The position numbers were made by a program, and so were the translations under genes. A stretch of DNA of 64,000 bases from Tubiluchus corallicola (Eukaryota > Animalia > Priapulida). Below, one piece after another: positions 1 through 64,000 of this stretch (positions are counted from its first letter, which is position 1; every line of letters starts with the position of its first letter). Location: positions 1-64,000 of the forward strand of contig JAQGDQ010000189.1 of the NCBI GenBank assembly GCA_030141605.1. The letters run 5' to 3'. Under the pieces are notes generated by a model. The model ran no database searches and was not told the DNA's origin. It worked only from the letters and a program-made list of their open reading frames with translations.

Positions 1-220
1 CGATTCATGAAGCTTACAGCCCCTGCTTTTTAAATAAGAGAGCGTTTTTTTATATAAAGTAAGATCAGAAACATATGGGATAAGGGCTGGATCAGCTTTG
101 ATAGAAGCATTTCGACATGTAAAAGAGCGTAATAATTCCTGCTGTTGTGCTCTATATGGAAAAAATATTTGTGCAGGTTGTGAGACTAATCGTGATATGG
201 GTGCATATTGATAACAGAAA

Positions 221-1558
221 GACACTGTTTCACAAAGTGTGTAAACTAAAAAAATACCGAGGGTTTGGCTATTTATAGCTGGACCCTTTTTTCAAATATA
301 ACTAAGAACTGATTCAAGACAATGCCCCAGTTTCTGATTGGCATTGACCATTTTTTAGTTGCTTCTCTGGTTGCCAAAAATACAGATTTCATTACAGCCT
401 GGTCTGACGGGAATGAAAGTTTGTTTTTTGTGTATTTTCTGATTTTTCCGTTGAGATTCTCAATCAGGTTGGTTGTATAAATTATCTTTATGATTTCCAG
501 CGGAAACTCAAAGAATACTGTTAGATCTTCCCAGTTGTCTCGCCAGCTTTTAATTGCGTAAGAGTATTTATCCTCCCAAGCTGCTGCAAAATCTTCTAAA
601 GCTGCTTTTGCAGCCTCTTTTGTAGGGGCGTTATAGATTTGCTTCATATCTTTTGTAAATGCCTTTTTATCTTTCCAAACCACGTATCTGCTTGCGTTAC
701 GGATTTGATGAACAACACATATTTGTGTTTTAGATTCAGGGAAAACAGTTCGGATAGTATCTGTAAAACCATTCAAGTTATCTGTTGCCGTAATCAGAAT
801 ATCGTTAACTCCACGGGCTTTCATATCGGTAAGTACGTTCATCCAAAAGGCAGCGGACTCACTCTTGCCCAACCATAAGCCAAGAACCTCTTTTTTCCCA
901 TCTCTGCGAAGTCCTACGGCAATGTAAACGGTTTTGTTGACGACCTTAGAGTTCTCCCGCACTTTAAATACAATGCCATCCATCCAAACAATTAGGTATA
1001 CAATTTCCAGAGGTCGGTTCTGCCACGCTACAATGTCGTTGGTGACTGAATCGGTAATCCTTGATATGGTGGATGTAGAAACTTCAAAACCGTATAGCTC
1101 CCGAATTTGCTCTTCAATATCGCTATTACTCATTCCTTTAGCATAAAACGAAACAATGATATTCTCTAAGCCATCAACCATGTTCCCTCCTTTGGGTACA
1201 ATCATCGGATTAAACGAAGCATCACGGTCTCGGGGAACCTGAATGTTGGATTCTCCCAGAGTGGTTCGGACTCTCTTCTCTGAATAGCCATTGCGGGCAT
1301 TCTGATTATCCGATTTTTGATTCTTATCATAGCCTAAATGACCATCGAGTTCTCCTTCAAGCATCTTTTCAATGCCTCGTTTTTGGAGCTCTTGTAAAAA
1401 ACCATTGAGCTCTTCCCCTGAATTAAACTGTTCAAGGAAATCATCATTTAATAAATCTTCTTTTTTCATTACTGTCTAAAGTTTTAAAATTAAACAAAAA
1501 AATGCCGAGGGTTGCAACCCTCGGCATTTTCTATTTACACAGTTTATGAGATAGTGCT
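221..1558 (-). mobile_element. IS256-family insertion sequence, copy 1
   Basis: Imperfect terminal inverted repeats (GACACTGTTTCACAAAGTGTGTAAA at 221; TTTACACAGTTTATGAGATAGTGCT ending at 1558) enclose one transposase. The same ends recur at 8434/9771 and 63713/63750. No target duplication is visible. Confidence 0.93.
273..1469 (-). CDS. IS256-family (Mutator-type DDE) transposase
   Basis: 398 aa with IS256 motifs [44 protein letters not shown]. Confidence 0.95.
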
Positions 1559-1613
1559 TTCAAATATAACTAAGAACTGATTCAAGACAATGCCCCAGTT
1601 TATGAGATAGTGC
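1558..1613. mobile_element. Internally deleted IS256 remnant
   Basis: A copy of IS interior sequence (~290-333, TTTCAAATATAAC...GCCCCAGTTT) is joined directly to the terminal ATGAGATAGTGC through a shared CAGTTT. Confidence 0.8.
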
Positions 1614-1623
1614 TGTTTTAGTA

Positions 1624-3410
1624 TTATTGCGCCTCCCAATTGAGAATAGGCCACTGTTCATCATTCACCCATCAAGTATTTGAGAAGTCCCAGTATTCAA
1701 AGACTTCTTTATCCTTTTCAGTATCTTTGTACTTGCTGCCCTCTTTTTTCAAATGGCTGCCACTGCTAACTCCTTTTCCTGCCGGATTTCCAGGAAGTTC
1801 CTGCACTCCTGAACTTTCCTCATCCCAATAACTATAAATATCACTATTTTCAGACGCATCTCCTCCTATCAAGCCACCAAGCAGTGGAGATGCATTATTC
1901 GTCTCTCCGGTGGCATAACAGTTCTCAATTATGGCTGCTCCTGTAGCAGTACAACTTCCTATTAGTCCACCATAAGAGGCCCCTAATCCGCTAAAACCTT
2001 TAGCATCTCCTGTGCTGTAAGAGTTGGTGACGGTGCCTCCAAGGAATCCTATTAAGCCACCTAAGTGATTTGTGCCTTCTACATTTCCCGTAGCCTTACA
2101 CTCATTAATTTTTAAAGCATTTTCATTTTCATTAAAATATCCAAAAGATCCTGCTAATCCCCCGACATGACCGCTGGTACCCTCTGCGGTAACATTTACT
2201 GATGCGGAACTTTTTGATATTTCAAAGAGATCAGTATCAGTAAATGCTCCATATCCTAATACCCCACCAGCGTTATTACCATTATTACTTCCACTACCTT
2301 TTGCCAGTATGGAGCCTCCTGTAATATGGCAGTTAACAATTGTTGAATTGCTTCCATGCCCTACCAACCCAGCAACATGCGAATTTCCAGTTATTCCATT
2401 GCCATCTATTTTTATAATTACATTTTTTATCTCAGCGTTCCGTATATATCCAAACAGGCCTACCCCTTTTGTATTCTCTCTATCTATAAACAAGTTCTCT
2501 ATCACCTTGTCATCACCATCGAGAGAACCCTCGAATCTATTATCATTATTACCGACAGGGTCAAAGCCTTCTGCAGGGAAAGCATCCGGGAATGTGCCTC
2601 CTGTTTGGGAGGGTTCTGGTAGGGATATATTATTTTTCAAAGTATAATGGCCGTTTAAATTATATTGCATTCCTTGTAGATCCTGCCAACTCTTTATATT
2701 ATACTGCTCTTTGGTAGTGTTGTAGCTAAAGGGAGAATATTCTATGTTTAATTTAATGGTAATGTCGCCATCATCTATACTGTTCCAGCTACTGGCAATC
2801 ATCTGGCTCCATTATAATAGCTTACAACAGTGAGAGATGGCTTAATGTATTCTACGATTACAAAATATTCCTGTTCATCACCGTTTCCTGCTGTCACAAC
2901 ATAGGTTACCTCGTGATTGAAATCTGGAGTCGCCCCATCTTTTGTGCTTACAGTTGCATCATCTGATACTGTTATCTCAGGGTTCAATGAGGCTAAATTA
3001 ATGCCAAAAGGAATTTTCGCTGTAATTGTATAGTTGCCCGGTGAAATCTCTCCCGCCACATCATCATTTAATCCTGGATTATCGTCTTTCGTAAATACAA
3101 ATTTTGTAATCTCATTTTCTGTATTTCGCCCTACATTAACCTTTACGTTATAAGTCCGTTTGTCATTATTTTCCGCCGTTACTGTGTAGGATATCTTATT
3201 CTCTGAATTTACACCAAAGTTTATACGCGTTCCACTAGCAGGATTAATCGTGGCCCCCTCCGATATCTTTATTGTAGGAGTTAACTCGAGGTCTGTACCA
3301 AAAGGTACTTCAAGTGTGATATCCGGACCTGTAACATCTTCCGCAGATACATCATCATTTAATCCTGGATTATCTCCTTTCTTAAATACAAAGCTCTTAA
3401 TTGCAGTTCC
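1624..3410 (-). pseudogene. Surface lipoprotein array copy A (divergent, decayed)
   Basis: Two Ig-like modules with no signal peptide (the frame stays open upstream of ORF 2799-3059). A deletion/frameshift near 2800 removes most of the linker. The GLUG head is ORF 1672-2802. After an in-frame TGA at 1672 the frame continues WVNDEQWPILNWEAQ*, matching the WPTLYW C-terminus of the paralogues. Confidence 0.8.
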
Positions 3411-3434
3411 TTTTCTTTCTCCTATTCTTTTTAA

Positions 3435-3502
3435 GTTCTTTTGTCATGACACAAAAGAACCCCAAGATCAAGCCTGTAAATTCTTTTGATGAAAAACTAT
3501 GC
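3435..3502. repeat. Fragment of the dispersed structured repeat (see 48672-49580)
   Basis: GTTCTTTTGTCATGACACAAAAGAACCCCAAGATCAAGCCTGTAAATTCTTTTGATGAAAAACTATGC closely matches 48726-48793. Confidence 0.85.
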
Positions 3503-3537
3503 AAAAAAACCCGTGCTTTTGCAGTAAGCACGGGTTT
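3502..3537 (-). terminator. Intrinsic terminator after copy B
   Basis: Hairpin AAACCCGTGC...GCACGGGTTT with an A-run (U-tract on the minus strand) just downstream of the stop codon. Confidence 0.8.
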
Positions 3538-3573
3538 AAATAATTATTAGTAAGTATACTTTTGCCTCTTTTT

Positions 3574-5697
3574 TTAGTTCCCCTGCCAGTAGAGAGTAGG
3601 CCACTGTCCATCACTCTCCCACTTCCATGGGTTATCATCACTGTTACCAAAATTCCAGTCGACGAAAACTTCAGCATCAGGATCCTGGCCCGTGTCATAA
3701 TATTTGCCTTCAGTTTTTCTCAGGTTAGAAGCAGCAGAAACACCTGTTCCTGCACTCGATCTTTCGCCCTGCTCTGCGCTGGCTATATCCCAGTAGCTGT
3801 TGGTAGTCGAATTATTTCCTTGATCGCCTCCAAACCCTCCTGTAGAACCATCATCTTCTCCTGTAACTTTACCTGTAGCATAACACCTTTTTACTAAGGC
3901 ATCAGAATAGTGTAGACGCCCAAAAAATCCTCCTACGTATAGTTTCCCTTCTACATTGCCTGTGGCATAACTATCCTCAATATCTCCCCTGTAAAAACGT
4001 CCTACCAGACCACCAGCATATCCGTCATCTCCAGTCCCCTTTACATTGCCTGTGGCATAACTTCTGTAAACCGTGACATTATGATCGGTAAAACTCTGAC
4101 CAGCTACTCCCACCAGGCCACCAACATAATTACTTCCTGTAACATCTCCCGTGGCATAACTATTTTTAATATAGATGTTTGAATAAGTGGTAGAGTTAAC
4201 ATATCCCGCCAAACCACCGACAGTACTATTTCCCGTTACATTGCCTGTAGTGTAACAGTTGTTAACAGAGCTACTTCGATCAAGTTTTCCCACCAGGCCA
4301 CCGACAGTATTATTTCCCGTCACATTGCCTGTAACATAACAGTTGGCAGCAAATACACCACTAACTATAGCGAGCCCCGCCAGGCCACCAACGTAATCAC
4401 CTCCCGTCACACCGCCATTCGATATTTCTATACCCACATTATTGATGGCTGAAGAGCCAAAAGCATAGCCAATCAGACCTACATATTTTATATTTCTATC
4501 TATAAAGAAATTTTTTATCACAGACCCATTCCCATCAAGTGTGCCTTTAAAACTATCACGCCCACTGCCCAAAGGATTAAAACCTTCTTTAGGTAGCTCT
4601 TCCGGGAAAATGCCTCCTGTTTGTGAGGGTTCTGGCAGCTCTATATCATTCATCAAAGTGTAATGACCTGATAAATCGTCCTTCATCCCCTGCAGATCCT
4701 GCCAGCTCTTTATCTTATACTGCTCTTTGGTTACAGTGTAGGTAAAGTCAATACCTTCAATCTCTAATACAACGTTGATAGTGCCATCATCTATAGACTT
4801 CCAATCAGAAATACTCAGCGTACTGCCTATTGTACCATTACCGTCTTTTACTTCTACTGTACCATTTGCAGTTTTATCTGCTATCTTCAATGTGTAATTG
4901 TAGCTCCCCTCTGCTATATCACTTATCTCAAACAGATCGGGTTTTTCAAAATCCCCTGCTCCTACACGGTTCTCTCTCTCGTAATAGCTCACGGTAGCGA
5001 AAGAGGGCTGTGACTTTACTGTTACAGTATACTCCTGCTGAGTGCTGCCATCTTCTGCTTCTACAATGTATTTTACACCATCAACACCTGAGAAGTCAAC
5101 CCCTGTTTCTCCACTTATTTGTTGTTCTCCATCTACCGTTACTGTGGCTCCATTAGATACCGTAAAAGTGGCTACTAATAACGCTTTTACATCTGTACCA
5201 AAAGGTACTGTTACTGTAATGTCAGTGCCTGTAATATCCCCACCAATGTCTTTGCCTAATATTCCCTGATTATTGCCTGCCTCAAACACAAAAGTTTTGA
5301 TTTTACATTCGGTATTTTGTGCTACTTCAACTGTTACTTTATACTCCTGCTCGTCGCCATTCTCCGCTGTTACTATGTAAGTTGTAGGGTTTGTTTCTTC
5401 AAAGTTTATAGGCACTCCACTAGCAGGATTAATAGTGGCACCATCCGATATCTCTATTGTAGGAGTTAACTCGAGGGCTGTACCAAAAGGAACTGTTAGC
5501 TCAATTTCTGTGCCTGTGATTACACCCGCATCTACATCGACAGCTAATGACCCATTGACACTTTTCCTAAACGCAAACTCAGTAATCAGATTCTCATCGG
5601 AGAGAGGTGGTTTTTCATCCCTTTTTTTGCATCCAAATGTAATAGCTAGGAGCAATATAAGTATATTGATTAGTGGTTTAAATGCTGCAGTTTTCAT
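3574..5697 (-). CDS. Surface lipoprotein array copy B (2 Ig-like stalk modules plus GLUG-repeat head), intact
   Basis: Start taken at MKTAAFK (5697) by comparison with the paralogues. Lipobox ITFG-C followed by KKRDEK; YxVTAE(N/D)G modules; repeated VGGLVG/SYATGNV units. Confidence 0.9.
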   Translation of the reverse strand: MKTAAFKPLINILILLLAITFGCKKRDEKPPLSDENLITEFAFRKSVNGSLAVDVDAGVITGTEIELTVPFGTALELTPTIEISDGATINPASGVPINFEETNPTTYIVTAENGDEQEYKVTVEVAQNTECKIKTFVFEAGNNQGILGKDIGGDITGTDITVTVPFGTDVKALLVATFTVSNGATVTVDGEQQISGETGVDFSGVDGVKYIVEAEDGSTQQEYTVTVKSQPSFATVSYYERENRVGAGDFEKPDLFEISDIAEGSYNYTLKIADKTANGTVEVKDGNGTIGSTLSISDWKSIDDGTINVVLEIEGIDFTYTVTKEQYKIKSWQDLQGMKDDLSGHYTLMNDIELPEPSQTGGIFPEELPKEGFNPLGSGRDSFKGTLDGNGSVIKNFFIDRNIKYVGLIGYAFGSSAINNVGIEISNGGVTGGDYVGGLAGLAIVSGVFAANCYVTGNVTGNNTVGGLVGKLDRSSSVNNCYTTGNVTGNSTVGGLAGYVNSTTYSNIYIKNSYATGDVTGSNYVGGLVGVAGQSFTDHNVTVYRSYATGNVKGTGDDGYAGGLVGRFYRGDIEDSYATGNVEGKLYVGGFFGRLHYSDALVKRCYATGKVTGEDDGSTGGFGGDQGNNSTTNSYWDIASAEQGERSSAGTGVSAASNLRKTEGKYYDTGQDPDAEVFVDWNFGNSDDNPWKWESDGQWPTLYWQGN

Positions 5698-5939
5698 AAT
5701 CTTAAGTAAATTTAGGTTAAACAAATTAAACAAGGTGGTCTTCTATAAAGATAAAGAAAATATCTTTAAAGATAAAGTCTTTGCGGAAATAACTAATTTT
5801 ATTTTATTCTGCTTTATTGTTTTTTTTTAACACTTCTTGTTCTTTATTTCTATCTTGAACCTTTCTTCTATACTGACTTGATGATAGTTTTTTGCTTGTT
5901 TATCCAGTGTTTGAGAGGGAATACTTTTGGTAACAGAAT

Positions 5940-5973
5940 AAAAAACCCGTGCCTTTGTCTGCAGCACGGGTTT
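5940..5973 (-). terminator. Intrinsic terminator after copy C; the same hairpin occurs at 9915-9945, 12013-12043, 14332-14362, 17226-17256 and 20114-20144
   Basis: AAACCCGTGC-N11-GCACGGGTTT plus A6-A8, shortly downstream of each stop codon. Confidence 0.8.
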
Positions 5974-6002
5974 GTAGTATTATTTTTGTTTTTCTTAATT
6001 AG

Positions 6003-8353
6003 TTATTGCCAATAGAGGGTAGGCCATTTACCACCATTATCATCCCACATCCAAGGTTCACTATCACTTGTGCCAAATTCCCAGTTAACGAAAACTTCAG
6101 CATCAGGATCCTGGCCTGTGTCATAATATTTGCCTTCAGTTTTTCTCAGGTTAGAAGCAGCAGAAACACCTGTTCCTGCACTCGATCTGTCGCCCTGCTC
6201 TGCGCTGGCCATATCCCAGTAGCTGTTGGTAGTCGAATTATTTCCTTGATCGCCTCCAAACCCTCCTGTAGAACCATCATCTACTCCTGTAACTTTACCT
6301 GTAGCATAACACCTTTTTACTAAGGCATCAGAATAGTGTAGACGCCCAAAAAATCCTCCTACGCGTTGTATCCCTTCTACATTGCCTGTGGCATAACTAT
6401 CCTCAATATCTCCCCTGAAAAAACGTCCTACCAGACCACCAGCATATCCGTCATCTCCAGTCCCCTTTACATTGCCTGTGGCATAACTTCTGTAAACCTT
6501 GCCATGATTACCGATAGAACTATGACCAACTACTCCCACCAGGCCACCAACATAATTATTTCCCGTTACATCTCCCGTGGCATAACTATTTTTAAAAGCG
6601 CTACTTCGATCAAGAGTTCCCACCAAACCACCGACGTATTATTTCCCGTCACATTGCCTGTAACATAACAGTTGGTAGCAAATAATCCACCAGTATAAAC
6701 GAACCCCACCAGGCCACCAACGTAATCAAGTCCCGTCACACCGCCATCCGATATTTCTATACCCACATTATTGATGTTATAGTTGTTGTTTGTAGAGATA
6801 TTAGTATAGCCAAACAGACCTACATAGTTCTTATTCTCTCTATCTATAAAGAAATTTTTTATCACATACCCATTCCCATCAAGTGTGCCTGTAAAATGAT
6901 CATGCGCATTGCCCAAAGGATTAAAACCTTCTTTAGGTAGCTCTTCCGGGAAAGTGCCTCCTGTTTGGGAGGGTTCTGGCAGCTCTATATCATTCATCAA
7001 AGTGTAACGACCACCTAGATTATCTTTTATCCCCTGCAGATCCTGCCAGCTCTTTATATTATACTGCTCTTTGGTAGTGTTGTAGCTAAAGGTAGAACCT
7101 TCTATGGTTAATTCAATGTCAACATTGCCATTCGGTATAGACTTCCAATCAGAAATACTCAGCTTACTGCCGCGTATTGTACCATTACCGTCTTTTACTT
7201 CTACTGTACCATTTGCAGTTTTATCTGCTATCTTCAATGTGTAATTGTAGCTCCCCTCTGCTATATCACTTATCTCAAACAGATCGGGTTTTTCAAAATC
7301 CCCTGCTCCTACACGGTTCTCTCTCTCGTAATAGCTCACGGTAGCGAAAGAGGGCTGTGGCTTTATCGTAACTGTTACTTCATAGTTCTGCGTAAAGGCT
7401 TCATTTTGTGATGTCACAGTGTAAGTAACAGCGTTTGTAAAGTTGACCTCTGTTTCTCCACTTATTTGTTGTTCTCCATCTACCGTTACTGTGGCTCCAT
7501 TAGATACCGTAAAAGTGGCTACTAATAACGCTTCTACATCTGTACCAAAAGGTACTGTTACTGTAATGTCAGTGCCTGTAATATCCCCATCAATGTCTTT
7601 GCCTAATATTCCCTGATTATTGCCTGCCTCAAACACAAAAGTTTTGATTTCACATTCGGTATTTTGTGCTACAGTAACTGTTACTTTATACTCCTGCTTA
7701 TAGGTTTCATTTTGTGCTGTCACAGTGTAATTAACAGCGCCGTATGTAAAGTTGACCTCTGTTTCTCCACTTGTTTGTTGGTTTCCATCTACCGTTACTG
7801 TGGCTCCCTCAGATACCGTAAAAGTGGCTACTAATAACGCTTTTACATCTGTACCAAAAGGTACTGTTACTGTAATGTCAGTGCCTATAATATCCCCATC
7901 AATGTCTTTGCCTAATATTCCCTGATTATTGCCTGCCTCAAACACAAAAGTTTTGATTTTACATTCGGTATTTTGTGCTACAGTAACTGTTACTTTATAC
8001 TCCTGCTCGTCGCCATTCTCCGCTGTTACTATGTAAGTTGTAGGGTTTGTTTCTTCAAAGTCTATACGCACTCCACTAGCAGGACTAATAGTGGCACCAT
8101 CAGATACCACTATTGTAGGGGTTAGAAAAAGGTTTGTACTAAAAGGAACTTTTAGCTCAATTTCTGTGCCTGTGATTACACCCGCATCTACATCGACAGC
8201 TAATGACCCATTGACACTTTTCCTAAACGCAAACTCAGTAATCAGATTCTCATCGGAGAGAGGTGGTTTTTCATCCCCTTTTTTGCATCCAAATGTAATA
8301 GCTAGGAGCAATATAAGTATATTGATTAGTGGTTTAAATGCTGCTGTTTTCAT
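6003..8353 (-). pseudogene. Surface lipoprotein array copy C (3 stalk modules), single-base frameshift
   Basis: ORFs 6566-8446 and 6003-6626 join if one A is restored near 6636 (CCGAC-GTATT versus CCGACAGTATT in B and H). The true start is MKTAAFK at 8353; the longer ORF start lies inside the IS end. The frameshift could be a sequencing error. Confidence 0.8.
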
Positions 8354-8433
8354 ATTCTTAATAAATTTATTAAAGTGATCTTCGTAAAGATAAAGAAAAT
8401 GTCTTTGCGGAAAGTTAATTAATTTTATTTTAT

Positions 8434-9771
8434 GACACTGTTTCACAAAGTGTTAAAACTAAAAAAATACCGAGGGTTTGGCTATTTATAGCTGGACCCT
8501 TTTTTCAAATATAACTAAGAACTGATTCAAGGCAATGCCCCAGTTTCTGATTGGCATTGACCATTTTTTAGTTGCTTCTCTGGTTGCCAAAAATACAGAT
8601 TTCATTACAGCCTGGTCTGACGTGAATGAAAGTTTGTTTTTTGTGTATTTTCTGATTTTTCCGTTGAGATTCTCAATCAGGTTGGTTGTATAAATTATCT
8701 TTCTGATTTCCAGCGGAAACTCAAAGAATACTGTTAGGTCCTCCCAGTTGTCTCGCCAGCTTTTAATTGCGTAAGAGTATTTATCCTCCCAAGCTGCTGC
8801 AAAATCTTCTAAAGCTGCTTTTGCAGCCTCTTTTGTATGGGCGTTATAGATTTGCTTCATATCTTTTGTAAATGCCTTTTTATCTTTCCAAACCACGTAT
8901 CTGCTTGCGTTACGGATTTGATGAACAACACATATTTGTGTTTTAGATTCAGGGGAAACAGTTCGGATAGTATCTGTAAAGCCATTCAAGTTATCTGTTG
9001 CCGTAATCAGGATATCGTTAACTCCACGAGCTTTCATATCGGTAAGTACGTTCATCCAAAAGGCAGCGGACTCACTCTTGCCCAACCATAAGCCAAGAAC
9101 CTCTTTTTTCCCATCTCTGCGAAGTCCTACGGCAATGTAAACGGTTTTGTTGACGACCTTAGAGTTCTCCCGCACTTTAAATACAATGCCATCCATCCAA
9201 ACAATTAGGTATACAATTTCCAGAGGTCGGTTCTGCCACGCTACAATGTCGTTGGTGACTGAATCGGTAATCCTTGATATGGTGGATGTAGAAACTTCAA
9301 AACCGTATAGCTCCCGAATTTGCTCTTCAATATCGCTATTACTCATTCCTTTAGCATAAAACGAAACAATGATATTCTCTAAGCCATCGACCATGTTCCC
9401 TCCTTTGGGTACAATCATCGGATTAAACGAAGCATCACGGTCTCGGGGAACCTGAATGTTGGATTCTCCCAGAGTGGTTCGGACTCTCTTCTCTGAATAG
9501 CCATTGCGGGCATTCTGATTATCCGATTTTTGATTCTTATCATAGCCTAAATGACCATCGAGTTCTCCTTCAAGCATCTTTTCAATGCCTCGTTTTTGGA
9601 GCTCTTGTAAAAAACCATTGAGCTCTTCCCCTGAATTAAACTGTTCAAGGAAATCATCATTTAATAAATCTTCTTTTTTCATTACTGTCTAAAGTTTTAA
9701 AATTAAACAAAAAAATGCCGAGGGTTGCAACCCTCGGCATTTTCTATTTACACAGTTTATGAGATAGTGCT
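8434..9771 (-). mobile_element. IS256-family insertion sequence, copy 2
   Basis: Same termini as copy 1. Flanked by the direct repeat TATTTTAT (8426-8433 and 9772-9779). Removing the IS and one repeat restores the standard array spacer. Confidence 0.95.
8486..9682 (-). CDS. IS256-family transposase
   Basis: 398 aa; differs from copy 1 at about five residues. Confidence 0.95.
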
Positions 9772-9974
9772 TATTTTATTCTGCTTTATTGTTTTTTTTT
9801 AACACTTCTTGTTCTTTATTTCTATCTTGAACCTTTCTTCTATACTGACTTGATGATAGTTTTTTGCTTGTTTATCCAGTGTTTGAGAGGGAATACTTTT
9901 GGTAACAGAATAAAAAACCCGTGCCTTTGTCTGCAGCACGGGTTTGTAGTATTATTTTTGTTTTTCTTAATTAG

Positions 9975-11795
9975 TTATTGCCAATAGAGGGTAGGCCATT
10001 TACCACCATTATCATCCCACATCCAAGGTTCACTATCACTTGTGCCAAATTCCCAGTTAACGAAAACTTCAGCATCAGGATCCTGGCCTGTGTCATAATA
10101 TTTGCCTTCAGTTTTTCTCAGGTTAGAAGCAGCAGAAACACCTGTTCCTGCACTCGATCTGTCGCCCTGCTCTGCGCTGGCCATATCCCAGTAGCTGTTG
10201 GTAGTCGAATTATTTCCTTGATCGCCTCCAAACCCTCCTGTAGAACCATCATCTACTCCTGTAACTTTACCTGTAGCATAACACCTTTTTACTAAGGCAT
10301 CAGAATAGTGTAGACGCCCAAAAAATCCTCCTACGCGTTGTATCCCTTCTACATTGCCTGTGGCATAACTATCCTCAATATCTCCCCTGAAAAAACGTCC
10401 TACCAGACCACCAGCATATCCGTCATCTCCAGTCCCCTTTACATTGCCTGTGGCATAACTTCTGTAAACCTTGCCATGATTACCGGTAGAACTCTGACCA
10501 ACTACTCCCACCAGGCCACCAACATAATTACTTCCTGTAACATCTCCCGTGGCATAACTATTTTTAATATAAGCTGATTGTGTGGTAGAGTTAACTAATC
10601 CCACCAAACCACCGACAGAATTATTTCCCGTTACATTGCCTGTAGTGTAACAGTTGTTAACAGTGCTATTTTTAGCAAGGTTTCCCACCAGGCCACCGAC
10701 AAAATTATTTCCCGTCACATTGCCTGTAACATAACAGTTGGTAGCAAATGCACCATCAACTATAACGAGCCCCGCCAGGCCACCAACGTAATCAAGTCCC
10801 GTCACACCGTCATCCGATATTTCTATACCCACATTATTGATGGCTGAAGAGCTAAAAGCAGAGCCAAACAGACCTACATAATTTATATTTCTATCTATAA
10901 AGAAATTTTTTATCACATACCCTTTCCCATCAAGTGTGCCTCTAAAATGTTCAGGCCCATTGCCCAAAGGATTAAAACCTTCTTTAGGTAGCTCTTCCGG
11001 GAAAATGCCTTCTGTTTGTGAGGGAGCAGGCAGCTCTATATCATTCATCAAAGTGTAATGACCTAGTAGATTATATTTTATCCCCTGCAGATCCTGCCAG
11101 CTCTTTATATTATACTGCTCTTTGGTAGTGCTATGGCTAAATTTATCACTTTCTATGGTTAATTCAATGTCAACATTGCCATTCGGTATAGACTTCCAAT
11201 CAGAAGTACTCAGATTGCCTATTGTACCATTACCGTCTTTTACTTCTACTGTACCATTTGCAGTTTTATCTGCTATCTTCAATGTGTAATTGTAGCTCCC
11301 CTCTGCTATATCACTTATCTCAAACAGATCGGGTTTTTCAAAATCCCCTGCTCCTACACGGTTCTCTCTCTCGTAATAGCTCACGGTAGCGAAAGAGGGC
11401 TGTGGCTTTATCGTAACTGTTACTTTATACTCCTGCTCGTCGCCATTCTCCGCTGTTACTATGTAAGTTGTAGGGTTTGTTTTTTCAAAGTCTATACGCA
11501 CTCCACTATCAGGACTAATAGTGGCACCATCAGATATCACTATTGTAGGGATTAGAAAAAGGTTTGTACTACTAAAAGGAACTTTTAGCTCAATTTCTGT
11601 GCCTGTGATTACACCCGCATCTACATCGACAGCTAATGACCCATTGACACTTTTCCTAAACGCAAACTCAGTAATCAGATTCTCATCGGAGAGAGGTGGT
11701 TTTTCATCCCCTTTATCCCCTTTTTTACATCCAAATGTAATAGCTAGGAGCAATATAAGTATATTGATTAGTGGTTTAAATGCTGCTGTTTTCAT
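9975..11795 (-). CDS. Surface lipoprotein array copy D (1 stalk module), intact
   Basis: 606 aa: lipobox, one Ig-like module, linker, GLUG head. Confidence 0.92.
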   Translation of the reverse strand: MKTAAFKPLINILILLLAITFGCKKGDKGDEKPPLSDENLITEFAFRKSVNGSLAVDVDAGVITGTEIELKVPFSSTNLFLIPTIVISDGATISPDSGVRIDFEKTNPTTYIVTAENGDEQEYKVTVTIKPQPSFATVSYYERENRVGAGDFEKPDLFEISDIAEGSYNYTLKIADKTANGTVEVKDGNGTIGNLSTSDWKSIPNGNVDIELTIESDKFSHSTTKEQYNIKSWQDLQGIKYNLLGHYTLMNDIELPAPSQTEGIFPEELPKEGFNPLGNGPEHFRGTLDGKGYVIKNFFIDRNINYVGLFGSAFSSSAINNVGIEISDDGVTGLDYVGGLAGLVIVDGAFATNCYVTGNVTGNNFVGGLVGNLAKNSTVNNCYTTGNVTGNNSVGGLVGLVNSTTQSAYIKNSYATGDVTGSNYVGGLVGVVGQSSTGNHGKVYRSYATGNVKGTGDDGYAGGLVGRFFRGDIEDSYATGNVEGIQRVGGFFGRLHYSDALVKRCYATGKVTGVDDGSTGGFGGDQGNNSTTNSYWDMASAEQGDRSSAGTGVSAASNLRKTEGKYYDTGQDPDAEVFVNWEFGTSDSEPWMWDDNGGKWPTLYWQ

Positions 11796-11824
11796 ATTCT
11801 TAATAAATTTATTAAAGTGATCTT

Positions 11825-11851
11825 CGCAAAGATAAAGAAAATGTCTTTGCG
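11825..11851 (-). promoter_or_regulatory. Palindrome overlapping a Bacteroidetes -7 promoter box (repeated upstream of copies B-G)
   Basis: CGCAAAGATA-AAGAAAA-TGTCTTTGCG. The minus strand reads TATCTTTG (TAnnTTTG consensus) about 30 bp upstream of the ATG. No clear -33 TTTG at the canonical distance. Confidence 0.6.
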
Positions 11852-12064
11852 GAAAGTTAATTAATTTTATTCTATTCTGCTTTATTGTTTTTTTTTAACA
11901 CTTCTTGTTCTTTATTTCTATCTTGAACCTTTCTTCTATACTGACTTGATGATAGTTTTTTGCTTGTTTATCCAGTGTTTGAGAGGGAATACTTTTGGTA
12001 ACAGAATAAAAAAAACCCGTGCCTTTGTCTGCAGCACGGGTTTGTAGTATTATTTTTGTTTTTC

Positions 12065-14116
12065 TTAATTAGTATATTGCCAATAGAGGGTAGGCCATTT
12101 ACCACCATTATCATCCCACTTCCAAGGTTCACTATCACTTGTGCCAAATTCCCAGTTAACGAAAACTTCAGCATCAGGATCCTGGCCTGTGTCATAATAT
12201 TTGCCTTCAGTTTTTCTCAGGTTAGAAGCAGCAGAAACACCTGTTCCTGCACTCGATCTGTCGCCCTGCTCTGCACTGGCCATATCCCAGTAGCTGTTGG
12301 TAGTCGAACTATTTCCTTGATCGCCTCCAAACCCTCCTGTATAACTATCATCTACTCCTGTAACTTTACCTGTAGCATAACACCTTTTTACTAAGGCATC
12401 ATTATAGTGTAGACGCCCAAAAAATCCTCCTACGTATAGTTTCCCTTCTACATTGCCTGTGGCATAACTATCCTCAATATCTCCCCTGAAAAAACGTCCT
12501 ACCAGACCACCAGCATATCCGTCATCTCCAGTCCCCTTTACATTGCCTGTGGCATAACTTCTGTAAACCTTGCCATGATTACCGATAGAACTATGACCAA
12601 CTACTCCCACCAGGCCACCAACATAATTATTTCCCGTTACATTGCCTGTAGTGTAACAGTTGTTAACAGCGCTACTTCGATCAAGGGTTCCCACCAGGCC
12701 ACCAACGTGATTACGTCCCGTCACATTGCCTGTAACATAACAGTTGGTAGCAAATAATCCACCAGTATAAACGAACCCCACCAGGCCACCAACGTAATCA
12801 AGTCCCGTCACACCGCCATCCGATATTTCTATACCCACATTATTGATGTTATAGTTGTTGTTTGTAGAGATATTAGTATAGCCAAACAGACCTACATAAT
12901 TTATATTTCTATCTATAAAGAAATTTTTTATCACATACCCATTCCCATCAAGTGTGCCTGTAAAACTACGATGACGCGCATTGCCCAAAGGATTAAAACC
13001 TTCTTTAGGTAGCTCTTCCGGGAAAATGCCTTCTGTTTGGGAGGGTTCTGGCAGCTCTATATCATTCATCAAAGTGTAACGACCACCTAGATTATATTTT
13101 ATCCCCTGCAGATCCTGCCAGCTCTTTATATTATACTGCTCTTTGGTAGTGTTGTAGCTAAAGGTAGAACCTTCTAAGGTTAATGCAATGATAATATTGC
13201 CATCATCTATTTCATTCCAGTCAGAAGCAAGCAGCGTACTGCCGCCTATTGTACCATTACCGTCTTTTACTTCTACTGTACCATTTGCAGTTTTATCTGC
13301 TATCTTCAATGTGTAATTGTAGCTCCCCTCTGCTATATCACTTATCTCAAACAGATCGGGTTTTTCAAAATCCCCTGCTCCTACACGGTTCTCTCTCTCG
13401 TAATAGCTCACGGTAGCGAAAGAGGGCTGTGGCTTTATCGTAACTGTTACTTTATAGTCCTGCGTAGAGGTTTCATTTTCTGATGTTACAGTGTAAGTAA
13501 CAGCGCCGTATGTAAAGTTGACCTCTGTTTCTCCACTTGTTTGTTGTTCTCCATCTACCGTTACTGTGGCTCCCTCAGATACCTCAAAAGTGGCTACTAA
13601 CGCTTCTACATCTGTACCAAAAGGTACTGTTAGTTCAATGTTAGTTCCTTCTATCTCTCCGGCGTCAACATCATCCTTGAACCCATTCTTGCCTGCCTCA
13701 AATACATAGCTCGTAATCAAGTTTTCACTACTTCCAGGTAACTTCGTAACTGTTACTTTATACTCCTGCTCGTCGCCATTCTCCGCTGTTACTATGTAAG
13801 TTGTAGGGTTTGTTTTTTCAAAGTCTATACGCACTCCACTATCAGGACTAATAGTGGCACCATCAGATATCACTATTGTAGGGATTAGAAAAAGGTTTGT
13901 ACTAAAAGGAACTTTTAGCTCAATTTCTGTGCCTGTGATTACACCCGCATCTACATCGACAGCTAATGACCCATTGACACTTTTCCTAAACGCAAACTCA
14001 GTAATCAGATTCTCATCGGAGAGAGGTGGTTTTTCATCCCCTTTTTTGCATCCAAATGTAATAGCTAGGAGCAATATAAGTATATTGATTAGTGGTTTAA
14101 ATGCTGCTGTTTTCAT
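12065..14116 (-). CDS. Surface lipoprotein array copy E (2 stalk modules), intact
   Basis: 683 aa, same architecture as the other copies. Confidence 0.92.
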   Translation of the reverse strand: MKTAAFKPLINILILLLAITFGCKKGDEKPPLSDENLITEFAFRKSVNGSLAVDVDAGVITGTEIELKVPFSTNLFLIPTIVISDGATISPDSGVRIDFEKTNPTTYIVTAENGDEQEYKVTVTKLPGSSENLITSYVFEAGKNGFKDDVDAGEIEGTNIELTVPFGTDVEALVATFEVSEGATVTVDGEQQTSGETEVNFTYGAVTYTVTSENETSTQDYKVTVTIKPQPSFATVSYYERENRVGAGDFEKPDLFEISDIAEGSYNYTLKIADKTANGTVEVKDGNGTIGGSTLLASDWNEIDDGNIIIALTLEGSTFSYNTTKEQYNIKSWQDLQGIKYNLGGRYTLMNDIELPEPSQTEGIFPEELPKEGFNPLGNARHRSFTGTLDGNGYVIKNFFIDRNINYVGLFGYTNISTNNNYNINNVGIEISDGGVTGLDYVGGLVGFVYTGGLFATNCYVTGNVTGRNHVGGLVGTLDRSSAVNNCYTTGNVTGNNYVGGLVGVVGHSSIGNHGKVYRSYATGNVKGTGDDGYAGGLVGRFFRGDIEDSYATGNVEGKLYVGGFFGRLHYNDALVKRCYATGKVTGVDDSYTGGFGGDQGNSSTTNSYWDMASAEQGDRSSAGTGVSAASNLRKTEGKYYDTGQDPDAEVFVNWEFGTSDSEPWKWDDNGGKWPTLYWQYTN

Positions 14117-14383
14117 ATTCTTAATAAATTTATTAAAGTGATCTTCGCAAAGATAAAGAAAATGTCTTTGCGGAAAGTTAATTAATTTTATTTTATTCTG
14201 CTTTATTGTTTTTTTTTAACACTTCTTGTTCTTTATTTCTATCTTGAACCTTTCTTCTATACTGACTTGATGATAGTTTTTTGCTTGTTTATCCAGTGTT
14301 TGAGAGGGAATACTTTTGGTAACAGAATAAAAAACCCGTGCCTTTGTCTGCAGCACGGGTTTGTAGTATTATTTTTGTTTTTC

Positions 14384-16993
14384 TTAATTAGTATATTGCC
14401 AATAGAGGGTAGGCCATTTACCACCATTATCATCCCACTTCCAAGGTTCACTATCACTTGTGCCAAATTCCCAGTTAACGAAAACTTCAGCATCAGGATC
14501 CTGGCCTGTGTCATAATATTTGCCTTCAGTTTTTCTCAGGTTAGAAGCAGCAGAAACACCTGTTCCTGCACTCGATCTGTCGCCCTGCTCTGCGCTGGCC
14601 ATATCCCAGTAGCTGTTGGTAGTCGAATTATTTCCTTGATCGCCTCCAAACCCTCCTGTAGAACTATCATCTACTCCTGTAACTTTACCTGTAGCATAAC
14701 ACCTTTTTACTAAGGCATCATCGTGTAGACGCCCAAAAAATCCTCCTACGCGTTGTATCCCTTCTACATTGCCTGTGGCATAACTATCCTCAATATCTCC
14801 CCTGAAAAAACGTCCTACCAGACCACCAGCATATCCTTCATTTCCAGTCCCCTTTACATTGCCTGTGGCATAACTTCTGTAAACCTTGCCATGATTATCG
14901 GAAAAACTATTACCAACTACTCCCACCAGGCCACCAACATAATTATTTCCCGTTACATTGCCTGTAGTGTAACAGTTGTTAACAACGCTACTTCGATCAA
15001 GGGTTCCCACCAGGCCACCAACGTGATTACGTCCCGTCACATTGCCTGTAACATAACAGTTGGTAGCAAATAATCCACCAGTATAAACGAACCCCACCAG
15101 GCCACCAACGTAATCAAGTCCCGTCACACCGCCATCCGATATTTCTATACCCACATTATTGATGTTATAGTTGTTGTTTGTAGAGATATTAGTATAGCCA
15201 AACAGACCTACATAGTTCTTATTCTCTCTATCTATAAAGAAATTTTTTATCACATACCCATTCCCATCAAGTGTGCCTGTAAAATGATCATGCGCATTGC
15301 CCAAAGGATTAAAACCTTCTTTAGGTAGCTCTTCCGGGAAAGTGCCTCCTGTTTGGGAGGGTTCTGGCAGCTCTATATCATTCATCAAAGTGTAACGACC
15401 ACCTAGATTATCTTTTATCCCCTGCAGATCCTGCCAGCTCTTTATATTATACTGCTCTTTGGTAGTGTTGTAGCTAAAGGTAGAACCTTCTATGGTTAAT
15501 TCAATGTCAACATTGCCATTCGGTATAGACTTCCAATCAGAAATACTCAGCTTACTGCCGCGTATTGTACCATTACCGTCTTTTACTTCTACTGTACCAT
15601 TTGCAGTTTTATCTGCTATCTTCAATGTGTAATTGTAGCTCCCCTCTGCTATATCACTTATCTCAAACAGATCGGGTTTTTCAAAATCCCCTGCTCCTAC
15701 ACGGTTCTCTCTCTCGTAATAGCTCACGGTAGCGAAAGAGGGCTGTGGCTTTATCGTAACTGTTACTTCATAGTTCTGCGTAAAGGCTTCATTTTGTGAT
15801 GTCACAGTGTAAGTAACAGCGTTTGTAAAGTTGACCTCTGTTTCTCCACTTATTTGTTGTTCTCCATCTACCGTTACTGTGGCTCCATTAGATACCGTAA
15901 AAGTGGCTACTAATAACGCTTCTACATCTGTACCAAAAGGTACTGTTACTGTAATGTCAGTGCCTGTAATATCCCCATCAATGTCTTTGCCTAATATTCC
16001 CTGATTATTGCCTGCCTCAAACACAAAAGTTTTGATTTCACATTCACTACTTGCGGGTGCTTCCGTAACTGTTACATTATACTCCTGCTTTTCGCCATTC
16101 TCCGCTGTTACTGTGTAAGTTGTAGGGTTTGTTTCTTCAAAGTTTATAGGCACTCCACTAGCAGGATTAATAGTGGCACCATCCGATATCTCTATTGTAG
16201 GAGTTAACTCGAGGGCTGTACCAAAAGGAACTGTTAGTTCAATGTTAGTTCCTTCTATCTCTCCGGCGTCAACATCATCCTCGAACCCATTCTTGCCTGC
16301 CTCAAACACAAAAGTTTTGATTTCACATTCGGTATTTTGTGCTACTTCAACTGTTACATTATACTCCTGCTTTTCGCCATTCTCCGCTGTTACTGTGTAA
16401 GTTGTAGGGTTTGTTTCTTCAAAGTTTATACCCACTCCACTTTCAGGACTAATAGTGGCACCATCCGATATCTCTATTGTAGGAGTTAACTCGAGGGCTG
16501 TACCAAAAGGAACTGTTAGTTCAATGTTAGTTCCTTCTATCTCTCCGGCGTCAACATCATCCTTGAACCCATTCTTGCCTGCCTCAAATACATAGCTCGT
16601 AATCAAGTTTTCACTACTTCCAGGTAACTTCGTAACTGTTACTTTATACTCCTGCTCGTCGCCATTCTCCGCTGTTACTATGTAAGTTGTAGGGTTTGTT
16701 TTTTCAAAGTCTATACGCACTCCACTATCAGGACTAATAGTGGCACCATCAGATATCACTATTGTAGGGATTAGAAAAAGGTTTGTACTAAAAGGAACTT
16801 TTAGCTCAATTTCTGTGCCTGTGATATCTTCTGCGACTATATCGACAGCTAATGACCCATTGATACTTTTCCTAAACGCAAACTCAGTAATCAGATTCTC
16901 ATCGGAGAGAGGTGGTTTTTCATCCCTTTTTTTGCATCCAAATGTAATAGCTAGGAGCAATATAAGTATATTGATTAGTGGTTTAAATTTCAT
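14384..16993 (-). CDS. Surface lipoprotein array copy F (4 stalk modules), intact
   Basis: 869 aa, same architecture as the other copies. Confidence 0.92.
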   Translation of the reverse strand: MKFKPLINILILLLAITFGCKKRDEKPPLSDENLITEFAFRKSINGSLAVDIVAEDITGTEIELKVPFSTNLFLIPTIVISDGATISPDSGVRIDFEKTNPTTYIVTAENGDEQEYKVTVTKLPGSSENLITSYVFEAGKNGFKDDVDAGEIEGTNIELTVPFGTALELTPTIEISDGATISPESGVGINFEETNPTTYTVTAENGEKQEYNVTVEVAQNTECEIKTFVFEAGKNGFEDDVDAGEIEGTNIELTVPFGTALELTPTIEISDGATINPASGVPINFEETNPTTYTVTAENGEKQEYNVTVTEAPASSECEIKTFVFEAGNNQGILGKDIDGDITGTDITVTVPFGTDVEALLVATFTVSNGATVTVDGEQQISGETEVNFTNAVTYTVTSQNEAFTQNYEVTVTIKPQPSFATVSYYERENRVGAGDFEKPDLFEISDIAEGSYNYTLKIADKTANGTVEVKDGNGTIRGSKLSISDWKSIPNGNVDIELTIEGSTFSYNTTKEQYNIKSWQDLQGIKDNLGGRYTLMNDIELPEPSQTGGTFPEELPKEGFNPLGNAHDHFTGTLDGNGYVIKNFFIDRENKNYVGLFGYTNISTNNNYNINNVGIEISDGGVTGLDYVGGLVGFVYTGGLFATNCYVTGNVTGRNHVGGLVGTLDRSSVVNNCYTTGNVTGNNYVGGLVGVVGNSFSDNHGKVYRSYATGNVKGTGNEGYAGGLVGRFFRGDIEDSYATGNVEGIQRVGGFFGRLHDDALVKRCYATGKVTGVDDSSTGGFGGDQGNNSTTNSYWDMASAEQGDRSSAGTGVSAASNLRKTEGKYYDTGQDPDAEVFVNWEFGTSDSEPWKWDDNGGKWPTLYWQYTN

Positions 16994-17277
16994 ATTCTTA
17001 AGTAAACTTAGTTAAACAAATTAAACAAAGTGGTCTTCTGCAAAGATAAAGAAAATGTCTTTGCGGAAAGTTAATTAATTTTATTTTATTCTGCTTTATT
17101 GTTTTTTTTTAACACTTCTTGTTCTTTATTTCTATCTTGAACCTTTCTTCTATACTGACTTGATGATAGTTTTTTGCTTGTTTATCCAGTGTTTGAGAGG
17201 GAATACTTTTGGTAACAGAATAAAAAAACCCGTGCCTTTGTCTGCAGCACGGGTTTGTAGTATTATTTTTGTTTTTC

Positions 17278-19883
17278 TTAATTAGTATATTGCCAATAGA
17301 GGGTAGGCCATTTACCACCATTATCATCCCACTTCCAAGGTTCACTATCACTTGTGCCAAATTCCCAGTTAACGAAAACTTCAGCATCAGGATCCTGGCC
17401 TGTGTCATAATATTTGCCTTCAGTTTTTCTCAGGTTAGAAGCAGCAGAAACACCTGTTCCTGCACTCGATCTTTCGCCCTGCTCTGCGCTGGCCATATCC
17501 CAGTAGCTGTTGGTAGTCGAACTATTTCCTTGATCGCCTCCAAACCCTCCTGTATAACCATCATCTTCTCCTGTAACTTTACCTGTAGCATAACACCTTT
17601 TTACTAAGGCATCAGAAAAGTGTAGACGCCCAAAAAATCCTCCTACGTATTTTATCCCTTCTACATTGCCTGTGGCATAACTATCCTCAATATCTCCCCT
17701 GAAAAAACGTCCTACCAGACCACCAGCATATCCGCCATCTCCAGTCCCCTTTACATTGCCTGTGGCATAACTTCTGTAAACCTTGCCATGATTACCGGTA
17801 GAACTCTGACCAACTACTCCCACCAGGCCACCAACATAATTACTTCCTGTAACATCTCCCGTGGCATAACTATTTTTAATATAAGCTGATGATTGTATGA
17901 AAGAGTTAGCTACTCCCACCAAACCACCGACAGAATTATTTCCCGTTACATTGCCTGTAGTGTAACAGTTGTTAACAGTGCTATTTTTAACAAGGTTTCC
18001 CACCAGGCCACCGACAAAATTATTTCCCGTCACATTGCCTGTAATATAACAGTTGGCAGCAAATACACCAGCATCTGCAACGAACCCCACCAGGCCACCA
18101 ACGTAATTATATCCCGTCACACCGTCATCCGATATTTCTATACCCACATTATTGATGGCTGAAGAGGAGCCATAAGCAGAGCCAAACAGCCCTACATAGT
18201 TCTTATTCTCTCTATCTATAAAGAAATTATTTATCCGTCGCAACTTTTACACTATAGATCTGCGTAGCGCTGCCACCTTCTGCTGTTACAGTGTAATACA
18301 TAGCGCCGTATTCAAAGTTGACCTCTGTTACTCCACTTGTTTGTTGTTTTCCATCTACCCTTACTGAGGCGACTCCCTCAGATACTGCAAAAGTGGCTAC
18401 TAACTCTGTTATATCTGTAATTGAAAGGAACTGTTAAGTCAATAGTGAATCCTGTAATCTTTCCTGTGACGTCTTCAGTTATTCCATTAATCTCATTATT
18501 GCCTGTCTCTTTCTCAAACACAAAAGTTGTGATTGCGGGTGCTTCCGTAACTGTTACAGTATACTCCTGTGTGGAGGTTCCATCTTGTGCTGTTACAGTG
18601 TAAGTAACATCGCCTGTAAAGTCGACATCTGTTACTCCACTTACTTGTGTAATTCCATCTACCGTTACTGTGGCTCCCTCAGATACTGTAAAAGTGGCTA
18701 CTAACTCTGTTATAGTTGCATTGTAAGGAGTTGTTAACTCAATAGTGAATCCTGTAATCTTTCCTGTGACGTCTTCAGTTATTCCATTAATCTCATTATT
18801 GCCTGTCTCTTTCTCAAAAGCAAAAGTTTTGATTTCACATTCACTACTTGCGGGTGCTTCCGTAACTGTTACAGTATACTCCTGTGTGGAGGTTCCATCT
18901 TGTGCTGTTACAGTGTAAGTAACATCGCCTGTAAAGTCGACATCTGTTACTCCACTTACTTGTGTAATTCCATCTACCGTTACTGTGGCTCCCTCAGATA
19001 CTGTAAAAGTGGCTACTAACTCTGTTATAGTTGCATTGTAAGGAGTTGTTAACTCAATAGTGAATTCTGTAATACTTCCTGTGACGTCTTCAGTTATTCC
19101 TTCAGTCTCATTATTGCCTTTGTCTTTCTCAAAAGCAAAAGTTTTGATTTCACATTCACTACTTGCGGGTGCTTCCGTAACTTTTACAGTATACTCCTGT
19201 GTGGAGGTTCCATCTTGTGCTGTTACAGTGTAAATAACATCGCCTGTAAAGTCGACATCTGTTACTCCACTTGTTTGTGGGTTTCCATCTACCGTTACTG
19301 TGGCTCCCTCAGATACTGTAAAAGTGGCTACTAACTCTGTTATAGTTGCATTGTAAGGAGTTGTTAACTCAATAGTGAATTCTGTAATACTTCCTGTGAC
19401 GTCTTCAGTTATTCCTTCAGTCTCATTATTGCCTTTGTCTTTCTCAAAAGCAAAAGTTTTGATTTCACATTCACTACTTGCGGGTGCTTCCGTAACTTTT
19501 ACAGTATACTCCTGTGTGGAGGTTCCATCTTGTGCTGTTACAGTGTAAATAACATCGCCTGTAAAGTCGACATCTGTTACTCCACTTACTTGTGTAACTC
19601 CATCTACCGTTACTGTGGCTCCCTCAGATACTGTAAAAGTGGCTACTAACTCTGTTACATTTGTACCAAAAGGTACTGTGAGTGGGATATCTGTGCCTGT
19701 AATTACGCCCGCATCTACATCGACATATAAATTATCCTCATTATTGCCTGCTTCAAATTTAAAACTAATAATTGCGTTTTCACTAGAACGAGGTGGTTCT
19801 TCATCCCCTTTTTTGCATCCAAATGTAATAGCTAGGAGCAATATAAGTATATTGATTAGTGGTTTAAATGCTGCTGTTTTCAT
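17278..19883 (-). pseudogene. Surface lipoprotein array copy G (5 stalk modules), frameshifted and linker-deleted
   Basis: ORF 18378-19883 (lipobox plus stalk) shifts frame near 18420. Near 18235 the fifth module joins directly to INNFFIDRE, so the whole linker is missing. The head is ORF 17278-18243. Confidence 0.85.
18535..19650. repeat. Near-perfect 315-bp tandem repeat (105-aa stalk module) in copy G
   Basis: GCGGGTGCTTCCGTAAC recurs at 18535, 18850, 19165 and 19480. Confidence 0.92.
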
Positions 19884-20173
19884 ATTCTTAATAAATTTAA
19901 GTTAAACAAAGTGATCTTCGTGATCTTCGCAAAGATAAAGAAAATATCTTTGCGGAAAATTAATTAATTTTATTTTTTTTCTGCTTTATTGTTTTTTTTA
20001 ACACTTCTTGTTCTTTATTTCTATCTTGAACCTTTCTTCTATACTGACTTGATGATAGTTTTTTGCTTGTTTATCCAGTGTTTGAGAGGGAATACTTTTG
20101 GTAACAGAATAAAAAACCCGTGCCTTTGTCTGCAGCACGGATTTGTAGTATTATTTTTGTTTTTCTTAATTAG

Positions 20174-22292
20174 TTATTGCCAATAGAGGGTAGGCCATTT
20201 ACCACCATTATCATCCCACTTCCAAGGTTCACTATCACTTGTGCCAAATATCCAGTCAACAAAAACTTCAGCATTAGGATCCTGGCCCGTGTCATAATAT
20301 TTGCCTTCAGTTTTTCTCAGGTTAGAAGCAGCAGAAACACCTGTTCCTGCACTCGATCTTTCGCCCTGCTCTGCGCTGGCTATATCCCAGTAGCTGTTGG
20401 TAGTCGAATTATTTCCTTGATTGCCTCCAAACCCTCCTGTAGAACCATCATCTACTCCTGTAACTTTACCTGTAGCATAACACCTTTTTACTAAGGCATC
20501 ATCATGGTGTAGACGCTCAAAAAATCCTCCTACGCGTTGTATCCCTTCTACATTGCCTGTGGCATAACTATCCTCAATATCTCCCCTGTAAAAACGTCCT
20601 ACCAGACCACCAGCATATCCGTCATTTCCAGTCACCCTTACATTGCCTGTGGCATAACTTCTGTAAACCGTGCCATGATTACCGGAAGAACTATGACCAA
20701 CTACTCCCACCAGGCCACCAACATAATTACTTCCTGTAACATCTCCCGTGGCATAACTATTTTTAATATAAGCTGATGATTGTGTGAAAGAGTTAGCTAC
20801 TCCCACCAAACCACCGACAGAATTATTTCCCGTTACATTGCCTGTAGTGTAACAGTTGTTAACAGTGCTATTTCGAGCAAGTTTTCCCACCAGGCCACCG
20901 ACAGTATTATTTCCCGTCACATTGCCTGTAATATAACAGTTGGCAGCAAATACACCAGCATCTGCAACGAACCCCACCAGGCCACCAACCTAATTATATC
21001 CCGTCACACCGTCATCCGATATTTCTATACCCACATTATTGATGGCTGAAGAGCCATAAACAGAGCCAAACAGCCCTACATAGTCCTTATCCTCTCTATC
21101 TATAAAGAAATTATTTATCACAAACCCATTCCCATCAAGTTTGCCTGTAAAACTATCATCATCCCTATTGCCCAAAGGATTAAAACCTTCTTTAGGTAGC
21201 TCTTCCGGGAAAATGCCTCCTGTTTGTGAGGGAGCAGGCAGCTCTATATCATTCATCAAAGTGTAATGACCTAGTAGATTATATTTTATCCCCTGCAGAT
21301 CCTGCCAGCTCTTTATATTATACTGCTCTTTGGTTGTGCTATGGCTAAATTTATCACTTTCTATGGTTAATTCAATGTCAACATTGCCATTCGGTATAGA
21401 CTTCCAATCAGAAATACTCAGCGTACTGCCTATTGTACCATTACCGTCTTTTACTTCTACTGTACCATTTGCAGTTTTATCTGCTATCTTCAATGTGTAA
21501 TTGTAGCTCCCCTCTGCTATATCACTTATCTCAAACAGATCGGGTTTTTCAAAATCCCCTGCTCCTACACGGTTCTCTCTCTCGTAATAGCTCACGGTAG
21601 CGAAAGAGGGCTGTGGCTTTATCGTAACTGTTACTTCATAGTTCTGCGTAAAGGCTTCATTTTGTGATGTCACAGTGTAAGTAACATCGTTTGTAAAGTC
21701 CTTAGAAACCCCACTTCCCGGTGTGACACTTTTCCCTTTTATGTTAATAGTAGGTGTCAATGATGTTACATTTGTACCGAAAGGTACTGTTACTGTAATG
21801 TCATTGCCTGTAATATCCCCACCAATGTCTTTGCCTAATATTCCCTGATTATTGCCTTTCTCAAAAATAAAACTTGTAATCTCATTGTCATCATCAGATG
21901 TTTCTATAACTGTTACAGTATAGTTCTGCGTAGATGTGCCATCTTGTGCTGTTACAGTGTAAGTAACATCGTTTGTAAAGTTGACCTTTGTTACTCCACT
22001 TGTTTGTTGTTTTCCATCTACCGTTACTGAGGCTCCCTCAGATACCGTAAAAGTGGCTACTAACGCTGTTACATCTGTAATTGAAAGGAACTGTTAAGTC
22101 AATAGTGTAGTTTTCTGAAATATCCCCAGGATCTGTTAATATTCCGTTGTTATTGTCAGCTTCAAAAGCAAATTTCGTGATTTTGTTTTCACTGGATAGA
22201 GGCGGTTTTTCGTCGTCTTTTTTACACCCCAATACAAGAGTGAAGAGTGAAAATAGTAATAGTGTTGTGGATAATTTTGATAATGCTTTCAT
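20174..22292 (-). pseudogene. Surface lipoprotein array copy H (first in transcription order, distinct signal peptide), frameshift plus nonsense
   Basis: MKALSK...LVLG-C KKDDEK starts at 22292. There is a +1 frameshift near 22080 and a TAC>TAG change at 20990 (YNYVGG in G). Its own upstream region has TATATTTG at 22314-22321 (minus strand). Confidence 0.85.
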
Positions 22293-22549
22293 ATTGAATT
22301 TATAAAGATGCTGCAAATATATTAAATATTATTATATTTTTATTGAAAGCATTTTATATATTCATTCATTTTTCTTTTGTCAATTTATTCCGGATTTATT
22401 TAAACACGAAAAGGCCAGTTTTTCCGCAATCTGACAAGACAAAAAACAATATATTACCGAAAGCAATGAGGGCTATGTAATCTAAATATAGTTAAATAAG
22501 GGAAGGGGGGGTGTTAGTTGTATGCAGGGGAAGCCGTTTAAGTTTGAAC

Positions 22550-23641
22550 TTATGTTAATGCGATAAAAGGCAACTTTGCTATTTTTGCTTTTATGTTTTT
22601 CCTCCTCACCTGTATAAATATTTCTGCGCCAATATTATGATATCCTTTGTTTATATATCCCATTCCTATACCTTTTTCGAGGATAGGGGATTGGCTGCCT
22701 GAGGTAACATGTCCTATTATTCTGTTGTCTGGCCCCATTATTTTATATCCTTGCCTAGGGACTCCACGTTCGATCATTTCAAAGCCTCTTAACCGCCTGT
22801 TTATTCCATCTGCTTTTTGTTTTAGAAGGAACTTTTTATCAATAAACTCTTTTTCATCAGTAAATTTTGTGATCCAACCGAGTCCTGCTTCTAATGGTGA
22901 GGTTGTGTCATCGATATCGCTTCCATAAAGGCAGTATCCCATCTCAAGGCGAAGAGTGTTTCGGGCGCCCAGCCCGATAGGTTTTATGCCATGTTCTTTT
23001 CCGGCATCAAAAACAGCTCTCCATATTTTTTCAGCATGCATATTGTCGAAATAGAGCTCGAATCCTCCTGATCCGGTATATCCTGTAGCAGATATGATAA
23101 CGTCGTTGATTCCAGCAAAAGTTCCGACAGTAAAGGTGTAATATTTTATATTGAGTAGATCAATTTCTGTCAGTTTTTGCAGCGTTTTTTTAGCCTTAGG
23201 CCCCTGTACTGCCAGTTGCCCCGTGCTGCCGGATGTATTTTCTAGCACTACATCGAAGTTGTTCTGTAAAGTCAGCCAGTCCCAGTCTTTTTGAATGTTT
23301 GAAGCATTTATTACCAGCAGGTATTTTTCAGGGCCAAAGCAATAGACCAGCAGGTCGTCAACTATTCCACCTCTGCCATTTGGGAGGCATGAGTATTGTG
23401 CTTGTCCCGGTTTAAGAGCAGAAGCGTCATTTGTTGTAATATATTGAATAAAATGGAGTGCATTTCTCCCTTTAACCCATATTTCTCCCATGTGAGACAC
23501 ATCGAAAACGCCAACAGCTTCGCGAACTGCTATGTGCTCAGATTTTATTCCATCATATTCTATCGGCATTTCATACCCCGCAAATTCAACCATTTTTGCA
23601 CTATATTTTTTATGCAGTTCAAAGAGTGCTGTTTTTTTCAT
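22550..23641 (-). CDS. gcvT: Glycine cleavage system aminomethyltransferase T
   Basis: FDVSHMGE, TGYTGSGGFE, GLGAR.TLRLEMG motifs. Confidence 0.97.
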   Translation of the reverse strand: MKKTALFELHKKYSAKMVEFAGYEMPIEYDGIKSEHIAVREAVGVFDVSHMGEIWVKGRNALHFIQYITTNDASALKPGQAQYSCLPNGRGGIVDDLLVYCFGPEKYLLVINASNIQKDWDWLTLQNNFDVVLENTSGSTGQLAVQGPKAKKTLQKLTEIDLLNIKYYTFTVGTFAGINDVIISATGYTGSGGFELYFDNMHAEKIWRAVFDAGKEHGIKPIGLGARNTLRLEMGYCLYGSDIDDTTSPLEAGLGWITKFTDEKEFIDKKFLLKQKADGINRRLRGFEMIERGVPRQGYKIMGPDNRIIGHVTSGSQSPILEKGIGMGYINKGYHNIGAEIFIQVRRKNIKAKIAKLPFIALT

Positions 23642-23744
23642 TATTTTATTGGAGTTTTAAATTTAATGAGTCAGTTTGTTTATAATATACTTGCTATCTC
23701 AAAGGGTTTTATTATTTTGAGCGTAAATATAACTGATTTTGGTG

Positions 23745-24092
23745 ATGGGGCATACTGATTTGAGCTATTTGCGATCTATGTCGGACGATAATTCATCTAT
23801 TGTCCGCGAAATGGTAGAGATGTTTATTAAGCAGGTTCCGGAGTTTTCGGAGAATCTAAAAAGTTTTTTGAGAGATAAAAAGTATGTAAAGCTGGGCGAG
23901 GAGGCGCATAAGGCGAAGTCCTCACTTATAATAGTGGGGATGCACGATCTTGCGGATTTGATGAAGTCACTTCAGCTTTTGACTATTGAGGGAAAGGGTG
24001 TTGATATGTATCCCGATTATGTTAAAAAGTTTGATGAGCAGTGTGATATGGCAGTTAATGAGTTGAAAGAGGAGTTAAAAGGTTTGGAGTAG
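23745..24092 (+). CDS. Stand-alone Hpt (histidine phosphotransfer) domain protein
   Basis: DLSYL N-terminus and AHKAKSS Hpt motif; helical protein of ~115 aa. The start could be 23739 or 23745. Confidence 0.8.
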   Translation: MGHTDLSYLRSMSDDNSSIVREMVEMFIKQVPEFSENLKSFLRDKKYVKLGEEAHKAKSSLIIVGMHDLADLMKSLQLLTIEGKGVDMYPDYVKKFDEQCDMAVNELKEELKGLE

Positions 24093-24370
24093 TAAGGTTT
24101 TTGCAAAACTTATTTTTGTTGATATTTTTCTTCAAAATCTTTTTCAAGGTATTCTTTTTTGAGCAGGCAGAAAGTTTTCATTGGTTTTTCAGCTTGAGTC
24201 ATTTTTTCACTTTGTACAGGTGTCATTTTTTCCTGTTCTGTTTTTGAGAGAGTTCTTTTCAGAGTGTTCGTTTGAGGAAAAGGTGGAAGGTTTTCACTGC
24301 TTTTTTATGCGCAGCCATGTTTTTTCTTTTTGCAAAGGTTTTGTAATGTTTGCTGAGGGGCGGTATGTTA

Positions 24371-27352
24371 TTATGTGTGTTTTATTAGTGCTGCTCTTTT
24401 TTTTCCATCCATTAAAATTTCCAGTTTATTTTTAAATTTTACATGTTTTACGTATTTGCCTTCCCAAACTACTTCCTGCTTATCCAGTAGGTTTATGTCT
24501 ATGTGGTACCCGGAGCTTTGGCGCGGAACAGAGAAGTATCCTACGTTCATTGATGTTACATTATGGAAAAAGTGAGAGCCCAAAGATGCATCCAGTGGAA
24601 AGTCAGGTAGCCCCATTTCAATGATAACTTTTGCAAAGTTAATGTTTGCCCATGTAACTGGTATGCCTGTAAAAGCATCTCTTGTGCCCCATCTTCCCGG
24701 ACCAATAAGTAGATACGGGGTGTTTGCTGATTTCATCTGCTCGTTGGCTTTACACACTTCAAGCGATATTTCCCTTGTTTCTGTTTTATCAAAAGTATCC
24801 GGTTTTACATAAATCACATCCTGTATGTTATCTATTTTTCCGTTTCCCATTCCACGGCTGGATAACATGAGTAGTCTTGATTTGTCTATTTTGTCCAGGT
24901 TGATCTCTACATCACCTTCTCTTCTTATCAGGGGTTTTATCTGTAACAGGTAGAATGTAGGGTATCCGTGCTCCCCCTCTTCAATTTCGAGTGCATATTC
25001 AATTTCTACGGGGAAACCCATAGCTTGCTGAAACAGTTCCAATACAAGGTTAAGTGTGTCTGAAAGAGGTGTGTAGTCGTATTTTAGTATGTTTGCGAAA
25101 TTGATTACTCGCGCCCCAGTCTGGGCAGTGCCTGGTTCAAGAGAGTCATTTTCCCGATTGTATGTTGAAGCGCAATGTTCAAGTACCCCATCTTTTTCCG
25201 CTTCTGATATTTTCAATTTTTTGATAGCTATGTTCTCTTCTCCAGAAGAGAGGTCAAAGTCTTTTATTGACATGTCAATGACATAGAGTTCACCTTGGGA
25301 GTCTCTTAGTTGGTCATGTATTGTTCCGTTGTTCAGTCCCGGATATTTAGGGCAGAAGCGGTAAGCTTTTTCTCCTCCTACGACGAGCATTCCCAGCCCT
25401 ACGCCTGCAACGGCAAAGCCATCTTCTGGTTTCATATAGGAGAAGGGGTAGTAGTTAAACGACTGAGCAATACCACTTATAGTTGGATAAAATTTGTCGT
25501 TGTGTTTATGCCCGACAACCTCCTGGATGATAACAGCCATTTTCTCTTCTTCTATTTTATAGTTTATAGCGTCAAAGTACGATCTTGCATCGGGTGTAAA
25601 TATAGAAGAGTAGACCAGCTTTACTGATGTCATTAAGTGTTCAAAACGGGTGTTTAGATCGGGATTGTTGTTTGGGATAAGGTATGTAGAGTAGACTCCT
25701 GAGAAAGGTCTCAAAAGCGAATCTTCAAATAGTCCCGATGATCGTATTGCCAGAGGAGTTTCTATAGCTTTTGCGTAGCTGTAAAGTTTCTCTTTCAATG
25801 TGTTGCTCAGCTCTGCTTTTAAGAATGCTTTACGCGTCTTTTCATAGTCATGCTGATGATAAGCTACACTATAGAGATTATTTTGTTCAAGAAACCTGTC
25901 AAATTCTGTTGTTCCTATAATAGCTGTTGACGGAAGGCGGATGTTTATCCCCGGCACCAGCTTTTTTAGGTTTATGTTTTCAATGAGGTTACTTATGAAA
26001 GCTAATCCTCTGCCTTTTCCTCCCAGTGAGCCTTGTCCCAGTCGAAGAACAAATCTTTTGTGTCCTGCTAAAGCAGGGTTAAAGTTAACTATGCGTCCGC
26101 GGTTTTTTTGTTCTCTTACTTCGTGAAATACATTTATACAAAAGTCCCTTATTTTATTGGGGTCATCAAAGTCTTCTACTTTATAGGGGAGAAGTTTTTC
26201 GGCCATATTTATTTCTCCTCTGGCCATTAGCCATGCTGAAAAGGCATTTTGGCGGGCATGGTATATCAGTGTTTCAATGGGAACTTTAGTGATTTTATCT
26301 TCAAGTTCACGCAGGTTTTTTGCTTCTTCTATCTTTTTCCCATTTTTGTCTCTAAAAATAAAGTTACCAAATCCCAACTTATTGTTAATAAAGTTACTAA
26401 TATCTAGAGACAGGCTGTCGGAGCTTTTTTTTATGAAAGTTGCTCCTACCTCTTTCGCTCTTGCTTCATTGCCTGGTTCGTGAGATTGCAGTAAGATCGG
26501 AATTGGGAAGCGAAGGTTTCGTTTTACATATTTCAGTAATTCTATTCCGGAGTCTTCGTCATCAATGCCCTGGCGTGCAAATTTCACATCAGAAATAACG
26601 CACAAAAGGTTTTCTTTGTAGTTATTTATTATGCTAACGGCATCTTCATAATTACTGACCAGTAATAGTTTGGGCCGTGCGCGCATTTTCATTATCATGT
26701 TTAGCTCGTCTGTAGACTTATCTGCGACAAGATTTTGTGTCTGTGTCATCAGGTTTGTGTAGAGTATAGGCAAGTATCTTGAGTAGTATGGTATCGAGTC
26801 CTCCACAAGGAGTACAATGCGCACATTTCCCAACTTTGTGTCACGGGCGGCATTTTTTTTATCTTCTATATATTTGATCATTGCCAGGAATATTGTGGAG
26901 TTTCCATTCCACACAAAGACCCTGTCAATAGCCTGCACTGGCTCAGCTGCATTTTGAAAGAACGGGACATCGCTGTTATTGTTTACCAGAAGCAGTATCG
27001 GGATGCGTGGTTTGGCGAAGTGAATATCTTCGGCGGTACGCAGAGGTGCTTCTTTATCGATACCGGCCATTATTATTACCATATCAAAGTGGCGTGAGCT
27101 GAGTGCCTTAATAGCGTCTTCACCGGAGTTAACACTTGTGAAGCGAGGGGCGGTATATAAGTTTAATTGAAGATATTCTCCGAAAATTTTGCTGGAGAAT
27201 TGTTCTTCTCTGACTATTGAGTACGAGTCGTACAGTGTAGCGACCAGTAGTACCTCTTTCACTTTTGTGGGCATCAACTCCTGAAAGATGTCCCTGTCGG
27301 TTTTTTTCTTCTTATATAATGAAGATAGAGAGATGTTGTCAAATTTTTTCAT
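24371..27352 (-). CDS. Receiver-like domains fused to a PEP synthase/PPDK nucleotide-binding (ATP-grasp) domain
   Basis: LLVEDS and VISDV receiver-like motifs; GGKGRGL, AIRSSGLFED, GVYST, MAVIIQEVVG, EIEYA, LLQIKP. Confidence 0.85.
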   Translation of the reverse strand: MKKFDNISLSSLYKKKKTDRDIFQELMPTKVKEVLLVATLYDSYSIVREEQFSSKIFGEYLQLNLYTAPRFTSVNSGEDAIKALSSRHFDMVIIMAGIDKEAPLRTAEDIHFAKPRIPILLLVNNNSDVPFFQNAAEPVQAIDRVFVWNGNSTIFLAMIKYIEDKKNAARDTKLGNVRIVLLVEDSIPYYSRYLPILYTNLMTQTQNLVADKSTDELNMIMKMRARPKLLLVSNYEDAVSIINNYKENLLCVISDVKFARQGIDDEDSGIELLKYVKRNLRFPIPILLQSHEPGNEARAKEVGATFIKKSSDSLSLDISNFINNKLGFGNFIFRDKNGKKIEEAKNLRELEDKITKVPIETLIYHARQNAFSAWLMARGEINMAEKLLPYKVEDFDDPNKIRDFCINVFHEVREQKNRGRIVNFNPALAGHKRFVLRLGQGSLGGKGRGLAFISNLIENINLKKLVPGINIRLPSTAIIGTTEFDRFLEQNNLYSVAYHQHDYEKTRKAFLKAELSNTLKEKLYSYAKAIETPLAIRSSGLFEDSLLRPFSGVYSTYLIPNNNPDLNTRFEHLMTSVKLVYSSIFTPDARSYFDAINYKIEEEKMAVIIQEVVGHKHNDKFYPTISGIAQSFNYYPFSYMKPEDGFAVAGVGLGMLVVGGEKAYRFCPKYPGLNNGTIHDQLRDSQGELYVIDMSIKDFDLSSGEENIAIKKLKISEAEKDGVLEHCASTYNRENDSLEPGTAQTGARVINFANILKYDYTPLSDTLNLVLELFQQAMGFPVEIEYALEIEEGEHGYPTFYLLQIKPLIRREGDVEINLDKIDKSRLLMLSSRGMGNGKIDNIQDVIYVKPDTFDKTETREISLEVCKANEQMKSANTPYLLIGPGRWGTRDAFTGIPVTWANINFAKVIIEMGLPDFPLDASLGSHFFHNVTSMNVGYFSVPRQSSGYHIDINLLDKQEVVWEGKYVKHVKFKNKLEILMDGKKRAALIKHT

Positions 27353-27560
27353 TCTGTGGGTGTTTTCCAGTACGTTATATCCTGATTTTTAAATTCAGAT
27401 GCAACGTTTTTTAATATCTTCTGTTATCCAAAATTAGCCAATTTATTCAATTTATGTTGTAAAAGATTTGACTGGTGAGTGCAAGTACTACAGAAATGTT
27501 CTAAATTAATTTTATTTTTGTATTAGTTTTTAAATATAGACATTAAACACTTGTTATTAG

Positions 27561-29714
27561 ATGAGAAAGAGTATTATGTTTTTGTGGCTGCTGCTATTTG
27601 CAGTTGTGTCCAATACAAGAGGTGATGAGGGAATGTGGATACCTTCCCTTATTCAGAGGCTGAATATTGAAGATATGAGTTTGATGGGTTGTCATTTGAC
27701 AGCCGAGCAAATATACAGCATCAATGAGTCCAGTCTGAAGGATGCTGTTGTATCTTTGAACTATGGTTCGTGCACTGCTTCGCTTATTTCCCCTGATGGT
27801 TTATTGCTTACCAATCATCATTGTGCATTTGGGGATATACAGTCGCACAGCTCCGTGAATAGCGACTATTTGAGAGATGGGTTCTGGGCTATGTCGAGGG
27901 AGGATGAGCTTCCAAATTCTGGCAAGACAGTCTCTTTTCTTATAAGGATAGAGGATGTTACTGATAGAGTGAATGAGGCTCTATCGGGTGGTATTAAAGA
28001 GAGTATCCGTAAGGATAGGTTGGCAGAGGTGTCTGAAGATATTATATCTGAAGTGGAGAGTGACACGCACTACGAGGCTCATGTGAAAGCTATGTTTGAG
28101 TCAAACCAGTACTTCCTATTTGTTTATGAAACATTTAGAGATGTTCGATTGGTGGGAGCACCTCCAAAGTCGATAGGTAAGTTTGGCGGAGATACGGACA
28201 ACTGGATGTGGCCCCGTCAGACCGGGGATTTCTGTTTGTACAGGGTTTATTGTGGGTCGGATGGCAAGCCTGCTGAGTATTCAGAGGAGAATGTTCCGTA
28301 TAAGCCCAGACACTATCTTCCAATTTCTTTAAAGGGTGTATCTGAAGGTGATTTTGCGATGATAATGGGTTATCCGGGCTCTACATCACGCTACCGTAGT
28401 TCTATGGGCGTTGGTCTTACAATGGATGTGACCAACGAGATACGCCGCGATGTGCGTGAGGAGAAGTTAAGAATTATAGGGGAGTATATGGAGCAGAGCC
28501 AGCATGCTCGTATACAGTATTCTTCAAAGTATGCCCGAAGTTCAAACTATTATAAGTATTCTATTGGCCAAAATAGGGGTCTGAAGGCGCTTAATACTAT
28601 TGATAGGAAGCGGGATATTGAGAGGGAGTTTACTGATTGGCTGGATAAAAATCCTGACAAGAAGGAGAAGTATGGTGATGCTCTTGGCCTGATAGAGTCT
28701 GCTTATAGCACAAAGGATGAGAAGGTTGCTTTTATATACATGCGCGAAGCAATATTATACGGGCCTGAGATTTTTACTTTTGCAATGGGAGCAAGGCCGG
28801 CTTATGAGTTGTTGAAAGAGAATTGGAGCGAAGTAGCTATTCGTGCTTCACTGGAGCCATTGTCAGAGGGGCTGGATACTTATTTTAAGGACTATAGTGC
28901 TGATACCGACCAAAAGTTGGTGGCTGCTCTGCTAGAAAAGTATGCAGGCAAGGTGGCACCAAAGTATTATCCTGATTTTTTTCATTCTGTTAATAAAAAA
29001 GATAAGGGTAATTATTCAAAGTATGCTGAGAGTGCATTTGCTAAGAGTATTTTTGCGGATAAGGTAAAGCTGGAAGGGTTTGTAAAGAATCCCAAGTTGA
29101 AAGTACTGGAAAAGGATGCCATATTTCAGGCAATGTTATCGATAAGTGATATTATGGATACTATTTCTGAAGATATGGATGTTTTTATGGATACTCTTCA
29201 AAAGGGGCGGCGGTTGTTTGTTGCCGGCCTTATGGAGATGAGTCCTGACAGAGTAGCATATCCTGATGCTAATTCAACCATGAGGCTTACTTATGGTTCG
29301 GTAAGCGGGTATCAGCCTCGCGATGGAGTACATTACTCATATTTTACAACACTGAAGGGGTGTATTGAAAAGGAGATTCCAGGAGACGATGAGTTTGATC
29401 TTCCGGCGAATTTTGTAGAGCTTTATAATAATAGGGATTTTGGTGTGTATGCTGATAAAGACGGTAGTCTACGCACATGTTTTATAACCAACAATGATAT
29501 TACTGGAGGCAATTCAGGGAGTCCTGTGATTAATGGAGATGGGGAGCTTATCGGTTGTGCTTTTGACGGCAACTGGGAGGCAATGAGTGGAGATATTGCG
29601 TTTGAGCCTGATTTGCAGAGGTGTATAAATGTTGATGCCCGCTATATTATCTGGGTAATTGATAAGTTTGCCGGAGCAAGGCACCTTATTGATGAGATGA
29701 CAATAGTAAGGTAA
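27561..29714 (+). CDS. dpp7: S46-family dipeptidyl peptidase, DPP7-type
   Basis: DEGMW, TNHHC, DNWMWPR, DITGGNSGSP. FDGNWE has Gly at the S1 position, as in DPP7 rather than DPP11. Confidence 0.9.
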   Translation: MRKSIMFLWLLLFAVVSNTRGDEGMWIPSLIQRLNIEDMSLMGCHLTAEQIYSINESSLKDAVVSLNYGSCTASLISPDGLLLTNHHCAFGDIQSHSSVNSDYLRDGFWAMSREDELPNSGKTVSFLIRIEDVTDRVNEALSGGIKESIRKDRLAEVSEDIISEVESDTHYEAHVKAMFESNQYFLFVYETFRDVRLVGAPPKSIGKFGGDTDNWMWPRQTGDFCLYRVYCGSDGKPAEYSEENVPYKPRHYLPISLKGVSEGDFAMIMGYPGSTSRYRSSMGVGLTMDVTNEIRRDVREEKLRIIGEYMEQSQHARIQYSSKYARSSNYYKYSIGQNRGLKALNTIDRKRDIEREFTDWLDKNPDKKEKYGDALGLIESAYSTKDEKVAFIYMREAILYGPEIFTFAMGARPAYELLKENWSEVAIRASLEPLSEGLDTYFKDYSADTDQKLVAALLEKYAGKVAPKYYPDFFHSVNKKDKGNYSKYAESAFAKSIFADKVKLEGFVKNPKLKVLEKDAIFQAMLSISDIMDTISEDMDVFMDTLQKGRRLFVAGLMEMSPDRVAYPDANSTMRLTYGSVSGYQPRDGVHYSYFTTLKGCIEKEIPGDDEFDLPANFVELYNNRDFGVYADKDGSLRTCFITNNDITGGNSGSPVINGDGELIGCAFDGNWEAMSGDIAFEPDLQRCINVDARYIIWVIDKFAGARHLIDEMTIVR

Positions 29715-29729
29715 CTGTTTTACAGCTTT

Positions 29730-30209
29730 ATGGCGGATAGTAGCAGTCCGGATGTAGTTATTTATACTGACGGATCATCAAGAGGAAACCCCGGTCCGGG
29801 GGGGTATGGAGTAGTTTTGCAGTACGGGAAGCATAAGAGAGAGCTGTCTCAGGGATACAGGCTTACTACAAATAATCGTATGGAGTTGCTGGCAGTTATT
29901 GTTGCGCTGGAAAAACTGAAGATAGGTAACTGGCGAGTAACTGTTTATACCGATTCCAGATATGTTACCGACTCTGTAGAGAAAGGGTGGGTATATAGCT
30001 GGGTAAAAAAAGGTTTTAAGGGTAAAAAGAATGCAGATTTGTGGAGGCGCTTTCTGGAGGTATACAGCAAGCACTGCGTTCGGTTTGTCTGGGTAAAGGG
30101 GCATTCAGACATTCCCGGGAACGAGCGATGTGACAAGCTTGCTGTTGAGGCTTCATTTAAAAAAGGACTGCCAGAGGATGTAGGGTATGTTTCCGAGAAA
30201 AAGCAGTAA
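29730..30209 (+). CDS. rnhA: Ribonuclease HI
   Basis: YTDGSSRGNPGPGG, TNNRMEL, WVKGH, NERCD. Confidence 0.97.
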   Translation: MADSSSPDVVIYTDGSSRGNPGPGGYGVVLQYGKHKRELSQGYRLTTNNRMELLAVIVALEKLKIGNWRVTVYTDSRYVTDSVEKGWVYSWVKKGFKGKKNADLWRRFLEVYSKHCVRFVWVKGHSDIPGNERCDKLAVEASFKKGLPEDVGYVSEKKQ

Positions 30210-30330
30210 GTGTTCTGTTGTAAGAGCTATCTTTTGATCCATCATTGTGCTGATAAGGAGTGGCTTGCCATTGATTTTTTTCAATCATGTTTGTAATGTT
30301 TGGCCCTGTAAAGGTCTCTGTTTTGAGAAA

Positions 30331-30358
30331 GAGGGCTGCCTATAGTTGACAGCCCCTT
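30331..30358. terminator. Possible terminator hairpin between convergent genes
   Basis: GGGCTG-CCTATAGTTGA-CAGCCC stem-loop. Confidence 0.45.
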
Positions 30359-30441
30359 CCCGGTTTTTTGTTTATGATATTTTTAGCGGTGTTGATGTGT
30401 AATCATCCTGCTATTTTTTACGATATGTTGTTGGAGTCTGG

Positions 30442-31086
30442 TTAACTTCCAAACAGGTATCCTACTGAGAACTTTAGAACTCTATTCATCAAGGTCTCGT
30501 CATCGTCCGTGTTGATATTTAACAGTCCAAGGTCATATGAAACACCTATCAGGAGTGAGTTAACCTCAACCCCTCCACCAAGTGTTAGCCCTGTATCAAA
30601 GCGTTTGAGGTCTTTATCGTTTCCCCATTTTATACTTTGTTCTTCTGTCTCTTTTCCCTCGGGATATTCCAAGGTTGTCTTTATTTTACCACTTAATCCA
30701 ACACCAACATAGGGGCCGAATGCAGCAAACATTTTTACTCCATCTGTTAAGCTATGAGACAATTTCATAGTTAAAGGGACATCTAGGTAATATGAGTTAA
30801 TAGATGACCTCATTTTTAAGTTAGGCACTTCTACATCAAACGCTGTCCCCTTTGTTGTTAACAGTAATCCTGGTTCAAATGATAAGATGTCATTAAGTGG
30901 TATGTCAACAAATAGCCCAGTATGAAATCCCAAGGTAAAGTGTTTATTATATGGAATATCATACTCGTCTTCGATCAGCATATTTGCCAGGGTTACCCCA
31001 CCTTTTATGCTAAAAGTTTGTGCGTTTGATTTCAGAGAGAGCAGACTAATAAGTGCAATCGCTGTAATTCTTGTTAGTGTTTTCAT
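30442..31086 (-). CDS. Outer-membrane beta-barrel protein (PorT/OMP_b-brl_2-like)
   Basis: Signal peptide ending in AQ, YLDVPL motif, FGPYVG, C-terminal SVGYLF strand. Confidence 0.85.
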   Translation of the reverse strand: MKTLTRITAIALISLLSLKSNAQTFSIKGGVTLANMLIEDEYDIPYNKHFTLGFHTGLFVDIPLNDILSFEPGLLLTTKGTAFDVEVPNLKMRSSINSYYLDVPLTMKLSHSLTDGVKMFAAFGPYVGVGLSGKIKTTLEYPEGKETEEQSIKWGNDKDLKRFDTGLTLGGGVEVNSLLIGVSYDLGLLNINTDDDETLMNRVLKFSVGYLFGS

Positions 31087-31313
31087 ATTTTAAGTGTTAA
31101 TTAATTTTTTTCAGTTTTGTTCCTCACAATTTTTGAGGTTTTTGCATAGCCATTCTATTTTATTGCAAAAAATAATATTGTCACCAATGTTTTTTCATTT
31201 GCGTTAGTGAGTTATAGTTTTTTATAGTTTTTTTGCCAGATTGTTTTTTTATCCTGAACTAAGTTCTTTTATTTTGCACAGCTCCGCTGTGGTTTTCTTA
31301 TATGAGAGCGTAG

Positions 31314-32756
31314 CTATACTTCTTTTATTTTCCAGTTTCCTTTTCTAAATATATGTATGCTTACAAGGGTTAGTGCTGTTTCGGCTGTCAGGATAGCGTA
31401 ACAGACTCCTGCTAGTTCATATTTCAATTTAGTGGCAAGAAACCATGCTAATGGTATTTCAATTATCCAGAAGCAGAGTATGTTTATTTTAGTAGGGATA
31501 TCTGTGTTTCCACTGCCGTTGAATGCCTGTATTATCACCATGCCAAGTGCGTAGAAAGCGAATCCAAAACTAATAAGTCGCAAGGCTTTGATGCCACTTA
31601 CGACAACAGGGATGTCATCGATAAATATTCTTATAAACAAGTCTGGGAACAGTATAAATATGAGGCTTACCAGCCCAAGGAATATCATGTTTATTTTTCC
31701 TGTTATCCATACCGATTTTTCTGCTCTCTCGGGTTGTTTTGCGCCAAGGTTTTGGCCTACAAGTGTTGCTGCAGCATTACTTAGCCCCCATGAAGGTAAT
31801 AGGGCAAAGAGGATAATGCGCAGTGCAATAGTGTAGCCAGCCAACACTTCTTCGCCAAAGTCTGCGATAATTCTGACCATAATGATCCAGCTTGAGGTGG
31901 CAATTATGTATTGTGTGATACCCCAGGCAGAGAGTTTTAGCAGTTTAAGCATAACATTGATTTTGAAGCGTATGCTTTGTATAGTTAGCTGTATTCTCCT
32001 GTTTCCTTTAAACAGGAGGTAGAATTGATAGATTACAGCTATCCCTCTTCCTGTGTTTGTAGCAATGGCTGCGCCTTTTATTCCCATTTCGGGGAATGGG
32101 CCAATTCCAAAAATTAACATCGGGTCTAGTACCAGGTTTATCAGGTTTGCGATCCATAGCACCCTCATAGATATTGCCGCATCTCCTGAGCTTCGAAATA
32201 TGGCGTTGATAATAAAGAGGAGCATTATAACCACATTGCCTCCAAACATTATTCTGGGGTAGTGATAGCCATTTTCTATCATCTCTTCGCTGGCTCCCAT
32301 CAGTTTGAGAAATTCGGAAGCGAACATGGCTCCCGGTATTGCTATAAATAGTGATATAATAGTTCCGGCCAGTATAGCCTGAAATGCGGCAATACGGGCT
32401 TTGCTATGTTTTTTCTCTCCGATACGCCTCGCTACGAGTGCTGTGGTAGCAGCGCTCAGTCCTATGCCTATTGCATAGACGATAGTCATAGCCGATTCGG
32501 TAATACCAACGGTTGAAACCGCTCCGGGGCCTAATTGTGAAACGAAATATATGTCAACTACAGCAAATATAGATTCCATAATCATTTCGAGGACCATCGG
32601 TACGGATAGAAGGAGTACCGCTTTACCCAGTTTTACTTTAGTGAAGTCCTGTTCTGTTCCGGATATAGATTCTTTTATTTCCTGCCAGAACTCTCTGATC
32701 TTACTTTTTTTAGCGTGTTGGGGTACAGCTGTTTTATCTATTTTATTCGTTTTCAC
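31314..32756 (-). CDS. MATE-family efflux transporter
   Basis: About 12 hydrophobic segments; FRSSGD, NLVLDP, GIKGAAIAT, VGQNLGA. Confidence 0.95.
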   Translation of the reverse strand: MKTNKIDKTAVPQHAKKSKIREFWQEIKESISGTEQDFTKVKLGKAVLLLSVPMVLEMIMESIFAVVDIYFVSQLGPGAVSTVGITESAMTIVYAIGIGLSAATTALVARRIGEKKHSKARIAAFQAILAGTIISLFIAIPGAMFASEFLKLMGASEEMIENGYHYPRIMFGGNVVIMLLFIINAIFRSSGDAAISMRVLWIANLINLVLDPMLIFGIGPFPEMGIKGAAIATNTGRGIAVIYQFYLLFKGNRRIQLTIQSIRFKINVMLKLLKLSAWGITQYIIATSSWIIMVRIIADFGEEVLAGYTIALRIILFALLPSWGLSNAAATLVGQNLGAKQPERAEKSVWITGKINMIFLGLVSLIFILFPDLFIRIFIDDIPVVVSGIKALRLISFGFAFYALGMVIIQAFNGSGNTDIPTKINILCFWIIEIPLAWFLATKLKYELAGVCYAILTAETALTLVSIHIFRKGNWKIKEV

Positions 32757-32811
32757 GGTGCAAAGATATGGTAATTATGCATATTTTGCTTTAGGTTTTG
32801 TTGTGCCGGTT

Positions 32812-34788
32812 TTACTTTAACCCTTTTTTAAAGTTGAAGGTTGTGGAGGGCTGAACCTGTTTTGAGTTAAGAAGGCGAGTGATTAGTTTTTTCAGGAGGT
32901 GTTTGGATGGTTTCTCAAAGCTCAGGTCAATGAGGAAGCGGTTGAAGCCGTTTTTTTTCAATTCATCTCCATATTGTAGTAAAGAGACCGGTATATCCGG
33001 CACTACATATGTCAGGCCGTCACGTACTTCTTTTTTAAATCTGAAGTTTTTATCATCGCTAAATGGTTCCCCTTTTTTTGCAATGTTGGCAGGCATTCTG
33101 GAAGAGAAGAGGCGCGGATAAAAGTATACCGGCACTATTCCTCCCCTGTCTTTTCCCAGGCGTAGGTTCTCAAAGTCGTTTTCAAGCGGGAAGGTGTAGT
33201 GTTTGACACCTTCATCCCGCACCATTGCAATTGCAGCATCGTTGTAGAGGTAGACATTTTCGTTTGTGTGAAGTATTCCGTTGGGAGGTGTCAGCATTTT
33301 TTGCGACAGGTGGCTTAGGATAAAGTTTTTGTATCCTGCATTTAGAAATTCTTTTGTCAGCTTTTTGTAGAGCGGGATCTCTTTTTCCGGTATAAACCCC
33401 GGAAGTTCACATAGTAGTTTATGTCTGTTTTTTTGAAGAAATGGAGTGTCAAGGTTTATTTCTTTCCACTCTTTTTTTGTAAGGTTTAAGATAACGCCTT
33501 TCACACTGTCAAAGTGTAGTTTGCGCAGCCAAAGAAGGGAGTTAATACGGACAAATATTTCGCTTTTTTTTGGAGGTGCGCCGGTTTTTATCGATTTTAA
33601 TGTTTTTGCGAGTAGTTTTCCTGGTGCTCTGTTTTTAAGGTGTTTTATGCGGCCTTCCAGTTTTGAGGGGAATTTTTTTTGTCGTAATCCTGCAAGGAAG
33701 ACGGAGTCGTGTTTTCCTGTTTCACAGCCGGATGCTGATATTTTCACTCTGTTTCCTGTTTTTTCTATTTTTTGCACTTTTAGTGCTTTTCGTTCTTTTC
33801 CGGAGCTGTTTCTTACCCTTAGGCGATTTCCTACAGCTAGATTTTCGTTTGTTTTAATGGTGAACCAGCCGTTGCCACAGTCCAGTATTTTTCCAAGGAA
33901 GAGGCCCATGCCGGGGTGTTCAGTTATTGCGTTGTTTATGTTATTTCCCGCGAAGTATTCGGTTTTTGTTCTTCCCATGTCGAGCCTGAGTTTTTTCAGT
34001 GCGTCATCAGTCGATCCTGTGTCTATTGCATGTCTGTAGGCTTGTGCGACCTGGTATGTGTATTCAGCCGATTTCATTCGCCCTTCTATTTTCAGCGCTT
34101 TTACACCAATTTTTTTTAGTTTTTCAATTTGTTCTACAAGCTGGTTGTCTTTAAGGCTGAAGGCGTACCTGCTCCCGGCACCATCGCTGTATAGTCGGCG
34201 GCATGGCTGTGCACACTGCCCCCGGTTTGCTCCCATTCCACCGAGGTAGCTGCTGAAGAGGCACATTCCGGAGATGGAGTAACAGAGCGCTCCGTGAACA
34301 AATATTTCGAGGTCTATGTCGGATTTTTTATTGATTGTTTCCAGCTCCATGAGTGTAAGTTCACGCGCCATTACAATACGTTTAAATCCTTTTTCTTTTG
34401 AGAAGAGAGCCCCCGGAGAGTTGTGGTTGCTCATCTGGGTGCTGGCATGTGTGTGTAGGTTGGGAAAGTTATGTTTTATAAGGTAGTATGTTCCCCAGTC
34501 CTGTATTATAATTGCAGATATGGGTAGTTGTGATAGTAGGAAGAGGTAGTGAAGTAGTTCCTGCAGTTCGCTGTTTTTGATTATTGTGTTTAGTGTGATG
34601 TATATTTTTATTTTTTTCAGTTCGGCCTTTTTTAGTAGTAGTTGCAGTTGCTGAGTGGTAAAGTTTACGGCTCGTCCGCGCGCGTTAAACTTCTTCATTC
34701 CCAGGTATATGGCATCGGCTCCACCTTCAATAGCGGCATGAAAGTTTTCTACGTTTCCTGCGGGTAGTAGAAGTTCTGGTTTTTTCAT
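32812..34788 (-). CDS. Peptidase U32 family protein (long form; family includes RNA hydroxylases)
   Basis: PELLLPAG, GADAIY, HASTQ, FVHGALCYSISGMC, NRGQCAQPCR, LKIEGRMK. Confidence 0.92.
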   Translation of the reverse strand: MKKPELLLPAGNVENFHAAIEGGADAIYLGMKKFNARGRAVNFTTQQLQLLLKKAELKKIKIYITLNTIIKNSELQELLHYLFLLSQLPISAIIIQDWGTYYLIKHNFPNLHTHASTQMSNHNSPGALFSKEKGFKRIVMARELTLMELETINKKSDIDLEIFVHGALCYSISGMCLFSSYLGGMGANRGQCAQPCRRLYSDGAGSRYAFSLKDNQLVEQIEKLKKIGVKALKIEGRMKSAEYTYQVAQAYRHAIDTGSTDDALKKLRLDMGRTKTEYFAGNNINNAITEHPGMGLFLGKILDCGNGWFTIKTNENLAVGNRLRVRNSSGKERKALKVQKIEKTGNRVKISASGCETGKHDSVFLAGLRQKKFPSKLEGRIKHLKNRAPGKLLAKTLKSIKTGAPPKKSEIFVRINSLLWLRKLHFDSVKGVILNLTKKEWKEINLDTPFLQKNRHKLLCELPGFIPEKEIPLYKKLTKEFLNAGYKNFILSHLSQKMLTPPNGILHTNENVYLYNDAAIAMVRDEGVKHYTFPLENDFENLRLGKDRGGIVPVYFYPRLFSSRMPANIAKKGEPFSDDKNFRFKKEVRDGLTYVVPDIPVSLLQYGDELKKNGFNRFLIDLSFEKPSKHLLKKLITRLLNSKQVQPSTTFNFKKGLK

Positions 34789-35017
34789 TTTTAGAGTAGG
34801 TGTTGTGTGGAAGGGTTTTTTGTAAGTCCCATTTTTTATTAATGTTTTGTCAAAGTTTTATTGTAATGTTTTCTTTTATGTCAGTGGGGTGCGATTTTTT
34901 TATTGGGTTTTTCTCAGATGAGCTGAATATTTTCATTTTGCAAGAGCCTTGTGGTAATTTTGTAAACAGGTGCGAAGATAAAAAAAGAGTTCTATATTAA
35001 AGACTTCTGCACCGCAG

Positions 35018-36541
35018 TTAGCTATACCATCCACGTTTTCTGTTGTCGAGAGTGTTAAGGGTGTGTATGGTGGTGTTTGTGTTTTCTACTATTTGAAAGT
35101 CAAACATTCCCACGCATATGAAGTCAGCGCCGTTTTTAAATGCCCATCGAAATCCGTCATGAGGTTTTATGGCTCCTGCTGCCAGTGTTTTGAATCCCAT
35201 TACAGGTATTTTTGTACGGTTTACAAAGTTTATTGTTGTTTCGGGGAAGAGGCAGAAGATGTTGTCGTGAAATTTGTTGTGATCCAGGTATTTTTTTCCG
35301 TCTACTTCAAATGGCACGCGGTGTTGTGCCGGGTGTGCAGACCAGTATTTGTCGTGGTGCATGCTTTTCATGTAGTAGTCGGGTATTATTTTCTGTTTTT
35401 CGCATATAATCAGAGAGTCTATGGTGTGCGCAGCCAGTCCTGCGAGATATCCCTGTTTTTTTATATTTTTCAGCATACTGTCTATAACGTGAGCCATGTT
35501 CCCGCGTATTAGCCAGTCGCACCAGTTGCCTTGTATTTGCAGGATATCAACGCCGGAGTCGATGGCTTTGTTAATGTTTACAAAGTAGTCTCCGTTTTTC
35601 ATGTTTGGAGCAACCTGGGATATTACTTTTATTTTACTTCCTGTAAGCTTTTTATATTTTTGAAGCAGCGGGATAGATGGGAAGCCTATGTTGATGGTGT
35701 TTATCCCTGCTTTTTCTGCCAACATCAGTGTTTCATATATTTTCTTTTCTGTGTTGTAAGCTTTGAATAGTGAAGGTACATAGTGCAGGTCTCTGGAGTG
35801 AGCCCATCCTTCTATCAGGTTTCCCCCGGCTACCAGGCGGCTTATTTTATGATCTCCAAGTTTTCCTTTAGGCAGTTCCCCTTTTAGTTCTCCAAGCTCA
35901 GATTGTCTCACCGTAATGGTGGCGCCTGATATTGTGTCGACGCCATATTTTCTCTTGTTTTGTAATGCTCCCAGCCCCATTATTGTGAGCAGAGGTATGG
36001 TTGAGATGTTTTTCAGCATTTCCCGTCGTGAACCGGCGTTTTCCCAAGTGTTGCTGGTTTTCTTTTTTTTGTAGTGAGCCAGAGATTCTGCCAGGCGTTC
36101 CATACCGTATCCTTTGTCATTGATAAGCAAGAACAGAGCCAATACGGCTGCTTCAATGAGTTGTTTGTTCACAATGTATGTGGTTTCTCCGGGTTGCATC
36201 ATTTGTGATATGCCAAAGGGGGGGTATGCAAGGTAGTATGTGAAGAGCAGCGTGATTCCGGTAATAGCTGCCTGTTTTACAAATATTCCGAGAAACAGCC
36301 CCAGCCCAACCAGTACAAGGGCGTAGATGTTTGTTATGTCAATTGTCTTGACGATTGCGGGATATCCGGCCAGCCATCTGAGAGCTCCTGATATAGGGCC
36401 GGTAGAGTTGGTAAGATGTTCGTATGTGCTCCAGTTGCCTGTGTATAGAGTGGATAGCCCTTCGTATAGGAAGCGCCACCCTATAGATAAGCGCAGCAGC
36501 GTTATAGAGAGCCGTTTCCAACCGGGTGATGCATTCATCAT
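35018..36541 (-). CDS. DoxX/DoxD-like membrane domain fused to an aldo/keto-reductase-like domain
   Basis: N-terminal LRLSIGW.FLYEG and YIVNKQLIE transmembrane block; internal SRREMLK; C-terminal ISRLVAGGN, FKTLAAG, GADFICVGMFDFQ. Confidence 0.7.
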   Translation of the reverse strand: MMNASPGWKRLSITLLRLSIGWRFLYEGLSTLYTGNWSTYEHLTNSTGPISGALRWLAGYPAIVKTIDITNIYALVLVGLGLFLGIFVKQAAITGITLLFTYYLAYPPFGISQMMQPGETTYIVNKQLIEAAVLALFLLINDKGYGMERLAESLAHYKKKKTSNTWENAGSRREMLKNISTIPLLTIMGLGALQNKRKYGVDTISGATITVRQSELGELKGELPKGKLGDHKISRLVAGGNLIEGWAHSRDLHYVPSLFKAYNTEKKIYETLMLAEKAGINTINIGFPSIPLLQKYKKLTGSKIKVISQVAPNMKNGDYFVNINKAIDSGVDILQIQGNWCDWLIRGNMAHVIDSMLKNIKKQGYLAGLAAHTIDSLIICEKQKIIPDYYMKSMHHDKYWSAHPAQHRVPFEVDGKKYLDHNKFHDNIFCLFPETTINFVNRTKIPVMGFKTLAAGAIKPHDGFRWAFKNGADFICVGMFDFQIVENTNTTIHTLNTLDNRKRGWYS

Positions 36542-36782
36542 TGTTTTTTTATTGTGTGGAGAGGTTCTTTATGGTGTATTATTCTGATCCAATAGCATTT
36601 TGTTTTTTTAAAGGGTTTGTAATGTAACTGTCGGCAAGATAGGTCATATTATTTTTGCTGCCAAGGTTGCTTGTTAGATATTTATTGGAAAGGGGCATGT
36701 TTTGGATGTCGGGTGTTGTGGCGTGTGATTCTTTACAGGGTTCTTTATTTTTTTACCTTTGTGTTGAGAAAATATTTTATAG

Positions 36783-37124
36783 ATGGAGCATTATTCAATC
36801 CGGCAAAACAGGGTTGCGCGCCTTGTGCAGAAAGAGATGAGCGAGTTGCTTCGCAAAGAGGGTCGCTCGATGCTTGGGGGGAGGATGGTTTCTGTAACGG
36901 TGGTACGCGTGACTAAGGATTTGTCACTGGCCAGATGCTATCTTAGTGTTTTTCCCTCAGAGGGTGCCGAGGAGGTTTTAACGGCTATAAGTAAGAGTAC
37001 TGGTTTTTTTCGTAAGAGTTTGGGTCAGCTGGTGAGGCATCAGCTCAGAGTGGTGCCCGAACTGGAGTTTTATATTGATGACAGTCTTGATTATATTGAT
37101 AATATAGATAGTCTTCTTTCGTAA
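36783..37124 (+). CDS. rbfA: Ribosome-binding factor A
   Basis: RQNRVA, VRVTKDLSLAR, LRVVPELEFYIDDSLDY. Confidence 0.96.
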   Translation: MEHYSIRQNRVARLVQKEMSELLRKEGRSMLGGRMVSVTVVRVTKDLSLARCYLSVFPSEGAEEVLTAISKSTGFFRKSLGQLVRHQLRVVPELEFYIDDSLDYIDNIDSLLS

Positions 37125-37159
37125 AGGGGTGTGTAGATATAATAAAAGTGAAAGGATAG

Positions 37160-38389
37160 TTGAATTTACCATTTTTCATAGCTAAGCGGTACCTTGTTTC
37201 AAGGAAGAAGACCAATATTGTAAATGTTATTTCCGGTATATCCATTGTGGGGGTTTCTATCGGTACAGCAGCGCTGATTGTGGTTTTATCCGTTATGAAC
37301 GGGTTTGATTCTCTGGTGAAGTCTCTTTTTTCTACATTTGATTCGGATTTTAGGATTACTGCTGTGGAGGGGAAGAGTTTTTCACCAGATCAGGATGTTT
37401 TTGAGAGGGTGAGAGGAATGCCTGAGGTTGTGCATTTTGCAGAGGTGGTTGAGGATAATGCTCTTTTGCGCTATGGGGAGAGGCAGTCGCCGGCAATAAT
37501 TAAAGGGGTGGATAGAGAGTTTGAGTTGATGACAGGTATAGATTCTATGATAGTGGAGGGTGAGTTTATCCTCAGTCGTCAGGGTCTCAATTTTGCGGTG
37601 GTGGGGAGGGAGCTGGCTTACTACCTGGGTGTGGGTGTGAAGTTTGTAAATCCCATGTATGTCTATACTCCACGAAAGGGGAGAAGGATGGGTATGAGTA
37701 TTGAGGCAAATTTTAATAGCAGACATATATATCCGGCAGGTATTTTTTCTATACAACAGGAGCTTGATTCGAAGTATATTATTGTACCACTTCGTTTTGC
37801 ACGCGAGATGTTTGAGCTGCCTGATAATGTGACAGCAGTGGAGTTGATGGTTGATAAGGGTGCATCTGTTAACAGGGTACAGGGTGAGATAGCAAGTGTT
37901 CTTGGTAGTGGTTATGAGGTGAAGAATCGTTATCAGCAGAAGGAGTATATTTATAAGATATTAAAGAGTGAGAAGTGGGCAGTGTATTTGATATTAATTT
38001 TTATATTGGTTATTGCTTCGTTTAATGTGGTTGGTTCTCTCACGATGCTTATTCTTGATAAGAGGAAGGATATATCGATACTTCGGAGTATGGGTGCTAC
38101 ACGCGTGCTTATAAGGAAGATATTTTTGTTTGAGGGGTGGTCAGTGTCATTTTTGGGTGCATTTGCTGGTACAGTTTTTGGGGTTTTGATAAGTTATCTT
38201 CAGCAGAGCTACGGGCTGCTTAAGCTTAACGGCGGGGGAGGTTCGTTTGCGGTGCCTGCTTATCCTGTTCAGGTGGTGCCGGAAGATATTGCTATTGTGT
38301 TTGTGTCTGTTGTGGTGATAGGTTTTTTTGCTGCGTGGTTTCCTGTAAGGTATATTTCATCGAGGTATCTTGTAGAGGATATGCATTAG
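37160..38389 (+). CDS. LolC/E (FtsX-like) ABC permease
   Basis: FIAKRYL, VLSVMNGF, KDISILRSMGA, four-TM layout. Confidence 0.9.
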   Translation: MNLPFFIAKRYLVSRKKTNIVNVISGISIVGVSIGTAALIVVLSVMNGFDSLVKSLFSTFDSDFRITAVEGKSFSPDQDVFERVRGMPEVVHFAEVVEDNALLRYGERQSPAIIKGVDREFELMTGIDSMIVEGEFILSRQGLNFAVVGRELAYYLGVGVKFVNPMYVYTPRKGRRMGMSIEANFNSRHIYPAGIFSIQQELDSKYIIVPLRFAREMFELPDNVTAVELMVDKGASVNRVQGEIASVLGSGYEVKNRYQQKEYIYKILKSEKWAVYLILIFILVIASFNVVGSLTMLILDKRKDISILRSMGATRVLIRKIFLFEGWSVSFLGAFAGTVFGVLISYLQQSYGLLKLNGGGGSFAVPAYPVQVVPEDIAIVFVSVVVIGFFAAWFPVRYISSRYLVEDMH

Positions 38390-38445
38390 TTTTAGAGTTA
38401 AGAGCTGTTTTTATGCTTTATGTTTTAGGTTTTATGCGTGTTTAA

Positions 38446-39183
38446 ATGGGGAAGTTACTGCGAATATACAGGCGTAATGTTTACGGTGTTATAGGTACCT
38501 TATTGTTTCACATTGTGCTGGTGTCTTTGTTGGCGATGTTTGAGATACGTAAGAGTGTGGATGTTAAGGACGATTCTGTAATTTTTGATTTTACGGATGA
38601 TTTGGAGCTGCCGGATGTGCTTAAGCCGAGGGAGGAGGTTGATGAGAGGGTGGAGCCAGATCGGTCTCAGCTTACGAGCCAACCTGTTGAGATGAGTTCT
38701 AACAGGCCCGTTAATGAGGCCAGCCTGCCCAGGGATGCTATGTTTGATGATGATTACAGGCGTGAGGTGGATGCTGCCCGGCAGTTGTCTGATGATGTGA
38801 GCAGGTCTTTGGCTGCCCCTATACCGGATATAGGCGATATTGATATGCCGGAGGAGAGCACGGAGGGTATGGAGCCAGATGAGATAGAGAATGTTATATA
38901 TAAGGGTGACAGTAATATACGCTATTACCTCGAGAACAGGTATCATGTTCGCCTGCCTATTCCTATTTATTTAGCTGTCGGAGGAGGAGAGGTAGTTGTT
39001 GATATTGTTGTTGACCGCCGTGGGGGGGTGGTGAGCGCCAATCCCCGGCGTAGCGTCACAAATGTTGGTATGAGTATGTATGCATATGCTAAAGCGGCAG
39101 CGTCGAGGACACGTTTTAATGCAGATCCTACTGCTCCTGAAAGGCAGCATGGTACTATCACATATAGTTTTGTTGCGCAGTGA
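38446..39183 (+). CDS. TonB-like membrane-anchored protein
   Basis: N-terminal TM segment with a His (TLLFHIV), acidic linker, TonB C-terminal-like GEVVVDIVVDRRG...GTITYSF. Confidence 0.7.
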   Translation: MGKLLRIYRRNVYGVIGTLLFHIVLVSLLAMFEIRKSVDVKDDSVIFDFTDDLELPDVLKPREEVDERVEPDRSQLTSQPVEMSSNRPVNEASLPRDAMFDDDYRREVDAARQLSDDVSRSLAAPIPDIGDIDMPEESTEGMEPDEIENVIYKGDSNIRYYLENRYHVRLPIPIYLAVGGGEVVVDIVVDRRGGVVSANPRRSVTNVGMSMYAYAKAAASRTRFNADPTAPERQHGTITYSFVAQ

Positions 39184-39194
39184 GGGGTAGGTAT

Positions 39195-39275
39195 GTTCTT
39201 TTGTTTTGATGCAAGAGAGACAAAAGATCAAGGGGTTTTACGTTCTTTTGTCTTGATGCAAAAGAACCAAAAAAA
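39195..39275. repeat. Two short units of the dispersed structured repeat
   Basis: GTTCTTTTGT(T/C)TTGATGCAA...TCAAGGGGTTTTAC, matching the 47-bp unit near 49014. Confidence 0.85.
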
Positions 39276-39319
39276 GGTTTGAGAGGTTTACGGGTTTTTG
39301 TTTGTATAAGTGTGTGGTT

Positions 39320-39886
39320 TTATTGCAGGTCATCGCCTGTGTGGAACATTTCCGGGTGTTTTCCGACTACTCCTTTGTTTTTGTACCACTGCCTTAGCCG
39401 CTTAATGTCATTTTTCATGTTGTCGGTTATTTCAAAGTGTTCATTAAATCCGACCTCTTTTCTTCCGAAGTCGAAGAATCCGCAGTATACGGGCACTTTT
39501 GCCAGTGTAGCTATTGTGTGGAATCCTCCTTTCCATCTGGAGTTTCTTTTTCTTGTTCCTTCAGGCGTAAGCGCCAGGTGCAGTTTGTCTCTTTTTTGAA
39601 ATTCTTCTACAATTTGTTTGATTGCGTTTGCTCCTTTGGATCTGTCGAGAGGCACTCCACCCATAGCTTTTATGATGTACCCAAATGGCCATATGAAGTA
39701 CTCTTTTTTTATCATGATGTTTGCTTTTCCTCCAACGGATGTGTAGTATAGCCAGGATATGACAAAGTCCCATGCTGATGTGTGTGGTGCTGCTACGATT
39801 AGGCATTTTTTTTGGGGCGCTGGCCCTCCAACGGCTTTCCACCCGATAGATTTTAAGATAAATCCAGTTATTTTTCTTATTATCAT
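39320..39886 (-). CDS. PlsC-like glycerolipid acyltransferase
   Basis: HTSAWD (HX4D) and PEGTR motifs. Start placed at MIIRK; the longer ORF extension runs through AT-rich and repeat DNA. Confidence 0.9.
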   Translation of the reverse strand: MIIRKITGFILKSIGWKAVGGPAPQKKCLIVAAPHTSAWDFVISWLYYTSVGGKANIMIKKEYFIWPFGYIIKAMGGVPLDRSKGANAIKQIVEEFQKRDKLHLALTPEGTRKRNSRWKGGFHTIATLAKVPVYCGFFDFGRKEVGFNEHFEITDNMKNDIKRLRQWYKNKGVVGKHPEMFHTGDDLQ

Positions 39887-39980
39887 AGTTATTGGTGTTA
39901 ATAATGTTTTTGCAAAGTTTATTTTTTTAGTAATATTTTTTGTACTTTTTTTTAAATTTTTTTTGTGAGTGGGGTGAAAG

Positions 39981-40099
39981 TTTTTACGTTCTTTTGTTTT
40001 GATAGAAGAGAGGCGAAAGGTCAAGTTTTTTTATGTTCTTTTGTTTTGATATAAAAGAGGTAAAAGGTCAAGCCTTTAATGGCATTCCTTTTTTCGCTG
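39981..40099. repeat. Two short units plus the internally deleted tail of the structured repeat
   Basis: The units end in TCAAGCCTTTAATGGCATTCCTTTTTTCGCTG, that is the long unit deleted between its two AAGCCT. Confidence 0.8.
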
Positions 40100-40255
40100 T
40101 TTTGATTTGTCCTATAGAAAGTTTACCGGTTTTCTTCATTTTTACACGTTTTAGTGTAGACCTATTTTAGGACAAGAGGTTCGCTTTTTTTCGTTTTTGG
40201 TTCTTGTTTTTTGATTGATTAATTTTACCGATAAACGTAAGAAATTTATATAGTA

Positions 40256-40909
40256 ATGAAAAAGCAGAAAAAGTTTGCAGTTATTCTTGCAGGTTGTGGT
40301 TCTTATGATGGTGCAGAGATACATGAGTCGACGATGGTACTTCTCGCTATTTCGAGGGCTGGAGGTAGTTATAAGTGTTATGCTCCAGATAAGGAGCAGT
40401 TCCATGTGGTTAATCATATTACGGGTGATGAGATGCCTGAGAAGAGAAATGTGTTGGTTGAGGCTGCCCGGATTGCGAGAGGCAATATTGAGCCGTTGAG
40501 TGAGTTTGATCCTGGTAATTTTGATGCTGTTGTGTTTCCCGGAGGTTTTGGTGTTGCAAAGAATTTATGCACTTTCGCGTTTGATGGCGCGGAGTGTGAG
40601 GTTGATAAGGATGTTGAGTCTGCGGTAAAGTCTTCTGTTGGCGCTGGGCTTCCTATAGGTGCGTTGTGTATATCTCCGGCAATGATTGCAAAGATAGTAC
40701 CAGATGCGGTTGTTACTACAGGGAATGATTCATCTACAGCCAGGGCAGTGGAGCAGATGGGGGGGAGTCATCGTGTTGCGGGTCATGGGGAGATTGTTAT
40801 AGATGAGAGGCACAAGCTTGTAACCACACCGTGTTATATGCTGGATGCGTCAATATCTCATGTTGCAGATGAGGCGGATAGGGTAGTGCAGCAGTTATTA
40901 AAGTTTTGA
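40256..40909 (+). CDS. elbB: ElbB/ES1 glyoxalase (DJ-1/class I GAT-like)
   Basis: LAGCG.YDGAEIHE, RNVLVEAARIARG, FPGGFGVAKNL, TTPCYM. Confidence 0.93.
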   Translation: MKKQKKFAVILAGCGSYDGAEIHESTMVLLAISRAGGSYKCYAPDKEQFHVVNHITGDEMPEKRNVLVEAARIARGNIEPLSEFDPGNFDAVVFPGGFGVAKNLCTFAFDGAECEVDKDVESAVKSSVGAGLPIGALCISPAMIAKIVPDAVVTTGNDSSTARAVEQMGGSHRVAGHGEIVIDERHKLVTTPCYMLDASISHVADEADRVVQQLLKF

Positions 40910-40943
40910 TGAGTCCGCATCTTCAAGTTGCGGAGGGGCTTGT

Positions 40944-41627
40944 ATGAGAGTGCTTTTTGTAGCGGCTACCCGTCCGGAGTTGAGCCCGTTTTTGGATAGT
41001 CTTGTTCGTGTAGGAAGGGGTGGTGATGGTGGTGAGCTGTATAGGTGGAGAGAGGTGGGTATTGATGTGGTTATTACGGGTGTGGGGATGTTGTTTACGG
41101 CATTTCACCTTACCTGTGCCTTGCAAGATAGGAGGTATGATCTGGTTGTAAATGCAGGTATTGCGGGCAGTTTTACCAAAAGGTTTGAGATAGGTGCAGT
41201 TGTGGATGTCAGAAGCGAGCAGATAGGTGGCTTAGGGATAGAGTGTCCTGATGGGTTTTGCACACTGTTTGAGGCCGGGTATATGCAGAAGGGTCAACAT
41301 CCGTTTACTGGCGATAGGTTGGAGAATCCTCATTTTACGGGTAAAGCGGAGCTTCCCATTGCTAAAGGTGTCACTTCAGATACGAGTCACGGTAGTGCCG
41401 GGTCTATATCGCTGATAGAGCAGAAGTTTTTACCCGATGTGGAGTCGATGGAGGGGGCCGCTGTTTTTTATGTTTGCCTGATGAAGGGGGTGCCTTTTCT
41501 TGAGATACGCTCCGTGTCTAATTATGTTGAGGTGCGTGATGTTTCAAAGTGGAATGTGTCTTTGGCAGTTGAGAATTTGAGCAGAGAGCTGCTTAGGGTG
41601 CTTGAGAGGGTTGTGGTGTGTTTTTGA
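40944..41627 (+). CDS. mqnB: Futalosine hydrolase (PNP/UDP superfamily)
   Basis: ITGVGM, NAGIAGSF, ESMEGAA, EIRSVSNYVE.RD..W. Confidence 0.85.
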   Translation: MRVLFVAATRPELSPFLDSLVRVGRGGDGGELYRWREVGIDVVITGVGMLFTAFHLTCALQDRRYDLVVNAGIAGSFTKRFEIGAVVDVRSEQIGGLGIECPDGFCTLFEAGYMQKGQHPFTGDRLENPHFTGKAELPIAKGVTSDTSHGSAGSISLIEQKFLPDVESMEGAAVFYVCLMKGVPFLEIRSVSNYVEVRDVSKWNVSLAVENLSRELLRVLERVVVCF

Positions 41628-41760
41628 TTGATGTAAGGGTGTGTGGTTTTTCTGTTTACAGAGTTAATATCTTGAGTGTTTTGATTATATGAATGCAAAA
41701 TTTCATTAGTTTTGGGTATGTGTTTTCACTCATGTTCTTAAATTTAGATATCTTAATACT

Positions 41761-42891
41761 ATGAAAGATAAATTGGTTACTGTTGCCTCTTTTAGTTATG
41801 CGCATAGAGCATATTTAATGAAAGGATGGCTTGATTCGGCTGGTATAGATTGTTGTATTATCAACCAGGGGGTGAGGTATTCAATGCGAACGGAGGCTCA
41901 AAGTCAGATTGAGCTGCAGGTTAGGGCGGAGGATGTTGAGCGGGCTCTTAGTATTGTGGATAAGGTGAATAAGAGGTATGATTCCGATCCTCAGGAGCCT
42001 GGTAGTTCTGAGATTACGATAAAAAAGATATTGGTGCCTGTTGATTTTTCTGATTTTTCACTGAATGCTGCCAAGTATGCTGTTAATGTTGCCAGACAGA
42101 AGGGTGCGGAGGTGCTGATTTTACATGCATATTTCAATCCTCTTATAAATCCCCTTTCTTATGATAATGCTTTTATGTTTCCCAGTAATATTGTTGATGC
42201 AATACAGGAGGTTGAGGAGAGGGCGGCAGAGAAGATGAGTGATATACAGAGAAAGATTGAAGAGTATGTAAAGGCGTCTGGTATTGAGGGAGTTGCGATA
42301 GGTTCGAGGCTGGTCAGCGATATTGCGGAGAGTGCCATATTGGAGTTGGCCGATAAGGAGTTTTTTGATTTGATTGTTGTTGGGTCGAAGGGGAGGGCTA
42401 CTTCTGATTACTGGTACGGCAGTGTTACGGCGAAAGTGATAGAGAAGGCTGAGATCCCGGTTTTGGTGGTGCCTGAGCATTCCGTGTATAAGGAGGCTTC
42501 GTTTAAGCGTATTATGTATGCTACAAATTTTGACAAGTCTGATGGTGTAGCTATTACAAAGTTGTTAAGTATAGCGCGTCCTCTTGATGTGAATATTCAT
42601 GTTGTGCATGTTGATAAGGATGTTGAAAATCCATTTGTCAACTATGATCTCAATCACTTTGTAGAGAGGCATGCTGGAGTGTTGAAAGGTGTTGATGTGA
42701 AGTTTGATCTGATTGAGAATCGGGATCTTGTACAGGGTATAGAGGATTATGTGCAAAAGGAAAAGATTGATATAATATCGCTTACAACACATAAACGCAA
42801 CCTGCTCACGTTTGTTTTTAAGCCCAGTGTTGCCAGGGAGCTGTTTTTTCAAACCAAGATACCATTGTTGGTGTTTCATTCATCAAAGTAG
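41761..42891 (+). CDS. Tandem universal stress protein with an N-terminal DUF2007-like domain
   Basis: KILVPVDFS, DLIVVG, GSVTAKVI, PVLVVP; N-terminal LDSAGI...LQV..EDVERA. Confidence 0.88.
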   Translation: MKDKLVTVASFSYAHRAYLMKGWLDSAGIDCCIINQGVRYSMRTEAQSQIELQVRAEDVERALSIVDKVNKRYDSDPQEPGSSEITIKKILVPVDFSDFSLNAAKYAVNVARQKGAEVLILHAYFNPLINPLSYDNAFMFPSNIVDAIQEVEERAAEKMSDIQRKIEEYVKASGIEGVAIGSRLVSDIAESAILELADKEFFDLIVVGSKGRATSDYWYGSVTAKVIEKAEIPVLVVPEHSVYKEASFKRIMYATNFDKSDGVAITKLLSIARPLDVNIHVVHVDKDVENPFVNYDLNHFVERHAGVLKGVDVKFDLIENRDLVQGIEDYVQKEKIDIISLTTHKRNLLTFVFKPSVARELFFQTKIPLLVFHSSK

Positions 42892-43061
42892 TAGATAGTT
42901 TCAGTTTTACAGATGGCCAAAGGTGGCAAAGTGAGGGTATGTCCTGAGCTTGCGAGGTGATTTTTAATATCCGGACAGGGGAGTAAGTTTGTGCTTGGCG
43001 TTAAGTGGTTCGTTAAAGTGGTGTTTGTGTGTTTGTCGGGATTTTTTGTGATAAGTTAAAG

Positions 43062-44120
43062 ATGAGAAGGTGTATTATAGAGTGTTTTCGACGGTTGTGT
43101 TTTGTTGTACCTATTGTGGCTGTTATAGCAACCGGCTGTAAGGTTACAAGGAGTATAGAGGTGGGAATTCCTATTGCTTCCGATCATATTGTTTCCGAAG
43201 ATATACAGAGTGTTACGGTTATCAATAGGAGTATTGGAGCAGGTTTTAGGGAGTGGGAAAATGATTCGTTGATGAAGTTGTTTTCAGATAACAGGTTATC
43301 TCCTTCCACTTTTTTGCTTGATAGTGCTGCATCTGATACAGCTATTCAGGTAGTGGCGGAGGTGATGTTTGAGTCGGGAAGGTATGATGTGGTAGTACCG
43401 GTGGATCGTAATTACCCCAGCGCTGTGGAGGCCGGGGAACAGCCTGATTTACTGGATGTGAGTATTCAGGAGGCTGTGTGTTCGGAGTTTAATACAGATG
43501 CGGTGCTTGTGCTGGAGAGTTTTGTGCAGTCTATAAAGACGGATTTTGGGGTTTATACGTGGTTAGATGCTTTGACGGATGCGCGTCAGCCTCTATATTA
43601 TGGAATGATAGAGGTTTCATATAACAGCTTGTGGAGGCTTTATCATCCTTCATCGGGGGGTGTCGAGTCTTTTCGTGTTGGTGATAGCATATTTTGGGAT
43701 ATGAATGCCAATAGTGCGAATAGAGTTTGGCTTGGGTTACCCGGGTTTAAGGAGGCACTGCTGGCCGGGGGAATTTTAGCCGGTGCTGATATGGCACGGA
43801 GGGTAAGTCCTGAGTGGGTAAGCGAGAAAAGATCTTATTTTGTTACCGGAAATGATGATGCAGATAGCGCCATCACTTATGCTTTAAATGGGGAGTGGGA
43901 AAAGGCCGCAGATGTGTGGATGAGGTTTGCTGATGCAAAGTCGAAAAGGCTTCGCAGCAGTATTGAACACAATATAGCTCTTGCATATGAGATGAACGGC
44001 GATATAGAGAGGGCCATAGAGTGGGGGGTTAAGTCGTATCGTACGAGTTATCACAGGGTCACTGACATCTATCTCAGGAAGCTTGGCAGACGGAGAGAGG
44101 GTGAGTCAGGAGAGCCTTAA
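43062..44120 (+). CDS. Putative lipoprotein with C-terminal TPR-like helices (DUF6340-like)
   Basis: IATG-C lipobox, VTVINRS, HNIALAYEMNGD..AIEW. Start position uncertain. Confidence 0.65.
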   Translation: MRRCIIECFRRLCFVVPIVAVIATGCKVTRSIEVGIPIASDHIVSEDIQSVTVINRSIGAGFREWENDSLMKLFSDNRLSPSTFLLDSAASDTAIQVVAEVMFESGRYDVVVPVDRNYPSAVEAGEQPDLLDVSIQEAVCSEFNTDAVLVLESFVQSIKTDFGVYTWLDALTDARQPLYYGMIEVSYNSLWRLYHPSSGGVESFRVGDSIFWDMNANSANRVWLGLPGFKEALLAGGILAGADMARRVSPEWVSEKRSYFVTGNDDADSAITYALNGEWEKAADVWMRFADAKSKRLRSSIEHNIALAYEMNGDIERAIEWGVKSYRTSYHRVTDIYLRKLGRRREGESGEP

Positions 44121-44210
44121 GGTGTAGAGAGTGTGTCATGGATAAAGTAGAGGCAGAAAGCATTTGTAAAATGGGGTGCAGCATATTTATGGATAAAATA
44201 TGGGTGTGTT

Positions 44211-45446
44211 ATGGATAAAGTGATTTATTGCGCTATATTGATCATTATAGTTGCAGATTTTATATTTGAGCGTATACTTGATTACCTGAATAGCAGTTGC
44301 CGCTCTTCTTCACTACCTGAGGGTCTGAGGGGTATATATGATGAGGAGAAGTATTGCAAGTCTCAGGAGTATGAGTGTGTTAAGCACCATTTTTCGTTGT
44401 ACACCAGCAGTATTAGTTTTGCTATTATAGTGTTGATGGTTGTTTTTGGTGGTTTTGCTGTTATTGATGAGTTTGTTAGGTATAGGGTGTCTCATCCTAT
44501 AGCGCAGTCGTTGCTTTTTTTCGGAGTTATAGGCTTGGGGTCAGGTGTAATAACCATTCCGTTTTCGTGGTACAGCACATTTGTGATAGAGGCGAAGTTT
44601 GGATTTAATAAAACGACTCCGCTGACATTTTTGCTGGATATGGTAAAGGGTTTTTTTATAACTGCTGTAATGGGAGGTTTACTTGTTTCGGCAGTTGTGT
44701 GGGTGTATATGAGAACCCAAGGCATGTTCTGGGTGTATGCTTTAGCTATTATCGGAGGGTTTTCGATTTTTATGACAATGTTTTATTCCAGTATTATTGT
44801 ACCACTTTTTAATAAGCAGACACCTCTTGAAGAGGGGGAGCTAAAGGATAAGATTAATTCTTTTTCGGAGAGAGTGGGGTTTTGTGTTAAGAATATTTTT
44901 GTGATAAACGGTTCTAAGAGGTCGTCAAAGGCAAATGCGTATTTTACAGGTTTTGGATCTAAGAAGCGTATTGTTCTGTATGATACTCTTATTGAAGATA
45001 TGGAGACAGATGAGGTTGTTGCGGTACTGGCTCATGAGGCGGGACATTATAAGAAGGGGCATGTGTTTTGGGGTTTGGTTGTTTCATTGTTAAATACGGC
45101 GCTTATGTTGTATCTTTTTTCTCTTATAGCCCGAAGTGCAGCGCCGGCGCAGGCTCTTGGAGCGACAGGGTCCAGTTTCCATATGTCGCTGGTGGCCTTT
45201 GCAATTTTGTATTCACCTCTTTCGTTTTTTATAGGTATGGGGATGAATGTGTTTTCAAGGCGTAATGAGTTTCAGGCAGATAGTTTTGCTGTTCGTAATT
45301 TTAAGCGTGAAGCTTTATCAGAGGCGTTGAAAAAGCTGTCTGTAAATAATCTTTCGAATCTTACTCCACATCCTGCATATGTGTTTTTTTATTATTCACA
45401 TCCTCCTCTGTTGCAACGTTTAAGAAAGATTTCAGGGTTTGGTTAG
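44211..45446 (+). CDS. M48 (Ste24-like) membrane zinc metalloprotease
   Basis: NAYFTG, RIVLYDTL, HEAGH, EFQAD, YSHPPL. Confidence 0.95.
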   Translation: MDKVIYCAILIIIVADFIFERILDYLNSSCRSSSLPEGLRGIYDEEKYCKSQEYECVKHHFSLYTSSISFAIIVLMVVFGGFAVIDEFVRYRVSHPIAQSLLFFGVIGLGSGVITIPFSWYSTFVIEAKFGFNKTTPLTFLLDMVKGFFITAVMGGLLVSAVVWVYMRTQGMFWVYALAIIGGFSIFMTMFYSSIIVPLFNKQTPLEEGELKDKINSFSERVGFCVKNIFVINGSKRSSKANAYFTGFGSKKRIVLYDTLIEDMETDEVVAVLAHEAGHYKKGHVFWGLVVSLLNTALMLYLFSLIARSAAPAQALGATGSSFHMSLVAFAILYSPLSFFIGMGMNVFSRRNEFQADSFAVRNFKREALSEALKKLSVNNLSNLTPHPAYVFFYYSHPPLLQRLRKISGFG

Positions 45447-45626
45447 CGAGGGTGGGTTTTTGATGATATTGTCGGCGGGATACAGCATGTTTTGCGTGTT
45501 CTCGTTAGGTTTTATGTAGAGTTGTTTTTAAAAAATGACTATGTTTGCTGGTGCATGGTGCGTAATGTTTTGTATCCGGCAGCTATTTTAATAATTCATA
45601 TAAACTTTTAAAAGAAGCAGTAAGTT

Positions 45627-47282
45627 ATGAAAAGATTTATGGTGTCAGTATTGTTTTGTTTGTTTTTTGCTCCTCTTTTTAGCCAGGGGGTGGAGAAGGG
45701 GTTGGAAACTATTACGGAGCAGTCGATACGGGGACAGTTAGAGTTTTTAGCATCAGACTGGATGGAAGGGAGAGAAGCGGGTGAGAAGGGAGCCTATTTG
45801 GCTGCCGATTATATCGCCTCCATGTTTAAGGTGTATGGTATAGAGCCTGTGGGTGATAATGTCAGCAAGTTTAATTCGCGTTACCACAGATCTGTGGGTA
45901 TAGCTCCACAAAAATACCGGAGCTATTTTCAAAAGTTTAATATGATAAAGTACAAGCCGTCGGAGAACCAATCCCTTTCTCTTGTTAAGGTTGGGAGGCA
46001 CGGCACCAACAGGGTGGCATTTCAGAACAGTGTGGATTTCACTGCCTGGGGTAATAGTGTGTCGATTGATATTGATGCCCCTATGGTGTTTGTCGGTTAT
46101 GGTATAGTGGATAGCGATAATGGCTACGATGATTTCTCCAAGGTGAATGTTGACGGGAAAGTTATATTGCGTATTAAAGGTTTTCCGGGGCACAGGGATA
46201 CTATGTCTGTTGCATATAAGAAGTTCGGCGGTGATACAAAGTTGCGTGAGTACAGGTCACAGCTTAACGGTTGGGCAAAAGAGAGAGGTGCTGTAGCTGT
46301 TATTGAGCTTGATAGCAATCCAGGGGTGAACTTCGGCGAACCATCCAATCTACCATTCAGGTACAGGTACGGAGCTATGGAGTTTGATCATAAGTTTGAT
46401 TCTTATTATTCATATAGGATGCATCTGCCTGGAGATTCGCTGAATTCTGGTTTCCCAACTATTAAGTTATCTGCTCGCGTGCATAATGAGATTACCCGTA
46501 TTGGTGGTATAGATATAGATGCTTTTGAGGAGAAGCTTAGCAGAACGGGAAAGCCGGATTCGAAAGAGATATCTGGTCTTAGAGTTGAGTTTGCTTCTGA
46601 GGTTGAGCATCAGCTAGTAGCTGTTAGAAATGTGCTTGGCATGATTGAAGGCAAGAATAAGGATGAGTGTATTGTTGTGGGGGCCCATTACGATCATTGT
46701 GGTAAGTATAACGGATATATATGGAATGGTGCTGATGATAATGCTTCCGGAACAGTTGCTGTGATGTCTTTGGCGCGTGCTATAGCCGAGTCGGGAGAGA
46801 AGCCTGAGAAGAGTATTATTTTTGCTGCATGGACAGCTGAGGAGAGAGGGCTTTATGGTTCCACATATTTTGTCGATAATGTTCCGAATGGTATGAAAGT
46901 TATCTATAATCAAAATTTTGATATGATCTCCAGGGATGCACCAAATGATAGTTTAGGCAATGTGTGTGGTATGGGGTATACCAATGCTTACGGAGGGCTT
47001 GCAGAGTTGGCAAAGAGGAATAACCGTGATTATGATATAGGTCTTAAGCTTAGGTTAAGCGGGCAGGATAAGCCCAGGGGCGGTAGTGATTATGCCCCCT
47101 TTGCAGCAGTGGATATTCCGGTAACATATTTTATGGCAGCTTCGCATCCCGATTATCATCTTCCGTCTGATGAGGTGTCAAAGGTCAACTGGGAGAAGGT
47201 GGTTAAGGTAGTTAAGCTTGGTTATCTGAATTTGCTTGATATTGCTAATTCTACCAGTATGGATGAGTTTAGGGTGGAGTAG
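45627..47282 (+). CDS. M28 family exported peptidase with PA domain
   Basis: GAHYDH, NGADDNASG, AEERGL.GS, SDYAPF, HPDYH. Confidence 0.93.
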   Translation: MKRFMVSVLFCLFFAPLFSQGVEKGLETITEQSIRGQLEFLASDWMEGREAGEKGAYLAADYIASMFKVYGIEPVGDNVSKFNSRYHRSVGIAPQKYRSYFQKFNMIKYKPSENQSLSLVKVGRHGTNRVAFQNSVDFTAWGNSVSIDIDAPMVFVGYGIVDSDNGYDDFSKVNVDGKVILRIKGFPGHRDTMSVAYKKFGGDTKLREYRSQLNGWAKERGAVAVIELDSNPGVNFGEPSNLPFRYRYGAMEFDHKFDSYYSYRMHLPGDSLNSGFPTIKLSARVHNEITRIGGIDIDAFEEKLSRTGKPDSKEISGLRVEFASEVEHQLVAVRNVLGMIEGKNKDECIVVGAHYDHCGKYNGYIWNGADDNASGTVAVMSLARAIAESGEKPEKSIIFAAWTAEERGLYGSTYFVDNVPNGMKVIYNQNFDMISRDAPNDSLGNVCGMGYTNAYGGLAELAKRNNRDYDIGLKLRLSGQDKPRGGSDYAPFAAVDIPVTYFMAASHPDYHLPSDEVSKVNWEKVVKVVKLGYLNLLDIANSTSMDEFRVE

Positions 47283-47377
47283 TAAAGTAACCGTTGCTTC
47301 TGCTCAATAGTTGACCGGTTTTTGAGTGCCTTGATATAAGTTAAAGGTTTTGTAACCCAGGTTATAATAAGTAAGAT

Positions 47378-48625
47378 ATGGAAATAGTAGGTTATTTGCT
47401 ACGTATATCCAGATTAGTACTACTCCTATTTTTGTTGTTTAGTTTCTCTTTGTTCCCTTGTTTTCTCTACGGGCAAGGGGTGGAGGGAGGTGCCGAGACA
47501 GTTGAGGCAGATAGTGAGCCGGAGAGATCCAAGTCTGACAAGAGAGGTAAAGAGGACAAGAATCTTCGTTTTAGTATATTGGGTGGGCCGGGGTATACTC
47601 CTGATTTCGGTTTGCTGATCGGTGGTAGCGCTCTGTTTACTTTTAGTACCAATCCACAGGATACGCTTTTGAAGCGTTCTGTCGTTCCTACGGCTTTTGC
47701 CCTTTTGTTTGAAGGGGGGGTTAATGTTATTATTAAGCCTCAGTTGTTTTTTAAGGAGGATAGGTTCAGGGTTTTTGGAAATTTTGTGTTTAGGAATACT
47801 ACCGATTATTATTATGGTGTAGGGTATGATAAGAATAACAGCGTGGAGAGAGGCGAAGAGAATAGGTATACGAGCCAGGGTTGGCGGACTAATCCAATTT
47901 TTCTTATTCGTATTTTGGATACTGATTTTTTTGCAGGCCCTTCGATGAATATATCTCAATGGAGGTTGAAAAATCCCGGGGAGTGGATGGTAGATGATGC
48001 GGATTATATAAGGCAGGGGGGAGATAGTGAAGGGCTTGATATTTTCAATTCCGGTATAGGGGTGTTTGTGTCGTATGATACAAGGGATATGCCTGCTAAT
48101 GCTTATAGTGGTATATTTCTAGAGATGTCAGCAAATTTTTATTTGAAGGGCTTGGGTAGTGATAATGGTTTTAGTGTTTATAGCACACAGTATAGGCAGT
48201 TTAGGTTGTTGCCCAAGCTGGGTGAGAGGAAGGTGCTGGCGTGGACACTACAGGGGCGGTATACTTCCGGGAATGTTCCGATTACAGAGATGTCGATGCT
48301 GGGTTCTCCATTTGACCTTAGGGGCTACTATATGGGCAAGTACAGGGATAATAACAGCGTTTTGGGTATAATTGAGTATCGTAGCATGTTCAATTTTTCT
48401 GGGGATAGCAAGATTAGCAAGCTAGGGTCGAAGCTGGGGTTTGCAGTGTGGGGGGGAACAGGTGTTATCAGCAAAGAGGTTGGACAGGCAAGTTCGCTAC
48501 TTCCTAATTTTGGTGCAGGACTTCGTATAGAGGTGCAGCCCAGGATGAATTTTAGGATAGATGTGGGAAGGGATCCCATAATGGGTAATAATCTGGTCTA
48601 TTTCAATATGACCGAGGCTTTTTAG
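47378..48625 (+). CDS. Omp85/BamA-TamA family barrel-only outer-membrane protein
   Basis: YDTRD, LRGYY..KYRD, GAGLR, C-terminal EAF. Confidence 0.85.
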   Translation: MEIVGYLLRISRLVLLLFLLFSFSLFPCFLYGQGVEGGAETVEADSEPERSKSDKRGKEDKNLRFSILGGPGYTPDFGLLIGGSALFTFSTNPQDTLLKRSVVPTAFALLFEGGVNVIIKPQLFFKEDRFRVFGNFVFRNTTDYYYGVGYDKNNSVERGEENRYTSQGWRTNPIFLIRILDTDFFAGPSMNISQWRLKNPGEWMVDDADYIRQGGDSEGLDIFNSGIGVFVSYDTRDMPANAYSGIFLEMSANFYLKGLGSDNGFSVYSTQYRQFRLLPKLGERKVLAWTLQGRYTSGNVPITEMSMLGSPFDLRGYYMGKYRDNNSVLGIIEYRSMFNFSGDSKISKLGSKLGFAVWGGTGVISKEVGQASSLLPNFGAGLRIEVQPRMNFRIDVGRDPIMGNNLVYFNMTEAF

Positions 48626-48671
48626 GGATTATACCGTTTTTTTGTAAGCTGCTGTTTAGTTGTTCCTTGGG

Positions 48672-49580
48672 TTTTTACGTTCTTCTGTTTTGATGTAAAA
48701 GAGGCAAAAGGTCAAGGGGTTTTACGTTCTTTTGTTTTGATACAAAAGAACCAAAAAATCAAGCCTGTAAATTCTTTTGATGAAAAACTACGCTGTCGGC
48801 TTCGCTATCTTCTCAAAACTCGCCTTTTTTTTAGAAAAAAGGCTCAGACAGTGATAAGATTTTTCGCTTCGCCTTTCGCTGTTTTTCTATCAAAAGCCTT
48901 TAAGGGCACTCCTTTTTCGCTGCTTTTCCAGTTAATAGTTTTTAGTAGTGGGGGTTGTGTTTCAAGGGGAGCTTATGTCCTTCTGTTTTGATGTAAAAGA
49001 GGCGAAAGGTCAAGGGGTTTTACGTTCTTTTGTCTTGATACAAAAGAGGCAAAAGGTCAAGGGGTTTTAAGTTCTTCTGTTTTGATGTAAAAGAGGCGAA
49101 ATATCAAGGGGTTTTACGTTCTTTTGTCTTGATACAAAAGAACCAAAAAATCAAGCCTGTAAATTCTTTTGATGAAAAACTACGCTGTCGGCTTCGCTAT
49201 CTTCTCAAAACTCGCCTTTTTTTAGAAAAAAGGCTCAGACAGTGATAAGATTTTTCGCTTCGCCTTTCGCTGTTTTTCTATCAAAAGCCTTTAAGGGCAC
49301 TCCTTTTTCGCTGCTTTTCCAGTTAATAGTTTTTAGTAGTGGGGGTTGTGTTTCAAGGGGAGCTTATGTCCTTCTGTTTTGATGTAAAAGAGGCGAAAGG
49401 TCAAGGGGTTTTACGTTCTTTTGTCTTGATACAAAAGAACCAAAAAATCAAGCCTGTAAATTCTTTTGATGAGAAACTATGCTGTCGGCTTCGCTATCTT
49501 CTCAAAACTCGCCTTTTTTTTTAGAAAAAAGGCTCAGACAGTGATAAGATTTTTCGCTTCGCCTTTCGCTGTTTTTCCAG
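48672..49580. repeat. Composite tandem array of a structured non-coding repeat (47-bp short units and three ~180-bp long units)
   Basis: Long units begin at 48726, 49118 and 49415 (the third is internally truncated). They are separated by 1-3 short units GGGGTTTTACGTTCTTTTGTCTTGATACAAAAGAGGCAAAAGGTCAA. Confidence 0.93.
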
Positions 49581-49608
49581 TTAAGAGTTTAATTTAAGGA
49601 GGGGCTAG

Positions 49609-51150
49609 TTAGCTTCTTCCGTATTTTCTAAATGCAGCAATTGTTTGATAGATACCGTAACTTATGAAGATACGAGAGGCTGCATCTATAAAGTTACTAA
49701 GTGCCGTTGGTTTATACTTATCCATTAAGCTGAAATCGCGAAAAGTAAATAGGAATTGATGAAGATAGTTCCATTTATTTTCCGGTGGATCGTCTAGAGT
49801 GCTTATATACAAGCAATAAAACAGCAGGGTAAGAGATATGGTAAACAGTAGACCACGTCCCCAACTCAAACCGTGATTGTTAGATAGTTTGTTAAGCCAA
49901 AGCAAAGGAAGTTTACGGTATTTCTTATTTTTGTAAAGTTCTTTTTTATATTGCTCCATCTCCAAAGCGTAATATTCCAATGCTTCTATTTTATCGTTAA
50001 TTTTCAGGTTTTCGTGCTTGGCAATCCTAAGAAACTCACGGTTGGTATTGGTTATGTGTTTTTTTAGGGATGAGGCGGGAGGTAAGGTTACCTGCTTGTC
50101 AAGCAACACTGATTGAAACATAAGCTCATCTAAGTATGTGTCGACAAAACTTACTGCACCCATAAAGTGGGTGTTCTCAAAGGAGAGTACGCCTTTTTTA
50201 TCTTTTGTTTTACTATTTATTCTCTCAAACTTAGCCGGTCCTGTAAAACTAGCCAACTCAAAGTCAGCCACTCCTTTAAAATTAGCCTGGGAAAAGTAAA
50301 CCTGCCCTGTGAAAGTAGCTTCTTTAAAGTTAGCCTGTTCTGTAAAACTAGCCGACTCAAAGTCAGCTTTCTTTGTAAAATTAGCCTGGGAAAAGTAAGC
50401 TTTCTTTGTAAAATTAGCGTGGGGAAAGCGAGCCGGTCCTTTAAAATTAGCCTGGGAAAAGTTAGCCGGTCCTGTAAAACTAGCCAACTCAAAGTCAGCC
50501 TCTCTTGTAAAAGTAGAGTGGGAAAAGTCAGCATTCTTTGTAAAATTAGCGTGGGGAAAGCGGGCCGGTCCTTTAAAATTAGCCTGGGAAAAGTCAGCCG
50601 GTCCTTTAAAATTAGCCTGGAAAAAGTCAGCCGGTCCTGTAAAAGTAGCATAGTAAAAGTCAGCATTCTTTGTAAAATTAGCCTGGGAAAAGTCAGCCGG
50701 TCCTGTAAAATTAGCGAGGGAAAAGTCAGCCGGTCCTGTAAAAGTAGCATAGTAAAAGTCAGCATTCTTTGTAAAATTAGCGTGGGGAAAGCTAGCCGGT
50801 CCTGTAAAATTAGCCTGGGAAAAGTCAGCCGGTCCTGTAAAAGTAGCTCCGGAAAAGCTAGCATGTTCTGCAAAAGTAGCTTCGGAAAAGTGAGCCTGCT
50901 TTTTAAAAATGGTTAAACTTTGGCTTATGTAGCAAAAGCTAACAGCTTTTTCGAACTTTGCTCCGACGAAGTTTACATCTTCTTCAAAGGTGTAGCCTGC
51001 AAGATTTACCTCAAAGCTAAAAACATGACCACTAAAGTCGAGTGGCCGGGTAATTACATAATAGTCGGGTGAGGTTTTGTTTTTGCTTTTTCTTGCGTTA
51101 TCAATCTTTTTGTAAAACTCTTGTTCGGTTATAGTAGTTTTTTCGGCCAT
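49609..51150 (-). CDS. Pentapeptide-repeat protein with a C-terminal membrane domain
   Basis: About 20 A(D/N/S/R)F..A(N/T/S)F.. repeats, then SNNHGLSW.R and hydrophobic helices. Confidence 0.88.
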   Translation of the reverse strand: MAEKTTITEQEFYKKIDNARKSKNKTSPDYYVITRPLDFSGHVFSFEVNLAGYTFEEDVNFVGAKFEKAVSFCYISQSLTIFKKQAHFSEATFAEHASFSGATFTGPADFSQANFTGPASFPHANFTKNADFYYATFTGPADFSLANFTGPADFSQANFTKNADFYYATFTGPADFFQANFKGPADFSQANFKGPARFPHANFTKNADFSHSTFTREADFELASFTGPANFSQANFKGPARFPHANFTKKAYFSQANFTKKADFESASFTEQANFKEATFTGQVYFSQANFKGVADFELASFTGPAKFERINSKTKDKKGVLSFENTHFMGAVSFVDTYLDELMFQSVLLDKQVTLPPASSLKKHITNTNREFLRIAKHENLKINDKIEALEYYALEMEQYKKELYKNKKYRKLPLLWLNKLSNNHGLSWGRGLLFTISLTLLFYCLYISTLDDPPENKWNYLHQFLFTFRDFSLMDKYKPTALSNFIDAASRIFISYGIYQTIAAFRKYGRS

Positions 51151-51638
51151 TGTTTTCTTAAGGTTTGAGAGTGAGGTATTTGTTGTGCGGGATAAGTGTG
51201 AATAGTGGTTGACGCAATATATGTGAGAGAGTAAAGAGTTATTGATAAGTGTTTTTTCTGTCTCCTATTTTTGTTGTTTCTATTACTAATTTTGGCAACA
51301 GTAGTGTGTTCTGTGCCGGAGAAGGATACAAGATAAATAAAATATTCGAAATAGCTGTGAGTGAGATGGGGTGATTCCGGGTTATTTAAGTTGGTTTCTC
51401 GATAGGGGTGTGTAGTTAAAGCCTGTCGACGCGACTTGTCTTGTGGTGCCGGTTTTTTACGGGTTGGTACTGGGTGATTATGTCGAAGATTTGTTCAACA
51501 GTTGCGAGTTATATGGAGTGGAGCTGTGGCAGTGGTAAAGGGGTTGAGTGAGGTGTGTGTGCCTTTTGCAGAGGAGTTGTAAGCAGCTTTAGTGTTGTCA
51601 AAACTGCGTTTTTTGGGTTTATGAGTAAGCTGCTTTAG

Positions 51639-54600
51639 CTACTTTTGCCCTTTTGTGTTTCGCAGGAATGGGTAACCACCGTTGGTGTTGCTATTTATGT
51701 CCCAAATATTAATAAAGTTCCACTCTTTATTGCCTGTACCCTGAGGTTGGTAGGTGTTTCTGTTTTTCATTTCGTTTGCCGATTTGCCTATTCCTCCCCC
51801 ATTAGATGCATATTGTTCTATGCCGGTTTTGTTCCAGTAGCTGTTGTTAATGTTTCCACTGTTCCATCCTGCCACTCCTCCGGTATTACCGCTATTAGCT
51901 GTTGTGCTTCCCATAGCGTAACAGTTGTTGATGTTTCCACTGTTGTGCCCAGCCAGTCCTCCGCCATTGTTATGGTTGTTGGTGCTGCTGATTGTTATGT
52001 TTCCTGTAGCATAGCTATTGCTAATGTTTCCGCTGTTCCATCCTGTCAGTCCTCCGGCATTGCCACTACTGTTATTTCCGCTGATTGTTATGTTTCCTGT
52101 GGCGTAGCTGTTGTTGATGTTTCCGTAGTGTCCTCCTACCAGTCCTCCGGCATAGCTGTTGTTGCCGGTACTTGTAGTGTTTACTGCGGCGTGGCTGTTG
52201 TTAATAGTTCCGCCGTAGTCGACTCCCCCCACCAGTCCGCCAACGTAGCTTGTTCCCTGCACACTTCCCCGGGCATAGCTATTTTCTATTGTTCCTTCGT
52301 TTGCTCCTGCCAGCCCGCCAACGCGGGTTTTCCCTATTATGTTTCCTTTGGCATAGCTGTTTTTGACAGTTCCGCTGTTTGCGCCGAGCAGCCCACCGGT
52401 GTAGTCACCTCCGGCTATGCCTCTCGGCGATATTTCCACGCCTGTATTTTTTATTTCCCCACCGGCTGCCAGGTATGCAAATAGTCCGGTGCATTGTTGG
52501 TGAGTATTGATGTAGAGGTTTTTTATTGTTTTGCTTTGTCCGTCAAATGTTCCGGTAAACTGGTCACTAATACTACCTATGGGTTCAAATCCATCTGCGG
52601 GGAAGCCATTTTCTCCCGGTTTGGGGCATTTTATATTGTTTGCCAGGGTGTAGTGGCCCGCCATGTTATGTTTTACACCTTGTAGGTCTTGCCAGTTTTT
52701 TATTCTGTATTGCTCTTTTATGGTTATGGTGTTTAGGGTTTTGGAGTGTGTTCCTTTTGATATGGTTATTGTGATGTTTATAGTGCCGTCATGTATGTTG
52801 TTCCACTCCGTTGTCGAGAGTATGTCTCCATTGATGGTTATTTGGTTATTGTTTGCGGTGATGGGGATGATTTTTTTTGCTGTTTTTCCTATTCTTATAG
52901 TAGTGTTCCAGTCTCCATCTGCAACGTTGTCGATTATAAACAGCTCTTTTTTTGTAATGTCGCCTGCTCCTATTCTGTTTTCGTTATTGTGGCTGAATAT
53001 TTTCAGTGTTGGTTTCCGGTTTGTGTCTGTTATTGTTACTATGTACTCTTTTGTGGTGGTGTCATCGTCCGCTGTTACGGTATATTTTACAGGGAGGTTA
53101 AAGTTTTGTGTTTCTGTTTTTGGCGGGTTTATGGTTGCCCCGACAGATATCTCCAATGTAGAGGGGGGTGTGTTGTCCGGAACTATTCCATATATGGTAG
53201 CGTTTCCCGTGATTGTTCCTTTTGTGTGGTCAATTTTTATGTCTGTTATTCCGGCGATGGCAAAGTCAGTTATTTTTGTCTCTGTATTGCTGGCTGTGTT
53301 AACGCTTACGGTGTATTTTTCTTTTGTTCCGTTTCCTGCAGTTATTATGTAGTCTACGGGGTTTTTAAAGCTTTTTGTTGTTCCGCTGTTTGGAGAGATG
53401 TCTGACCCTGTATGTGTGATAGTGGGGGTCAGTTTGTCCAGGTTGGTTTCGTAGGGCACGGTGAGCGTTATTTTTTTGTTTTCCTGGTCTATTTCCCCGT
53501 AGATGTTTTCAAATGAGTTGTTTTCTGACAGGAGGTCGAATTTTGTAACTGTTTTATCTGAGCTGGGTTCTACGCCTACTTTTATTGTGTATTTCTGTGT
53601 GCTTCCATCTTGTGCTGTTACGGTATAGGGGGTTTCATTAGTGAAGTTTTGTGCCAGTTTGCCGGCAGGAGATATAAGTACTCCGGTGTGTGTGATAGTT
53701 GGGGTAAGTCTATTTCTGCTAATACCGTAAGGGAGTGTAGCAGTTATTGTTGTACCTGTTATTACTCCCTCCACATCATTGTCCAGTGATGTATTGTCAT
53801 TCGGTTTAAAGGTGAATTTTGTAATTTCCTTGCTTGCGCTTGGAGCAATTGTCACAGTGTACTCCTGTCTGGTGTGTCCGTCCGGTGCTGTTACTACGTA
53901 TATTAGAGGTGTAGTGAAGTCCCGGGCAGTATTTTTTGAAGGGTGTATAGCGGCTCCTTCAGCTATTGTCAATGGTTTAGGGGTTATTTTTTTAAGGTTT
54001 GCCCTGTTTGATGCTACTCCGGTAATTGTTCCTTTGTTGTAGTCAATTTCTATATTTTTCACCTCTTCAAGTTCAAATGCTGTGATTCTCGCATCTGTAT
54101 TTTTATCTATGTTAATAATGGCGGTGTAGTCCTGTGTAGTTCCGTCTATTGCTGTTATCGTATAGTTTATGTTGTTAGAGAAGTCAAGTTCTTTTTCATC
54201 ACCAGGCGATATGGCTATTCCCGTGTGCATAATGGTGGGTTTAAGCGTGCCTATTGCGTTGTATGGCACGGTAGCGCTTATTGTTGTGTAAGTTATTAGC
54301 CCCTCTATATTCATTTTACCCAGTGCCGTGTTATTTTCTGCTTTAAATACAAAACCGGTGATGTTTTTGGTCTCATTTGAGATTACGTCAACACTAACGG
54401 TGTAGTTTTTTGTGGTACCATCAATTGCTGTTACCGCGTATGTTATATTTTCAGTGAAGTCCTGTCTTTTTTTATTTTCGGGTGATATGCCGGTCCCTTT
54501 ATACTCAATGGTGGGTATCAGCCTTTCTCTATCAATCCAAAATGGAACAGCGGCAGTTATTGTTGTTTCACCTACCACTCCTGTTATGTTATTTTTTAGT

Positions 54601-55001
54601 ACTGCGTTGTTGTCTGTTTTAAAGGTGAAGCTTTCAATGTATTTTGTCGCACTTGGGATAAGTTCTATTGTTACGGTGTAGTTCTGTGTGCTTCCATTTT
54701 CTGCTATTATTGTGTATTCCGCAGAGTTGGTAAAGTCTTGTGCTACTCCGCTTAAAGGGGCTATTAAGGCTTTGTCGGAGATGGAGATTTCAGGAGTAAG
54801 GCTGGTTTTGTCAGTTCCCTCTTCAGGCATTGTAATGTTTATGGTGTGTGTCTTGTGGTTGATGTCTGCTTTTTTTAAGCTACCAGCAATTTCAAAGCCA
54901 ATGATTTTTTTTTCACGGGACTTAGAGATTTTTGCATTCTCCTTTTTACAGGCTGTTATAACAAGTATGCATGTAAGCAGTAAGAGTATTTTTTTCTTCA
55001 T
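51639..55001 (-). CDS. Large surface lipoprotein, divergent paralogue of the array (about 7 stalk modules plus GLUG head)
   Basis: ITA-C KKE lipobox; YxVTAxDG modules; NENRIGAGD and EQYRIKNWQDLQ linker motifs shared with the array; GGLxG/NSYATGN repeats. Confidence 0.9.
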   Translation of the reverse strand: MKKKILLLLTCILVITACKKENAKISKSREKKIIGFEIAGSLKKADINHKTHTINITMPEEGTDKTSLTPEISISDKALIAPLSGVAQDFTNSAEYTIIAENGSTQNYTVTIELIPSATKYIESFTFKTDNNAVLKNNITGVVGETTITAAVPFWIDRERLIPTIEYKGTGISPENKKRQDFTENITYAVTAIDGTTKNYTVSVDVISNETKNITGFVFKAENNTALGKMNIEGLITYTTISATVPYNAIGTLKPTIMHTGIAISPGDEKELDFSNNINYTITAIDGTTQDYTAIINIDKNTDARITAFELEEVKNIEIDYNKGTITGVASNRANLKKITPKPLTIAEGAAIHPSKNTARDFTTPLIYVVTAPDGHTRQEYTVTIAPSASKEITKFTFKPNDNTSLDNDVEGVITGTTITATLPYGISRNRLTPTITHTGVLISPAGKLAQNFTNETPYTVTAQDGSTQKYTIKVGVEPSSDKTVTKFDLLSENNSFENIYGEIDQENKKITLTVPYETNLDKLTPTITHTGSDISPNSGTTKSFKNPVDYIITAGNGTKEKYTVSVNTASNTETKITDFAIAGITDIKIDHTKGTITGNATIYGIVPDNTPPSTLEISVGATINPPKTETQNFNLPVKYTVTADDDTTTKEYIVTITDTNRKPTLKIFSHNNENRIGAGDITKKELFIIDNVADGDWNTTIRIGKTAKKIIPITANNNQITINGDILSTTEWNNIHDGTINITITISKGTHSKTLNTITIKEQYRIKNWQDLQGVKHNMAGHYTLANNIKCPKPGENGFPADGFEPIGSISDQFTGTFDGQSKTIKNLYINTHQQCTGLFAYLAAGGEIKNTGVEISPRGIAGGDYTGGLLGANSGTVKNSYAKGNIIGKTRVGGLAGANEGTIENSYARGSVQGTSYVGGLVGGVDYGGTINNSHAAVNTTSTGNNSYAGGLVGGHYGNINNSYATGNITISGNNSSGNAGGLTGWNSGNISNSYATGNITISSTNNHNNGGGLAGHNSGNINNCYAMGSTTANSGNTGGVAGWNSGNINNSYWNKTGIEQYASNGGGIGKSANEMKNRNTYQPQGTGNKEWNFINIWDINSNTNGGYPFLRNTKGQK

Positions 55002-55474
55002 CAGTTATTTGTGGTTTTTCTCAATGCTCGGGTTTTTATTTGTGGTTTAAATAGGGATCAGGTCAGGAGACAGTTTTAAGTTTTTGGGAACGGCTACGGT
55101 TTAGTAATCAACAGGCATTTTTTTATTGTTTCACTATATAGTATTGTGTTTTTAAGTAAGTTAGTGATTTATTTTTGATTTTTCAAGTCCCCTGTTTTAA
55201 AAAGGGTGCACAGGTGATGGAGTTGGCTTAGGGATGTGTCCGGTTTATTTTTTGTCCTAAGTGAGTTGTTTTGCTTTGCAGAGTTCCTGGTTTGTATTTT
55301 TATTTGCAAAGGTGTAGTTTTACTGTTCCGCTCAGATATCTGCTCTCGCTGTTCAACAAAATTTGTAGATTTGCCCTTGGTCTTAAATCTATTGAGTGTA
55401 GTGAAGTCGGAGGTTTGTAAGGTTGTGGTAAAAAGGTTGCCGGCGTGAATATTTATTAATAAAACAGAGTAAAA

Positions 55475-56245
55475 ATGGCAGATAGTGGTCTCCTTATATT
55501 GGTTACAAATGACGATGGTGTGTATGCCAAAGGTCTAAGCGAGTTAATAGCTGTTGTGCGCCCTTATGGGAGTGTGGTGGTGGTTGCTCCAGACAATCCC
55601 CAGAGTGGTATGTCTCACGCCATTACGGTGGATAAGCCTTTGCGTGTGACAAAGTTAAGGAGTGAGGAGGGGCTTACTGTGTATGCGTGTAATGGAACAC
55701 CTGCTGATTGTGTGAAGCTTGCGTGCAATCAGCTGCTTGATAAGCTTCCCGATTTTATTTTTTCAGGCATTAATCACGGTGCGAACAATTCTGTTTCTAT
55801 ACTCTATTCGGGAACAATGGGTGCTGCACTGGAGGGGTGTATACATGGGGTGCCATCTGTTGGGTTTTCGCTATGTGATTATGATCCCGATGCGGATTTT
55901 TCAAATTCCGAGGCTGTGTCTGTAAGGGTGGTGCAGGAGGTTATAGAGAAGGGGCTTCCGGGAGGTGTGTGTCTGAACGTTAATATTCCACAAGGCCATG
56001 TTAAAGGGATTAATTTTTGTCGACAGACCAGAGGGAAGTGGGAAGAGGAGTTTGAGCGTAGGACAGATCCTCACGGCCGGGAGTATTTTTGGCTTACCGG
56101 ATATTTCAATAATGCAGAGTCGGAGGCGCGGGATACCGATGATTATGCTATTAGGAACGGATATGCTTCTGTAGTGCCGGTCAGTATAGATCTGACAGCT
56201 CATAAGGTGTTGAAGCCTATGCAGATGCAAAATTGGAAGTTGTAG
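55475..56245 (+). CDS. surE: 5'/3'-nucleotidase SurE
   Basis: LVTNDDG, GTPADCV, SGINHGAN, YSGTMGAA. Confidence 0.97.
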   Translation: MADSGLLILVTNDDGVYAKGLSELIAVVRPYGSVVVVAPDNPQSGMSHAITVDKPLRVTKLRSEEGLTVYACNGTPADCVKLACNQLLDKLPDFIFSGINHGANNSVSILYSGTMGAALEGCIHGVPSVGFSLCDYDPDADFSNSEAVSVRVVQEVIEKGLPGGVCLNVNIPQGHVKGINFCRQTRGKWEEEFERRTDPHGREYFWLTGYFNNAESEARDTDDYAIRNGYASVVPVSIDLTAHKVLKPMQMQNWKL

Positions 56246-56247
56246 CT

Positions 56248-56547
56248 ATGGTAAGAGGTAGGATACAGATTAACTCCTTTTTTATGGGAACTGCTTTGGG
56301 GGTTGCTATACCATTTGTTTTCTTTTTGCTGTATTATGCTTTCAGGTTTAGCAGTCTGGATTTTAGTGATTACCTGTCCAAGCTTGCAGAGTCAAAAAAG
56401 CTTGTCAATGTGATTAGCCTGGCAGTTTTTCCGAATATATTGTCCTTTACATTTTTTGTAAGGAAGGAGATGCTAAAGACCGGTAGGGGCATACTGTTTG
56501 CCACTATCTTTTACGGTATATTTATTTTTGTTTTGAAGTTTATTTAA
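56248..56547 (+). CDS. Small membrane protein
   Basis: Three hydrophobic segments; fills the gap between surE and lpxB. Start uncertain. Confidence 0.7.
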   Translation: MVRGRIQINSFFMGTALGVAIPFVFFLLYYAFRFSSLDFSDYLSKLAESKKLVNVISLAVFPNILSFTFFVRKEMLKTGRGILFATIFYGIFIFVLKFI

Positions 56548-56555
56548 AAGGGGAT

Positions 56556-57692
56556 ATGAGGTACTTCATTATTGCGGGAGAGGCTTCGGGTGATTTACAT
56601 GCATCACATTTGATGCGAGAGCTTAAGTGCAGGGATGATAGCGCTGAGTTTTCTTATTTTGGTGGCGATCTTATGCGGTTGGAAGGGGGTAGGCTGCTTA
56701 AGCACTATAGTGAGATGGCTTTTATGGGTCTTACGAATGTTGTGATGAACCTGCCCAAGATATTTAAGAATTTCCGTTACGCTAAGCGGGAAGTGCTTGC
56801 TTTTAGTCCAGATGTGCTTATTCTCGTTGATTATCCGGGCTTTAATCTTCGTATGGCCGGTTTTGCAAAAAGGCACGGTATAAGAACGTTTTATTATATA
56901 TCTCCGAAGATATGGGCATGGAACACCGGCAGGGTAAGGAAGATAAAGAGGTATGTAGATGAGATGTTTACTATATTTCCATTTGAGACTGCGTTTTATA
57001 AGAGGCATGGTTATAAGGTGAGGTATGTCGGGAATCCCACTATTGATGAGCTGGCAGTGAGGCCAAATCAGGATGAGCCTTTTGAGAGTTTTATAGCCAG
57101 GAACAGTTTACCGGCAAAGCCGATAGTTGCGATTCTAGCCGGAAGCAGAAAGCAGGAGATTTCGTTGATTTTGCCTGAGATGGCTGGGGCAGCGGAGCAT
57201 TTCCATGATTATCAGTTTGTGATAGCGGGAGTTGATTCACAGCCGCTGTCTTTTTACCGAAAGGTGTTGCGGGGCAAGGATATCCCCGTTGTGTTTGGAC
57301 AGGCTTATGAGCTGCTGCAACATTCCAAGGCTTCACTTGTGGCGTCTGGGACAGCTAATCTGGAGGCGGCAGTTATAAACACGCCACAGGTGCTGTGCTA
57401 TAAGGTTGAGCTTGGGCGTTTTGCCAAGTGGGTGCTTTCTCATATAATGAAAGTGCCTTATATTTCGCTTGTAAATTTAATTCTGGGCAGGGAGGCTTTG
57501 AAAGAGTATTTTCAGGATAAGTGCAATAGAGAGAGTATCGCTGCCGAGCTTAGAAAGATACTTTATGATAAGGGGCACAGGGATGGTATACTTGCAAGCT
57601 ATGATGAGATTAGAGATGTGTTAGGAGAGGCTGGAAGTGCAGGCAGGGCGGCTGAGGAGATGATAGGAATATTAAAGTCAGGTAAAGTTTAG
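56556..57692 (+). CDS. lpxB: Lipid-A-disaccharide synthase
   Basis: AGEASGDLH, DYPGFN, SPKIWAW, GSRKQE, SGTA.LE. Confidence 0.97.
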   Translation: MRYFIIAGEASGDLHASHLMRELKCRDDSAEFSYFGGDLMRLEGGRLLKHYSEMAFMGLTNVVMNLPKIFKNFRYAKREVLAFSPDVLILVDYPGFNLRMAGFAKRHGIRTFYYISPKIWAWNTGRVRKIKRYVDEMFTIFPFETAFYKRHGYKVRYVGNPTIDELAVRPNQDEPFESFIARNSLPAKPIVAILAGSRKQEISLILPEMAGAAEHFHDYQFVIAGVDSQPLSFYRKVLRGKDIPVVFGQAYELLQHSKASLVASGTANLEAAVINTPQVLCYKVELGRFAKWVLSHIMKVPYISLVNLILGREALKEYFQDKCNRESIAAELRKILYDKGHRDGILASYDEIRDVLGEAGSAGRAAEEMIGILKSGKV

Positions 57693-57699
57693 GGGTGCT

Positions 57700-60123
57700 A
57701 TGTACAGTTTATTTAAGAAGGAGGTTATTCAGTTTTTTGGCTCTTTGATGGGGTATTTTATTGTAGTTGTATTTTTATCCATTACCGGTCTATTTTTATG
57801 GGTGTTTCCCGGGGTATATAATATTCCAGGAGGAGGGTACGCTACACTGGAGGGGCTTTTTGAGCTGGCTCCCTGGGTATATCTTTTTCTTATCCCTGCA
57901 GTTTCTATGCGTATATTTGCTGATGAGAAGAGAGGGGGGACCATGGAGCTGCTTTTGTCCCGCCCTATATCGGAGTTGGGGCTTGTGCTTTCAAAGTACA
58001 TGGCGGCGCTGGTGGTGGTAATGCTTTCATTATTGCCTACGCTTTTGTATTACTGGGCGGTTTCTTCTCTAGGCAGTCCGGCAGGGAACATAGATGGTGG
58101 TGCTGTTTTGGGAAGTTATATAGGGCTGTTTTTTCTCGCTTCCATCTATTTGTCAATAGGACTGTTTGCTTCATCGCTCACCGGCAACCAGATTGTTGCG
58201 TTTACAATTGCGCTGGTTCTTTCTTTTTTCTGGTATGTGGGGTTTGGTTATGCTTCTGAGCTTCCTGTGCTGTCGAGAGTGCCGGATGCTATATCTGCAA
58301 TAGGGATAGACGAACATTACGAATCGGTTAGCCGTGGTGTGCTTGATTTAAGAGATTTCGCTTATTTCATTCTGACATGTGGGTTTTTTCTTTTGCTTAC
58401 AAAGGTGTCGCTAGAGTGGGGGCGCAAGCCGCTAAGGCGAGGTGTTTCCCAAGTTCTTGTCTATGTTGTTTTGTCTGCTCTTGTTATGTCGGTTTTATCC
58501 TCCCTTTTTTTCAGGGTCGATTTTACATCAGAGAAGAGGTATTCGCTCTCCCCGCAATCAAGAGAGGTACTTTCACAGATGAAAGAGCCGGCGCTTGTAA
58601 AGGTTTATCTTGATGGTGAGCTACAGCCGGGTTTTAGAAAGTTAAAAAAAGCCATTAAGGAAAAGCTTAGCGATTTTAATGCATTTTCGGGTCCGGGAGT
58701 GTATGTAAAGTTTATTGATCCTTATGAAGAGGTTAGGCCTGAGAGGCGGGAGGAGTATTTTGACTCTTTGTTGAGTAACGGGTTAAGGGCTACTAATGTG
58801 CATTTAAGGACAGATAAAGGGACGAGTGTAAAGCTGATTTTTCCATCTGCCACAGTGAGTATGGGGGAGCATAGGGTTGTTTTGAACTTTCTTAAAAATA
58901 ATCCTGCGCTGGGTGGAGCTGAGAACATTAATCATTCTATAGAGACGTTGGAGTATGAGTTTGCAAATGCGCTAAAGATGCTTATTGTGAACAAGAGGGA
59001 GAGAGTGGCTTTTCTCACTGGGCACGGGGAGTTGGATCAGTGGCAGGTAGAGGATCTATCGCATGCATTGTCCGGGAGTTTTGAAACAGTTCGTATCTCT
59101 ACAGAGGAGCTTTCGCTTTATCCTGATAGTTTTAAGCTTCTTGTTGTTGCCGGGCCTGAAAATAGGTTTTCAGAGAAGGATAAGTTTGCTATTGATCAGT
59201 ATATTATGAAGGGGGGGCGTGTTTTGTGGGCAATTGCTTCTGTTAATGTTAGCCTGGACAGTTTGTCGCAAGGTATGTCCACATTGGCTTTTCCCAGAGA
59301 TCTAAATTTGGAAGATCAGTTATTCAGGTATGGCGCTCGTGTTAATTATGACCTTATTCAGGATACTGAGTGCCTAACTATTCCTATGCACACAGATCTT
59401 TCCGGTGCACCTTCTGAGTTAACACCGATGCCGTGGTACTTTTCTCCGATCGTTTTACCATCTCAAAGCCACCCTGTAGGGAGAAATATTAAGCATTTGA
59501 TGTCAGGGTTTGTAAGTTCTATTGATGTTGTGGGAGATAACGATAATGTAAATGCAACGGTGTTGCTTGCAACTTCTCCTTATTCGAGAAGGAACAAAGT
59601 GCCCATGACTGTAAGTCTCGCAATGGCAAATGCACCGCCTTCTCGTAGTATGTTTAGGGAGAGGCATATACCTCTTGCAGTGCTTCTTGAAGGGGAGTTT
59701 ATATCTGTTTTCAAGAACAGGATGGTAGAAGCTTTCGGAGTAGATAGAGGGACAGAGGTTATTGAGGAGAGCGAAAAGACGAAGATGCTGATAGTCTCTA
59801 ATGGGAGTATGTTGGCCAACAAGGTTCAAAGGAGAGGGGATGAGGCGCAAGTTTTACCCTTGGGTTATGATCGCTTCTCCCGCTACACATTTGGCAATAA
59901 GGAGTTTTTTGTAAATGCTATACATTACCTGTGTGACGATTCCGGGTTGATGAGTTTACGCTCAAGAGTGATGAAGCTACGTATGTTGGATAAAGTAAAG
60001 CTGGGCGAAAGTAAGGTGAAGTGGCAAGTTATAAATATGATAGTTCCCGTTTTAGTAATAATTGCAGCGGGACTTATTTTTAATTTTATAAGGAAAAGTC
60101 GCTATGCACGCCGAAGCGTTTAG
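57700..60123 (+). CDS. gldG: Fused GldF-GldG (ABC permease plus substrate-binding-like domain)
   Basis: N-terminal GldF motifs (EKRGGTMELL, NQIVAF, SRGVLDLRD) are in frame with GldG motifs (DFTSEKRYSLS, GHGEL, DQYIMKGG, GNKEF, KWQVIN). Confidence 0.85.
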   Translation: MYSLFKKEVIQFFGSLMGYFIVVVFLSITGLFLWVFPGVYNIPGGGYATLEGLFELAPWVYLFLIPAVSMRIFADEKRGGTMELLLSRPISELGLVLSKYMAALVVVMLSLLPTLLYYWAVSSLGSPAGNIDGGAVLGSYIGLFFLASIYLSIGLFASSLTGNQIVAFTIALVLSFFWYVGFGYASELPVLSRVPDAISAIGIDEHYESVSRGVLDLRDFAYFILTCGFFLLLTKVSLEWGRKPLRRGVSQVLVYVVLSALVMSVLSSLFFRVDFTSEKRYSLSPQSREVLSQMKEPALVKVYLDGELQPGFRKLKKAIKEKLSDFNAFSGPGVYVKFIDPYEEVRPERREEYFDSLLSNGLRATNVHLRTDKGTSVKLIFPSATVSMGEHRVVLNFLKNNPALGGAENINHSIETLEYEFANALKMLIVNKRERVAFLTGHGELDQWQVEDLSHALSGSFETVRISTEELSLYPDSFKLLVVAGPENRFSEKDKFAIDQYIMKGGRVLWAIASVNVSLDSLSQGMSTLAFPRDLNLEDQLFRYGARVNYDLIQDTECLTIPMHTDLSGAPSELTPMPWYFSPIVLPSQSHPVGRNIKHLMSGFVSSIDVVGDNDNVNATVLLATSPYSRRNKVPMTVSLAMANAPPSRSMFRERHIPLAVLLEGEFISVFKNRMVEAFGVDRGTEVIEESEKTKMLIVSNGSMLANKVQRRGDEAQVLPLGYDRFSRYTFGNKEFFVNAIHYLCDDSGLMSLRSRVMKLRMLDKVKLGESKVKWQVINMIVPVLVIIAAGLIFNFIRKSRYARRSV

Positions 60124-60449
60124 CTAAAAAGGTTAAATTTATAATGAGAGATCCCTGCAATGTTTATTTTTATTAATATTTTCTTTTTGCAATTTTCTTC
60201 AAAACCCTTATTTGTGCCAACTAAGGAGTGACTTATCATTAAATCTCCCCGATTTGGGCCAAAATATTTCGTTTTGTAGAGGTTTTAATGAGTAATAAAT
60301 TAACTGATTATTTGTATATTCGTGGGTGTTTATCCAGCAATTATATTACGGTTGGTGTGTTGTAGTGTTTGGAGTGATAAATATTATATATTAATTAACA
60401 TAATGAAGTTGATGTGTTTAACATAACTTTCATTAAAAAAACTAAACAA

Positions 60450-61577
60450 ATGAAGTTTGTTGTTTCCAGTACAGAATTGATGAGTCACCTTAGCGCAGTG
60501 AGTAAGGTGATAAATAGTAAAAATGCATTGCCAATTCTTGACAACTTCTTATTTACTCTTGAGGGGACTACACTTTCTGTGGTGGCATCCGATCTTGAGA
60601 CGACATTGAGTGCCTCTTTTGAATTGGATTCAGTAGAGGGGGAGGGGTGCATAGCTATTCCTGCCAGGAGGCTACTTGATACGTTAAGGGAGTTTCCAGA
60701 ACAACCTCTCACATTTGATATTAATGTTAATACTTTAGCCGTGGATATATTGACAGAGAACGGGAAGTTTTCTGCGGTAGGGCAAGAAGGGGACGACTTT
60801 CCACAGTTTCCGAAGCAAAAAAGTGATAGCAGCAGTATAAAGACGGAGTATGATATATTGTTGAGAGGTATAGGCAAGACTCTGTTTGCGGTAGCGGAAG
60901 ATGAGCTTCGTCCCATAATGAACGGCATTTTTATAGATCTGACTACGGATAGTATGACCTTTGTTGCATCTGATGCACACAAGCTTGTTCGTTATCAAAA
61001 TAACAAAGCCAAGCCGGGATTGGACAATTCGTTTGTGTTGCCTAAAAAGCCGGCATCACTGTTTAAAAACCTGCCTGTGCCGGAGAATGTTGATGTAGAG
61101 ATTGCATTCGACGGGGAGAATGCGTTTTTCACATTGCCGGGGTATAAGGTTGTTTGTCGGCTTATTGAAGGCAAGTATCCGGCATATAATTCGGTGATAC
61201 CTCAAAACAATTCTAACAAAATGGTAGTTAGTAGGGTTGAGTTTTATAATACGCTGAGGAGAGTTTCTGTTTTTTCAAATCAGTCGAGCAATCTTGTGAG
61301 TCTTGAGTTATCTTCAGACGAGCTGGTTGTTTCTGCACAGGATGTTGATTTTGCAACCTCTGCAGTAGAGCGAATTAAATGCCAGTATGAAGGGACAGAA
61401 ATGAGGATAGGGTTTAAGTCTACCTTTCTTGCAGAGATTGTGTCTAATATTTCATCAGAAGAGGTAGAGATTGCACTCTCTGATCCTGGAAGGGCAGGAA
61501 CAATAATACCTGTAGATAACGATTTTGAAGATGAGGATGTTTTAATGTTGTTGATACCTATGAAGACCGTTGAGTGA
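60450..61577 (+). CDS. dnaN: DNA polymerase III beta sliding clamp
   Basis: MKFVVSS, LPILDNFL, SDLE, ASDAHKL, RLIEGKYP.Y. Confidence 0.97.
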   Translation: MKFVVSSTELMSHLSAVSKVINSKNALPILDNFLFTLEGTTLSVVASDLETTLSASFELDSVEGEGCIAIPARRLLDTLREFPEQPLTFDINVNTLAVDILTENGKFSAVGQEGDDFPQFPKQKSDSSSIKTEYDILLRGIGKTLFAVAEDELRPIMNGIFIDLTTDSMTFVASDAHKLVRYQNNKAKPGLDNSFVLPKKPASLFKNLPVPENVDVEIAFDGENAFFTLPGYKVVCRLIEGKYPAYNSVIPQNNSNKMVVSRVEFYNTLRRVSVFSNQSSNLVSLELSSDELVVSAQDVDFATSAVERIKCQYEGTEMRIGFKSTFLAEIVSNISSEEVEIALSDPGRAGTIIPVDNDFEDEDVLMLLIPMKTVE

Positions 61578-61699
61578 GTTAAAGCTGTTTAAAGGTTTAA
61601 ATAGCTGATAGGGCATTGGCGGTAAAGTTTAGTATTGGTGCCAGGCTGATATTTTGCAGATATAGGCACGGCTTTCACAGACACTAAAAATATGAGCAT

Positions 61700-62509
61700 A
61701 TGCAATTGAATCTTAAAAAGCCACTGGTGTTCCTTGATCTGGAAACCACAGGAATAAATATAGTAACAGATAGAGTGGTAGAGATAGCTCTACTGAAGGT
61801 TGGTAGCAATGGAGAGGAGGAGGAGAAAGTTATGCGTATCAATCCTGAGATGCCAATACCCCAGGAGGCTTCACAGATACATGGTATTACCGATGAAGAT
61901 GTCAAGGAGTGTCATACTTTTAAACAGGTTGCTAAGCAGATAGCAGGGTTTATTGAAGGTGCAGATTTGGCTGGTTTTAATTCCAATAGGTTTGATATAC
62001 CACTGCTTTCAGAGGAGTTTTTGAGGGTGGGACTGGATGTTGATCTAAAGAGAAAAAGGTTTATTGATGTGCAAACAATTTTCCATAAGATGGAGAGAAG
62101 AACTCTGTCTGCTGCATATAAGTTTTATTGTGGGCAGGAGCTGGAAGAGGCACATAGTGCCAAGGCGGACACCAGAGCCACGTATGAGGTTTTAAAAGCA
62201 CAGCTGGACAGGTACGAGGGTGTTGAGGTGGAAGAGAATAAAAAAAGAGAGGTGCCTGTTGTTAACGATGTGGAAGCTCTGTCCAAGTTTTCTTCCCACA
62301 ATAGGAATGTTGATTTTGCAGGTAGAATCATTTATAATGATGACGGGGTTGAGGTGTTTAATTTTGGGAAATACAAGGGGAAACCTGTAGAGGAGGTGCT
62401 TAAAGAGGATTTTGGGTACTACGGCTGGATGCTTAATAATGAGTTTCCTTTGTACACAAAGAAGGTGCTTACCTCCATTAAGCTCAGAGCATTTCATAAG
62501 GAGGCGTAG
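61700..62509 (+). CDS. DEDDh 3'-5' exonuclease (DnaQ-like)
   Basis: DLETTG, GFNSNRFD, AHSAKAD, FGKYKG. Confidence 0.93.
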   Translation: MQLNLKKPLVFLDLETTGINIVTDRVVEIALLKVGSNGEEEEKVMRINPEMPIPQEASQIHGITDEDVKECHTFKQVAKQIAGFIEGADLAGFNSNRFDIPLLSEEFLRVGLDVDLKRKRFIDVQTIFHKMERRTLSAAYKFYCGQELEEAHSAKADTRATYEVLKAQLDRYEGVEVEENKKREVPVVNDVEALSKFSSHNRNVDFAGRIIYNDDGVEVFNFGKYKGKPVEEVLKEDFGYYGWMLNNEFPLYTKKVLTSIKLRAFHKEA

Positions 62510-62563
62510 CTTCCTGCTTACTTTTTCAAATGTGCTGAGAGAGCTTGGATATAGTTTATAGTA

Positions 62564-63172
62564 ATGAAGGTAATATGTATAGGCAGAAATTTTGCAGAGC
62601 ATGCAAAGGAGCTTAATAACAGGGTTACAAGTGAACCTGTTTTTTTCATGAAACCGGATTCCTCCCTGTTGATTAATAATTTTCCTTTTTATATCCCTGA
62701 TTTTTCGAATGAGATACATTATGAGGTAGAGCTGATATTGAAGGTTAGTCGCCTCGGAAAAAATATAGATAAGAGGTTTGCCCATCGTTATTATGACAAG
62801 ATAGGCTTGGGTGTGGATTTTACCGCAAGGGATGTGCAGCGAGTCTGCAAAGAGAAGGGGCTACCTTGGGAAAAGGCAAAAGGGTTTGACGCATCGGCAG
62901 TAGTAGGCAAGTTTGTGCCTAAAGAGAAATTTAAAAGCTCCTCAATTAGTTTTTCTCTATTAAAAAACGGAGAGAGGGTTCAATCCGGCAATTCATCGGA
63001 TATGATCTTCTCATTTGATGAGATTATAGCTTATGTGTCTAAGTTTCTTACTTTGAAGATAGGAGATCTCATATACACAGGAACCCCTGCAGGAGTTGGG
63101 AAGGTGTCGATAGGCGATCAGCTAAAAGGGTATATTGGTGATGAGTTGTTTTTTGACTTTTTAATAAAATAA
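62564..63172 (+). CDS. Fumarylacetoacetate hydrolase family protein
   Basis: CIGRN, FMKP, HYEVEL, DFTARD, TGTPAGVG. Confidence 0.95.
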   Translation: MKVICIGRNFAEHAKELNNRVTSEPVFFMKPDSSLLINNFPFYIPDFSNEIHYEVELILKVSRLGKNIDKRFAHRYYDKIGLGVDFTARDVQRVCKEKGLPWEKAKGFDASAVVGKFVPKEKFKSSSISFSLLKNGERVQSGNSSDMIFSFDEIIAYVSKFLTLKIGDLIYTGTPAGVGKVSIGDQLKGYIGDELFFDFLIK

Positions 63173-63267
63173 GCAGGTGTCATAAATTAACTTATATAGG
63201 TTAGGCAACAAACAGACGATTTCGTATAACTATAATAGACTATTTTAAATAACCTAATAAAGAAGGA

Positions 63268-63702
63268 ATGAGAATTTTATTAATACTCACGGCCCTTTTG
63301 CTAAGCTTCAATATTGAGATTCAGGGTAAAACGGAGGGTAAAACGGAGAAAGGTCAGGATGGTAATGGTATGAAAACCATGCCATTTCATTTAAGTTTTG
63401 TAACGCCGATAGGGACCAATGGAATGGAGTCATGGAACACCATTAATAATATATCGGTTAACCTGCTTGGAGGGTATTCAGGAGGGCTGGATGGAGTTGA
63501 GTTTGCCGGGCTTTTTAATGTGCTTAATAGCGATGTGAAGGGAGCACAGTTTGCCGGGTTCGCAAATTGTAGTAAAGACTATTTTGAAGGCGCGCAGTTT
63601 GCCGGATTTGCAAATAGTGTAATAAAGGATATTAAAGGCGTGCAGTTTGCTGGATTTGCAAATTGTGCAGTAGGCATAGAAATGTTGCAGATATTGTATT
63701 GA
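63268..63702 (+). pseudogene. Exported protein with 16-aa G(A/V)QFAGFAN repeats, apparently truncated next to the IS
   Basis: Signal peptide and four repeats, then an abrupt non-repeat tail ending 10 bp before the IS terminus. Confidence 0.6.
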
Positions 63703-63712
63703 ATGATTTAAA

Positions 63713-64000
63713 GACACTGTTTCACAAAGTGTGTAAACTAAAAAAATGCGACACTGTTTCACAAAGTGTGTAAACTAAAAAAATGCCGAGGGTTTGGCTA
63801 TTTATAGCTGGACCCTTTTTTCAAATATAACTAAGAACTGATTCAAGACAATGCCCCAGTTTCTGATTGGCATTGACCATTTTTTAGTTGCTTCTCTGGT
63901 TGCCAAAAATACAGATTTCATTACAGCCTGGTCTGACGGGAATGAAAGTTTGTTTTTTGTGTATTTTCTGATTTTTCCGTTGAGATTCTCAATCAGGTTG
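63713..64000 (-). mobile_element. IS256-family copy 3 (partial, runs off the window) with a doubled terminus
   Basis: The terminal sequence starts at 63713 and again at 63750. The transposase 3' end (stop at 63802-63804) matches copy 1. Confidence 0.93.

Follow-up and report, generated by a model that had tools for sequence, protein, structure and literature searches.

The window, the whole 64,000-nucleotide stretch of Tubiluchus corallicola contig JAQGDQ010000189.1 analyzed here, carries at 1624–22292 an array of eight co-oriented paralogues on the minus strand (table 1), as the earlier note had claimed. The genes share a common build, in which a lipoprotein signal is followed by one to five DUF5018-like Ig modules and, after a linker, by a GLUG beta-helix head, and the Pfam matches of their proteins were confined to GLUG and DUF5018-type families. 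Only four of the eight copies (B, D, E, and F) have intact open reading frames, and the other four are broken. Copy H carries a frameshift in module 1 near 22080 and an in-frame stop at 20990–20992, and the frameshift in module 5 of copy G is the same lesion as that in module 1 of H. Modules 2 to 4 of G are 315-nt tandem units with 95–98% identity, and this copy could encode a 501-aa stalk lipoprotein without a head. The linker and head of copy B showed about 90–91% identity to those of the other copies, and copy A is diverged (48% amino acid identity to D), with its 5' end adjoining a REP-like repeat. The IS256-family element within the array is bounded by a clean 8-bp target duplication (ATAAAATA), and the three IS copies of the window together make up 4.6% of it. 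The solo ninth paralogue lies 30 kb from the array and is old, with 36% amino acid identity to F, a longest exact DNA match to the array of 19 nt, and a linker region 41% identical to that of the array. The four broken copies, the missing signal peptide of A, the IS256 element in the array, and the ninth paralogue had escaped the earlier note.

Table 1. Coordinates of the array copies and associated features (positions in the window)
Feature	Position	Strand	Description
Copy A	1624..3424	-	Remnant: without signal peptide, linker partly lost, internal stops
Copy B	3574..5697	-	Intact, 707 aa from MKTAAF: signal, 2 modules, linker, full head
Copy C	6003..8353	-	Signal, 3 modules, linker, head; frameshift near 6637 at hybrid rung
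Copy D	9975..11795	-	Intact, 606 aa: signal, 1 module, linker, full head
Copy E	12065..14116	-	Intact, 683 aa: signal, 2 modules, linker, head minus one rung
Copy F	14384..16993	-	Intact, 869 aa: signal, 4 modules, linker, head minus one beta-helix rung
Copy G	17278..19883	-	Signal and 5 stalk modules; linker and head start absent near 18240
Copy H	20174..22292	-	Signal peptide, 2 stalk modules, linker, GLUG head; pseudogene
Conserved linker block	7175..7359 (in C)	-	About 185 nt identical in B, C, D, E, F, and H
E-to-D spacer	11796..12064	-	Terminator-like hairpin, then TATCTTTG -7 motif at 11827-11834
IS256-family element	8434..9772	-	In D-C spacer; Mutator transposase 8486-9682
IS256 element, second copy	221..1559	-	99.0% identical; directly downstream of copy A
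Solo ninth family member	51639..55001	-	1120-aa lipoprotein, 7 modules, same linker and GLUG head

By inspection, a signal peptide II with a lipobox cysteine was recognized in copies B to H and in the solo copy. The optimal surface-export signal of Bacteroidota given in PMC5080379 is C-X-K-(D/E)2, with a net negative charge; among the array copies only H (CKKDDE) fits it, and the others carry near variants shifted by one, CKKRDE in B and F and CKKGD in C, D, E, and G. Thus, of the lipobox and K/D/E export signature reported earlier, the lipoprotein signals stood, whereas the optimal motif was restricted to a single copy. A structure model of the linker and head of D reached a pLDDT of 88.7, whereas single-sequence fold prediction gave only 43.7. 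The head model aligned with the N-terminal domain (NTD) of an IgA1 protease (7uvk; Z 30.2, rmsd 2.7, 276 residues aligned) and with BACOVA_03286 (3n6z; Z 29.9, rmsd 3.0, 267 residues aligned), and on this model the GLUG head is predicted to fold like the noncatalytic N-terminal domain of IgA1 metalloproteases. Identity with the M26 IgA1 metalloproteases themselves was rejected: the NTD-like beta-helix is there and the catalytic domains with HExxH are not, as no HExxH was found in the linker and head of B, D, E, F, and H, the array proteins stop after the beta-helix cap without a middle or catalytic domain, and the Zmp models scored 19–25 bits against a cut-off of 3000. The V-G-G-L/F core is invariant at the amino acid level in all seven rungs, and the variation sits beside it.

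We addressed the relationships among the copies by comparing them segment by segment. Exact tracts of 1014, 715, 314, 265, and 263 nt were shared between different copy pairs, and copy C is a patchwork of E-, B-, F-, E-, and D-like tracts. In particular, C at 6003–6513 showed no mismatch in 511 positions to D at 9975–10485 (within an exact run of 715 nt) as against 12 mismatches to E, its segment at 6645–7657 matched F at an offset of 8388 without a mismatch in 1013 positions, and its HSSIGN loop lies in an exact C/E match of 201 nt. The second module of C is 98% and 95% identical to that of B in its first two thirds and resembles the second module of E in the last third. D, E, and F have first modules with 96–99% identity, and the linker and head of E are nearest to those of F (96.8%) and then of C (96.0%). 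Every mosaic feature recorded in the earlier note was thus confirmed. Nearest neighbors switched between stalk and head and also along the head. The earlier note had also proposed recombination detection and segment trees as checks, and both supported exchange in the one haplotype of the array on which our recombination and selection analyses were performed. The PHI test was significant in six copies (p = 0.0002), with 38% of informative-site pairs incompatible, and the same p value was obtained for five copies without C and for the four intact copies alone; thinning of clustered sites left p = 0.017 and 0.006. In AU tests, the tree of the 3' segment was rejected for three upstream segments (p = 6e-9, 4e-4, and 0.034), and the upstream-segment trees were rejected for the 3' segment (p = 4e-4, 0.005, and 0.048); the trees of the three upstream segments did not reject one another. 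These incongruent histories upheld recombination-driven mosaicism. The first 64 codons of the linker held one synonymous and two nonsynonymous changes, and these three changes, compared with 41% identity in the solo paralogue, suggested that the linker is kept by homogenization rather than by intrinsic constraint. The conserved block within it is a candidate crossover platform.

The heads also differed in the kind of change that they had accumulated. Across the beta-helix of the four intact copies, we counted 68.2 nonsynonymous versus 6.8 synonymous changes, a ratio of 3.3 (bootstrap 1.9–8.9, p = 7e-4) for regions whose borders were fixed after a first look at the data; the ratio was 4.4 with G and H added, and the codons with single-base changes comprised 30 nonsynonymous and two synonymous ones. 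Maximum likelihood put omega at 11.9, improving on omega = 1 by 20 log units; this estimate is inflated by the small number of paralogues and their recombination. As controls, the C-terminal cap gave a ratio of 0.39 and the IS transposase six synonymous versus five nonsynonymous changes. Stalk ratios were 0.81, 1.42, and 4.36 on small counts, and the C-terminal half of the linker with the cap gave about 1.15; thus, much of the locus looks simply unconstrained. The nonsynonymous excess in the beta-helix points to diversifying selection, as judged from the codon counts. We rejected rung-to-rung exchange as its cause, since the ratio was still 3.6–4.7 after five of the 57 variable codons, those with a context recurring in another rung, had been dropped. 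A diversity-generating retroelement target was likewise rejected: 26 of the 87 variable helix sites lack A, the scanned open reading frames of the window held no reverse transcriptase, and the share of A at variable helix sites (0.70) is like that of other regions (0.69 and 0.75). We also considered that the locus might be a tandem array decaying under relaxed selection in an IS-rich genome, with recombination as a passive by-product and a patchwork without adaptive role. The broken half of the copies, with one lesion present in two of them, the IS within the array, and the stalk and cap ratios near 1 are all consistent with this explanation. However, relaxation yields ratios of at most 1 rather than the 3–4 of the beta-helix with its 30 to 2 single-base changes, the same genes hold the cap at 0.39 and the rung core invariant, and removal of the recurring-context codons left the ratio high; we regarded decay as an improbable explanation.

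The earlier note had likened the locus to the vls and sap systems. Seven of the eight copies have a full signal peptide and their own spacer, and a terminator-like hairpin follows each of B to H; a spacer near-identical to that between E and D also occurs at H-G, G-F, F-E, D-C, and C-B. The Bacteroidota -7 motif TANNTTTG stands at an equivalent place upstream of D, E, F, and G and is also found upstream of H (as a motif only), and B and C are preceded by TATCTTTA instead; TANNTTTG occurs 104 times in the window compared with 75 expected, so that alone it is weak evidence. A sigma-70 promoter scan, whose model does not apply to this phylum, stayed at chance level. Judging from these elements, each copy is probably its own transcription unit. 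All copies of the array point the same way, and apart from hairpins there is no long inverted repeat (among 97 inverted pairs, the 25 longest were hairpins or weak matches); no recombinase or reverse transcriptase was found among the window open reading frames scanned. The analogy was thus not supported: there is no bank of promoterless cassettes and no single expression site, and the own signal peptide and hairpin of seven copies and the -7 motif of five indicated that the array is not of the vls or sap type. Dedicated antigenic variation, in which one copy is expressed and is rewritten or switched fast enough to vary within one host, would account for the segmental mosaics, the diversified exposed head, and the broken copies as possible donors. 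Some read contigs do carry joins not present in the window, and window-specific alleles fell below the flank in contig depth (20 vs. 57 in X1 and 7.4 vs. 13.1 in X2 for a piece private to C), but contig depth is not cell share, and a strain mix or extra loci explain the depths equally well. Against this background of self-contained, co-oriented genes, we regarded such a switch as quite improbable.

The depth of the shared linker contig in X1 was 452, and the read contigs hint at further copies or haplotypes beyond the assembled array. A 13.5-kb read contig matches 22073–22499 without gaps. Read contigs leave 6572–6611, 6700–6743, and, in X1, 19842–20508 uncovered, which proves nothing. Of these, 6572–6611 is the C-private frameshift stretch, and a stretch common to C, E, and F also lacks exact cover. 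An origin of C as an assembly chimera, put together from D, E, and F by collapse or polishing, is very improbable. It would fit the near-complete composition of C from tracts that other copies share exactly, the lack of any read record across the whole array, and the uncovered C-private stretch. However, the C-private junction at 7652–7738 is present exactly in a contig in both X1 and X2, pieces only or mainly of C and F have about twice the C-private depth (40.8 and 43 vs. 20.3 in X1, 13 vs. 7.4 in X2), the recombination signal persists without C, and the IS in the D-C spacer has its clean target duplication.

The earlier note had placed the DNA in a host-associated member of the Bacteroidetes. 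Bacteroidota origin was supported by DnaN (67% to Prolixibacter) and GcvT (69% to a Prolixibacteraceae genome), whereas the abundance of IS elements was the sole pointer to host association. Searches returned many GLUG proteins (6932 matches among 7987 candidates scored) and neither a close relative nor a second strain, the best GLUG matches being at most 48% identical. Matches were found in 10 of 151 sampled Prolixibacteraceae genomes, and the 20 Prolixibacteraceae matches listed all start at query residue 79 or later, past the conserved linker block. None of the flanks of 20 gcvT loci matched D, and the 12 metagenome loci were all generic GLUG matches. The linker profile, run without a positive control, matched none of 401 genomes of the order, and it matched no viral contig; among the proteins fetched, the linker was present only in P0119. 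The atlas gave no match, a region search that started from the solo copy came up empty, and a lead to Ichthyobacterium seriolicida yielded nothing. The earlier note did not recognize the combination of Ig stalk and GLUG head; such proteins do exist elsewhere (P0262 has a GLUG head on a DUF5018-type stalk), and no paper on a mosaic GLUG lipoprotein array surfaced in a literature search without subscription papers and supplements.

Taken together, we proposed, with a probability of about 0.62, that this is a tandem array of predicted surface lipoproteins whose segments were exchanged, likely by unequal crossover and gene conversion, and whose heads were likely diversified by selection on a binding surface. 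Ordinary homologous recombination would use the parts that are identical between copies (spacer, signal region, linker, and rung framework), homogenizing these shared blocks, shuffling stalks and head segments between copies, and altering stalk length (one to five modules) and rung number. Several variants may be displayed together on stalks of differing length; the head would be a noncatalytic binding domain that serves as adhesin or receptor and is caught in an arms race, whether against a molecule of the host, a predator, or phage, and spent copies would decay or act as passive sequence donors. The locus is thus likely to hold a repertoire of binding proteins for the cell surface that shuffles itself, and not an antigen switch that works one gene at a time. 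More tentatively, the array could represent an undescribed variable-receptor system of Bacteroidota, with GLUG lipoproteins codisplayed on stalks of differing length and rung-by-rung segmental conversion fast enough to leave several array versions in one host, in a symbiont lineage without a sequenced close relative; if true, this would be a coexpressed, antibody-like repertoire without a single expression site. PMC12632263 describes surface variation in Bacteroidota in terms of diversity-generating retroelements and DNA inversion; an array of paralogues that recombine under positive selection would be a third route. GLUG beta-helices are very common and mostly uncharacterized; the array marks rung positions evolving under selection, which are the likely binding face, and its four intact natural head variants are suited to expression and comparison.

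Among known proteins, the M26 IgA1 metalloprotease NTD (7uvk, 6xja, and 7jgj) and 3n6z of Bacteroides ovatus share the head fold (Z 26–30), to which the head, assigned to GLUG (PF07581) in Pfam, has a weak sequence match. The NTD of the pneumococcal enzyme is described as touching the IgA1 Fab (PMC7695701); the array head, however, is multicopy and carried on a lipoprotein Ig stalk, and IgA binding is not implied. The same repeated Ig-like stalk behind a lipoprotein signal occurs in DUF5018-stalk lipoproteins of Bacteroidota and other groups (PF16410 and PF22243; BT_2081-like 3hbz), and the heads on 40 stalk matches scanned included LRR, FGE-sulfatase, lectin, LamG, WD40, and others. Mycoplasma vsa and vpma, also invoked earlier, and the invertons of Bacteroides switch by inversion or a site-specific recombinase, a mechanism that calls for inverted crossover sites or copies together with a linked recombinase. 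In Borrelia burgdorferi vls, as in the array, a surface lipoprotein has a mosaic variable region arising from segmental conversion among adjacent copies; however, the single expression site of vls receives sequence, in one direction only, from 15 silent partial cassettes that lie in the opposite orientation (PMC3585125), whereas the array copies are all co-oriented whole genes, so that the segmental mosaics are shared and the silent cassettes are not. Campylobacter fetus sap is likewise a cluster of recombining full-length surface-protein homologues, but its one promoter transcribes only the homologue behind it (PMC3887049), whereas most array copies have their own promoter-like motif and terminator. 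In the lpl cluster (nuSa-alpha) of Staphylococcus aureus, whole lipoprotein genes stand in tandem, each with a conserved block in its middle that separates variable 5' and 3' parts, and repeated crossover among them leads to deletions and duplications as well as to apparent conversion (Tsuru and Kobayashi 2008, PMC2568036). The array shows the same central conserved block and incongruent 5' and 3' histories, although the proteins are unrelated (no Lpl family match in Pfam), the lpl spacers are typed and those of the array near-identical, and fine conversion is called minor in lpl (PMC2568036) whereas segmental exchange pervades the array head. Stalk length also changes by whole Ig modules in the array, and head omega is above 1. 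By analogy, the array would work most like S. aureus lpl, through unequal crossover and conversion via shared blocks, with gene birth and death.

The array comprised eight co-oriented paralogues, identified by self-comparison and six-frame translation over 20,669 nt of the minus strand and lying in the transcription order H, G, F, E, D, C, B, A. We concluded that it is a real, recombining array under birth-and-death evolution, whose genes encode lipoproteins, predicted to lie at the surface, with a beta-helix head that is diversifying. All sequence claims of the earlier note on the array were confirmed, as copy C was exactly identical to D over 715 nt, to F over 1014 nt, and to E over 201 nt. 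The first stalk modules of D, E, and F were 96-99% identical. Only B, D, E, and F were intact: C carried a frameshift at a hybrid rung (one beta-helix turn), G carried a frameshift and lacked the linker and the head start, H had the frameshift of G plus a stop, and A lacked a signal peptide and was 48% identical to D. The solo ninth member was 36% identical to F in amino acids, and its longest exact DNA match to the array was at most 19 nt; it exchanges no DNA with the array, for which it forms a natural outgroup.

Recombination was analyzed in 1334 gap-free columns of six copies, leaving out A (diverged) and G (partial). Among the 83 informative sites, 38% of pairs were incompatible, and the PHI test gave p = 0.0002, the lowest value that 5000 permutations can yield; this signal was kept without C and in the four intact copies, and was weaker yet present after clustered sites were thinned (p = 0.017 and 0.006). 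AU tests set the 3' segment apart from three upstream segments, which did not reject one another. The stalk modules were also mosaic, the beta-helices of E and F were one rung short, and G2-G4 were tandem units of recent origin. The near-identity of the spacers, signal regions, and linker extended to synonymous sites, and these regions thus offer long homology for crossover.

Three sequencing runs of one sample contained the stretch and could themselves be where the window comes from. The read evidence consisted of assembled contigs, with depths given here for runs X1 and X2. The junction private to C was matched exactly in both, at ~0.35 and 0.57 of the depth of the flank, pieces common only or mainly to C and F had ~2x the depth of this junction, and the shared linker, present in six copies in the window, reached ~8x flank depth in X1, contig depth being distinct from the share of cells. 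The frameshift stretch of C itself was without contig cover, as was one shared control stretch. Contig forms absent from the window comprised an A-like gene with extra sequence upstream, an IS end fused to a B-like 3' end, and different alleles in the head of A. The contig evidence speaks against C as an assembly invention, with a hint of additional loci or of more than one haplotype; a mixture of strains explains the depths equally well.

Selection was estimated by counting every distinct codon allele once, with the beta-helix taken as model residues 191-400 and the region borders chosen after a first look at the data. Among B, D, E, and F, the beta-helix showed 68.2 non-synonymous versus 6.8 synonymous changes (ratio 3.3, p = 7e-4), all such estimates being drawn from few, mutually recombining copies; with G and H added, the counts were 90.2 versus 6.8. 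The ratio was 0.39 in the C-terminal cap and 1.15 in the linker C-half plus cap subdomain, control IS transposase copies showed 6 synonymous versus 5 non-synonymous changes, and ML omega reached 11.9 in the helix, versus 1.07 in the cap subdomain. The beta-helix ratio was 3.6-4.7 once codons possibly derived from another rung were removed, and single-base codon changes there numbered 30 non-synonymous versus 2 synonymous. The variable positions sat beside the invariant V-G-G-L core of the rungs; adenine-specific variation was not seen in the beta-helix. The stalk ratios (0.81, 1.42, and 4.36) show little constraint, which, like the late choice of borders and the few, recombining copies, counts against the selection reading.

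A full copy consisted of a signal peptide II, one to five stalk modules (~95-105 aa each, matching the DUF5018-type Ig fold), a ~100-aa linker, and a GLUG head. The linker and head of D were modeled from a 93-row alignment (pLDDT 88.7), and the modeled head matched the IgA1 metalloprotease N-terminal beta-helix and BACOVA_03286 with Z 26-30, versus at most 19.6 for other beta-helices; HExxH and a catalytic domain were searched for in the heads and were absent. Because this domain touches the IgA1 Fab in the pneumococcal enzyme, as described in PMC7695701, the head is by analogy a putative binding domain. The Bacteroidetes surface-export signature proposed earlier was present in its optimal form (as outlined in PMC5080379) in H and as near variants in B-G; with only H carrying the optimal form, the copies are predicted to be likely surface-exposed. 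DUF5018-type stalks bore many different heads among 40 stalk hits scanned, and, because the database proteins P0262 (stalk plus GLUG head) and P0119 (linker plus head) combine the same parts, the parts list of the array proteins is not unique. A 940-aa GLUG-repeat protein (P0006) is annotated on a 25.6-Mb contig of the coral Oculina patagonica, reflecting either transfer or contamination.

Coordinates of the array and other features of the window
Feature	Position	Strand	Remarks
Array, copies A-H	1624-22292	-	
IS256-family element	between D and C		8-bp target duplication
Second IS256-family element	downstream of A		
Scar beside this IS	1558-1615		second IS end motif plus 48-nt piece from near the element's opposite end
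Third IS256 copy	63713-64000 (element start 63750)		leaves window at its end; 37-nt end twice in tandem, 63713-63786
Intergenic repeat family, REP- or MITE-like	3416-3500; 39183-39274; 39976-40148; 48667-49577		47-nt unit; one copy adjoins truncated 5' end of A
993-aa protein	24371-27352	-	weak receiver-domain match; PPDK/PEP-synthase N-terminal domain; homologue also near gcvT in locus L006, one of the loci compared
Futalosine hydrolase	40944-41627	+	score over curated cut-off
Pentapeptide-repeat protein	49609-51150	-	513 aa; 33-nt periodic repeat; hydrophobic C-terminal part
Solo ninth family member	51639-55001	-	1120 aa; 7 stalk modules; array-type architecture
GldF and GldG, fused	57700-60123	+	gliding-motility ABC subunits in one 807-aa ORF

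Across 20 loci, GcvT was no more than 69% identical to its nearest counterpart, from a Prolixibacteraceae genome, and DnaN shared 67% identity with Prolixibacter, so the source is a poorly sampled lineage near Prolixibacteraceae. The IS contig depth in X1 (~1600-1800, versus 57 for the flank) suggests IS expansion. In symbiont genomics, such expansion is a mark of recent host restriction, and by this analogy it suggests the same here. The futalosine hydrolase suggests the futalosine route to menaquinone. Plus-strand genes between 27000 and 64000 showed a strongly positive GC skew that was often 0.2-0.4 per kb.

A terminator-like hairpin followed each of B-H; TANNTTTG, equal to the Bacteroides -7 consensus as given in PMC12632263, stood upstream of D, E, F, G, and H, and TATCTTTA took its place upstream of B and C. 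This pattern of predicted signals fits independent transcription units, and the likeness to vls and sap suggested in the earlier note was not borne out: vls, as described in PMC3585125, has a single expression site with 15 silent cassettes, and sap, in the account of PMC3887049, has one promoter, whereas in the array most copies have their own hairpin and promoter-like motif. The window ORFs that were scanned included neither an invertase nor a reverse transcriptase. Strict-sense antigenic variation was not supported; switching within the population is possible. Neither this kind of recombining array with a Bacteroidota GLUG head nor its selection signal turned up in the literature searched. 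The type of mechanism is already known from lpl and similar clusters, and the array closely matches the recombination model described for Staphylococcus aureus lpl in PMC2568036.
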